A stretch of DNA of 64,000 nucleotides, from the NCBI GenBank assembly GCA_964187785.1, contig OZ076415.1, forward strand, positions 47,492,001-47,556,000, in the 5' to 3' direction. The position numbers and the translations under genes are program-made. Below, piece after piece: positions 1-64,000 of the stretch. The DNA comes from Amphiscolops sp. MND2022 (Eukaryota). The notes beneath the pieces are model-generated. The model was given only the letters and a program-made list of their open reading frames with translations. It was not told the DNA's origin and made no database searches. The first letter of the stretch is position 1. Each line of letters starts with the position of its first letter.

Positions 1-3000
1 AACACAGTTCACAGAAGCAGTCAAACCAAAAACTAACATTAAAGAAAAAGCAGAGAGCAAAAAGTGAAAAGTTGAATCAAATTCAGACACTGATGACATC
101 ATTGTTCAGATCCGTCTTGAAACACACATCACACTAATATTTGACTGCAATTCAAAAAGAAAACGGCTTCTAGAGCCATGAAGTTTTACAAAGGCCAGTG
201 AAAACGAAGACAATTTGAAAAGTGGCCAGGCGCACTAATGATTCATCGAATGGAATTCAGATATTGAGAGCATCATTGTTCAGACCCTTCTTAAAGACAT
301 CACAATGGTAAATGACTGAAAATTTAAAGGAAACAGGTTACTAGAATCAACACAGTTCACAAAAGCAGTCAAACAGAAAACGAACGTTTCTAGAGAAAAG
401 GCAGACAGCAAAAAATGAAAAGTCGAATCAAATTCAGATACTGATGACATCATTGTTCAGATCCGTCTTCAAACACATCACACTATTACTTGACTGAAAT
501 TCAAAAAGAAAACGGCTTCTAGAGCCATGAAGTTTCACAAAAACCAGTGAAAACGAAGACAATTTGAAAAGTGGCCAGGCGCCCTAATGATTCATCGAAA
601 TGAATTCAGATATTGAGAGCATCATTGTTCAGACCCTTCTTAAAGACATCACAATGATTGTTGACTGAAATCTTAATGGAAACAGGCATCATGGTTCACA
701 GAAGCAGTCAAACAGAAAACGAACGTTTCTAGAGAAAAAGCAGACAGCATAAAATGAATAGTCGAATCAAATGCAGATCTGATGATATCATTGTTCAGAT
801 CCGTCTTGAAACACACATCACACTAATATTTGACAGGAATTCAGAAGGAAAACGGTTCTAGAGCTATGAAGTTTCACAAAGGCCAGTGAAAACGAAGACA
901 ATTTGAAAAGTGGCCAGGCGCACTAATGATTCATCGATTGGAATTCAGATATTGATAGCATCAGTGTTCAGACCCGTCTTAAAGACATCACAATGATAGT
1001 TGACTGAAAGCTTAATGGAAACAGGCTACTAGAATCAACACAGTTCACAAAAGCAGTCACAGAAAACGAAGTTTCTAGATAAAATGCAGACAGCAAAAAA
1101 AGTCGAATCAAAATCAGATACCGATGACATCATTGTTCAGATCCGCCTTGAAACACACATCAAATGTTTGACTGAAATTCAGAAGGAAACGGCTTCTAGA
1201 GCCATGAAGTTTCACAAAGGCCAGTGAAAACGAAGACAATTCGAAAAGTGGGCAGGCGCACTAATGATTTATCGAATGGAAATCAGATATTGAGAGCATC
1301 ATTGTTCAGATCCGTCTTGAACACATCACAATGATAGTTGACTGAAATTTTATTGGAAACAGGCTGCTAGAATCAACACAGTTCACAGAAGCAGTCAAAC
1401 CAAAAACTAACATTAAAGAAAAAGCAGAGAGCAAAAAGTGAAAAGTTGAATCAAATTCAGACACTGATGACATCATTGTTCAGATCCGTCTTGAAACACA
1501 CATCACACTAATATTTGACTGCAATTCAAAAAGAAAACGGCTTCTAGAGCGATGAAGGTTCACGAAGGCCAGTTAAAACGAAGACAATTTGAAAAGTGGC
1601 CAGGTGCAATAATGATTTATCGACTGGAATTCAGATATTGAGAGCATCATTGTTCAGACCCGTCTCAAAGACATCACAATGATAGTTGACTGAAATTTTA
1701 TTGGAAACAGGTTGCTAGAATCAACACAGTTCACAGAAGCAGTCAAACCAAAAACGAACATTAAAGAAAAAGCAGAGAGCAAAAAGTGAAAAATTGAATC
1801 AAATTCAGACACTGATGACATCATTGTTCAGATGCGTCTTGAAACACACATCACACTAATATTTGACTGCAATTCAAAAAGAAAACGGCTTCTAGAGCCA
1901 TGAAGGTTCACGAAGGCCAGTTAAAACGAAGACAATTTGAAAAGTGGCCAGGTGCAATAATGATTTATTGACTGGAATTCAGATATTGAGAGCATCATTG
2001 TTCAGACCCGTCTTGAAGACATCACAATGACAGTTGACTGAAATTTTAATGGAAACAGGATACTAGAATCAACCAGTTCACAGAAGCAGTCAAACCAAAA
2101 ACGAACATTAAAGAAAAAACAGAGCAAAAATTGAAAAGTTGAATCAAATTCAGATACTGATGACATCATTGTTCAGATCCGTCTTGAAACACACATCACT
2201 AATATTTGACTGCAATTCAAAAGGAAAACGGCTTCTAAAGCCATGAAGTTTTACAAAGGCCAGTGAAAACGAAGACAATTTGAAAAGTGGCCAGGCGCAC
2301 TAATGATTCATCGAATGGAATTCAGATATTGAGAGCATCATTGTTCAGACCCTTCTTAAAGACATCACAATGGTAAATGACTGAAAATTTAAAGGAAACA
2401 GGCTACTAGAATCAACACAGTTCACAAAAGCAGTCAAACAGAAAACGAACGTTTCTAGAGAAAAGGCAGACAGCAAAAAATGAAAAGTCGAATCAAATTC
2501 AGATACTGATGACATCTTTGTTCAGATCCGTCTTCAAACACACATCACACTATTATTTGACTGAAATTCAAAAAGAAAACGGCTTCTAGAGCCATGAAGG
2601 TTCACGAAGGCCAGTTACAACGAAGACAATTTGAAAAGTGGCCAGGTGCAATAATGATTTATCGACTGGAATGCAGATATTGATAGCATCAGAGTTCAGA
2701 CCCGTCTTAAAGACATCACAATGATAGTTGACTGAAAGCCTAATGGAAACAGGCTACTAGAATCAACACAGTTCACAAAAGCAGTCACAGAAAACGAAGT
2801 TTCTAGATATAATGCAGACAGCAAAAAAGTCGAATCAAAATCAGATACCGATGACATCATTGTTCAGATCCGCCTTGAAACACACATCAAATGTTTGACT
2901 GAAATTCAGAAGGAAACGGCTTCTAGAGCCATGAAGTTTCACAAAGGCCAGCGAAAACGAAGACAATTCGAAAAGTGGGCAGGCGCACTAATCATTTATC

Positions 3001-6000
3001 GAATGGAAATCAGATATTGAGAGCATCATTGTTCAGACCCGTCTTGAACACATCACAATGATTGTTGACTGAAATTTTATTGGAAACAGGCTGCTAGAAT
3101 CAACACAGTTCACAGAAGCAGTCAAACCAAAAACTAACATTAAAGAAAAAGCAGAGAGCAAAAAGTGAAAAGTTGAATCAAATTCAGACACTGATGACAT
3201 CATTGTTCAGATCCGTCTTGAAACACACATCACACTAATATTTGACTGCAATTCAAAAAGAAAACGGCTTCTAGAGCCATGAAGGTTCACGAAGGCCAGT
3301 TACAACGAAGACAATTTGAAAAGTGGCCAGGTGCAATAATGATTTATCGACTGGAATGCAGATATTGATAGCATCAGAGTTCAGACCCGTCTTAAAGACA
3401 TCACAATGATAGTTGACTGAAAGCCTAATGGAAACAGGCTACTAGAATCAACACAGTTCACAAAAGCAGTCACAGAAAACGAAGTTTCTAGATATAATGC
3501 AGACAGCAAAAAAGTCGAATCAAAATCAGATACCGATGACATCATTGTTCAGATCCGCCTTGAAACACACATCAAATGTTTGACTGAAATTCAGAAGGAA
3601 ACGGCTTCTAGAGCCACGAAGTTTCACAAAGGCCAGTGAAAACGAAGACAATTCGAAAAGTGGGCAGGCGCACTAATGATTTATCGAATGGAAATCAGAT
3701 ATTGAGAGCATCATTGTTCAGACCCGTCTTGAACACATCACAATGATAGTTGACTGAAATTTTATTGGAAACAGGCTGCTAGAATCAACACAGTTCACAG
3801 AAGCAGTCAAATCAAAAACTAACATTAAAGAAAAAGCAGAGAGCAAAAAGTGAAAAGTTGAATCAAATTCAGACACTGATGACATCATTGTTCAGATCCG
3901 TCTTGAAACACACATCACACTAATATTTGACTGCAATTCAAAAAGAAAACGGCTTCTAGAGCCATGAAGGTTCACGAAGGCCAGTTACAACGAAGACAAT
4001 TTGAAAAGTGGCCAGGTGCAAAAATGATTTATCGACTGGAATGCAGATATTGATAGCATCAGAGTTCAGACCCGTCTTAAAGACATCACAATGATAGTTG
4101 ACTGAAAGCCTAATGGAAACAGGCTACTAGAATCAACACAGTTCACAAAAGCAGTCACAGAAAACGAAGTTTCTAGATATAATGCAGACAGCAAAAAAGT
4201 CGAATCAAAATCAGATACCGATGACATCATTGTTCAGATCCGCCTTGAAACACACATCAAATGTTTGACTGAAATTCAGAAGGAAACGGCTTCTAGAGCC
4301 ACGAAGTTTCACAAAAGCCAGTGAAAACGAAGACAATTCGAAAAGTGGGCAGGCGCACTAATGATTTATCGAATGGAAATCAGATATTGAGAGCATCATT
4401 GTTCAGACCCGTCTTGAACACATCACAATGATAGTTGACTGAAATTTTATTGGAAACAGGCTGCTAGAATCAACACAGTTCACAGAAGCAGTCAAACCAA
4501 AAACTAACATTAAAGAAAAAGCAGAGAGCAAAAAGTGAAAAGTTGAATCAAATTCAGACACTGATGACATCATTGTTCAGATCCGTCTTGAAACACACAT
4601 CACACTAATATTTGACTGCAATTCAAAAAGAAAACGGCTTCTAGAGCCATGAAGGTTCACGAAGGTCAGTTAAAACGAAGACAATTTGAAAAGTGGCCAG
4701 GTGCAATAATGATTTATCGATTGGAATTCAGATATTGAGAGCATCATTGTTCAGACCCGTCTTAAAGACATCACAATGATAGTTGACTGAAATTTTATTG
4801 GAAACAGGCTGCTAGAATCAACACAGTTCACAGAAGCAGTCAAACCAAAAACGAACATTAAAGAAAAAGCAGAGAGCAAAAAGTGAAAAGTTGAATCAAA
4901 TTCAGACACTGATGACATCATTGTTCAGATGCGTCTTGAAACACACATCACACTAATATTTGACTGCAATTCAAAAAGAAAACGGCTTCTAGAGCCATGA
5001 AGGTTCACGAAGGCCAGTTAAAACGAAGACAATTTGAAAAGTGGCCAGGTGCAATAATGATTTATCGACTGGAATTCAGATATTGAGAGCATCATTGTTC
5101 AGACCCGTCTTAAAGACATCACATTGAGAGTTGACTGAAATCTTAATGGAAACAGGCTAATAGAATCAACACAGTAAACAGAAGCAGTCAAACCAAAAAC
5201 GAACGTTTCTAGATAAAAGGCTGACAGCAAAAAAAAGTCGAATCAAAATCAGATACTGATGACATCATTGTTCAGATCCGCCTTGAAACACACATCAAAT
5301 GTTTGACTGAAATTCAGAAGGAAAACGGCTTCTAGAGCCATGAAGTTTCACAAAGGCCAGTTAAAACGAAGACAATTTGAAAAGTGGCGAGGTGCAATAA
5401 TGATTTATCGACTGGAATGCAGATATTGATAGCATCAGTGTTCAGACCCGTCTTAAAGACATCACAATGATAGTTGACTGAAAACTTAATGGAAACAGGC
5501 TACTAGAATCAACACAGTTCACAAAAGCAGTCACACAGAAAACGAAGTTTCTAGATAAAATGCAGACAGCAAAAAAAAGAAGTCGAATCAAAATCAGATA
5601 CTGATGACACCATTGTTCAGATCCGCCTTGAAACACACATCAAATGTTTGACTGATATTCAGAAGGAAAACGGCTTCTAGAGCCATGAAGTTTCACAAAG
5701 GCCAGTGAAAACAAAGACAATTCGGAAAGTGGGCAGGCGCACTAATGATTTATCGAAGGAAATCAGATATTGAGAGCATCATTGTTCAGACCCGTCTTGA
5801 ACACATCACAATGATAGTTGACTGAAAATTTATTGGAAACAGGCTGCTAGAATCAACACAGTTCACAGAAGCAGTCAAACCAAAAACGAACATTAAAGAA
5901 AAAGCAGAGAGCAAAAAGTGAAATTTGAACCAAATTCAGACACTGATGACATCATTGTTCAGATCCGTCTTGAAACACACATCACACTAATATTTGACTG

Positions 6001-6941
6001 CAATTCAAAAAGGAAACGGCTTCTAGAGCCATGAAGGTTCACGAAGGCCAGTTAAAACGAAGACAATTTGAAAAGTGGCCAGGTGCAATAATGATTTATC
6101 GACTGGAATTCAGATATTAGAGCATCATTGTTCAGACCCGTCTTAAAGACATCACATTGAGAGTTGACTGAAATCTTAATGGAAACAGGCTACTAGAATC
6201 AACACAGTTCACCGAAGCAGTCAAACCAAAAACGAACGACATTAAAGAAAAAGCAGAGAGCAAAAAGTGAAAAGTTGAATCAAATTCAGACACTGATGAC
6301 ATCATTGTTCAGATCCGTCTTGAAACACACATCACACTAATACATGACTCCAAGTCAAAAAGAAAACAGTTTCTAGAGCCATGAAGGTTCGGGAGGCCAG
6401 TTAAAACGAAGACAATTTGAAAAGTGGCCAGGTGCAATAATGATTTATCGACCGGAATTCAGATATTGAGAGCATCATTGTTCAGACCCGTCTTAAAGAC
6501 ATCACAATGATAGTTGACTGAAAGCTTAATGGAAACAGGCTACTAGAATCAATACAGTTCACAAAAGCAGTCACACAGAAAACGAAGTTTCTAGATAAAA
6601 TGCAGACAGCAAAAAAAAGAAGTCGAATCAAAATCAGATACTGATGACATCATTGTTCAGATCCGCCTTGGAACACACATCAAATGTTTGACTGAAATTC
6701 AGAAGGAAAACGGCTTCTAGAGCCATGAAGTTTCACAAAGGCCAGTGAAAACGAAGACAATTCGAAAAGTGGGCAGGCGCACTAATGATTTATCGAATGG
6801 AAATCAGATATTGAGAGCATCATTGTTCAGACCCGTCTTGAACACATCACAATGATAGTTGACTGAAAATTTATTGGAAACAGGCTGCTAGAATCAACAC
6901 AGTTCACAGAAGCAGTCAAACCAAAAACGAACATTAAAGAA

Positions 6942-7573
6942 CCAGAGCCGCATGTGCGGTAAAGGAGTCGGCTTAGGTATTTTTTTCTGAAGTCGAAAAA
7001 TGGCCCTTTTTTGACCATTTTTGGGCTAATTTTGGCTATGTTTCTCACATCCCAGCCATACGATTTTGATGCCATTGCACATATAGGACTCTAATATGGT
7101 GTAGAATATCTGTAGAAAATTTCGTTCGAATCGTATGGACAGTTTTTGAGAAAATCGAAAAAAGTCGAAAAATGGCTGTTTTTTGGCCATTTTTGGGCTA
7201 ATTTTGGCTATGTTTCTCACATCCCAGCCATACGATTTTGATGCCATTGCACATATAGGACTCTAATATGGTGTAGTATAACTGTAGAAAATTTCGTTCG
7301 AATCGTATGAAGTTTTTGAGAAAATCGAAAAAAGTCGAAAAATGGCTGTTTTTTGGCCATTTTTGGGCTAATTTTGACTATGTTTCTCACATCCCAGCCA
7401 TACGATTTTGATGCCTTTGCACACGCAGGGGCCCCTTTGGGTGTGAATGACTGTGCAAAATTTCGTGAAAATCGTATGGACAGTTTTTGAGAAATTTGAA
7501 ATTTTCATGAAAAGGTCGGGAGAAAAAAAACAACACGATTGCATAAGTAGTCGAAAATTTTTTCCGACTCCTG
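6942..7573 (-). mobile_element. Non-autonomous Helentron/HINE-like element, copy 1, with internal ~172-bp tandem repeats
   Basis: Subterminal inverted repeats AGGAGTCGG (6963-6971) and CCGACTCCT (7564-7572), plus a hairpin CCGCA-TG-TGCGG near one end. It is inserted in an A/T homopolymer of the satellite spacer (cattaaagaaaaagcag) with no obvious TSD. About three internal 172-bp units, the third diverged. Confidence 0.7.
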
Positions 7574-8272
7574 AAAAGCAGAGAGCAAAAAGTGAAAAGT
7601 TGAATCAAATTCAGACACTGATGACATCATTGTTCAGATCCGTCTTGAAACACACATCACACTAATATTTGACTGCAATTCAAAAAGGAAACGGCTTCTA
7701 GAGCCATGAAGGTTCACGAAGGCCAGTTAAAACGAAGACAATTTGAAAAGTGGCCAGGTGCAATAATGATTTATCGACTGGAATTCAGATATTAGAGCAT
7801 CATTGTTCAGACCCGTCTTAAAGACATCACATTGAGAGTTGACTGAAATCTTAATGGAAACAGGCTACTAGAATCAACACAGTTCACCGAAGCAGTCAAA
7901 CCAAAAACGAACGACATTAAAGAAAAAGCAGAGAGCAAAAAGTGAAAAGTTGAATCAAATTCAGACACTGATGACATCATTGTTCAGATCCGTCTTGAAA
8001 CACACATCACACTAATATTTGACTGCAATTCAAAAAGAAAACGGCTTCTAGAGCCATGAAGGTTCACGAAGGCCAGTTAAAACGAAGACAATTTGAAAAG
8101 TGGCCAGGTGCAATAATGATTTATCGACTGGAATTCAGATATTGAGAGCATCATTGTTCAGACCCGTCTTGAACACATCACAATGATAGTTGACTGAAAA
8201 TTTATTGGAAACAGGCTGCTAGAATCAACACAGTTCACAGAAGCAGTCAAACCAAAAACGAACATTAAAGAA

Positions 8273-8906
8273 CCAGAGCCGCATGTGCGGTAAAGGAGTC
8301 GGCTTAGGTATTTTTTTCTGAAGTCGAAAAATGGCCCTTTTTTGACCATTTTTGGGCTAATTTTGGCTATGTTTCTCACATCCCAGCCATACGATTTTGA
8401 TGCCATTGCACATATAGGACTCTAATATGGTGTAGAATATCTGTAGAAAATTTCGTTCGAATCGTATGGACAGTTTTTGAGAAAATCGAAAAAAGTCGAA
8501 AAATGGCTGTTTTTTGGCCATTTTTGGGCTAATTTTGGCTATGTTTCTCACATCCCAGCCATACGATTTTGATGCCATTGCACATATAGGACTCTAATAT
8601 GGTGTAGAATAACTGTAGAAAATTTCGTTCGAATCGTATGAACAGTTTTTGAGAAAATCGAAAAAAGTCGAAAAATGGCTGTTTTTTGGCCATTTTTGGG
8701 CTAATTTTGACTATGTTTCTCACATCCCAGCCATACGATTTTGATGCCTTTGCACACGCAGGGGCCCCTTTGGGTGTGAATGACTGTGCAAAATTTCGTG
8801 AAAATCGTATGGACAGTTTTTGAGAAATTTGAAATTTTCATGAAAAGGTCGGGAGAAAAAAAACAACACGATTGCATAAGTAGTCGAAAATTTTTTCCGA
8901 CTCCTG
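8273..8906 (-). mobile_element. HINE-like element, copy 2
   Basis: Near-identical to copy 1, at the same satellite position, offset ~1331 bp. Confidence 0.7.
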
Positions 8907-9605
8907 AAAAGCAGAGAGCAAAAAGTGAAAAGTTGAATCAAATTCAGACACTGATGACATCATTGTTCAGATCCGTCTTGAAACACACATCACACTAATA
9001 TTTGACTGCAATTCAAAAAGGAAACGGCTTCTAGAGCCATGAAGGTTCACGAAGGCCAGTTAAAACGAAGACAATTTGAAAAGTGGCCAGGTGCAATAAT
9101 GATTTATCGACTGGAATTCAGATATTAGAGCATCATTGTTCAGACCCGTCTTAAAGACATCACATTGAGAGTTGACTGAAATCTTAATGGAAACAGGCTA
9201 CTAGAATCAACACAGTTCACCGAAGCAGTCAAACCAAAAACGAACGACATTAAAGAAAAAGCAGAGAGCAAAAAGTGAAAAGTTGAATCAAATTCAGACA
9301 CTGATGACATCATTGTTCAGATCCGTCTTGAAACACACATCACACTAATATTTGACTGCAATTCAAAAAGAAAACGGCTTCTAGAGCCATGAAGGTTCAC
9401 GAAGGCCAGTTAAAACGAAGACAATTTGAAAAGTGGCCAGGTGCAATAATGATTTATCGACTGGAATTCAGATATTGAGAGCATCATTGTTCAGACCCGT
9501 CTTGAACACATCACAATGATATTTGACTGAAAATTTATTGGAAACAGGCTGCTAGAATCAACACAGTTCACAGAAGCAGTCAAACCAAAAACGAACATTA
9601 AAGAA

Positions 9606-10239
9606 CCAGAGCCGCATGTGCGGTAAAGGAGTCGGCTTAGGTATTTTTTTCTGAAGTCGAAAAATGGCCCTTTTTTGACCATTTTTGGGCTAATTTTGGC
9701 TATGTTTCTCACATCCCAGCCATACGATTTTGATGCCATTGCACATATAGGACTCTAATATGGTGTAGAATATCTGTAGAAAATTTCGTTCGAATCGTAT
9801 GGACAGTTTTTGAGAAAATCGAAAAAAGTCGAAAAATGGCTGTTTTTTGGCCATTTTTGGGCTAATTTTGGCTATGTTTCTCACATCCCAGCCATACGAT
9901 TTTGATGCCATTGCACATATAGGACTCTAATATGGTGTAGAATAACTGTAGAAAATTTCGTTCGAATCGTATGAACAGTTTTTGAGAAAATCGAAAAAAG
10001 TCGAAAAATGGCTGTTTTTTGGCCATTTATGGGCTAATTTTGACTATGTTTCTCACATCCCAGCCATACGATTTTGATGCCTTTGCACACGCAGGGGCCC
10101 CTTTGGGTGTGAATGACTGTGCAAAATTTCGTGAAAATCGTATGGACAGTTTTTGAGAAATTTGAAATTTTCATGAAAAGGTCGGGAGAAAAAAAACAAC
10201 ACGATTGCATAAGTAGTCGAAAATTTTTTCCGACTCCTG
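9606..10239 (-). mobile_element. HINE-like element, copy 3
   Basis: Near-identical to copies 1-2, offset 1333 bp, same insertion junctions. Confidence 0.7.
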
Positions 10240-10933
10240 AAAAGCAGAGAGCAAAAAGTGAAAAGTTGAATCAAATTCAGACACTGATGACATCATTGTT
10301 CAGATCCGTCTTGAAACACACATCACACTAATATTTGACTGCAATTCAAAAAGGAAACGGCTTCTAGAGCCATGAAGGTTCACGAAGGCCAGTGAAAACG
10401 AAGACAATTTGAAAAGTGGCCAGGTGCAATAATGATTTATCGACTGGAATTCAGATATTGAGAGCATCATTGTTCAGACCCGTCTTAAAGACATCACAAT
10501 GATAGTTGACTGAAAGCTTAATGGAAACAGGCTACTAGAATCAATACAGTTGACAAAAGCAGTCACACAGAAAACGAAGTTTCTAGATAAAATGCAGACA
10601 GCAAAAAAAAGAAGTCGAATCAAAATCAGATACTGATGACATCATTGTTCAGATCCGCCTTGGAACACACATCAAATGTTTGACTGAAATTCAGAAGGAA
10701 AACGGCTTCTAGAGCCATGAAGTTTCACAAAGGCCAGTGAAAACGAAGACAATTCGAAAAGTGGGCAGGCGCACTAATGATTTATCGAATGGAAATCAGA
10801 TATTGAGAGCATCATTGTTCAGACCCGTCTTGAACACATCACAATGATAGTTGACTGAAAATTTATTGGAAACAGGCTGCTAGAATCAACACAGTTCACA
10901 GAAGCAGTCAAACCAAAAACGAACATTAAAGAA

Positions 10934-11568
10934 CCAGAGCCGCATGTGCGGTAAAGGAGTCGGCTTAGGTATTTTTTTCTGAAGTCGAAAAATGGCCCTT
11001 TTTTGACCATTTTTGGGCTAATTTTGGCTATGTTTCTCACATCCCAGCCATACGATTTTGATGCCATTGCACATATAGGACTCTAATATGGTGTAGAATA
11101 TCTGTAGAAAATTTCGTTCGAATCGTATGGACAGTTTTTGAGAAAATCGAAAAAAGTCGAAAAATGGCTGTTTTTTGGCCATTTTTGGGCTAATTTTGGC
11201 TATGTTTCTCACATCCCAGCCATACGATTTTGATGCCATTGCACATATAGGACTCTAATATGGTGTAGAATAACTGTAGAAAATTTCGTTCGAATCGTAT
11301 GGACAGTTTTTGAGAAAATCGAAAAAAGTCGAAAAATGGCTGTTTTTTGGCCATTTTTGGGCTAATTTTGGCTATGTTTCTCACATCCCAGCCTTACGAT
11401 TTTGATGCCTTTGCACACGCAGGGGCCCCTTTGGGTGTAGAATGACTGTGCAAAATTTCGTGAAAATCGTATGGACAGTTTTTGAGAAATTTGAAATTTT
11501 CATGAAAAGGTCGGGAGAAAAAAAAACAACACGATTGCATAAGTAGTCGAAAATTTTTTCCGGCTCCT
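10934..11568 (-). mobile_element. HINE-like element, copy 4
   Basis: Same element and junctions, with a few substitutions (ccggctcct right end). Confidence 0.7.
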
Positions 11569-12899
11569 AAAAAGCAGAGAGCAAAAAGTGAAAAGTTGAA
11601 TCAAATTCAGACACTGATGACATCATTGTTCAGATCCGTCTTGAAACACACATCACACTAATATTCGACTGCAATTCAAAAAGGAAACGGCTTCTAGAGC
11701 CATGAAGGTTCACGAAGGCCAGTGAAAACGAAGACAATTTGAAAAGTGGCCAGGTGCAATAATGATTTATCGACTGGAATTCCGATATTGAGAGCATCAT
11801 TGTTCAGACCCGTCTTAAAGACATCACATTGAGAGTTGACTGAAATCTTAATGGAAACAGGCTACTAGAATCAACACAGTTCACAAAAGCAGTCACACAG
11901 AAAACGAACGTTTCTAGATAAAAGGCAGACAGCAAAAAATGAAGTCGAATCAACTTCAGATACTGATGACATCATTGTTCAGATCCGTCTTGAAACACAC
12001 ATCACACTAATATTTGACTGCAATTCAAAAAGAAAACAGCTTCTAGAGCCATGAAGGTTCACGAAGGCCAGTTACAACGAAGACAATTTGAAAAATGGCC
12101 AGGTGCAATAATGATTTATCGACAAGAATGCAGATATTGATACCATCAGTGTTCAGACCCGTCTTAAAGACATCACAATGATAGTTGACTGAAAGCTTAA
12201 TGGAAACAGGCTACTAGAATCAACACAGTTCACAAAAGCAGTCACACAGAAAACGAAGTTTCTAGATAAAATGCAGACAGCAAAAAAGTCGAATCAAAAT
12301 CAGATACTGATGACATCATTGTTCAGATCCGCCTTGAAACACACATCAAATGTTTGACTGAAATTCAGAAGGAAAACGGCTTCTAGAGCCATGAAGTTTC
12401 ACAAAGGCCAGTGAAAACGAAGACAATTCGAAAAGTGGGCAGGCGCACTAATGATTCATCGAATGTCTTGAACACATCACAATGATAGTTGACTGAAATT
12501 TTATTGGAAACAGGCTGCTAGAAGCAACACAGTTCATAGAATCAGTCAAACCAAAAACGAACATTAAAGAAAAAGCAGAGAGCAAAAAGTGAAAAGTTGA
12601 ATCAAATTCAGACACTGATGACATCATTGTTCAGATCCGTCTTGAAACACACATCACACTAATATTTGACTGCAATTCAAAAAGGAAACGGCTTCTAGAG
12701 CCATGAAGGTTCACGAAGGCCAGTTAAAACGAAGACAATTTGAAAAGTGGCCAGGTGCAATAATGATTTATCGACTGGAATTCAGATATTGAGAGCATCA
12801 TTGTTCAGACCCATCTTAAAGACATCACATTGAGAGTTGACTGAAATCTTAATGGAAACAGGCTACTAGAATCAACACAGTTCACAGAAGCAGTCAAAC

Positions 12900-15800
12900 C
12901 AAAAACGAACGACATTAAAGAAAAAGCAGAGGGCAAAAAGTGAAAAGTTGAATCAAATTCAGACACTGATGACATCATTGTTCAGATCCGTCTTGAAACA
13001 CACATTACACTAAAATTTGACTGCAATTCAAAAAGAAAACGGCTTCTAGAGCCATGAAGATTCACGAAGGCCAGTTAAAACGAAGACAATTTGAAAAGTG
13101 GCCAGGTGCAAGAATGATTTATCAACTGGAAGTCAGATATTGATAGCATCAGTGTTCAGACCCGTCATAAAGACATCATATTGATAGTTGACTGAAATTT
13201 CAATGGAAACAGGCTACTAGAATCAACACAGTTCACAAAAACAGTCACACAGAAAACGAACGTTTCTGGATAAAAGACAGACAGCAAAAAATGAAGTCGA
13301 ATCAAATTCAGATACTGATGATATCATTGTTCAGATCCGTCTTGAACGCACATCACACTATTATTTGACGAAATTCAAAAGGAAAACGGCCTCTAGAGAC
13401 ATGAAGTTTCGCAAAAGCCAGTGAAAACGAAGACAATTCGAAAGGTGGACAGGTGCAATAATGATTTATCGAATGGAATTCAGATATTGAGAGCATCATT
13501 GTTCAGACCCGTCTTGAAGACATCACAATGATAGTTGACTGATATTTTAATTGAAACATGCTACTAGAATCAACACAGTTCACAGAAGCAGTCAAACCAA
13601 AAACGAACGACATTAAAGAAAAAGCAGAGAGCAAAAAGTGAAAAGTTGAATCAAATTCAGACACTGATGACATCATTGTTCAGATCCGTCTTGAAACACA
13701 CATCACACTAATATTTGACTGCAATTCAAAAGGAAAACGGCTTCTAGAGCCATGAAGATTCACGAAGGCCAGTTAAAACGAAGACAATTTGAAAAGTGGC
13801 CAGGTGCAAGAAAATTATCGACTGCAAGTCAGATATTGATAGCATCAGTGTTCAGACCCGTCTTAAAGACATCACATTGATAGTTGACTGAAATCTCAAT
13901 CGAAACAGGCTACTAGAAAACGAACGTTTATAGATAAAAGACAGACAGCAAAAAACGAAGTCGAATCAAATTCAGATACTGATGACATCACTGTTCAGAT
14001 CCGTCTTGAACGCACATCACACTATTATTTGACGAAATTCAAAAGGAAAACGGCTTCTAGAGACATGAAGTTTCACAAAAGCCAGTGAAAACGAAGACAA
14101 TTCGAAAAGTGGACAGGCGCACTAATGATTTATCGAATGGAATTCAGATAGTGAGAGCATCATTGTTTAGACCCGTCTTGAAGACATCACAATGATAGTT
14201 GACTGAAATTTTAATGGAAACAGGCTACTAGAATCAACACAGTTCACAAAAGCAGTCAAACCAAAAACGAACGACATTAAAGAAAAAGCAGAGAGCAAAA
14301 AGTGAAAAGTTGAATCAAATTCAGACACTGATGACATCATTGTTCAGATCCGTCTTGAAACACACATCACACTAATATTTGACTGCAATTCAAAAGGAAA
14401 ACGGCTTCTAGAGCCAAGAAGATTCACGAAGGCCAGTTAAAACGAAGACAATTTGAAAAGTGGCCAGGTGCAAGAACGATTTATCGACTGGAAGTCAGAT
14501 ATTGATAGCATCAGTGTTCAGACCCGTCTTAAAGACATCACATTGATAGTTGACTGAAATCTCAATGGAATCAGGCTACTAGAAAACGAACGTTTCTAGA
14601 TAAAAGACAGACAGCAAAAAATGAAGTCGAATCAAATTCAGATACTGATGACATCATTGTTCAGATCCGTCTTGAACGCACATCACACTATTCGACGAAA
14701 TTTAAAAAAGAAAACGGCTTCTAGAGACATGAAGTTTCACAAAAGCCAGTAAAAACGAAGTCAATTTGAAAAGTGGACAGGCGCACTAATGATTTATCGA
14801 ATGGAATTCAGATATCGAGAGCATCATTGTTCAGACCCGTCTTGAACACATCACAATGATAGTCGACTGAAATTTTAATGGAGAGGCTACTAGAATCAAC
14901 ACAGTTCACAGAAGCAGTCAAACCAAAAACGAACGACATTAAAGAAAAAGCAGAGAGCAAAAAGTGAAAAGTTGAATCAAATTCAGACACTGATGACATC
15001 ATTGTTCAGATCCGTCTTGAAACACACATCACACTAATATTTGACTGCAATTCAAAAGGAAAACGGCTTCTAGAGCCATGAAGATTCACGAAGGCCAGTT
15101 AAAACGAAGACAACTTGAAAAGTGGCCAGGTGCAAGAAAATTATCGACTGCAAGTCAAATATTGATAGCATCAGTGTTCAGACCCGTCTTAAAGACATCA
15201 CATTGATAGTTGACTGAAATCTCAATGGAAACAGGCTACTAGAAAACGAACGTTTCTAGATAAAAGACAGACAGCAAAAAACGAAGTCGAATCAAATTCA
15301 GATACTGATGACATCACTGTTCAGATCCGTCTTGAACGCACATCACACTATTATTTGACGAAATTCAAAAGGAAAACGGCTTCTAGAGACATGAAGTTTC
15401 ACAAAAGCCAGTGAAAACGAAGACAATTCGAAAAGTGGACAGGCGCACTAATGATTTATCGAATGGAATTCAGATAGTGAGGGCATCATTGTTCAGACCC
15501 GTCTTGAAGACATCACAATGATAGTTGACTGAAATTTTAATGGAAACAGGCTCCTAGAATCAACACAGTTCACAAAAGCAGTCAAACCAAAAACGAACGA
15601 CATTAAAGAAAAAGCAGAGAGCAAAAAGTGAAAAGTTGAATCAAATTCAGACACTGATGACATCATTGTTCAGATCCGTCTTGAAACACACATCACACTA
15701 AAATTTGACTGCAATTCAAAAGGAAAACGGCTTAGAGCCAAGAAGATTCACGAAGGCCAGTTAAAGCGAAGACAATTTGAAAAGTGGCCAGGTGCAAGAA

Positions 15801-18300
15801 TGATTTATCGACTGGAAGTCAGATAATGATAGCATCAGTGCTCAGACCCGTCATAAAGACATCATATTGATAGTTGACTGAAATTTCAATGGAAACAGGC
15901 TACTAGAATCAACACAGTTCACAAAAACAGTCACACAGAAAACGAACGTTTCTGGATAAAAGACAGACAGCAAAAAATGAAGTCGAATCAAATTCAGATA
16001 CTGATGATATCATTGTTCAGATCCGTCTTGAACGCACATCACACTATTATTTGACGAAATTCAAAAGGAAAACGGCCTCTAGAGACATGAAGTTTCGCAA
16101 AAGCCAGTGAAAACGAAGACAATTCGAAAGGTGGACAGGCGCACTAATTTATCGAATGGAATTCAGATATTGAGAGCATCATTGTTCAGACCCGTCTTGA
16201 AGACATCACAATGATAGTTGACTGATATTTTAATTGAAACATGCTACTAGAATCAACACAGTTCACAGAAGCAGTCAACCCAAAAACGAACGACATTAAA
16301 GAAAAAGCAGAGAGCAAAAAGTGAAAAGTTGAATCAAATTCAGACACTGATGACATCATTGTTCAGATCCGTCTTGAAACACACATCACACTAATATTTG
16401 ACTGCAATTCAAAAGGAAAACGGCTTCTAGAGCCATGAAGATTCACGAAGGCCAGTTAAAACGAAGACAATTTGAAAAGTGGCCAGGTGCAAGAAAATTA
16501 TCGACTGCAAGTCAGATATTGATAGCATCAGTGTTCAGACCCGCCTTAAAGACATCACATTGATAGTTGACTGAAATCTCAATGGAAACAGGCTACTAGA
16601 AAACGAACGTTTATAGATAAAAGACAGACAGCAAAAAACGAAGTCGAATCAAATTCAGATACTGATGACATCACTGTTCAGATCCGTCTTGAACGCACAT
16701 CACACTATTATTTGACGAAATTCAAAAGGAAAACGGCTTCTAGAGACATGAAGTTTCACAAAAGCCAGTGAAAACGAAGACAATTCGAAAAGTGGACAGG
16801 CGCACTAATGATTTATCGAATGGAATTCAGATAGTGAGAGCATCATTGTTTAGACCCGTCTTGAAGACATCACAATGATAGTTGACTGAAATTTTAATGG
16901 AAACAGGCTACTAGAATCAACACAGTTCACAAAAGCAGTCAAACCAAAAACGAACGACATTAAAGAAAAAGCAGAGAGCAAAAAGTGAAAAGTTGAATCA
17001 AATTCAGACACTGATGACATCATTGTTCAGATCCGTCTTGAAACACACATCACACTAATATTTGACTGCAATTCAAAAGGAAAACGGCTTCTAGAGCCAA
17101 GAAGATTCACGAAGGCCAGTTAAAACGAAGACAATTTGAAAAGTGGCCAGGTGCAAGAACGATTTATCGACTGGAAGTCAGATATTGATAGCATCAGTGT
17201 TCAGACCCGTCTTAAAGACATCACATTGATAGTTGACTGAAATCTCAATGGAATCAGGCTACTAGAAAACGAACGTTTCTAGATAAAAGACAGACAGCAA
17301 AAAATGAAGTCGAATCAAATTCAGATACTGATGACATCATTGTTCAGATCCGTCTTGAACGCACATCACACTATTCGACGAAATTTAAAAAAGAAAACGG
17401 CTTCTAGAGACATGAAGTTTCACAAAAGCCAGTAAAAACGAAGTCAATTTGAAAAGTGGACAGGCGCACTAATGATTTATCGAATGGAATTCAGATATCG
17501 AGAGCATCATTGTTCAGACCCGTCTTGAACACATCACAATGATAGTCGACTGAAATTTTAATGGAGAGGCTACTAGAATCAACACAGTTCACAGAAGCAG
17601 TCAAACCAAAAACGAACGACATTGAAGAAAAAGCAGAGAGCAAAAAGTGAAAAGTTGAATCAAATTCAGACACTGATGACATCATTGTTCAGATCCGTCT
17701 TGAAACACACATCACACTATTATTTGACTGCAATTCAAAAGGAAAACGGCTTCTAGAGCCATGAAGATTCACGAAGGCCAGTTAAAACGAAGACAACTTG
17801 AAAAGTGGCCAGGTGCAAGAAAATTATCGACTGCAAGTCAAATATTGATAGCATCAGTGTTCAGACCCGTCTTAAAGACATCACATTGATAGTTGACTGA
17901 AATCTCAATGGAAACAGGCTACTAGAAAACGAACGTTTCTAGATAAAAGACAGACAGCAAAAAACGAAGTCGAATCAAATTCAGATACTGATGACATCAC
18001 TGTTCAGATCCGTCTTGAACGCACATCACACTATTATTTGACAAAATTCAAAAGGAAAACGGCTTCTAGAGACATGAAGTTTCACAAAAGCCAGTGAAAA
18101 CGAAGACAATTCGAAAAGTGGACAGGCGCACTAATGATTTATCGAATGGAATTCAGATAGTGAGGGCATCATTGTTCAGACCCGTCTTGAAGACATCACA
18201 ATGATAGTTGACTGAAATTTTAATGGAAACAGGCTCCTGGAATCAACACAGTTCACAAAAGCAGTCAAACCAAAAACGAACGACATTAAAGAAAAAGCAG
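12900..18300. repeat. ~2.68-kb higher-order duplication within the satellite
   Basis: The rare variant gactgatattttaattgaaacatgctac occurs at ~13535 and ~16220. Near-identical junk ORFs at 14808 and 17491 are offset 2683. Boundaries are approximate. Confidence 0.8.
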
Positions 18301-21300
18301 AGAGCAAAAAGTGAAAAGTTGAATCAAATTCAGACACTGATGACATCAGTGAGCAAAAAGTGAAAAGTTGAATCAAATTCAGACACTGATGACCTCATTG
18401 TTCAGATCCGTCTTGAAACACACATCACACTAATATTTGACTGCAATTCAAAAGGAAAACGGCTTCTAGAGCCAAGAAGATTCACGAAGGCCAGTTAAAA
18501 CGAAGACAATTTGAAAAGTGGCCAGGTGCCAGAACGATTTATCGACTGGAAGTCAGATATTGATAGCATCAGTGTTCAGACCCGTCTTAAAGACATCACA
18601 TTGATAGTTGACTGAAATCTCAAGGGAATCAGGCTACTAGAAAACGAACGTTTCTAGATAAAAGACAGACAGCAAAAAATGAAGTCGAATCAAATTCAGA
18701 TTCTGATGACATCATTGTTCAGATCCGTCTTGAACGCACATCACACTAATATTTGACTGCAATTCAAAAGGAAAACGTCTTCTAGAGCCAAGAAGATTCA
18801 CGGAGGCCAGTTAAAACGAAGACAATTTGAAAAGTGGCCAGGTGCAAGAACGATTTATCGACTGGAAGTCAGATATTGATAGCATCAGTGTTCAGACCCG
18901 TCTTAAAGACATCACATTGATAGTTGACTGAAATCTCAATGGAATCAGGCTACTAGAAAACGAACGTTTCTAGATAAAAGACAGACAGCAAAAAATGAAG
19001 TCGAATCAAATTCAGATAATGATGACATCATTGTTCAGATCCGTCTTGAACGCACAACACACTATTCGATGAAATTTAAAAAAGAAAACGGCTTCTAGAG
19101 ACATGAAGTTTCACAAAAGCCAGTAAAAACGAAGACAATCTGAAAAGTGGACAGGCGCACTAATGATATATCGAATGGAATTCAGATATCGAGAGCATCA
19201 TTGTTCAGACCCGTCTTGAACACATCAGAATGATAGTCGACTGAAATTTTAATGGAGAGGCTACTAGAATCAACACAGTTCACAGAAGCAGTCAAACCAA
19301 AAACGAACGACATTTAAGGAAATGCAGAGAGAAAAAAGTGAAAAGTTGAATCAAATTCAGACACTGATGACATCATTGTTCAGATCCGCCTTGAAACACA
19401 CATCACACTGATATTTGACTGCAATTCAAAAAGAAAACGGCTTCTAGAGCCATGAAGGTTCACGAAGGCCAGTTAAAACGAAGACGATTCGAAAAGTGGA
19501 CAGGCGCAGTAATGATTTATCGAATGGAATTCAGAGTGAGAGCATCATTGTTCAGACCCGTCTTGAAGACATCACAATGATAGTTGACTGAAATTTTAAT
19601 GGAAACAGGCTCCTAGAATCAACACAGTTCACAAAAGCAGTCAAACCAAAAACGAACGACATTAAAGAAAAAGCAGAGAGCAAAAAGTGAAAAGTTGAAT
19701 CAAATTCAGACACTGATGACATCATTGTTCAGATCCGTCTTGAAACACACATCACACTAAAATTTGGCTGCAATTCAAAAGGAAAACGGCTTAGAGCCAA
19801 GAAGATTCACGAAGGCCAGTTAAAACGAAGACAATTTGAAAAGTGGCCAGATGCAAGAACGATTTATCAACTGGAAGTCAGATATTGATAGCATCAGTGT
19901 TCAGACCCGTCTTAAAGACATCACATTGATAGTTGACTGAAATCTCAATGGAATCAGGCTACTAGAAAACGAACGTTTCTAGATAAAAGACAGACAGCAA
20001 AAAATGAAGTCGAATCAAATTCAGATACTGATGACATCATTGTTCAGATCCGCCTTGAACGCACATCACACTATTCGACGAAATTTAAAAAAGAAAACGG
20101 CTTCTAGAGACATGAAGTTTCACAAAAGCCAGTAAAAACGAAGACAATTTGAAAAGTGGACAGGCGCACTAATGATTTATCGAATGGAAGTCAGATATTG
20201 AGAGCATCATTGTTCAGACCCGTCTTGAAGACATCACAATGATAGTTGACTGATAGTTTAATGGAAACAGGCTACTAGAATCAACACAGTTCACAGAAGC
20301 AGTCAAACCAAAAACGAACGACATTAAAGAAAAAGCAGAGAGCAAAAAGTGAAAAGTTGAATCAAATTCAGACACTGATGACATCATTGTTCAGATCCGT
20401 CTTGAAACACACATCACACTAATATTTGACTGCAATTCAAAAGGAAAACGGCTTCTAGAGCCAAGAAGATTCACGAAGGCCAGTTAAAACGAAGACAATT
20501 TGAAAAGTGGCCAGGTGCAAGAACGATTTATCGACTGGAAGTCAGATATTGATAGCATCAGTGTTCAGACCCGTCTTAAAGACATCACATTGATAGTTGA
20601 CTGAAATCTCAATGGAATCAGGCTACTAGAAAACGAACGTTTCTAGATAAAAGACAGACAGCAAAAAATGAAGTCGAATCAAATTCAGATTCTGATGACA
20701 TCATTGTTCAGATCCGTCTTGAACGCACATCACACTAATATTTGACTGCAATTCAAAAGGAAAACGTCTTCTAGAGCCAAGAAGATTCACGAAGGCCAGT
20801 TAAAACGAAGACAATTTGAAAAGTGGTTAGGTGCAAGAACGATTTATCGACTGGAAGTCAGATATTGATAGCATCAGTGTTCAGACCCGTCTTAAAGACA
20901 TCACATTGATAGTTGACTGAAATCTCAATGGAATCAGGCTACTAGAAAACGAACGTTTCTAGATAAAAGACAGACAGCAAAAAATGAAGTCGAATCAAAT
21001 TCTGATAATGATGACATCATTGTTCAGATCCGTCTTGAACGCACAACACACTATTCGATGAAATTTAAGAAAGAAAACGGCTGCTAGAGACATGAAGTTT
21101 CACAAAAGCCAGTAAAAACGAAGACAATTTGAAAAGTGGACAGGCGCACTAATGATATATCGAATGGAATTCAGATATCGAGAGCATCATTGTTCAGACC
21201 CGTCTTGAACACATCAGAATGATAGTCGACTGAAATTTTAATGGAGAGGCTACTAGAATCAACACAGTTCACAGAAGCAGTCAAACCAAAAACGAACGAC

Positions 21301-22680
21301 ATTAAAGGAAATGCAGAGAAAAAAGTGAAAAGTTGAATCAAATTCAGACACTGATGACATCATTGTTCAGATCCGCCTTGAAACACACATCACACTAATA
21401 TTTGACTGCAATTCAAAAGGAAAACGGCTTCTAGAGCCAAGAAGATTCACGAAGGCCAGTTAAAACGAAGACAATTTGAAAAGTGGCCAGGTGCAAGAAC
21501 GATTTATCGACTGGAAGTCAGATATTGATAGCATCAGTGTTCAGACCCGTCTTAAAGACATCACATTGATAGTTGACTGAAATCTCAATGGAATCAGGCT
21601 ACTAGAAAACGAACGTTTCTAGATAAAAGACAGACAGCAAAAAATGAAGTCGAATCAAATTCAGATTCTGATGACATCATTGTTCAGATCCGTCTTGAAC
21701 GCACATCACACTAATATTTGACTGCAATTCAAAAGGAAAACGTCTTCTAGAGCCAAGAAGATTCACGAAGGCCAGTTAAAACGAAGACAATTTGAAAAGT
21801 GGTTAGGTGCAAGAACGATTTATCGACTGGAAGTCAGATATTGATAGCATCAGTGTTCAGACCCGTCTTAAAGACATCACATTGATAGTTGACTGAAATC
21901 TCAATGGAATCAGGCTACTAGAAAACGAACGTTTCTAGATAAAAGACAGACAGCAAAAAATGAAGTCGAATCAAATTCAGATAATGATGACATCATTGTT
22001 CAGATCCGTCTTGAACGCACAACACACTATTCGATGAAATTTAAACAAGAAAACGGCTTCTAGAGACATGAAGTTTCACAAAAGCCAGTAAAAACGAAGA
22101 CAATTTGAAAAGTGGACAGGCGCACTAATGATATATCGAATGGAATTCAGATATCGAGAGCATCATTGTTCAGACCCGTCTTGAACACATCAGAATGATA
22201 GTCGACTGAAATTTTAATGGAGAGGCTACTAGAATCAACACAGTTCACAGAAGCAGTCAAACCAAAAACGAACGACATTAAAGGAAATGCAGAGAGAAAA
22301 AAGTGAAAAGTTGAATCAAATTCAGACACTGATGACATCATTGTTCAGATCCGCCTTGAAACACATATCACACTGATATTTGACTGCAATTCAAAAAGAA
22401 AACGGCTTCTAGAGCCATGAAGGTTCACGAAGGCCAGTTAAAACGAAGACGATTCGAAAAGTGGCCAGGCGCACTAATGATTTATCGAATGGAATTCAGA
22501 TAGTGAGAGCATCATTGTTCAGACCCGTCTTGAAGACATCACAATGATAGTTGACTGAAATTTTAATGGAAACAGGCTCCTAGAATCAACACAGTTCACA
22601 AAAGCAGTCAAACCAAAAACGAACGACATTAAAGAAAAAGCAGAGAGCAAAAAGTGAAAAGTTGAATCAAATTCAGACAC

Positions 22681-24660
22681 TGATGACATCATTGTTCAGA
22701 TCCGTCTTGAAACACACATCACACTAAAATTTGGCTGCAATTCAAAAGGAAAACGGCTTAGAGCCAAGAAGATTCACGAAGGCCAGTTAAAACGAAGACA
22801 ATTTGAAAAGTGGCCAGATGCAAGAACGATTTATCGACTGGAAGTCAGATATTGATAGCATCAGTGTTCAGACCCGTCTTAAAGACATCACATTGATAGT
22901 TGACTGAAATCTCAATGGAATCAGGCTACTAGAAAACGAACGTTTCTAGATAAAAGACAGACAGCAAAAAATGAAGTCGAATCAAATTCAGATACTGATG
23001 ACATCATTGTTCAGATCCGTCTTGAACGCACATCACACTATTCGACGAAATTTAAAAAAGAAAACGGCTTCTAGAGACATGAAGTTTCACAAAAGCCAGT
23101 AAAAACGAAGACAATTTGAAAAGTGGACAGGCTCACTAATGATATATCGAATGGAATTCAGATATCGAGAGCATCATTGTTCAGACCCGTCTTGAACACA
23201 TCAGAATGATAGTCGACTGAAATTTTAATGGAGAAGCTACTAGAATCAACACAGTTCACAGAAGCAGTCAAACCAAAAACGAACGACATTAAAGAAAAAG
23301 CAGAGAGCAAAAAGTGAAAAGTTGAATTAAATTCAGACACTGATGACATCATTGTTCAGATCCGTCTTGAAACACACATCACACTAAAATTTGGCTGCAA
23401 TTCAAAAGGAAAACGGCTTAGAGCCAAGAAGATTCACGAAGGCCAGTTAAAACGAAGACAATTTGAAAAGTGGCCAGATGCAAGAACGATTTATCGACTG
23501 GAAGTCAGATATTGATAGCATCAGTGTTCAGACCCGTCTTAAAGACATCACATTGATAGTTGACTGAAATCTCAATGGAATCAGGCTACTAGAAAACGAA
23601 CGTTTCTAGATAAAAGACAGACAGCAAAAAATGAAGTCGAATCAAATTCAGATACTGATGACATCATTGTTCAGATCCGTCTTGAACGCACATCACACTA
23701 TTCGACGAAATTTAAAAAAGAAAACGGCTTCTAGAGACATGAAGTTTCACAAAAGCCAGTAAAAACGAAGACAATTTGAAAAGTGGACAGGCTCACTAAT
23801 GATATATCGAATGGAATTCAGATATCGAGAGCATCATTGTTCAGACCCGTCTTGAACACATCAGAATGATAGTCGACTGAAATTTTAATGGAGAAGCTAC
23901 TAGAATCAACACAGTTCACAGAAGCAGTCAAACCAAAAACGAACGACATTAAAGAAAAAGCAGAGAGCAAAAAGTGAAAAGTTGAATTAAATTCAGACAC
24001 TGATGACATCATTGTTCAGATCCGTCTTGAAACACACATCACACTAAAATTTGGCTGCAATTCAAAAGGAAAACGGCTTAGAGCCAAGAAGATTCACGAA
24101 GGCCAGTTAAAACGAAGACAATTTGAAAAGTGGCCAGATGCAAGAACGATTTATCGACTGGAAGTCAGATATTGATAGCATCAGTGTTCAGACCCGTCTT
24201 AAAGACATCACATTGATAGTTGACTGAAATCTCAATGGAATCAGGCTACTAGAAAACGAACGTTTCTAGATAAAAGACAGACAGCAAAAAATGAAGTCGA
24301 ATCAAATTCAGATACTGATGACATCATTGTTCAGATCCGTCTTGAACGCACATCACACTATTCGACGAAATTTAAAAAAGAAAACGGCTTCTAGAGACAT
24401 GAAGTTTCACAAAAGCCAGTAAAAACGAAGACAATTTGAAAAGTGGACAGGCTCACTAATGATATATCGAATGGAATTCAGATATCGAGAGCATCATTGT
24501 TCAGACCCGTCTTGAACACATCAGAATGATAGTCGACTGAAATTTTAATGGAGAAGCTACTAGAATCAACACAGTTCACAGAAGCAGTCAAACCAAAAAC
24601 GAACGACATTAAAGAAAAAGCAGAGAGCAAAAAGTGAAAAGTTGAATTAAATTCAGACAC
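22681..24660. repeat. 660-bp higher-order repeat, three essentially identical copies
   Basis: The printed lines starting at 22681, 23341 and 24001 are identical. ORFs at 23158, 23818 and 24478 are exactly 660 apart. Confidence 0.95.
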
Positions 24661-27600
24661 TGATGACATCATTGTTCAGATCCGTCTTGAAACACACATC
24701 ACACTAATATTTGACTGCAATTCAAAAGGAAAACGGCTTCTAGAGCCAAGAAGATTCACGAAGGCCAGTTAAAACGAAGACAATTTGAAAAGTGGCCAGG
24801 TGCAAGAACGATTTATCGACTGGAAGTCAGATATTGATAGCATCAGTGTTCAGACCCGTCTTAAAGACATCACATTGATAGTTGACTGAAATCTCAATGG
24901 AATCAGGCTACTAGAAAACGAACGTTTCTAGATAAAAGACAGACAGCAAAAAATGAAGTCGAATCAAATTCAGATTCTGATGACATCATTGTTCAGATCC
25001 GTCTTGAACGCACATCACACTAATATTTGACTGCAATTCAAAAGGAAAACGTCTTCTAGAGCCAAGAAGATTCACGAAGGCCAGTTAAAACGAAGACAAT
25101 TTGAAAAGTGGTTAGGTGCAAGAACGATTTATCGACTGGAAGTCAGATATTGATAGCATCAGTGTTCAGACCCGTCTTAAAGACATCACATTGATAGTTG
25201 ACTGAAATTACAATGGAATCAGGCTACTAGAAAACGAACGTTTCTAGATAAAAGACAGACAGCAAAAAATGAAGTCGAATCAAATTCAGATAATGATGAC
25301 ATCATTGTTCAGATCCGTCTTGAACGCACAACACACTATTCGATGAAATTTAAAAAAGAAAACGGCTTCTAGAGACATGAAGTTTCACAAAAGCCAGTAA
25401 AAACGAAGACAATTTGAAAAGTGGACAGGCTCACTAATGATATATCGAATGGAATTCAGATATCGAGAGCATCATTGTTCAGACCCGTCTTGAACACATC
25501 AGAATGATAGTCGACTGAAATTTTAATGGAGAGGCTACTAGAATCAACACAGTTCACAGAAGCAGTCAAACCAAAAACGAACGACATTAAAGGAAATGCA
25601 GAGAGAAAAAAGTGAAAAGTTGAATCAAATTCAGACACTGATGACACCATTGTTCAGATCCGCCTTGAAACACACATCACACTGATATTTGACTGCAATT
25701 CAAAAAGAAAACGGCTTCTAGAGCCATGAAGGTTCACGAAGGCCAGTTAAAACGAAGACGATTCGAAAAGTGGCCAGGCGCAATAATGATTTATCAACTG
25801 GAATTCAGATATTGATAGCATCAAAGTTCAGACCCGTCTTAAAGACATCACATTGATAGTTGACTGAAATTTTAATGGAAACAGGCTACAAGAATCAACA
25901 CAGTTCACAAAAGCAGTGAAACAGAAAACGAACGTTTCTAGATAAAAAGCAGACAGCAAAAAATGAAGTCGAATCAAATTCAGATACTGATGACATCATT
26001 GTTCAGACCCGTCTTGAAGACATCACAATGATAGTTGACTGAAATTTTAAAGGAAACAGGCTACTAGAATCAACACAGTTCACAGAAGCAGTCAAACCAA
26101 AAACGAACGACATTAAAGAAAAGCAGAGAGAAAAAAGTGAGAAGTTGAATCAAATTCAGACACTGATGACATCATTGTTCAGATCCGCCTTGAAACACAC
26201 ATCACACTAATATTTGACTGCAATTCAAAAGGAAAACGGCTTCTAGAGCCATGAAGGTTCACGAAGGCCAGTTAAAACGAAGACAATTTGAAAAGTGGCC
26301 AGGTGCAATAATGATTCATCGACTGGAATTCAGATATTGATAGCATCATTGTTCAGACCCGTCTTAAAGACATCACATTGATAGTTGACTGAAATCTCAA
26401 CCGAAACAAGCTACTAGAATCAACACTGTCATACCAGAATCAACGGCTTCTAGAGCCATTAAAGTTCACAAAGGCCAGTGGAAACGAAGACGATTCGAAA
26501 AGTGGCCAGGCGCAATAATGATTTATCGAATGGAATTCAGATATTGATAGCATCATTGTTCAGACCCGTCTTAAAGACATCACAATGATAGCTGACTGAA
26601 ATTTTAATGGAAACAGGCTACAAGAATCAACACAGTTCACAAAAGCAGTGAAACAGAAAACGAACGATTCTAGATAAAAAGCAGACAGCAAAAGATGAAG
26701 TCGAATCAAATTCAGATTCTGATGACATCATTGTTCAGACCCGTCTTGAAGATATCACAATGATAGTTGACTGAAATTTTAAAGGAAACAGGCTACTAGA
26801 ATCAACGCAGTTCACAGAAGCAGTCAAACCAAAAACGAACGACATTAAAGAAAAAGCGGAGAGAAAAAAGTGAAAAGTTGAATCAAATTCAGACACTGAT
26901 GACATCATTGTTCAGATCCGCCTTGAAACACATCACACTAATATTTGACTGCAATTCAAAAGGAAAACGGCTTCTAGAGCCATGAAGGTTCACGAAGGCC
27001 AGTTAAAACGAAGACAATTTGAAAAGTGGCCAGGTGCAATAATGATTCATCGACTGGAATTCAGATATTGATAGCATCATTGTTCAGACCCGTCTTAAAG
27101 ACATCACATTGATAGTTGACTGAAATCTCAACCGAAACAAGCTACTAGAATCAACACTGTCATACCAGAATCAACGGCTTCTAGAGCCATTAAAGTTCAC
27201 AAAGGCCAGTGGAAACAAACACAGTTCACAAAAGCAGTCACACAGAAAACGAACGTTTCTAGATAAAAGAGAGCAAAAAATGAGGTCGAATCAAATTCAG
27301 ATACTGATGACATCATTGTTCAGACCCGTCTTGAAGACATCACAATGATAGTTGACTGAAATTTTATTGGAAACAGGCTACTAGAATCAACACAGTTCAC
27401 AGAAGCAGTAAAACCAAAAACGAACGACATTAAAGAAAAAGCAGAGAGAAAAAAGTGAAAAGTTGAATCAAATTCGAACACTGACGACATCATTGTTCAG
27501 ATCCGCCTTGAAACACACATCACACTAATATTTGACTGCAATTCAAAAGGAAAACGGCTTCTAGAGCCATGAAGGTTCACGAAGGCCAGTTAAAACGAAG

Positions 27601-28236
27601 ACAATTTGAAAAGTGGCCAGATGCAATAAGGATATATCGACTGGAATTTACATATTGATAGCATCATTGTTCAGACCCGTCTTAAAGACATCACATTGAT
27701 AGTTGACTGAAATCTCAACCGAAACAAGCTACTAGAATCAACACTGTCATACCAGAATCAACGGCTTCTAGAGCCATTAAAGTTCACAAAGGCCAGTGGA
27801 AACAAACATGGTTCACAAAAGAAGTCACACAGAAAACGAACATTTCTAGATAAAAGACAGACAGCAAAAAATGAGGTCGAATCAAATTCAGATACTGATG
27901 ACATCATTGCTCAGATCCGTCTTGAAACACACATCACACTAATATTTGACTGAAATTCAAAAGGAAAACGGCTTCTAGAGCCATTAAAATTCACAAAAGC
28001 CAGTGAAAACGAAGACGATTCGAAAAGTGGCCAGGCGCAATAATGATTTATCGAATGGAATTCAGATATTGATGGCATCATTGTTCAGACCCGTCTTAAA
28101 GACATCACAATGATAGCTGACTGAAATTTTAATGGAAACAGGCTACAAGAATCAACACAGTTGACAAAAGCAGTGAAACAGAAAACGAACGTTTCTAGAT
28201 AAAAGGCAGACAGCAAAAACTGAAGTCTAATCAAAT

Positions 28237-28286
28237 TCAGATACTGATGACATCATTGTTCAGACCCGTCTTGAAACACACATCAC
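28237..28286 (-). ncRNA. Example B-type core with an uninterrupted 17-nt match to 28S rRNA
   Basis: Plus strand 28263-28279 reads GACCCGTCTTGAAACAC, identical to the conserved eukaryotic LSU segment used for primer D3A (from recall). It is also seen at 28964-28980. Confidence 0.6.
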
Positions 28287-31200
28287 ACTAATATTTGACT
28301 GAAATTCAAAAGGAAAACGGCTTCTAGAGCCATGAAGTTTCACAAAGGCCAGTCAAAACGAAGACAAGTCGAAAAGTGGCCAGGCGTAATAATGATTTAT
28401 CGAATGGATTTCAGATATTGAGAACATCATTTTTCAGACCCGTCTTGAAGACATCACAATGATAGTTGACTGAAAATTTAATGGAAACAGGCTACAAGAA
28501 TCAACACACTTCACAAAAACAGTCACACAGAAAACGAACGTTTCTAGATGAAAGGCAGACAGCAAAAAATGAAGTCGAATCAAATTCAGATACTGATGAC
28601 ATCATTGTTCAGATCCGTCTTGAAACACACATCACACAAAAATTTGACTGAAATTCAGAAGGAAAACAGTTTCTAGAGCCATTAAAGATCACAAAGGCCA
28701 GTGAAAACGAAGACGATTGGAAAAGTGGGCAGGCGCACTAATGATTTATCGAATGGAATTCAGATATTGAGAGCATCATTGTTCAGACCCGTCTCGAAGA
28801 CATCCCATTGACAGTTGACTGAAATTTTATTGGAAACAGGCTACTAGAATCAACACAGTTCACAAAAGCAGTCAAACAGAAAACGAAGGTTTCTAGAGAA
28901 AAGGCAGACAGTAAAAAAATGAAAACTCGAATCAAATTCAGATACTGATGACATCATTGTTCAGACCCGTCTTGAAACACATCACACTAATATTTGACTG
29001 AAATTCAAAAGGAAAACGGCTTCTAGAGCCATGAAGTTTCACAAAGGCCAGTCAAAACGAAGACAAGTCGAAAAGTGGCCAGGCGTAATAATGATTTATC
29101 GAATGGATTTCAGATATTGAGAACATCATTTTTCAGACCCGTCTTGAAGACATCACAATGATAGTTGACTGAAAATTTAATGGAAACAGGCTACAAGAAT
29201 CAACACACTTCACAAAAACAGTCACACAGAAAACGAACGTTTCTAGATGAAAGGCAGACAGCAAAAAATGAAGTCGAATCAAATTCAGATACTGATGACA
29301 TCATTGTTCAGATCCGTCTTGAAACACACATCACACAAAAATTTGACTGAAATTCAGAAGGAAAACGGTTTCTAGAGCCATTAAAGATCACAAAGGCCAG
29401 TGAAAACGAAGACGATTGGAAAAGTGGGCAGGCGCACTAATGATTTATCGAATGGAATTCAGATATTGAGAGCATCATTGTTCAGACCCGTCTCGAAGAC
29501 ATCCCATTGACAGTTGACTGAAATTTTATTGGAAACAGGCTACTAGAATCAACACAGTTCACAAAAGCAGTCAAACAGAAAACGAAGGTTTCTAGAGAAA
29601 AGGCAGACAGTAAAAAAATGAAAACTCGAATCAAATTCAGATACTGATGACATCATTGTTCAGACCCGTCTTGAAACACACATCACACTAATATTTGACT
29701 GAAATTCAAAAGGAAAACGGCTTCTAGAGCCATGAAGTTTCACAAAGGCCAGTCAAAACGAAGACAAGTCGAAAAGTGGCCAGGCGTAATAATGATTTAT
29801 CGAATGGATTTCAGATATTGAGAACATCATTTTTCAGACCCGTCTTGAAGACATCACAATGATAGTTGACTGAAAATTTAATGGAAACAGGCTACAAGAA
29901 TCAACACACTTCACAAAAACAGTCACACAGAAAACGAACGTTTCTAGATGAAAGGCAGACAGCAAAAAATGAAGTCGAATCAAATTCAGATACTGATGAC
30001 ATCATTGTTCAGATCCGTCTTGAAACACACATCACACAAAAATTTGACTGAAATTCAGAAGGAAAACGGTTTCTAGAGCCATTAAAGATCACAAAGGCCA
30101 GTGAAAACGAAGACGATTGGATAAGTGGGCAGGCGCACTAATGATTTATCGAATGGAATTCAGATATTGAGAGCATCATTGTTCAGACCCGTCTCGAAGA
30201 CATCCCATTGACAGTTGACTGAAATTTTATTGGAAACAGGCTACTAGAATCAACACAGTTCACAAAAGCAGTCAAACAGAAAACGAAGGTTTCTAGAGAA
30301 AAGGCAGACAGTAAAAAAATGAAAACTCGAATCAAATTAGACACTGATGACATCATTGTTCAGACCCGTCTTGAAACACACATCACACTAATATTTGACT
30401 GAAATTCAAAAGGAAAACGGCTTCTAGAGCCATGAAGTTTCACAAAGGCCAGTCAAAACGAAGACAAGTCGAAAAGTGGCCAGGCGTAATAATGATTTAT
30501 CGAATGGATTTCAGATATTGAGAACATCATTTTTCAGACCTGTCTTGAAGACATCACAATGATAGTTGACTGAAAATTTAATGGAAACAGGCTACAAGAA
30601 TCAACACACTTCACAAAAACAGTCACACAGGCAACGAACGTTTCTAGATGAAAGGCAGACAGCAAAAAATGAAGTCGAATCAAATTCAGATACTGATGAC
30701 ATCATTGTTCAGATCCGTCTTGAAACACACATCACACAAAAATTTGACTGAAATTCAGAAGGAAAACGGTTTCTAGAGCCATTAAAGATCACAAAGGCCA
30801 GTGAAAACGAAGACGATTGGAAAAGTGGACAGGCGCACTAATGATTTATCGAATGGAATTCAGATATTGAGAGCATCATTGTTCAGACCCGTCTCGAAGA
30901 CATCCCATTGACAGTTGACTGAAATTTTATTGGAAACAGGCTACTAGAATCAACACAGTTCACAAAAGCAGTCAAACAGAAAACGAAGGTTTCTAGAGAA
31001 AAGGCAGACAGTAAAAAAATGAAAACTCGAATCAAATTAGACACTGATGACATCATTGTTCAGACCCGTCTTGAAACACACATCACACTAATATTTGACT
31101 GAAATTCAAAAGGAAAACGGCTTCTAGAGCCATGAAGTTTCACAAAGGCCAGTCAAAACGAAGACAAGTCGAAAAGTGGCCAGGCGTAATAATGATTTAT

Positions 31201-31750
31201 CGAATGGATTTCAGATATTGAGAACATCATTTTTCAGACCCGTCTTGAAGACATCACAATGATAGTTGACTGAAAATTTAATGGAAACAGGCTACAAGAA
31301 TCAACACACTTCACAAAAACAGTCACACAGAAAACGAACGTTTCTAGATGAAAGGCAGACAGCAAAAAATGAAATCGAATCAAATTCAGATACTGATGAC
31401 ATCATTGTTCAGATCCGTCTTGAAACACACATCACACAAAAATTTGACTGAAATTCAGAAGGAAAACGGTTTCTAGAGCCATTAAAGATCACAAAGGCCA
31501 GTGAAAACGAAGACGATTGGAAAAGTGGGCAGGCGCACTAATGATTTATCGAATGGAATTCAGATATTGAGAGCATCATTGTTCAGACCCGTCTCGAAGA
31601 CATCCCATTGACAGCTGACTGAAATTTTATTGGAAACAGGCTACTAGAATCAACACAGTTCACAAAAGCAGTCAAACATAAAACGAAGGTTTCTAGAGAA
31701 AAGGCAGACAGTAAAAAAATGAAAACTCGAATCAAATTAGACACTGATGA
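28240..31750. repeat. ~700-bp higher-order repeat (4 monomers), five copies
   Basis: Junk ORFs at 28466, 29165, 29866, 30566 and 31266. Shared diagnostic variants include gtctcgaagacatcccattg and atcatttttcagac. Confidence 0.95.
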
Positions 31751-34700
31751 CATCATTGCTCAGATCCGTCTTGAAACACACATCACACTAATATTTGACT
31801 GAAATTCAAAAGGAAAACGGCTTCTAGAGCCATGAAGTTTCACGAAGGCCAGTTAAAAGGAAGATAATTTGAAAAGTGGCCAGGTGCAATAATGATTTAT
31901 CGACTGGAATTCAGATATTGATAGCATCATTGTTCAGACCCGTCTTAAAGACATCACAATGATAGCTGACTGAAATTTTAATGGAAACAGGCTACAAGAA
32001 TCAACACAGTTCACAAAAGCAGTGAAACAGAAAACGAACGTTTCTAGATAAAAGGCAGACAGCAAAAAATGAAGTCGAATCAAATTCAGATACTGATGAC
32101 ATCATTGTTCAGACCCGTCTTGAAGACATCACAATGATAGTTGACTGAAATTCAAAAAGAAAACGGCTTCTAGAGCCATGAAGGTTCACAAAGGCCAGTC
32201 AAAACGAAGACAAGTCGAAAAGTGGCCAGGCGTAATAATGATTTATCGAATGGATTTCAAATATTGAGAACATCATGGTTCAGACCCGTCTTGAAGACAT
32301 CACAATGATAGTTGACTGAAAATTTAATGGAAACAGGCTACTAAAATCAACACAGTTCACAAAAACAGTCACACAGAAAACGAACGTTTCTAGATGAAAG
32401 GCAGACAGCAAAAAATGAAGTCGAATCAAATTCAGATACTGATGACATCATTGTTCAGATCCGTCTTGAAACACACATCACACTATCACACTAATATTTG
32501 ACTGAAATTCAAAAGGAAAACGGCTTCTAGAGCCATGAAGTTTCACGAAGGCCAGTTAAAAGGAAGATAATTTGAAAAGTGGCCAGGTGCAATAATGATT
32601 TATCGACTGGAATTCAGATATTGATAGCATCATTGTTCAGACCCGTCTTAAAGACATCACAATGATAGCTGACTGAAATTTTAATGGAAACAGGCTACAA
32701 GAATCAACACAGTTCACAAAAGCAGTGAAACAGAAAACGAACGTTTCTAGATAAAAGGCAGACAGCAAAAAATGAAGTCGAATCAAATTCAGATACTGAT
32801 GACATCATTGTTCAGACCCGTCTTGAAGACATCACAATGATAGTTGACTGAAATTTTAATGGAAAGAGGCTACTAGAATCAACACAGTTCACAGAAGCAG
32901 TAAAACCAAAAACGAACGACATTAAAGAAATAGCAGAGAGAAAAAAGTGAAGTTGAATCAAATTCAGACACTGATGACATCATTGTTCAGATCCGCCTTG
33001 AAACACACATCACACTAATATTTGACAGTGGGCAGGCGCACTAATGATTTATCGAATGGAATTCAGATATTGAGAGCATCATTGTTCAGACCCGTCTCGA
33101 AGACATCCCATTGACAGTTGACTGAAATTTTATTGGAAACAGGCTACTAGAATCAACACAGTTCACAAAAGCAGTCAAACAGAAAACGAAGGTTTCTAGA
33201 GAAAAGGCAGACAGTAAAAAAATGAAAACTCGAATCAAATTAGACACTGATGACATCATTGCTCAGATCCGTCTTGAAACACACATCACACTAATATTTG
33301 ACTGAAATTCAAAAGGAAAAAGACTTCTGGAGCCATGAAGGTTCACAAAGGTCAGTGAAAACGAAGACGATTCGAAAAGTGGCCAGGTGCAATAATGATT
33401 TATCGACTGGAATTCAGATATTGATAGCATCATTGTTGAGACCCGTCTTGAAGACATCACATTGATAGTTGACTGAAAATTTAATGGAAACAGGCTACTA
33501 AAATCAACACAGTTCACAAAAACAGTCACACAGAAAACGAACGTTTCTAGATGAAAGGCAGACAGCAAAAAATGAAGTCGAATCAAATTCAGATACTGAT
33601 GACATCATTGTTCAGATCCGTCTTGAAACACACATCACTATCACACTAATATTTGACTGAAATTCAAAAGGAAAACGGCTTCTAGAGCCATGAAGTTTCA
33701 CGAAGGCCAGTTAAAAGGAAGATAATTTGAAAAGTGGCCAGGTGCAATAATGATTTATCGACTGGAATTCAGATATTGATAGCATCATTGTTCAGACCCG
33801 TCTTAAAGACATCACAATGATAGCTGACTGAAATTTTAATGGAAACAGGCTACAAGAATCAACACAGTTCACAAAAGCAGTGAAACAGAAAACGAACGTT
33901 TCTAGATAAAAGGCAGACAGCAAAAAATGAAGTCGAATCAAATTCAGATACTGATGACATCATTGTTCAGACCCGTCTTGAAGACATCACATAGATAGTT
34001 GACTGAAATTTTAATGGAAAGAGGCTACTAGAATCAACACAGTTCACAGAAGCAGTAAAACCAAAAACGAACGACATTAAAGAAATAGCAGAGAGAAAAA
34101 AGTGAAGTTGAATCAAATTCAGACACTGATGACATCATTGTTCAGATCCGCCTTGAAACACACATCACACTAATATTTGACAGTGGGCAGGCGCACTAAT
34201 GATTTATCGAATGGAATTCAGATATTGAGAGCATCATTGTTCAGACCCGTCTCGAAGACATCCCATTGACAGTTGACTGAAATTTTATTGGAAACAGGCT
34301 ACTAGAATCAACACAGTTCACAAAAGCAGTCAAACAGAAAACGAAGGTTTCTAGAGAAAAGGCAGACAGTAAAAAAATGAAAACTCGAATCAAATTAGAC
34401 ACTGATGACATCATTGCTCAGATCCGTCTTGAAACACACATCACACTAATATTTGACTGAAATTCAAAAGGAAAAAGGCTTCTGGAGCCATGAAGGTTCA
34501 CAAAGGTCAGTGAAAACGAAGACGATTCGAAAAGTGGCCAGGTGCAATAATGATTTATCGACTGGAATTCAGATATTGATAGCATCATTGTTGAGACCCG
34601 TCTTGAAGACATCACATTGATAGTTGACTGAAATCTCAACCGAAACAGGCTACTAGAATCAAAACAGTTCACAAAGGCAGTCAGAGAAAACGAACGTTTC

Positions 34701-37700
34701 TTGATAAAAGGCAGACAGCAAAAAATGAAGTCGGATCAAAATCAGATACTGATGACATCATTGTTCAGATCCGTCCTGAAACACACATCAAATATTTGAC
34801 TGAAATTCAAAAGGAAAACGGCTTCTAGAGCCATGAAGTTTCAAAGGCCAGACAAAACGAAGACAAGTCGAAAAGTGGCCAGGCGTAATAATGATTTATC
34901 GAATGGATTTCAGATATTGAGAACATCATTGTTCAGACCCGTCTTGAAGACATCACAATGATAGTTGACTGAAAATTTAATGGAAACAGGCTACTAGAAT
35001 CAACACAGTTCACAAAAACAGTCACACAGAAAACGAACGTTTCTAGATAAAAGGCAGACAGCAAAAAATGAAGTCGAATCAAATTCAGATACTGATGACA
35101 TCATTGTTCAGATCCGTCTTGAAACACACATCACACTAATATTTGACTAAAATTCAAAAGGAAAACGGCTTCTAGAGCCATGAAGGTTCACAAAGGTCAG
35201 TGAAAACGAAGACGATTCGAAAAGTGGCCAGGTGCAATAATGATTTATCGACTGGAATTCAGATATTGATAGCATCATTGTTGAGACCCGTCTTGAAGAC
35301 ATCAAATTGATAGTTGACTGAAATCTCAACCGAAACAGGCTACTAGAATCAACACAGTTCACAAAAGCAGTCACAGAGAAAACGAACGTTTCTAGATAAA
35401 AGGCAGACAGCAAAAAATAGGTCGGATCAAAATCAGATACTGATGACATCATTGTTCAGATCCGTCCTGAAACACACATCAAATATTTGACTGAAATTCA
35501 AAAGGAAAACGGCTTCTAGAGCCATGAAGTTTCAAAGGCCAGACAAAACGAAGACAAGTCGAAAAGTGGCCAGGCGTAATAATGATTTATCGAATGGATT
35601 TCAGATATTGAGAACATCATTGTTCAGACCCGTCTTGAAGACATCACAATGATAGTTGACTGAAAATTTAATGGAAACAGGCTACTAGAATCAACACAGT
35701 TCACAAAAACAGTCACACAGAAAACGAACGTTTCTAGATAAAAGGCAGACAGCAAAAAATGAAGTCGAATCAAATTCAGATACTGATGACATCATTGTTC
35801 AGATCCGTCTTGAAACACACATCACACTAATATTTGACTAAAATTCAAAAGGAAAACGGCTTCTAGAGCCATGAAGGTTCACAAAGGTCAGTGAAAACGA
35901 AGACGATTCGAAAAGTGGCCAGGTGCAATAATGATTTATCGACTGGAATTCAGATATTGATAGCATCATTGTTGAGACCCGTCTTGAAGACAACAAATTG
36001 ATAGTTGACTGAAATCTCAACCGAAACAGGCTACTAGAATCAACACAGTTCACAAAAGCAGTCACAGAGAAAACGAACGTTTCTAGATAAAAGGCAGACA
36101 GCAAAAAATAGGTCGGATCAAAATCAGATACTGATGACATCATTGTTCAGATCCGTCTTGAAACACACATCAAATATTTGACTGAAATTCAGAAAGAAAA
36201 CGGCTTCTAGAGCCATGAAGGTTCACGAAGGCCAGTTAAAAGGAAGACAAGTCGAAAAGTGGCCAGGCGTAATAATGATTTATCGAATGGATTTCAGATA
36301 TAGAGAACATCATTGTTCAAACCCGTCTTGAAGACATCACAATGATAGTTGACTGAAAATTTAATGGAAACAGGCTACTTGAATCAACACAGTTCACAAA
36401 AACAGTCACACAGAAAACGAACGTTTCTAGATAAATGGCAGACAGCAAAAAATGAAGTCGAATCAAATTCAGATACTGATGACATCATTGTTCAGGTCCG
36501 TCTTGAAACACACATCACACTAACATTTGACTGAAATACAAAAAAACGGCTTCTAGAGCCATGAAGGTTCACAAAGGTCAGTGAAAACGAAGACGATTCG
36601 AAAAGTGGCCAGGTGCAAGAATGATTTATCGACTGGAATTCAGATATTGATAGCATCATTGTTGAGACCCGTCTTGAAGACATCACATTGATAGTTGACT
36701 GAAATCTGAACCGAAACAGGCTACTAGAATCAACACAGTTCACAAAAGCAGTCACAGAGAAAACGAACGTTTCTAGATAAAATGCAGACAGCAAAAAAAA
36801 TAAGTCGAATCAAAATCAGATACTGATGACATCATCGTTCAGATCCGTCTTGAAACACACATCACACTAACATTTGACTGCAATTCGAAAGGAAAACAGC
36901 TTCTAGAGCCATGAAAGTTCACAAAGTCCAGTGAAAACGAAGACGATTCAAAAAGTAGTCAGGTGCAATAATGATTTATCGACTGGAATTCAGATATTGA
37001 TAGCATCATTGTTCAGACCCGCCTTGAAGATATCACAATGATAGTTGACTGAAATTTTAATGGAAACAGGCTACTAAAATCAACACAGTTCACAAAAGCA
37101 GTCACACAGAAAACGAACGTTTCTAGATAAAAGGCAGACAGCAAAAAATGAAGTCGAATCAAATTCAGATACTGATGACATCATTGTTCAGATCCGTCTT
37201 GAAACACACATCACACTAATATTTGACTGAAATTCAAAAGGAAAACGGCTTTTAGAGCCATTAAAGTTCACAAAGGTCAGTGAAAACGAAGACGATTCGA
37301 AAAGTGGCCAGGTGCAATAATGATTTATCGACTGGAATTCAGATATTGATAGCATCATTGTTGAGACCCGTCTTAAAGACATCACAATGATAGTTGACTG
37401 AAATTTTAATGGAAACAGGCTACTAGAACCATCAGGGTTCACAAAAGCAGTCAAACAGAAAACGAAGGTTTCTAGATAAAAGGCAGACAGCAAAAAACGA
37501 AGTCGAATCAAAATCAGATACTGATGACTTCATCGTTCAGATCCGTCTTGAAACACACATCAACTATTTGACTGAAATTCAGAAAGAAAACGGCTTCTAG
37601 AGCCATGAAAGTTCACAAAGTCCAGTGAAAACGAAGACGATTCGAAAAGTGGCCAGGTGCAATAATGATTTATCGACTGGAATTCAGATATTGATAGCAT

Positions 37701-40700
37701 CATTGTTCAGACCCGTCTTGAAGACATCACAATGATGGTTGACTGAAATTTTAATGGAAACAGGCTACTAAAATCAACCAGTTCCCAAAACAGTCACACA
37801 GAAAACGAACGCTTCTAGATAAAAAGCAGACAGCAAAAAATGAAGTCGAATCAAATTCAGATACTGATGACATCATTGTTCAGATCCGTCTTGAAACACA
37901 CATCACACTAATATTTGACTGAAATTCAAAAGGAAAACGGCTTCTAAAGCCATTAAAGTTCACAAAGGTCAGTGAAAACGAAGACGATTCGAAAAGTGGC
38001 CAGGTGCAATAATGATTTATCGACTCGAATTCAGATATTGATAGCATCATTGTTGAGACCCGTCTTAAAGACATCACAATGATAGTTGACTGAAATTTTA
38101 ATGGAAACAGGCTACTAGAACCATCAGGTTTCACAAAAGCAGTCAAACAGAAAACGAAGGTTTCTAGATAAAAGGCAGACAGCAAAAAATGAAGTCGAAT
38201 CAAAATCAGATACTGATGACTTCATCGTTCAGATCCGTCTTGAAACACACATCAAATATTTGACTGAAATTCAGAAGAAAAACGGGTTCTAGAGCCATGA
38301 AGGTTTACAAAGTCCAGTGAAAACGAAGACAATTTGAAAAGTGGCCAGGCGCAATAATGATTTATCGAATGGAATTCAGATATTAATAGCATCAATGTTC
38401 AGACCCGTCTTGAAGACATCACAATGATAGTTGACTGAAATTTTAATGGAAACAGGCTACTAAAATCAACACAGTTCACAAAAGCAGTCACACAGAAAAC
38501 GAACGTTTCTAGATAAAAGACAGACAGCAAAAAATGAAGTCGAATCAAATTCAGATACTGATGACATCATTGTTCAGATCCGTCTTGAAACACACATCAC
38601 ACTAATATTTGACTGAAATTCAAAAGGAAAACGGCTTCTAGAGCCATTAAAGTTCACAAAGGTCAATGAAAACGAAGACGATTCGAAAAGTGGCCAGGTG
38701 CAATAATGATTTACCGACTGGAATTCAGATATTGATAGCATCATCGTTGAGACCCGTCTTCAAGACATCACAATGATAGTTGACTGAAATTTTAATGGAA
38801 ACAGGCTACTAGAACCATCAGGGTTCACAAAAGCAGTCAAACAGAAAACGAACGTTTCTAGATAAAAGGCAGACAGCAAAAAATGAAGTCGAATCAAAAT
38901 CAGATATTGATGACTTCATCGTTCAGATCCGTCTTGAAACACACATCAACTATTTGACTGAAATTCAGAAAGAAAACGCCTTCTAGAGCCATGAAGGTTC
39001 ACGAAGGCCAGTTAAAAGGAAGATAATTTGAAAAGTGGCCAGGTGCAATAATGATTTATCGACTGGAATTCAGATATTGATAGCATCAGTGTTCAGACCC
39101 GTCTTGAAGACATCACATTGATTGTTGACTGAAATCTCAATGGAAACAGGCTACTAGAATCAGCACAGTTCACAAAAGCAGTCACACAGAAAACGAAATG
39201 CTAGATAAAATGCAGACAGCAAAAAAATAAGTCGAATCAAAATCAGATACTGATGACATCATCGTTCAGATCCGTCTTGAAAAACACATCACACTAACAT
39301 TTGACTGCAATTCGAAAGGAAAACAGCTTCTAGAGCCATGAAAGTTCACAAAGTCCAGTGAAAACGAAGACGATTCGAAAAGTAGTCAGGTGCAATAATG
39401 ATTTATCGACTGGAATTCAGATATTGATAGCATCATTGTTCAGACCCGCCTTGAAGACATCACAATGATAGTTGACTGAAATTTTAATGGAAACAGGCTA
39501 CTAAAATCAACACAGTTCACAAAAGCAGTCACACAGAAAACGAACGTTTCTAGATAAAAGGCAGACAGCAAAAAGTCGAATCAAATTCAGATACTGATGA
39601 CATCATTGTTCAGATCCGTCTTGAAACACACATCACACTAATATTTGACTGACATTCAAAAGGAAAACGGCTTCTAGAGCCATTAAAGTTCACAAAGGTC
39701 AGTGAAAACGAAGACGATTCGAAAAGTGGCCAGGTGCAATAATGATTTATCGACTGGAATTCAGATATTGATAGCATCATTGTTGAGACCCGTCTTAATG
39801 ACATCACAATGATAGTTGACTGAAATTTTAATGGAAACAGGCTACTAGAACCATCAGGGTTCACAAAAGCAGTCAAACAGAAAACGAAGGTTTCTAGATA
39901 AAAGGCAGACAGCAAAAAATGAAGTCGAATCAAAATCAGATACTGATGACTTCATCGTTCAGATCCGTCTTGAAACACACATCAACTATTTGACTGAAAA
40001 TCAGAAAGAAAACGGCTTCTAGAGCCATGAAAGTTCACAAAGTCCAGTGAAAACGAAGACGATTCGAAAAGTGGCCAGGTGCAATAATGATTTATCGACT
40101 GGAATTCAGATATTGATAGCATCATTGTTCAGACCCGTCTTGAAGACATCACAATGATGGTTGACTGAAATTTTAATGGAAACAGGCTACTAAAATCAAC
40201 ACAGTTCACAAAAGCAGTCACACAGAAAACGAACGTTTCTAGATAAAAGGCAGACAGCAAAAAATGAAGTCGAATCAAATTCAGATTTTCATGACATCAT
40301 TGTTCAGATCCGTCTTGAAACACACATCACACTATTATTTGACTGAAATTCAAAAGGAAAACGGCTTCTAGAGCCATTAAAGTTCGCAAAGGTCAGTGAA
40401 AACGAAGACGATTCGAAAAGTGGCCAGGTGCAATAATGATTTATCGACTGGAATTCAGATATTGATAGCATCATTGTTGAGACCCGTCTTAAAGCTATCA
40501 CAATGATAGTTGACTGAAATTTTAATGGAAACAGGCTACTAGAACCATCAGGTTTCACAAAAGCAGCCAAACAGAAAACGAAGGTTTCTAGATAAAAGGC
40601 AGACAGCAAAAAATGAAGTCGAATCAAAATCAGATACTGATGACTTCATCGTTCAGATCCGTCTTGAAACACACATCAACTATTTGACTGAAATTCAGAA

Positions 40701-41315
40701 AGAAAACGGCTTCTAGAGCCATGAAGGTTCACGAAGGCCAGTTAAAAGGAAGATAATTTGAAAAACGGCCAGGTGCAATAATGATTTATCGACTGGAATT
40801 CAGATATTGATAGCATCAGTGTTCAGACCCGTCTTGAAGACATCACAATGATAGTTGACTGAAATTTTAATGGAAACAGGCTACTAGAATCAACACAGTT
40901 CACAAAAGCAGTCAACCAAAAAACGAACGACATTAAAGAAAAAACACAGAGCAAAAAGTGAAAAGTTGAATCAAATTCAGATACTAATGACATCATTGTT
41001 CAGATCCGTCTTGAAACACACATCAAATATTCGACTGAAATTCAGAAGGAAAACGGGTTCTAGAGCCATGAAGGTTTACAAAGTCCAGTGAAAACGAAGA
41101 CAAATTGAAAAGTGGCCAGGCGCAATAATGATTTATCGAATGGAATTCAGATATTAATAGCATCATTGTTCAGACCCGTCTTGAAGACATCACAATGATA
41201 GTTGACTGAAATTTTAATGGAAACAGTCTACTAGAATCAACACAGTTCACAAGAAGTTAATCCAAAAACGAACGACATTAAAGAAAAAGCAGAGAGCAAA
41301 AAGTGAAAAGTTGAA

Positions 41316-41379
41316 TCAAATTCAGATACTGATGACATCATTGTTCAGATCCGTCTTGAAACACACATCAAATATTTGA
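41316..41379 (-). ncRNA. Example B-type core with canonical kink-turn geometry (64 nt)
   Basis: Minus strand: TCAAAT-ATT-TGATGT-GTGTTTCAAGACGGAT-CTGA-ACA-ATGATGT-CATCAGTAT-CTGA-ATTTGA. This gives a 6-bp terminal stem (TCAAAT/ATTTGA), a 3-nt bulge, and boxes C, D', C' and D. Confidence 0.6.
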
Positions 41380-44300
41380 CTGAAACTCAGAAGGAAAACG
41401 GGTTCTAGAGCCATGAAGGTTTACAAAGTCCAGTGAAAACGAAGACAATTTGAAAAGTGGCCAGGCGCAATAATGATTTGTCGAATGGAATTCAGATATT
41501 AATAGCATCATTGTTCAGACCCGTCTTGAAGACATCACAATGATAGTTGACTGAAATTTTAATGGAAACAGGCTACTAAAATCAACACAGTTCACAAAAG
41601 CAGTCACACAGAAAACGAAGGTTTCTAGATAAAAGTCAGACAGCAAAAAATGAAGTCGAATCAAATTCAGATACTGATGACATCATTGTTCAGATCCGTC
41701 TTGAAACACACATCACACTAACATTTGACTGAAATTCAAAAGGAAAACGGCTTCTAGAGCCATTAAAGTTCACAAAGGTCAGTGAAAACGAAGACGATTC
41801 GAAAAAGTGGCCAGGTGCAATAATGATTTATCGACTGGAATTCAGATATTGATAGCATCATTGTTCAGACCCGTCTTGAAGACATCACAATGATGGTTGA
41901 CTGAAATTTTAATGGAAACAGGCTACTAAAATCAACACAGTTCACGAAAGCAGTCACACAGAAAACGAACGTTTCTAGATAAAAGGCAGACAGCAAAAAA
42001 TGAAGTCGAATCAAATTCAGATACTGATGACATCATTGTTCAGATCCGTCTTGAAACACACATCACACTAATATTTGACTGAAATTCAAAAGGAAAACGG
42101 CTTCTAGAGCCATTAAAGTTCACAACGGTCAGTGAAAACGAAGACGATTCGAAAAGTGGCCAGGTGCAATAATGATTTATCGACTGGAATTCAGATATTG
42201 ATAGCATCATTGTTGAGACCCGTCTTAAAGACATCACAATGATAGTTGACTGAAATTTTAATGGAAACAGGCTACTAAAACCATCAGGTTTCACAAAAGC
42301 AGTCAAACAGAAAACGAAGGTTTCTAGATAAAAGGCAGACAGCAAAAAATGAAGTCGAATCAAAATCAGATACTGATGACTTCATCGTTCAGATCCGTCT
42401 TGAAACACACATCAACTATTTGACTGAAATTCAGAAAGAAACGGGTTCTAGAGCCATGAAGGTTTACAAAGTCCAGTGAAAACGAAGACAATTTGAAAAG
42501 TGGCCAGGCGCAATAATGATTTATCGAATGGAATTCAGATATTAATAGCATCATTGTTCAGACCCGTCTTGAAGACATCACAATGATAGTTGACTGAAAT
42601 TTTAATGGAAACAGGCTACTAAAATCAACACAGTTCACAAAAGCAGTCACACAGAAAACGAAGGTTTCTAGATAAAAGTCAGACAGCAAAAAAAGAAGTC
42701 GAATCAAATTCAGATACTGATGACATCATTGTTCAGATCCGTCTTGAAACACATCACTAACATTTGACTGAAATTCAAAAAGAAAACGGCTTCTAGAGCC
42801 ATTAAAGTTCACAAAGGTCAGTGAAAACGAAGACGATTCGAAAAGTGGCCAGGTGCAATAATGATTTATCGACTGGAATTCAGATATTGATAGCATCATT
42901 GTTCAGACCCGTCTTGAAGACATCACAATGATGGTTGACTGAAATTTTAATGGAAACAGGCTACTAAAATCAACACAGTTCACGAAAGCAGTCACACAGA
43001 AAACGAACGTTTCTAGATAAAAGGCAGACAGCAAAAAATGAAGTCGAATCAAATTCAGATACTGATGACATCATTGTTCAGATCCGTCTTGAAACACACA
43101 TCACACTAATATTTGACTGAAATTCAAAAGGAAAACGGCTTCTAGAGCCATTAAAGTTCACAAAGGTCAGTGAAAACGAAGACGATTCGAAAAGTGGCCA
43201 GGTGCAATAATGATTTATCGACTGGAATTCAGATATTGATAGCATCATTGTTGAGACCCGTCTTAAAGACATCACAATGATAGTTGACTGAAAATTTAAT
43301 GGAAACAGGCTACTAGAACCATCAGGTTTCACAAAAGCAGTCAAACAGAAAACGAAGGTTTCTAGATAAAAGGCAGACAGCAAAAAATGAAGTCGAATCA
43401 AAATCAGATACTGATGACTTCATCGTTCAGATCCGTCTTGAAACACACATCAACTATTTGACTGAAATTCAGAAAGAAAACGGCTTCTAGAGCCATGAAG
43501 GTTTACAAAGTCCAGTGAAAACGAAGACAATTTGAAAAGTGGCCAGGTGCAATAATGATTTATCGACTGGAATTCAGATATTGATAGCATCATTGTTCAG
43601 ACCCGTCTTGAAGACATCACAATGATGATTGACTGAAATTTTAATGGAAACAGGCTACTAAAATCAACACAGTTCACAAAAGCAGTCACACAGAAAACGA
43701 ACGTTTCTAGATAAAAGGCAGACAGCAAAAAATGAAGTCGAATCAAATTCAGATACTGATGACATCATTGTTCAGATCCGTCTTGAAACACACATCACAC
43801 TAATATTTGACTGAAATTCAAAAGGAAAACGGCTTCTAGAGCCATTAAAGTTCACAAAGGTCAGTGAAAACGAAGACGATTCGAAAAGTGGCCAGGTGCA
43901 ATAATGATTTATCGACTGGAATTCAGATATTGATAGCATCATTGTTCAGACCCGTCTTGAAGACATCACAATGATGATTGACTGAAATTTTAATGGAAAC
44001 AGGCTACTAAAATCAACACAGTTCACAAAAGCAGTCACACAGAAAACGAACGTTTCTAGATAAAAGGCAGACAGCAAAAAATGAAGTCGAATCAAATTCA
44101 GATACTGATGACATCATTGTTCAGATCCGTCTTGAAACACACATCACACTAATATTTGACTGAAATTCAAAAGGAAAACGGCTTCTAGAGCCATTAAAGT
44201 TCACAAAGGTCAGTGAAAACGAAGACGATTCGAAAAGTGGCCAGGTGCAATAATGATTTATCGACTGGAATTCAGATATTGATAGCATCATTGTTGAGAC

Positions 44301-47300
44301 CCGTCTTAAAGACATCACAATGATATTTGACTGAAATTTTAATGGAAACAGGCTACTAGAACCATCAGGTTTCACAAAAGCAGTCAAACAGAAAACGAAG
44401 GTTTCTAGATAAAAGGCAGACAGCAAAAAATGAAGTTGAATCAAATTCAGATACTGATGACATCATTGTTCAGATCCGTCTTGAAACACACATCAAATAT
44501 TTGACTGAAATTCAGAAGGAAAACGGGTTCTAGAGCCATGAAAGTTCACTAAGTCCAATGAAAACGAAGACGATTCGAAAAGTGGCCAGGTGCAATAATG
44601 ATTTATCGACTGGGATTCAGATATTGATAGCATCATTGTTCAGACCCGTCTTGAAGACATCACAATGATAGTTGACTGAAATTTTAATGGAAACAGGCTA
44701 CTAAAATCAACACAGTTCACAAAAGCAGTCACACAGAAAACGAACGTTTCTAGATAAAAGGCAGACAGCAAAAAATGAAGTCGAATCAAATTCAGATACT
44801 GATGACATCATTGTTCAGATCCGTCTTGAAACACACATCACGCTAATATTTGACTGAAATTCAAAAGGAAAACAGCTTCTAGAGCCATTAAAGTTCACAA
44901 AGGTCAGTGAAAACGAAGACGATTCGAAAAGTGGCCAGGTGCAATAATGATTTATCGACTGGAATTCAGATATTGATAGCATCATTGTTGAGACCTGTCT
45001 TAAAGACATCACAATGATAGCTGACTGAAATTTTAATGGAAACAGGCTACTAGAACCATCAGGGTTCACAAAAGCAGTCAAACAGAAAACGAACGTTTCT
45101 AGATAAAATGCAGACAGCAAAAAATGAAGTCGAATCAAAATCAGATACTGATGACTTCATCGTTCAGATCCGTCTTGAAACACACATCAACTATTTGACT
45201 GAAATTCAGAAAGAAAACGGCTTCTAGAGCCATGAAGGTTCACGAAGGCCAGTTAAAAGGAAGATAATTTGAAAAGTGGCCAGGTGCAGAAATGATTTAT
45301 CGACTGGAATTCAGATAGTGATAGCATCAGTGTTCAGACCCGTCTTGAAGACATCACAATGATAGTTGACTGAAATTTTAATGGAAACAGGCTACTAGAA
45401 TCAACACAGTTCACAAAAGCAGTCAACCCAAAAACGAACGACATTAAAGAGAAAACAGAGAGCAAAAAGTGAAAAGTTGAATCAAATTCAGATACTAATG
45501 ACATCATTGTTCAGATCCGTCTTGAAACACACATCAAATATTTGACTGAAATTCAGAAGGAAAACGGGTTCTAGAGCCATGAAGGTTTACAAAGTCCAGT
45601 GAAAACTAAGACAATTTGAAAAGTGGCCAGGCGCAAGAATGATTTATCGAATGGAATTCAGATATTAATAGCATCATTGTTCAGACCCGTCTTGAAGACA
45701 TCACAATGATAGTTGACTGAAATTTTAATGGAAACAGTCTACTAGAATCAACACAGTTCGCAAGAAGTTAATCCAAAAACGAACGACATTAAAGAAAAAG
45801 CAGAGAGCAAAAAGTGAAAAGTTGAATCAAATTCAGATACTGAAGACATCATTGTTCAGATCCGTCTTGAAACACACATCAAATATTTGACTGAAATTCA
45901 GAAGGAAAACGGGTTCTAGAGCCATGAAACTTCACAAAGTCCAGTGAAAACGAAGACGATTCGGAAAGTGGCCAGGTGCAATAATGATTTATCGACTGGA
46001 ATTCAGATATTGATAGCATCAATGTTCAGACCCGTCTTGAAGACATCACAATGATAGTTGACTGAAATTTTAATGGAAACAGGCTACTAGAATCAACACA
46101 GTTCACAGAAGCAGTCAACCCAAAAACGAACGACATTAACGAGAAAACAGAGCAAAAAGTGAAAAGTTGAATCAAATTCAGATACTGATGACATCATTGT
46201 TCAGATCCGTCTTGAAACACACATCACACTAATATTTGACTGCAATTCAAAAGGAAAACGGCTTCTAGAGCCAAGAAGATTCACGAAGGCCAGTTAAAAC
46301 GAAGACAAAATGAAAAGTGGCCAGGTGCAATAATGATTTATCGACTGGAATTCAGATATTGATAGCATCAACGTTCAGACCCGTCTTGAAGGCATCACAA
46401 TGATAATTGACTAAAATTTTAATGGAAACAGGCTACTAGAATCATCATGGTCACAAAATCAGTCAAACAGAAAACGAAACGTTTTTAGAGAAAAGGCCGA
46501 CAGCAAAAAAACGAAAAGTCGAATCAAATTCAGATACTGATGACATCATTGTTCAGATCCGTCTTGGAACAAATATCAAATAATTGACCGAAATTCAGAA
46601 GAAAACGGCTTCTAGAGCCATGAAGGTTCACAAAGGCCACTGAAAACGAAGACGATTCGAAAAGTGGCCAGGTGCAATAATGATTTATCGACTGGAATTC
46701 AGATATTGATAGCATCATTGTTGAGACCAGTCTTGAAGACATCACAATGATAGTTGACTGAAACTTTAATGGAAACAGGCTACTAGAACCATCAGGTTTC
46801 ACAAAAGCAGTCAAACAGAAAACGAAGGTTTCTAGATAAAAGGCAGACAGCAAAAAATGAAGTCGAATCAAAATCAGATACTGATGACATCATTGTTCAG
46901 ATCCGTCTTGGAACAAATATCAAATAATTGACCGAAATTCAGAAAGAAAACGGCTTCTAGAGCCATGAAGGTTCCCAAAGGCCAGTGAAAACGAAGACGA
47001 TTCGAAAAGTGGCCAGGTGCAATAATGATTTATCGACTGGAATTCAGATATTGATAGCATCATTGTTCAGACCCGTCTTGAAGACATCATAATGATAGTT
47101 GACTGAAAGTTCAATGGAAACAGGCTACTAGAATCAACAGAGTTCACAGAAGCAGTCAACCCAAAAACGAACGACATTAACGAGAAAACAGAGAGCAAAA
47201 AGTGAAAAGTTGAATTAAATTCAGATACTGATGACATCATTGTTCAGAACCGTCTTGAAACACACATCAAATATTTGACTAAAATTGAGAAGGAAAACGG

Positions 47301-50089
47301 GTTCTAGAGCCATGAAAGTTCACAAAGTCCAGTGAAAACGAAGACGATTCGAAAAGTGCCAGGTGCAATAATGATTTATCGACTGGAATTCAGATATTGA
47401 TAGCATCATTGTTCAGACCCGTCTTGAAGACATCACAATGATAGTTGACTGAAATTTTATTGGAAACAGGCTACTAGAATCATCATGGTCACAAAAGCAG
47501 TCAAACAGAAAACGAACGACATTAAAGAAAAAGAGAGCAAAAAGTGAAAAGTTGAATCAAATTCAGATACTGATGCCATCATTGTTCAGATCCGTCTTGA
47601 AACACACATCACACTAATATTTGACTAAAATGCAAAAAGAAAACGGCTTCTAGAGCCATGAAGTTTCACAAAGGCCAGTGAAAACGAAGACAACTTGAAA
47701 AGTGGCCAGGCGCACTAATGATTTATCGAATGGAATTCAGATATTGAGAGCATCATTGTTCAGACCCGTCTTAAAGACATCACCTTGACAGTTGACTGAA
47801 ATCTTAATGGAAACAGGCTACAAGAATCATCATGGTTCACAAAAGCAGCCAACAGAAAACGAACGTTTTTAGAGAAAAAGCCGACAGCAAAAAACGAAAA
47901 GTCGAATCAAATTCAGACACTGATGACATCATTGTTCAGATCCATCTTGAAACAAATCAAATATTTGACTCAAATTCAGAATGAAAACGACTTCTAGAGC
48001 CATGAAGGTTCACAAAGGCCAGTGAAAACGAAGACAATTTGAAAAGTGGCCAGGCGCAAGAATGGTATTATCGAATGGAATTCAGATATTAATAGCATCA
48101 TTGTTCAGACCCGTCTTGAAGACATCACAATGATAGTTGACTGAAATTTTAATAGAAACAGGCTACTAGAATCATCATGGTCACAAAATCAGTCAAACAG
48201 AAAACAAAACGTTTTTAGAGAAAAGGCCGACAGCAAAAAAACGAAAAGTCGAATCAAATTCAGATACTGATGATATCATTGTTCAGATCCATCTTGAAAC
48301 AAATCAAATATTTGACTCAAATTCAGAATGAAAACGACTTCTAGAGCCATGAAGGTTCACAAAGGCCAGTGAAAACGAAAACAATTTGAAAAGTGGCCAG
48401 GCGCAAGAATGGTATTATCGAATGGAATTCAGATATTAATAGCATCATTGTTCAGACCCGTCTTGAAACACACATCAAATATTTGACTAAAATTCAGAAG
48501 GAAAACGGGTTCTAGAGCCATGAAAGTTCACAAAGTCCAGTGAAAACGAAGACGATTCTAAAAGTGCCAGGTGCAATAATGATTTATCGACTGGAATTCA
48601 GATATTGATAGCATCATTGTTCAGACCCGTCTGGAAGACATCACAATGATAGTTGACTGAAATTTTAATGGAAACAGGCTACTAGAATCATCATGGTTCA
48701 CAAAAGCAATCCAACAGAAAACGAACGTTTTTACAGAAAAGGCCGACAGCAAAAAAAAACGAAAAGTCGAAACAAATTCAGACACTGATGACATCACTAT
48801 TCAGATCCGTCTTGAAACACAAATCAAATATTTGACTGAATTTCAGAAGGAAAATGGCTTCTAGAGACATGAAGGTTCACAAAGGCCAGTGAACACGAAG
48901 ACAATTTGAAAAGCGGCCAGGCGCAATAACGATTTATCGAATGGAATTCAGATATTAATAGCATCATTGTTCAGACCCGTCTTGAAGACATCACAATGAT
49001 AGTTGACTGAAATTTTAATGGAAACAGGCTACTAGAATCAACATAGTTCACAAAAGCAGTCAACCCAAAAACGAACGACATTAAAGAAAAGAGAGCAAAA
49101 AGTGAAAAGTTAAATCAAATTCAGATACTGATGACATCATTGTTCAGATCCGTGTTAAAATACACATCACACTAATATTTGACTAAAATTCAAAAGGAAA
49201 TCGGCTTCTAGAGCCATGAAGTTTCACAAAGGCCAGTGAAAACTACAACAACTTGAAAAGTGGCCAGGCGCACTAATGATTCATCGAATGGAATTCAGAT
49301 ATTGAGAGCATCATTGTTCAGACCCGTCTTAAAGACATCACCTTGACAGTTGACTGAAATCTTAATGGAAACAGGCTACAAGAATCATCATGGTTCACAA
49401 AAGCAGTCAAACAGAAAACGAACGTTTTCAGAGAAAAGGCCGACACCAAAAAACGAAAAATCGAATCAAATTCAGATACTGATGACATCATTGTTCAGAT
49501 CCGTCTTGAAACACAAATCAAATATTTGACTGACATTATAAGGAAAATGGCTTCTAGAGCCATGAAGGTTCACAAAGGCCAGTGAACACGAAGACAATTT
49601 GAAAAGTGGCCAGGCACAATAATGATTTATCGAATGGAATTCAGATATTAATAGCATCAATGTTCAGACCCGTCTTAAAGACATCACAATGATAGTTGAC
49701 TGAAATTTTAATGGAAACAGGCTACTAGAATCAACACAGTTCACAGAAGCAGTCAAACAAAGAACAAACGTTTTTAGAGAAAAAGCCGACAGCAAAAAAA
49801 ACGAAAAGTCGAATCAAATTCAGATACTGATGACATCATTGTTCAGATCCGTCTTGAAACACAAATCAAATATTTGACTGACATTAAGAAGGAAAATGGC
49901 TTCTAGAGCCATGAAGGTTCACAAAGGCAGTGAACACGAAGACAATTTGAAAAGTGGCCAGGCGCAATAATGATTTATCGAATGGAATTCAGATATTGAT
50001 AGCATCAATGTTCAGACCCGTCTTGAAAACATCACAATGATAGTTGACTGAAATTTTAATGGAAACAGGCTACTAGAATCAACACAGTT

Positions 50090-53000
50090 CACATAAGCAG
50101 TCAATCCAAAAACGAACGACATTAAAGTAAAGAGCAACGAGTGAAAAGTTGAATCAAATTCAGATACTGATGACATCATTGTTCTGATCCGTGTTGAAAC
50201 ACACATCACAGTAATATTTGACTAAAATTCAAAAGGAAAACGGCTTCTAGAGCCATGAAGTTTAACAAAGGCCAGTGAAAACGAAGACAACTTGAAAAGT
50301 GGCCAGGCGCACTAATGATTCATCGAATGGAATTCAGATATTGAGAGAATCATTGTTCAGACCCGTCTTAAAGACACCACCTTGACAGTTGACTGAAATC
50401 TTAATGGAAACAGGCTACAAGAATCATCATGGTTCACAGAAGCAGTCAAACAGAAAACGAACGTTTTCAGAGAAAAGGCCGACACCAAAAAAAAAACGAA
50501 AAGTCGAATCATATTCAGATACTGATGACATCATTGTTCAGATCCGTCTTGAAACACAAATCAAATATTTGACTGAAATTCAGAAGGAAATGGCTTCTAG
50601 AGACATGAAGGTTCACAAAGGCCAGTTAAAACGAAGACAACTTGAAAAGTGGCCAGGCGCACTAATGATTCATCGAATGGAATTCAGATATTGAGAGCAT
50701 CATTGTTCAGACCCGTCTTGAAGACATCACCTTGACAGTTGACTGAAATCTTAATGGAAACAGGCTACTAGAATCATCATGGTTCACAAAAGCAGTCAAA
50801 CAGAAAATGAACGTTTTCAGATAAAAGGCAGACGGCAAAAAAAGAAAAGTCGAATCAAAGTCAGATACTGATGACATCATTGTTCAGATTTGTCTTGAAA
50901 CACACATCACACTAACATTTGACTGAAATTCAAAAGGAAAACGGCTTCTGGAGCCTCACAAAGGCCAGTGAAAACGAATACAATTTGAAAAGTGGCCAGG
51001 CGCAATAATGATATATCGAATGGAATTCAGATATTGATAGCATCATTGTTCAGACCCGTCTTAAAGACATCACAATGATAGTTGACTGAAATTTTATTGG
51101 AAACAGGCTACTAGAATCAACACAGTTCACAGAAGCAGTCAAACCAAAAACGAACGACATTGAAGAAAAAGCAGAGCAAAAAGTGAAAAGTTGAATCAAA
51201 TTCAGATACTGATGACATCATTGTTCAGATGCGTCTTGAAACACACATCACACTAATATTTGACTGCAATTCAAAAAGAAAACGGCTTCTAGAGCCATGA
51301 AAGTTCACAAAGGCCAGTGAATACGAAGACAATTTGAAAACAAGGCCAGGAGCAATAATGATTTATCGAATGGAATTCAGATATTGATAGCATCATTGTT
51401 CAGACCCGTCTTGAAGACATCACAATGATAGTTGACTGAAATTTTAATGGAAACAGGCTACTAGAATCAACACAGTTCACAGAAGCAGTCAAACAGAAAA
51501 CTAACGTTTTCAGAGAAAAGGCCGACACCAAAAAACGAAAAGTCGAACCATATTCAGATACTGATGACACCATTGTTCAGATCCGTCTTGAAACACAAAT
51601 CAAATATTTGACTGAAATTCAGAAGGAAATGGCTTCTATAGACATGAAGGTTCACAAAGGCCAGTGAAAACGAAGACAACTTGAAAAGTGGCCAGGCGCA
51701 CTAATGATTTATCGAATGGAAATCAGATATTGAGAGCATCATTGTTCAGACCCGTCTTAAAGACATCACCTTGACAGTTGACTGAAATTTCAATGGAAAC
51801 AGGCTACCGGAATCATCATGGTTCACAAAAGCAGTCAAACAGAAAATGAACATTTTCAGATAAAAGGCAGACGGCAAAAAATGAAAAGTCGAATCAAATT
51901 CAGATACTGATGACATCATTGTTCAGATTTGTCTTGAAAAACATATCACACTAACATTTGACTGAAATTCAAAAGGAAAACGGCTTCTGGAACCGTGAAG
52001 GCTCACGAAGGCCAGCGAAAACGAATATAATCTAAAAAGTGGCCGGGCGCAATAATGATATATCGAATGGATTTCAGATATTGATAGCATCATTGTTCAG
52101 ACCCGTCTTAAAGACATCACAATGATAGTTGACTGAAATTTTAATGGAACCAGGCTACTAGAATCAACACAGTTCACAGAAGCAGTCAAACCAAAAACGA
52201 ACGACATTAAAGAAAAAGCAGAGCAAAAAATGAAAAGTTGAATCAAATTCAGATACTGATGACATCATTGTTCAGATCCGTCTTGAAACACACATCACTA
52301 ATATTTGACTGCAATTCAAAAGGAAAATGGCTTCTAAAGCCATGAAGGTTCACAAAGGCCAGTGAACACGAAGACAATTTGAAAAGTGGCCAGGCGCAAT
52401 AATGATTTATCGAATGGAATTCAGATATTAATAGCATCAATGTTCAGACCCGTCTTGAAGACATCACAATGATAGTTGACTGAAATTTTATTGGAAACAG
52501 GCTACTAGAATCAACACAGTTCACATAAGCAGTCAATCCAAAAACGGACGACATTAAAGAAAAGAGCAAATAGTGAAAAGTTGAATCAAATTCAGTTACT
52601 GATGACATCATTGTTCAGATCCGTCTTGAAACACACATCACACTAATATTTGACTAAAATTCAAAAGGAAAACGGCTTCTGGAGCCATGAAGTTTAACAA
52701 AGGCCAGCGAAAACGAAGACAACTTGAAAAGTGGCCAGGCGCACTAATGATTCATCGAATGGAATTCAGATATTGAGAGAATCATTGTTCAGACCCGTCT
52801 TAAAGACACCACCTTGACAGTTGACTGAAATCTTAATGGAAACAGGCTACAAGAATCATCATGGTTCACAGAAGCAGTCAAACAGAAAACGAACGTTTTC
52901 AGAGAAAAGGCCGACACCAAAAAAAAACGAAAAGTCGAATCATATTCAGATACTGATGACATCATTGTTCAGATCCGTCTTGAAACACAAATCAAATATT

Positions 53001-55500
53001 TGACTGAAATTCAGAAGGAAATGGCTTCTAGAGACATGAAGGTTCACAAAGGCCAGTTAAAACGAAGACAACTTGAAAAGTGGCCAGGCGCACTAATGAT
53101 TCATCGAATGGAATTCAGATATTGAGAGCATCATTGTTCAGACCCGTCTTGAAGACATCACCTTGACAGTTGACTGAAATCTTAATGGAAACAGGCTACT
53201 AGAATCATCATGGTTCACAAAAGCAGTCAAACAGAAAATGAACGTTTTCAGATAAAAGGCAGACGGCAAAAAAAGAAAAGTCGAATCAAAGTCAGATACT
53301 GATGACATCATTGTTCAGATTTGTCTTGAAACACACATCACACTAACATTTGACTGAAATTCAAAAGGAAAACGGCTTCTGGAGCCTCACAAAGGCCAGT
53401 GAAAACGAATACAATTTGAAAAGTGGCCAGGCGCTATAATGATATATCGAATGGAATTCAGATATTGATAGCATCATTGTTCAGACCCGTGTTAAAGACA
53501 TCACAATGATAGTTGACTGAAATTTTATTGGAAACAGGCTACTAGAATCAACACAGTTCACAGAAGCAGTCAAACCAAAAACGAACGACATTAAAGAAAA
53601 AGCAGAGCAAAAAGTGAAAAGTTGAATCAAATTCAGATACTGATGACATCATTGTTCAGATGCGTCTTGAAACACACATCACACTAATATTTGACTGCAA
53701 TTCAAAAAGAAAACGGCTTCTAGAGCCATGAAAGTTCACAAAGGCCAGTGAATACGAAGACAATTTGAAAACAAGGCCAGGCGCAATAATGATTTATCGA
53801 ATGGAATTCAGATATTGATAGCATCATTGTTCAGACCCGTCTTGAAGACATCACAATGATAGTTGACTGAAATTTTAATGGAAACAGGCTACTAGAATCA
53901 ACACAGTTCACAGAAGCAGTCAAACAGAAAACTAACGTTTTCAGAGAAAAGGCCGACACCAAAAAACGAAAAGTCGAACCATATTCATATACTGATGACA
54001 TCATTGTTCAGATCCGTCTTGAAACACAAATCAAATATTTGACTGAAATTCAGAAGGAAATGGCTTCTATAGACATGAAGGTTCACAAAGGCCAGTGAAA
54101 ACGAAGACAACTTGAAAAGTGGCCAGGCGCACTAATGATTCATCGAATGGAATTCAGATATTGAGAGCATCATTGTTCAGACCTGTCTTGAAGACATCAC
54201 AATGATAGTTGACTGAAATTTCAATGGAAACAGGCTACTAGAATCAACACAATTCACATAAGCAGTCAATCCAAAAACGAACATTAAAGAAAAAAGCAAA
54301 TAGTGAAAAGTTGAATCAAATTCAGATACTGATGACATCATTGTTCAGATCCGTCTTGAAACACACATCACACTAATATTTGACTAAAATTCAAAAGGAA
54401 AACGGCTTCTACAGCCATGAAGTTTCACAAAGGCCAGTGAAAACTAAGACAACTTGAAAAGTGGCCAGGCGCACTAATGATTTATCGAATGGAAATCAGA
54501 TATTGAGAGCATCATTGTTCAGACCCGTCTTAAAGACATCACCTTGACAGTTGACTGAAATCTTAATGGAAACATGCTACCAGAATCATCATGGTTCACA
54601 AAAGCAGTCAAACAGAAAATGAACGTTTTCAGATAAAAGGCAGACGGCAAAAAATGAAAAGTCGAATCAAATTCAGATACTGATGACATCATTGTTCAGA
54701 TTTGTCTTGAAACACATATCACACTAACATTTGACTGAAATTCAAAAAGAAAACGGCTTCTGGAACCGTGAAGGCTCACGAAGGCCAGTGAAAACGAATA
54801 TAATCTAAAAAGTGGCCGGGCGCAATAATGATATATCGAATGGATTTCAGATATTGATAGCATCATTGTTCAGACCCGTCTTAAAGACATCACAATGATA
54901 GTTGACTGAAATTTTAATGGAACCAGGCTACTAGAATCAACACAGTTCATAGAAGCAGTCAAACCAAAAACGAACGACATTAAAGAAAAAGCAGAGCAAA
55001 AAATGAAAAGTTGAATCAAATTCAGATACTGATGACATCATTGTTCAGATCCGTCTTGAAACACACATCACTAATATTTGACTGCAATTCAAAAGGAAAA
55101 TGGCTTCTAAAGCCATGAAGGTTCACAAAGGCCAGTGAACACGAAGACAATTTGAAAAGTGGCCAGGCGCAATAATGATTTATCGAATGGAATTCAGATA
55201 TTAATAGCATCAATGTTCAGACCCGTCTTGAAGACATCACAATGATAGTTGACTGAAATTTTAATGGAAACAGGCTACTAGAATCAACACAGTTCACATA
55301 AGCAGTCAATCCAAAAACGGACGACATTAAAGAAAAGAGCAAATAGTGAAAAGTTGAATCAAATTCAGATACTGATGACATCATTGTTCAGATCCGTCTT
55401 GAAACACACATCACACTAATATTTGACTAAAATTCAAAAGGAAAACGGCTTCTGGAGCCGTGAAGGCTCACAAAGGCCAGTGAAAACGAATACAATTTGA
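50090..55500. repeat. Diverged edge domain of the satellite with ~2.43-kb and ~2.77-kb internal duplications
   Basis: ctggagcctcacaaagg occurs at ~50948 and ~53379. Junk ORFs 50389/52821 are offset 2432 and 52249/55022 are offset 2773. Confidence 0.8.
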
Positions 55501-55732
55501 AAAGTGGCCAGGCGCAATAATGATATATCGAATGGAATTCAGATATTGATAGCATCATTGTTCAGACCCGTCTTAAAGACATCACATTGATAGTTGAATG
55601 AAATCGTAATGAAAACAGGCTACTAAAATCATCATGGTTCACAAAATCAGTGAAACAGAAAACGAACGTCTTTAGAGAAAAGGCAGACAGCAAAAAATGA
55701 AAAGTCGAATCAAATTCAGATAGTGATGGCAT

Positions 55733-55767
55733 CAGTACTAACTGTTGATTAGCAGTACTAACTGTTG
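55733..55767. repeat. 15-bp direct repeat duplicating the splice donor at the array boundary
   Basis: cagtactaactgttg at 55733-55747 and 55753-55767. Each copy contains minus-strand GTTAGT. Confidence 0.9.
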
Positions 55768-55861
55768 TTCTGCTGTCAATGCTAGCTCCGTAGTCGATGA
55801 GCAGTTTCACGATATCGACGTGCCCCGCTCGCCCACCCACGTGGATTGGCATGCTTCCTTT
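55763..55861 (-). CDS. Ankyrin-repeat protein, coding exon 3 (KGSMPIHVGGRAGHVDIVKLLIDYGASIDSRTT)
   Basis: Acceptor ttttAG at 55863-55862 and donor GTTAGT at 55762-55757; 99 nt, phase 0/0. Matches the ankyrin consensus G.TPLH.A...GH.DIVKLLI..GA.ID. Confidence 0.88.
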
Positions 55862-56488
55862 CTAAAACAGTCTCAGTTGATTTTTCATATGCATCAATCC
55901 CGATCGAATCAGAATTGATTCAAAAGCTTCCAATATGCGATCTCGAGCTGTCTACATTGGATTTATGTTAAAAAAAAACATTTCCGAAAAATGATTGAAC
56001 GCATTAAATTGAGCATAAATAAGCGATGTGAAGCTGTCATTCGGATTATTACAAGGGTACCAAAAAGCTAAATACCTTCGATTTTGGTACCGAAAAAGTT
56101 TCAGTAGCAAAGATATCTTTTGCAGAATCAAAAAGTATATTGACCAGAATTACAAACGATGAATTTTGCACTTTTGACTCAACTCGATCCTGACACTTTT
56201 TCTGAAATCGCTTTTGTCAAAAATGTCCACGGGAAAAGTTCACAAAATTCCTTATTCTACTCTGCACTGCAGAATAATTGTTCGCCAGTGAATTACAACT
56301 GGATTTCACTATATAGGTTTGATAACAAAGTCAGTCCAGCTGTTCATTTCCTCAGAATTAAATTTCAAGAGTGTTCAGTTCAAATTCAAACCTTAAAATA
56401 TTCATAAAAGCATCTCAAATAGTCATCATAAGCCTACGATATAGAAAAGGACACGAAGACGTTCAAAAAATGTCGCAAAAAATCTCAC

Positions 56489-56531
56489 CTTCGTAACCCC
56501 ATTGACAGATGCTCCGTTGTCAAGCAGGTAT
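56489..56531 (-). CDS. Ankyrin-repeat protein, coding exon 2 ((R)YLLDNGASVNGVTK), absent from the ORF track
   Basis: tttcAG acceptor and GTGAGA donor. The 43 nt resolve the phase-2 end of exon 1 into the phase-0 start of exon 3 and complete an ankyrin repeat. Confidence 0.92.
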
Positions 56532-56677
56532 CTGAAAGAATGAGAATTTCATAAAAACTTGCGAAACATTCTAAGAAACCTTACATAACTGTAATGAACA
56601 TAGTAGCTTTTCCAATTTTCATTGGCAATATTTCCCGAAAAACAATTTGGCCCATCTAGGGAAGCTAGAATACATAC

Positions 56678-56838
56678 CTGGCTACTCGGACCTGTCCCCC
56701 AACACAAGCTTTATGCAGCAAAGTGAAGCCATCGTCATTCTTGGCATTAGGGTCACCTCCTTTAGTTATGTAATACTCAATCTTCTCAAAGTCACCCGAT
56801 TTGGCGGCGGTCCACGGATCCACTTCTGCTTCAGGCAT
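56678..56838 (-). CDS. Ankyrin-repeat protein, coding exon 1 (MPEAEVDPWTAAKSGDFEKIEYYITKGGDPNAKNDDGFTLLHKACVGGQVRVA)
   Basis: ATG at 56838 in context tttcag/aaaacATG; donor CAG/GTATGT at 56677. The spliced product is a 101-aa N-terminal part with about three ankyrin repeats. Confidence 0.9.
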
Positions 56839-56843
56839 GTTTT

Positions 56844-56850
56844 CTGAAAG
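56844..56850 (-). promoter_or_regulatory. 3' splice acceptor (CTTTCAG) 5 nt upstream of the ATG: either a 5'-UTR intron end or an SL trans-splice site
   Basis: Minus strand reads ...gttctttcag|aaaacATG. Confidence 0.6.
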
Positions 56851-57785
56851 AACACTCGTCGATCTTCGGGGCATCTTGAACCCAAGCCGTAACACTTCAC
56901 TTCACGATAAATCTGGACCCCAAATCGAAAACTTTGAAGTAATAGAGTAATTCAAAAGTTAAAACCGACGTCAATTTTGGTGTAAAAAACAGGCCGTAAA
57001 AACTAGTCGACGGAAAAAGCTGTTAGTCAATGACTTCAAATATCAAGAACAGGCTGAATACCAAATGATTCGAATGAAAGATGAGAATTTCGAAAACACA
57101 CCAAAGCTGGTATAACTAATGGTACAACTTGACATAACAGGGATTGTAGTGTAATTGGTACGGAATTCGAAGTCAAATTGCACTTCATGAGAAAACAAAC
57201 ATAGTACAAGTGCCAGTTACTTTACTTAGTTTAATGTTTTGATGATAAGTTCACTAGATTTGGATTTGACAAGCAATGAATCTACCAATTATCTCCAACT
57301 ACTCAGATCGATTCCAATAGAATGGCGTGTACAAGATTGCATGTAGAGGTCAAACAGATTGTTCTCGGTTTTTAAATCATGATTAATATTTGCCGATGAC
57401 CGAATGAAAACAAATACCAGGAAATAGTTCAAGAAGATGATACAATATACCATTGCTCTGAAATGTTTATACGACCAGTAGGTGTCCGGGTCAATGTTCA
57501 TAACGGATCAATTGCCATGTACCAGCTCTACACAATTCAGAGCAATGGAAATCTTCATTATTCAGTCATTATTTTGACTACTTGTCCCAGTTTATTCATT
57601 TCGAAGGTGCGTAGCCAAGCGCGTTCATTCAGCTTTAAATAACGAGGATTCATCGAGAACCCAGCGTTCATGTTCCATTCTACCCAAAGCGAAGTGTCCT
57701 AGATAAGACTCAACGCTTAAAACCTTTTCACTCTCCGATGCAACTTTTTGCTTGCAACCAATAACTTACTTTGATGGTCAACTAA

Positions 57786-58078
57786 TTGAAGAGCCACGTC
57801 GTTTATAAAATTCAGTGTACAGGATGCAGTTCCTGCTACGTCGGTCAAACCGTCTGATACCTCCGAATAATACTCTCAGAACATCTCCGCCCAAATGCAC
57901 CTGTTGGCAACCACCTCAATGGATGTGCAGGCATGAATGGATAGAGAGTGAAGATCTTGGACGGGGAACAAATATCACAAAGCTTTTAACGTTGGAAGCA
58001 CTTTTTATTGCCAGAGAAAAACCCTCCTTGAACACCCGAGAGGAGCACAGGAGCCGGCCTCTTACCATCAAGCTCTGA
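57786..58078 (+). mobile_element. Decayed Penelope-like retroelement, GIY-YIG endonuclease C-terminus
   Basis: Manual translation gives LKSHVVYKIQCTGCSSCYVGQTV*YLRIILSEHLRPNAPVGNHL...*RVKIL, then after a frameshift ...TKLLTLEALFIAREKPSLNTREEHRSRPLTIKL*. It has the VVY/YVG motifs, CxxC, EH and LEAL.I...KPSLN motifs typical of PLE endonucleases, with stops and a frameshift. Confidence 0.82.
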
Positions 58079-58203
58079 GGCTCACATGGACTGATCTGAT
58101 TGTCTTACATCTCTCTTCAGACCATCTACTCTATGACACGTCTCTCTTTCAATTTCTATTATTTTTTGTATGTTTTTATTCGTTTTCATACCTTTTTGTA
58201 ATT

Positions 58204-58250
58204 TTAAGATGCTTATGATGGAAATTGTTTCCGAAATATATCCAATTTAA
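58204..58250 (+). ncRNA. Degenerate minimal hammerhead ribozyme in the PLE 3' region
   Basis: ttaagatg-CTTATGA-t-GGAAA-ttg-TTTCC-GAAA-tata-TC-caatttaa. Stem I pairs 7 of 8 (one G.U), stem II is 5 bp, and stem III is palindromic. The core CUGAUGA has G5>U. Confidence 0.5.
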
Positions 58251-59303
58251 CATTGATCCCTATTCTCATCATCAATTAATTGATATCCTCTGTATAAGAG
58301 AGTGCAGGTCGACACAAAGAGGTTCTAACCAATTTGTTGATTCTACCGTTGGTGCCATCATTGAAGAGGGAAGACAAATATTGCTGTTTTTAGTCGGCTC
58401 CTTTCCTTTAAAGAAAAAAGCCCGACTATTACAGTGAGTAGTTTTTTTTCAGTTGACAATCTCACTCTGAGTGGTCCACTTTATCTAATTTGTTCATTTG
58501 TTCAACTTCGACCAAATTTCTGAACCCGGAGAGCGTTGGTTCGATTCTCGCACTAAACCATAATTTTTTTATGCTGCCAAAAGTACAAGTGAGACCAAAG
58601 GGTCGCCCATTGGGTTTTTTTTTCGGCACTGTGCGAGTTTTCTCGAAAATTTTCGAATTTTATCAGGGGACGCCCTCTTGCATTTTTTAAGTTTTAGGTT
58701 TGTAAGAAACGTTTAATGAGCATAAATGACCTCTTTTTGGGTTTTTGAGCATTGTGCGACTTTTAACCAAATACTTTTTTTGGAAAAAATTTTTCCAAAT
58801 GTTTCCAATAGTTGTTCCTTGAATATTTTTGAGCCTTATATATGGCGCCGTCTTGGGACGTTCCCGTCTCGTTGATCACTTTGGAGGCTTCGAAAAATTG
58901 AAGAAATTATAAGTACTAGTTAAAAATTCATAATAATCAATTAAGAGATTATTAAAAAAAATTAGATGTTTTTTTCCTCTGTCAGAAATCATGGATCTTC
59001 GTCATCAATCAAGTGCCATGTGTATCATCATGTTGGGGGGAGAAAACACACACCCGTGGTCTGCAACGAAAGTGGAGAACCCCATACTAGCCACTATCCC
59101 AGTACCAAAAAAAAACAACCAAGAAACTACTCATCCCAGCCACTATCGCAGTCGGCCGGTAAATTTTTTCAAAGCTGCAATTGTATAGAGGTTTTTGAAA
59201 AATTTGCAATATGTAACAAATTTCTTCGAACGCATCTCTGTCGCTGGGTGGGCGGAAGTAGGTCGAAGGAACGGGATCGAAAATCAGAGTTAGTCCCCAG
59301 GTG

Positions 59304-59781
59304 GGTTACCAGTCACTTGGCTTAATACCATTTGGCTTAATGTTTTCGTCGAGTCAAATTGGCTTAAAAATTTTAAGCCAAGTGACCACAAAATTAAGCC
59401 AACTCCATTCCAACTCAAGGAATAAAAATGTCAACTCAAGGAAATATCATAATGTGGGGCATATGCGGTGTATGCACGCTCGCCCTCACCGTCGCAAAGA
59501 CCAGCTCCCACTACGATCGCTTGGCGATCTTCGTTCCCGCTAGGTCTTTGCTCCTGTTCGACCTCGCTTAGCAAGATGGGAATATAAGCGGCCCCAAGGG
59601 GCCGCAGGGCACTAGAAGAAATGGGGACATATCCGAGGGGTACTTGAAATGACATGTTAAAATATTACGCTGACTACGTTAAAAAGATAAATTCGACAAA
59701 ATCTGCCACGTGTTTTCAACTAAATGATTTTAAGTCAAATGACTTTAAGCCAAATGGCATTAAGCCAAGTGACCATTTACC
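59304..59781. mobile_element. MITE (~478 bp) with imperfect TIRs and a target-site duplication, copy 1
   Basis: Left end GGTTACCAGTCACTTGGCTTAATACCATTTGGCTTAA; right end reverse complement GGTAAATGGTCACTTGGCTTAATGCCATTTGGCTTAA. Flanks are c(c/t)caggtg. Confidence 0.85.
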
Positions 59782-60780
59782 CTCAGGTGGACATACCAAA
59801 TTTTTGAATGAGATCAAAACTCGGATCGAAATAGTTTTTTTTTCAGTTGACAATCTCACTCTGAGTGGTCCACTTTATACAATTTGTTCATTTGTTCAAC
59901 TTCAACCAAATTTCTGAACCCAGAGAGCGTTGGTTCGATTCTCGCACTAAACCATAATTGTTTATGCTGCCAAAAGTACAAGTGAGACAAAAGGGTCGCC
60001 CATTGGTTTTTTTTCGGCACTGTGCGAGTTTTCTCGAAAATTTTCTCAGGGGATTCCCCTTACATTTTTTAAGTTTTAGGTTTGTAAGAAACGTTTAATG
60101 AGCATAAATGACCTCTTTTTGGGTTTTTCGGCATTGTGCGACTTTTAACCAAACACTTTTTTTTGGAAAAAAATAAATTTTTCCAAATGGTTCCAATAGT
60201 TGTTCCTTGAATATTTTTGAGCCTTAGATATGGCGCCGACTTGGGACGTTCCCGTCTTGTTGAAATGTAGTTGAGGCATCTGCTAAGAAAGATGAGAAGT
60301 TCACAATACGTAAAAAGGTAACCATAATTATGGGAAAACTCTTTCAGAATGAGTTCATCTCTAACCCCTCGAGGAAGGGGGAGTTGCTCAGTAAACCACA
60401 AACCATGCGAACACTTTTTTGAACTACCCATTCTAGTAGTAGTAGAATAAACTTCAGGGCGTAGCCCTAAGAGGTTTCCCCTTAGATAGTCCGAATTTTA
60501 ATTTGGTGGTAGTTTTTCAAAGATGTTGCAGTTTCCACATCAGCATAGGAGTCTCCATGTACATGTGTTTGTCTCATTGTATTTCTTTTGAAAGAGGGTG
60601 TGGTAGATGTCGGTCAGCGTCGTTTTGTCAAGTTTTTGGTAGAAAGAGGGACATGCGCAGATAAGGTAATTGTAGAGTCTCTTTGTGCGGGTAAAGAAAT
60701 TCTAGACAAGATTAAATGAGATTGATCTTCAAAATTTAGACTACTTCCAGACCTAATTATGTATAACCGAATTTTTTTGA

Positions 60781-61473
60781 CCTTTATATCATAGCAGTTT
60801 TTAAAAAAATTCAACCGGTCGACTGCATAGTGGCTGGTTTGAGTAGTTTGTTGGTTGTTTTTATTGTTACTGGTCTACTGGTATAGTGGCTGGTAGGTGG
60901 TTCCCTACTTTCGTTGCAGACCACGGGTGTGTGTCTTCTCCCCCAAATAGGATGATACACATGGCACTTGATTGATGAAAATCCATGACGTCCAGACAAA
61001 AAATAACTGCTAATTTGATAATTTCCATTGATTTATTCCGATTCAAATACTTTCAAAAACAATTTTGACATGCGGAAATGCCAATTCGAAAACTGTCATG
61101 TGGTATTGTTGTCAAAAAGTAAGCCGGCTTCAAAAAAGACGAGTCGGTACATAGTTTTTTTTGGCGACGATACACTGTGAGCATCCCTAGTGTCTGAGTC
61201 GAGCTTTCCGATTTATCACCGATTCCGGTGTGATTGCCAGTTAGATGAGTTTTTTTCCTCTGTCAGAAATCATGGTTCTTCGTCATCAATCAAGTGCCAT
61301 GTGTATCATCATGTTGGGGGGAGAAAACACACACCCGTGGTCTGCAACGAAAGTGGAGAACCCCATACTAGCCACTATCCCAGTACCAAAAAAAAAACAA
61401 CCAAGAAACTACTCATCCCAGCCACTATCGCAGTCGGCCGGTAAATTTTTTTAAAGCTGCAATTGTATAGAGG
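60781..61473. repeat. Long imperfect inverted repeat (arms ~60781-60997 and ~61262-61473; ~265-bp spacer)
   Basis: The reverse complement of the left arm matches the right arm (catcaatcaagtgccatgtgtatcatc, acacacacccgtggtctgcaacgaaagt, cagccactat). Confidence 0.9.
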
Positions 61474-61585
61474 TTTTTGAAAAATTTGCAATATGTAACA
61501 AATTTCTTCGAACGCATCTCTGTCGCTGGGTGGGCGAAAGTAGGTCGAAGGAACGGGATCGAAAATACGAGTTAGTCCTCAGGTG

Positions 61586-62062
61586 GGTTACCAGTCACTT
61601 GGCTTAATACCATTTGGCTTAATGTTTTCGTCGAGTCATTTGTCTTAAAAATTTTAAGCCAAGTGACCACAAAATTAAGCCAACTCCATTCCAACTCAAG
61701 GAATAAAAATGTCAACTCCCGGAAATATCATAATGTGGGGCATAAGCGGTGTATGCACGCTCGCCCTCACAGTCGCAAAGACCAGCTCCCACTACGATCG
61801 CTTCGCGATCTTCGTTCCCGCTAGGTCTTTGCTCCTGTTCGACCTCGCTTAGCAAGATGGGAATATAAGCGGTCCCAAGGGGCCGCAGGGCACTAGAAGA
61901 AATGGGGACATATCCGAGGGGTACTTGAAATGACATGTTAAAATATTACGCTGACTACGTTAAAAAGATAAATTCGACAAAATCTGCCACGTGTTTTCAA
62001 CTAAATGATTTTAAGTCAAATGACTTTAAGCCAAATGGCATTAAGCCAAGTGACCATTTACC
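61586..62062. mobile_element. MITE copy 2
   Basis: Same TIRs, with a perfect CTCAGGTG duplication on both sides. The empty site is at 63875-63882. Confidence 0.88.
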
Positions 62063-63068
62063 CTCAGGTGGACATACCAAATTTTTGAATGAGATCAAAA
62101 CTCGGATCGAAATAGTTTTTTTTTCAGTTGACAATCTCACTCTGAGTGGTCCACTTTATACAATTTGTTCATTTGTTCAACTTCAACCAAATTTCTGAAC
62201 CCAGAGAGCGTTGGTTCGATTCTCGCACTAAACCATAATTGTTTATGCTGCCAAAAGTACAAGTGAGACAAAAGGGTCGCCCATTGGTTTTTTTTTCGGC
62301 ACTGTGCGAGTTTTCTCGAAAATTTTCGAATTTTATCAGGGGATGACCCCTTGCATTTTTTAAGTTTTAGGTTTGTTGGAAACGTTTAATGAGCATAAAT
62401 GACCTCTTTTTGGGTTTTTGGGCATTGTGCGACTTTTAACCAAATACTTTTTTTTGGAAAAAAAAAGTTTCCAAATGTTTCCAATAGTTGTTCCTTGAAT
62501 ATTTTTGAGCCTTAGATATGGCGCCGACTTGGGACGTTCCCGTCTTGTTGAAATGTAGTTGAGGCATCTGCTAAGAAAGATGAGAAGTTCACAATACGTA
62601 AAAAGGTAACCATAAATATGGGAAAACTCTTTCAGAATGAGTTCATCTCTAACCCCTCGAGGAAGGGGGAGTTGCTCAGTAAACCACAAACCATACGAAC
62701 ACTTTTTTGAACTACCCATTCTAGTAGTAGTAGAATAAACTTCAGGGCGTAGCCCTAAGAGGTTTCCCCTTAGATAGTCCGAATTTTAATTTGGTCGTAG
62801 TTTTTCAAAGATGTTGCAGTTTCCACATCAGCATAGGAGTCTCCATGTACATGTGTTTGTCTCATTGTATTTCTTTTGAAAGAGGGTGTGGTAGATGTCG
62901 GTCAGCGTCGTTTTGTCAAGTTTTTGGTAGAAAGAGGGACATGCGCAGATAAGGTAATTGTAGAGTCTCTTTGTGCGGGTAAAGAAATTCTAGACAAGAT
63001 TAAATGAGATTGATCTTCAAAATTTAGACTACTTCCAGACCTAATTATGTATAACCGAATTTTTTTGA

Positions 63069-63770
63069 CCTTTATATCATAGCAGTTTTTAAAAAAATTC
63101 AACCGGTCGACTGCATAGTGGCTGGTTTGAGTAGTTTGTTGGTTGTTTTTATTGTTACTGGTCTACTGGTATAGTGGCTGGTATGTGGTTCCCTACTTTC
63201 GTTGCAGACCACGGGTGTGTGTCTTCTCCCCCAAATAGGATGATACACATAGCACTTGATTGATGAAGATCCATGACGTCCAGACAAAAAATACCTGCTA
63301 ATTTGATAATTTCCATAGTACCACTTTGATTTATTCCGATTCAAAATACTTTCAAAAACAATTTTGACATGCGGAAATGCCAAATCGAAAACTGTCCTGT
63401 GGTATTGTTGTCAAAAAATAAGCCAACTTCAAAAAAGACGAGTCGGTACATAGTTTTTTTGACGACGATACACTGTGAGCATCCTTAGTGTCTGAGTCGA
63501 GCTTTCCGATTTATCACCGATTCCGGTGTGATCGCCATTTAGATGTTTTTTTTTCCTCTGTCAGAAATCATGGATCTTCGTCATCAATCAAGTGCCATGT
63601 GTATCATCATGTTGGGGGGAGAAAACACACACCCGTGGTCTGCAACGAAAGTGGAGAACCCCATACTAGCCACTATCCCAGTACCAAAAAAAAACAACCA
63701 AGAAACTACTCATCCCAGCCACTATCGCAGTCGGCCGGTAAATTTTTTTAAAGCTGCAATTGTATAGAGG
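63069..63770. repeat. Second copy of the long inverted repeat (arms ~63069-63285 and ~63560-63770)
   Basis: Same arms, in tandem unit 3. Confidence 0.9.
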
Positions 63771-64000
63771 TTTTTGAAAAATTTGCAATTTGTAACAAAT
63801 TTCTTCGAACGCATCTCCGTCGCTGGGTGGGCGGAAGTAGGTCGAAGGAACGGGATCAAAAATCAGAGTTAGTCCTCAGGTGGACATACCAAACTTTTGA
63901 ATGGGATCAAAACTCGGATCGAAATTTTTATAACGTAGTCAGACATGTTTACATTCCCCTAGTGCCCTGAATGCAGGAGCCAAGCGAAGCGGAGCGACGT

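What the first reader, a model, noticed from the sequence alone, without database searches (positions are those of the whole stretch)
1..55762. At least 55.7 kb of satellite forms intron 3 of an apparently intact ankyrin gene
Seen: three clean in-frame exons, then a GTTAGT donor at 55762, the array starting ~30 nt later, and no unique exon-like sequence anywhere to base 1. The other two introns are only 146 and 627 bp. Known: satellite-filled giant introns exist in Drosophila Y-linked fertility genes. Inference: the remaining exons lie left of the window, and transcription would read through hundreds of snoRNA-like cores in sense orientation. Alternatively the gene is truncated, or reads through to the stop at 55562.
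Basis: partly seen in the sequence, partly recalled or inferred. Interest (0 to 1): 0.8.

Follow-up and report, generated by a model that had tools for sequence, protein, structure and literature searches.

The report
Giant satellite intron in intact gene
A conserved ankyrin-plus-TIR (immune-type) gene of an unidentified invertebrate has one intron swollen from about 250-300 bases in related species to 63,000 bases by a tandem satellite made of snoRNA-like units pointing the same way as the gene, yet its coding sequence is still intact.

Summary
On the minus strand lie three clean exons (56838-56678, 56531-56489, 55861-55763). A GTTAGT donor sits at 55762, and a 175/349-bp satellite starts 28 nt later and fills the window down to base 1.

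I found the missing exons. A contig of the same sample (L007) matches window 1-2176 at 100% identity. It runs on through 6.9 kb more satellite and 359 unique bases to a good acceptor and seven further exons.

- **Intron 3:** 63,051 nt, 99% of it satellite-array span.
- **Spliced model:** an intact 496-residue protein with an ankyrin-repeat region (about nine repeats by eye) and a TIR domain. Both haplotypes have it, and they differ by one synonymous base.
- **Related assemblies:** in two other assemblies the same intron is 249 and 295 bp, with no satellite.
- **Constraint between species:** amino-acid change is rare while synonymous sites are saturated.
- **snoRNA-like cores:** about 350 box C/D-like cores, all on the gene's sense strand.

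Expression and splicing could not be tested, because no RNA run was available. The closest known case is the satellite-filled giant introns of Drosophila Y-linked fertility genes. A withheld follow-up report of this scan overlaps this stretch, and another note treats the snoRNA-like nature of the satellite.

The parts
56678..56838 (-). Exon 1 coding part (ATG 56838-56836; N-terminal cap repeat plus the first half of an ankyrin repeat), ending at donor GTATGT
   Evidence: Pfam Ank_4 E=1e-7; 87-89% amino-acid identity to L001/L002
56532..56677 (-). Intron 1 (146 nt, GT..AG); absent from the relatives L001, L002 and L006, where exons 1 and 2 are fused
56489..56531 (-). Exon 2 (43 nt)
55862..56488 (-). 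Intron 2 (627 nt)
55763..55861 (-). Exon 3 (99 nt, exactly one ankyrin repeat); 32 of 33 residues identical to L001 and L002
55735..55762 (-). Unique 5' stub of intron 3, with donor GTTAGT at 55762-55757. A 15-nt copy of the exon/intron boundary (55753-55767) is repeated at 55733-55747. This gives a second identical donor 20 nt downstream, which would be out of frame if used
   Evidence: the junction is identical in both haplotypes
1..55734 (-). Satellite array part of intron 3 seen in the window. Monomers are 175 bp, paired as 349-bp A/B dimers, all in one orientation. The gene-sense strand carries box C/D snoRNA-like cores. The array continues 6,930 bp beyond window base 1 (L007 2177-9106)
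6936..11567 (.). Sub-domain in which a ~640-bp MITE-like element is repeated four times together with two satellite dimers, at a spacing of about 1,333 bp. The element has terminal inverted repeats and three internal 172-bp repeats

Best explanation
The window holds the 5' end of a ten-exon gene for a 496-residue protein with an ankyrin-repeat region (about nine repeats by eye) and a C-terminal TIR domain. Its intron 3 is 63,051 nt in this haplotype: 28 unique nt, a 62,664-nt tandem array, then 359 unique nt with a polypyrimidine tract and AG.

Shown:
- The array is flanked by exon 3 on one side and exon 4 on the other, in consistent orientation, in two assemblies and in both haplotypes.
- The coding sequence is open, and between species it is under strong purifying selection.
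- The same intron is 249-295 bp and free of satellite in two related assemblies.

Inferred:
- A small ancestral intron was invaded by, or gave birth to, an array of a snoRNA-derived satellite, which then grew by unequal exchange.
- To make the protein, RNA polymerase II must read through all 63 kb, and the spliceosome must pair the donor at 55762 with an acceptor 63 kb away. This is what happens in the satellite-filled giant introns of Drosophila Y-linked genes.
- Because the roughly 350 snoRNA-like cores lie in sense, every primary transcript would carry them. Whether they are processed into stable small RNAs is unknown.
For: - **Exon structure:** exon coordinates and splice sites.
- **Physical link, exon 4 side:** L007 1-2176 equals window 2176-1 at 100%, with the next best match at 96.9%.
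- **Physical link, exon 3 side:** L004, a contig of an independent assembler from the same sample, equals window 46665-64000 at 100%.
- **Junction support:** short-read contigs bridge the exon 3/array junction in four runs.
- **Orientation:** the array in L005 and L007 is in the gene-sense orientation.
- **Coding sequence:** the 1,491-nt CDS is intact in both haplotypes with a single synonymous difference, and the array junctions are identical.
- **Domains:** Pfam Ank hits. TIR_2 profile positions 1-52 fall in exon 8 and 54-93 in exon 9, so the domain continues across that predicted splice.
- **Constraint:** against L001, exons 1-3 show 12 nonsynonymous differences over 227 sites and 62 synonymous over 69.5 sites. 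Exons 4-10 show 56 over 925 and 176 over 251.
- **Relatives:** intron 3 is 249 bp in L001 and 295 bp in L002, with no satellite in these loci.
- **Copy number:** only one locus of this gene, as two haplotypes, was found in the sample.
Against: - **No expression evidence:** there is no RNA evidence of any kind. The four runs offered behave as DNA, with flat depth over introns.
- **Central gap:** the central 4.4 kb of the array (about window 22,046-26,464) is spanned only by the window's own assembly. The second assembly probably used the same long reads, so it is not fully independent.
- **Weak within-species test:** exons show 1 difference in 1,491 nt against 18 in 5,526 nt of introns, Fisher p=0.098. 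Constraint since the array arose is therefore not demonstrated.
- **Competing signals:** an identical second donor 20 nt downstream would give an out-of-frame product. There are also 30 AATAAA hexamers on the sense strand of the array, which could end transcripts early.
Confidence: 0.75

Rival explanations
1. The gene is structurally whole but no longer functional. The array stops productive transcription or splicing, for example by heterochromatin, premature polyadenylation or use of the duplicated donor. The open reading frame survives only because too little time has passed.
For: - No RNA evidence exists.
- The haplotype polymorphism test is not significant.
- There are 30 sense AATAAA hexamers and a second identical donor 20 nt downstream.
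- The window lineage has 18 private amino-acid changes, against 10 in L001 and 8 in L002. This could also just reflect the tree shape.
Against: - Both haplotypes share identical array junctions, yet their arrays align at only about 92%. Monomers within the array differ by 10-17%. If the array diversified in place it is old, and 1,491 nt have stayed free of stops and frameshifts in both haplotypes.
- Exons carry five-fold fewer differences than introns.
Confidence: 0.15
2. Gene fission. Exons 1-3 make a short ankyrin product, either by read-through to the stop at 55562 or by ending in the array. Exons 4-10 are expressed from a separate promoter near the distal array edge.
For: The read-through ORF exists (96 aa, 55852-55562). 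A 359-nt unique stretch precedes exon 4.
Against: - Exon 3 ends exactly at a repeat boundary, with a donor of the same GTTAGT type that is used after exon 8 of the same gene.
- The read-through tail is satellite sequence, and it already differs between haplotypes (L versus V).
- Exon 4 starts in phase 0 without an ATG in a suitable context.
- Exons 1-3 stay as conserved as the rest of the gene.
Confidence: 0.06
3. Assembly artefact. Two different arrays of the same satellite were joined, so exons 1-3 and exons 4-10 are not neighbours, or the array length is wrong.
For: - Satellite arrays are hard to assemble.
- Both contigs of the second assembler stop about 29 kb into the array.
- The middle 4.4 kb rests on one assembly only.
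Against: - There are 100% overlaps of 17.3 kb and 2.2 kb with contigs from a different assembler.
- Units near the window's left end are the most similar to those next to exon 4, at 95-97% against about 88% for mid-array units.
- Orientation, phase and reading frame agree on both sides, and the same arrangement is seen in both haplotypes.
Confidence: 0.04

Closest known systems
Satellite-filled gigantic introns of Drosophila Y-linked fertility genes (kl-3, kl-5, kl-2, ks-1; PMC6508621)
   Same: - A conserved protein-coding gene whose exons are separated by an intron made almost wholly of tandem satellite DNA.
- The intron is hundreds of times larger than the gene's other introns.
- The coding sequence stays intact.
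   Different: - The intron here is 63 kb, not megabases.
- The satellite is a complex 175/349-bp repeat rather than simple 5-7-bp repeats.
- The gene is an ankyrin-TIR gene, not a dynein.
- Nothing shows Y linkage or germline expression.
- Transcription through the array is shown in flies but is untested here.
Tandem box C/D snoRNA clusters in long host genes (mammalian SNORD115/SNORD116 in SNHG14, SNORD113/114, rat Bsr); recalled from my own knowledge, not tested against sequences
   Same: Many tandem copies of a C/D snoRNA-like unit lie in sense orientation inside the introns of one Pol II transcription unit.
   Different: - In those loci each repeat unit has its own small exon and intron, with one snoRNA per intron, and the host is non-coding.
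- Here about 350 units sit in one intron of a coding gene.
- Donor-like GTRAG sites occur in only 24 places across roughly 180 dimers, so there is no repeated exon-intron unit.
- The units reach only about 16 bits against Rfam C/D models whose thresholds are 36-45 bits.
Euchromatic satellite arrays in gene-rich regions and introns (Tribolium Cast1-9, PMC11610590; short alpha-satellite arrays in human introns, PMC12653875)
   Same: - A satellite of about 170 bp sits inside a gene-rich, non-centromeric setting.
- The array begins and ends in the same monomer phase with a short overlap. That fits insertion of a circular multimer or birth in place, both of which are discussed for those satellites.
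   Different: - The intronic examples in those papers are short arrays.
- The long Tribolium arrays (up to about 112 kb) are not described there as single introns of conserved genes, since the word 'intron' does not occur in PMC11610590.
- Here the ancestral intron size is known from related assemblies.

Membership tests
Gene with satellite-filled giant intron (Drosophila Y fertility-gene type) | The intron is composed almost entirely of tandem satellite DNA and is far larger than the gene's other introns | tested here: met
   The array spans 62,664 of 63,051 nt. Of that, 60,106 nt match the satellite and about 2.6 kb are four inserts. The other introns are 146-1,395 nt.
Gene with satellite-filled giant intron (Drosophila Y fertility-gene type) | The exons on both sides belong to one intact, conserved coding gene | tested here: met
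   An open 1,491-nt CDS across the array in both haplotypes. A physical link by 100% overlap. Few nonsynonymous differences against saturated synonymous sites compared with relatives.
Gene with satellite-filled giant intron (Drosophila Y fertility-gene type) | [quoted passage not shown] | not testable with these tools
   No RNA run holding the locus was offered. The four runs behave as DNA.
Gene with satellite-filled giant intron (Drosophila Y fertility-gene type) | Megabase scale, Y linkage and spermatocyte-specific expression | tested here: not met
   The intron is 63 kb. Two haplotypes of similar coverage (95-109x contig labels) suggest a diploid, non-hemizygous locus. Expression is unknown.
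Intron-encoded box C/D snoRNA in a host gene | C and D boxes with a guide antisense to rRNA, recognised by a curated model | tested here: inconclusive
   No Rfam family reaches its gathering score. There are only 12-16-bit minus-strand matches to C/D families, and the sn668 alignment shares the guide UUCAAGACGGG. The C box, guide, D', C' and D core is the best conserved part of the monomer. It is also shared with an 87-bp repeat in a related species.
Intron-encoded box C/D snoRNA in a host gene | Sense orientation relative to the host gene | tested here: met
   285 exact and about 351 near-exact guide cores on the gene-sense strand, none on the other strand.
Intron-encoded box C/D snoRNA in a host gene | One snoRNA per intron, or a repeated exon-intron unit as in SNORD115/116 | tested here: not met
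   About 350 units lie in one intron. Donor-like sites are not conserved among the units (24 GTRAG in 63 kb).
Ankyrin-repeat plus TIR-domain protein | Pfam ankyrin repeats followed by a TIR domain in one reading frame | tested here: met
   Ank and Ank_2 hits on exons 1, 3, 5 and 7. TIR_2 on exon 8 (E=3.5e-8, above the cut-off) continues into exon 9. The single spliced ORF is shown.

The most novel reading that the evidence does not exclude
The ankyrin-TIR gene doubles as the Pol II host transcript of a roughly 350-copy array of a real box C/D snoRNA that guides methylation of a conserved 28S site. One intron would then deliver hundreds of snoRNA precursors per transcript. Selection for snoRNA output, not mere tolerance, would have driven or kept the 230-fold intron expansion. 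This would be a protein-coding host gene with a satellite-scale intronic snoRNA array, an arrangement I did not find in the library searched.
Probability: 0.15. Interest if true: 0.85.

Novelty: new variant of a known kind. Interest (0 to 1): 0.58.

Why it matters
Satellite-filled giant introns are studied almost only in Drosophila Y-linked genes. There the ancestral state is hard to see and the repeats are simple.

This case is small enough to span with long reads, and the size of the same intron in related assemblies (249-295 bp) is known. Both junctions and both haplotypes are in hand, and the gene is a conserved immune-type gene.

It makes three questions directly testable:
- How a cell transcribes and splices across a complex satellite.
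- How such arrays enter introns.
- Whether a satellite made of snoRNA-like units in sense orientation is processed from the intron.

If the units are real snoRNAs, it would also be an unusual way to encode them.

Tried and rejected
- **Hammerhead ribozyme idea.** The CTGATGA...GAAAC motif suggested a hammerhead/retrozyme satellite. Helix II does not form by eye, and Rfam gave no hit at gathering thresholds. I dropped it.
- **Exhaustive protein search with exon 1.** The results were swamped by giant multi-ankyrin proteins and said nothing about orthologues.
- **RNA evidence.** Both run searches returned only four DNA-like runs of one sample. The single read-laying run confirmed the junction but showed no splice joints.
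- **Earlier notes of the scan.** Searches by place, words and sequence gave nothing on the region left of the window.
- **Taxon identification.** ESM Atlas look-ups with the neighbouring ASC channel gene and with exon 7 gave only generic families.
- **Synteny.** The ASC gene downstream of the relatives' gene was not found within 5-10 kb downstream in this species.
- **Seed of the satellite.** I looked for a single ancestral unit in the relatives' intron 3 and found none.
- **Within-species constraint test.** It is in the expected direction but not significant (p=0.098).
- **Lineage-specific amino-acid counts.** They do not separate relaxed constraint from tree shape.
- **Search with the full spliced protein.** I did not run it because that would have meant typing a long sequence.
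Full report
**1. The observation**

Reading the minus strand of 55500-57000 in three frames and locating the boundaries gives this structure:

| Feature | Window coordinates | Size | Boundary |
|---|---|---|---|
| Exon 1 | 56838-56678 | 161 nt | ATG at 56838; donor CAG\|GTATGT |
| Intron 1 | 56677-56532 | 146 nt | GT..AG |
| Exon 2 | 56531-56489 | 43 nt | |
| Intron 2 | 56488-55862 | 627 nt | |
| Exon 3 | 55861-55763 | 99 nt | donor ACA\|GTTAGT at 55762 |

- The three exons splice in frame to 101 residues. Exons 2 and 3 both end exactly at ankyrin-repeat boundaries. Pfam ankyrin models match.
- Tandem Repeats Finder shows a 349-bp period, built of two ~175-bp half-units, from base 1 to 55734.
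- A BLAST of one dimer against the window covers 1-55734 in a single orientation. The only gaps are four ~640-bp stretches. These are copies of a MITE-like element with terminal inverted repeats and three internal 172-bp repeats.
- A tblastn of the final 496-residue protein against the window finds only exons 1-3.
- Contigs of four public runs run unbroken from 55699 to about 57818. Their depth is flat across introns and flanks, so they behave as DNA. The array edge is therefore not a local mis-join.

**2. Finding the rest of the gene**

A word-indexed search with the 101 residues found the window's own ORF fragments, plus exon 1-2 ORFs of 85-87% identity in two other ENA assemblies.

In those loci (L001, and L002/L006) the gene is compact. 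Exon 3 is followed after 249 bp (L001) or 295 bp (L002) by an exon encoding three more ankyrin repeats. Further ankyrin exons and a TIR domain come after that. No copy of the satellite occurs in these 20-kb loci.

I then searched with the relatives' exon 4 ORF. It found an 85%-identical ORF in the window's own sample, ERZ25074608. That ORF lies on two contigs, L005 (ctg167474) and L007 (ctg178346). In both contigs:
- Positions 1-9106 of the locus are the same satellite in the gene-sense orientation.
- Then come 359 unique bases ending in a polypyrimidine tract and AG.
- Then comes an exon beginning DCWTVLHE, which is the residue that follows exon 3 in the relatives.

**3. The physical link**

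- L007 positions 1-2176 equal window 2176-1 at 100.000% with no gap. Every other match of that segment to the window is 96.9% or lower.
- On the other side, L004 (ctg185542, same sample, a different assembler to judge from its contig names) equals window 46665-64000 at 100% over 17,336 bp.
- By coordinates, the two contigs would cover the window except for roughly 22,046-26,464.
- L005, the other haplotype, has no 100% overlap. Its units are closest (95-97%) to those at the window's left end and only about 88% to mid-array units. That is what is expected if the window's left end is the part of the array nearest exon 4.
- In this haplotype intron 3 is 63,051 nt: 28 unique nt, 62,664 nt of array (including four ~640-bp inserts), and 359 unique nt.

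**4. The gene model**

Boundaries come from blocks conserved with the relatives plus GT/AG sites. The gene has ten coding exons, which I number 1-10; the working labels 4a, 4b and 5-9 used during the analysis correspond to exons 4-10.
- The other introns are 146, 627, 457, 1,109, 1,395, 520, 397 and 490 nt.
- The CDS is 1,491 nt and encodes 496 residues: an ankyrin-repeat region (about nine repeats by eye), a short linker and a TIR domain.
- Pfam TIR_2 matches exon 8 at profile positions 1-52 and exon 9 at 54-93, so the domain runs on across that predicted splice.
- The second haplotype (L003 with L005) has the same exons, the same two array junctions, and one synonymous difference in the CDS.
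- That haplotype also carries a 1,993-bp hAT transposon in the intron between exons 6 and 7, with an 8-bp target duplication. L007 has the empty site.

**5. Constraint**

Against L001:

| Region | Nonsynonymous differences / sites | Synonymous differences / sites |
|---|---|---|
| Exons 1-3 | 12 / 227 | 62 / 69.5 |
| Exons 4-10 | 56 / 925 | 176 / 251 |

L002 gives similar numbers. Synonymous sites are saturated while the protein is about 90% identical, so both halves have been under strong purifying selection over the long term.

This does not date selection relative to the array. Within the species, exons show 1 difference in 1,491 nt against 18 in 5,526 nt of introns. That is five-fold lower but not significant (Fisher p=0.098).

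Indirect support comes from array age:
- The haplotypes share identical junctions, yet their arrays align at only about 92%.
- Monomers differ by 10-17%.
- If the array diversified in place, it is much older than the haplotype split, and the CDS has stayed open throughout.
- This inference fails if the array was seeded with units that had already diverged.

**6. What the satellite is**

- On the gene-sense strand each monomer carries this series: GTGATGT, a 12-14-nt stretch containing TTCAAGACGG, CTGA, TGATG, then CTGA.
- Rfam gives nothing at gathering thresholds. At permissive thresholds there are only 12-16-bit matches, nearly all on the minus strand and nearly all to box C/D families. One of them is sn668, whose guide shares UUCAAGACGGG.
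- The intron holds 285 exact and about 351 near-exact guide cores in sense and none in antisense.
- In an alignment of 301 monomers the core is the best conserved part and is common to both half-unit types.
- In the related assembly L006, an 87-bp tandem repeat in the same orientation as the gene lies 0.5 kb beyond the ASC channel gene that follows the ankyrin-TIR gene. It shares just this ~52-nt core and nothing else.

So the satellite very probably descends from a tandemly repeated C/D snoRNA gene. Whether the copies here are functional is open, and another note of this scan treats that question.

**7. How the array got there**

- The array begins at TGATGC and ends at TGATGC, the same phase of the monomer, with a 6-nt overlap. 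The match is at monomer level only: the first unit is A-type and the last is B-type. I judged this by eye from the two junctions.
- A linearised circular multimer, or tandem duplication in place between short direct repeats, would both give this pattern. Two independent breaks in another array would not, except by chance (roughly 4%).
- Next to the proximal junction, a 15-nt copy of the exon 3/intron boundary is repeated. This creates a second identical donor 20 nt downstream. I have no explanation for it beyond local slippage during the event.

**8. Comparison with what is known, and limits**

[quoted passage not shown] The present case shares the architecture. It differs in scale, repeat type, gene class and probably chromosomal setting, and it lacks expression data.
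- **Euchromatic satellites.** Short intronic alpha-satellite arrays are known in humans (PMC12653875). Euchromatic arrays of up to about 112 kb are known in Tribolium, with eccDNA proposed as the vehicle (PMC11610590).
- **snoRNA arrays.** I found no paper in the library describing a satellite-scale array of snoRNA-like units inside one intron of a coding gene. The library is incomplete.
- **Not shown:** transcription, splicing, any small RNA product, the organism's identity, and the array length in the second haplotype.

Noticed in passing
window 55733-55767: A 15-nt direct duplication of the exon 3/intron 3 boundary, with its copies separated by 5 nt, lies right at the satellite edge. It creates a second identical GTTAGT donor at 55742, which would add 20 nt and shift the frame. 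Both haplotypes have it.
   Followed up: partly
window 6936-11567: A ~640-bp MITE-like element sits inside the satellite. It has terminal inverted repeats (GGAGTCGG...CCGACTCC) and three internal 172-bp repeats. It has been co-amplified four times with two dimers, at a spacing of about 1,333 bp.
   Followed up: partly
window ~58900-64000 and L003 1-8400: A 2.28-kb tandem repeat lies upstream of the gene. Its alignment blocks suggest a different copy number in the two haplotypes. Each unit contains similar ORFs on both strands, which suggests an internal inverted duplication.
   Followed up: no
window 58320-58500: An extremely abundant short element. Summed contig depth is 1e5-1e6, against about 80 for single-copy sequence in the same runs.
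   Followed up: no
L005 12057-14049 (absent at L007 12049-12056): A polymorphic 1,993-bp hAT transposon insertion in the intron between exons 6 and 7. It has an 8-bp target duplication ATGTGCAT, terminal inverted repeats TAGGGTGACC, and transposase ORFs with a Dimer_Tnp_hAT match.
   Followed up: yes
L006 19330-20267: In a related assembly, an 87-bp tandem repeat in gene-sense orientation lies 0.5 kb beyond the ASC channel gene that follows the ankyrin-TIR gene. It shares only the ~52-nt C box, guide and D box core with the window's satellite.
   Followed up: partly
window 56532-56677; L005 9565-10021; L002 11955-12305: Intron presence differs between species. Intron 1 and the intron between exons 4 and 5 exist here but not in L001, L002 or L006. 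The relatives have an intron inside what is exon 8 here.
   Followed up: partly
window 55729-55734 and L007 9101-9106: The array starts and ends at the same monomer phase (TGATGC at both edges), so it holds a whole number of ~175-bp monomers. The first unit is A-type and the last is B-type.
   Followed up: partly
L005 19697-20459; L007 17700-19900: An unrelated 84-bp tandem repeat begins about 2.7 kb downstream of the stop codon.
   Followed up: no
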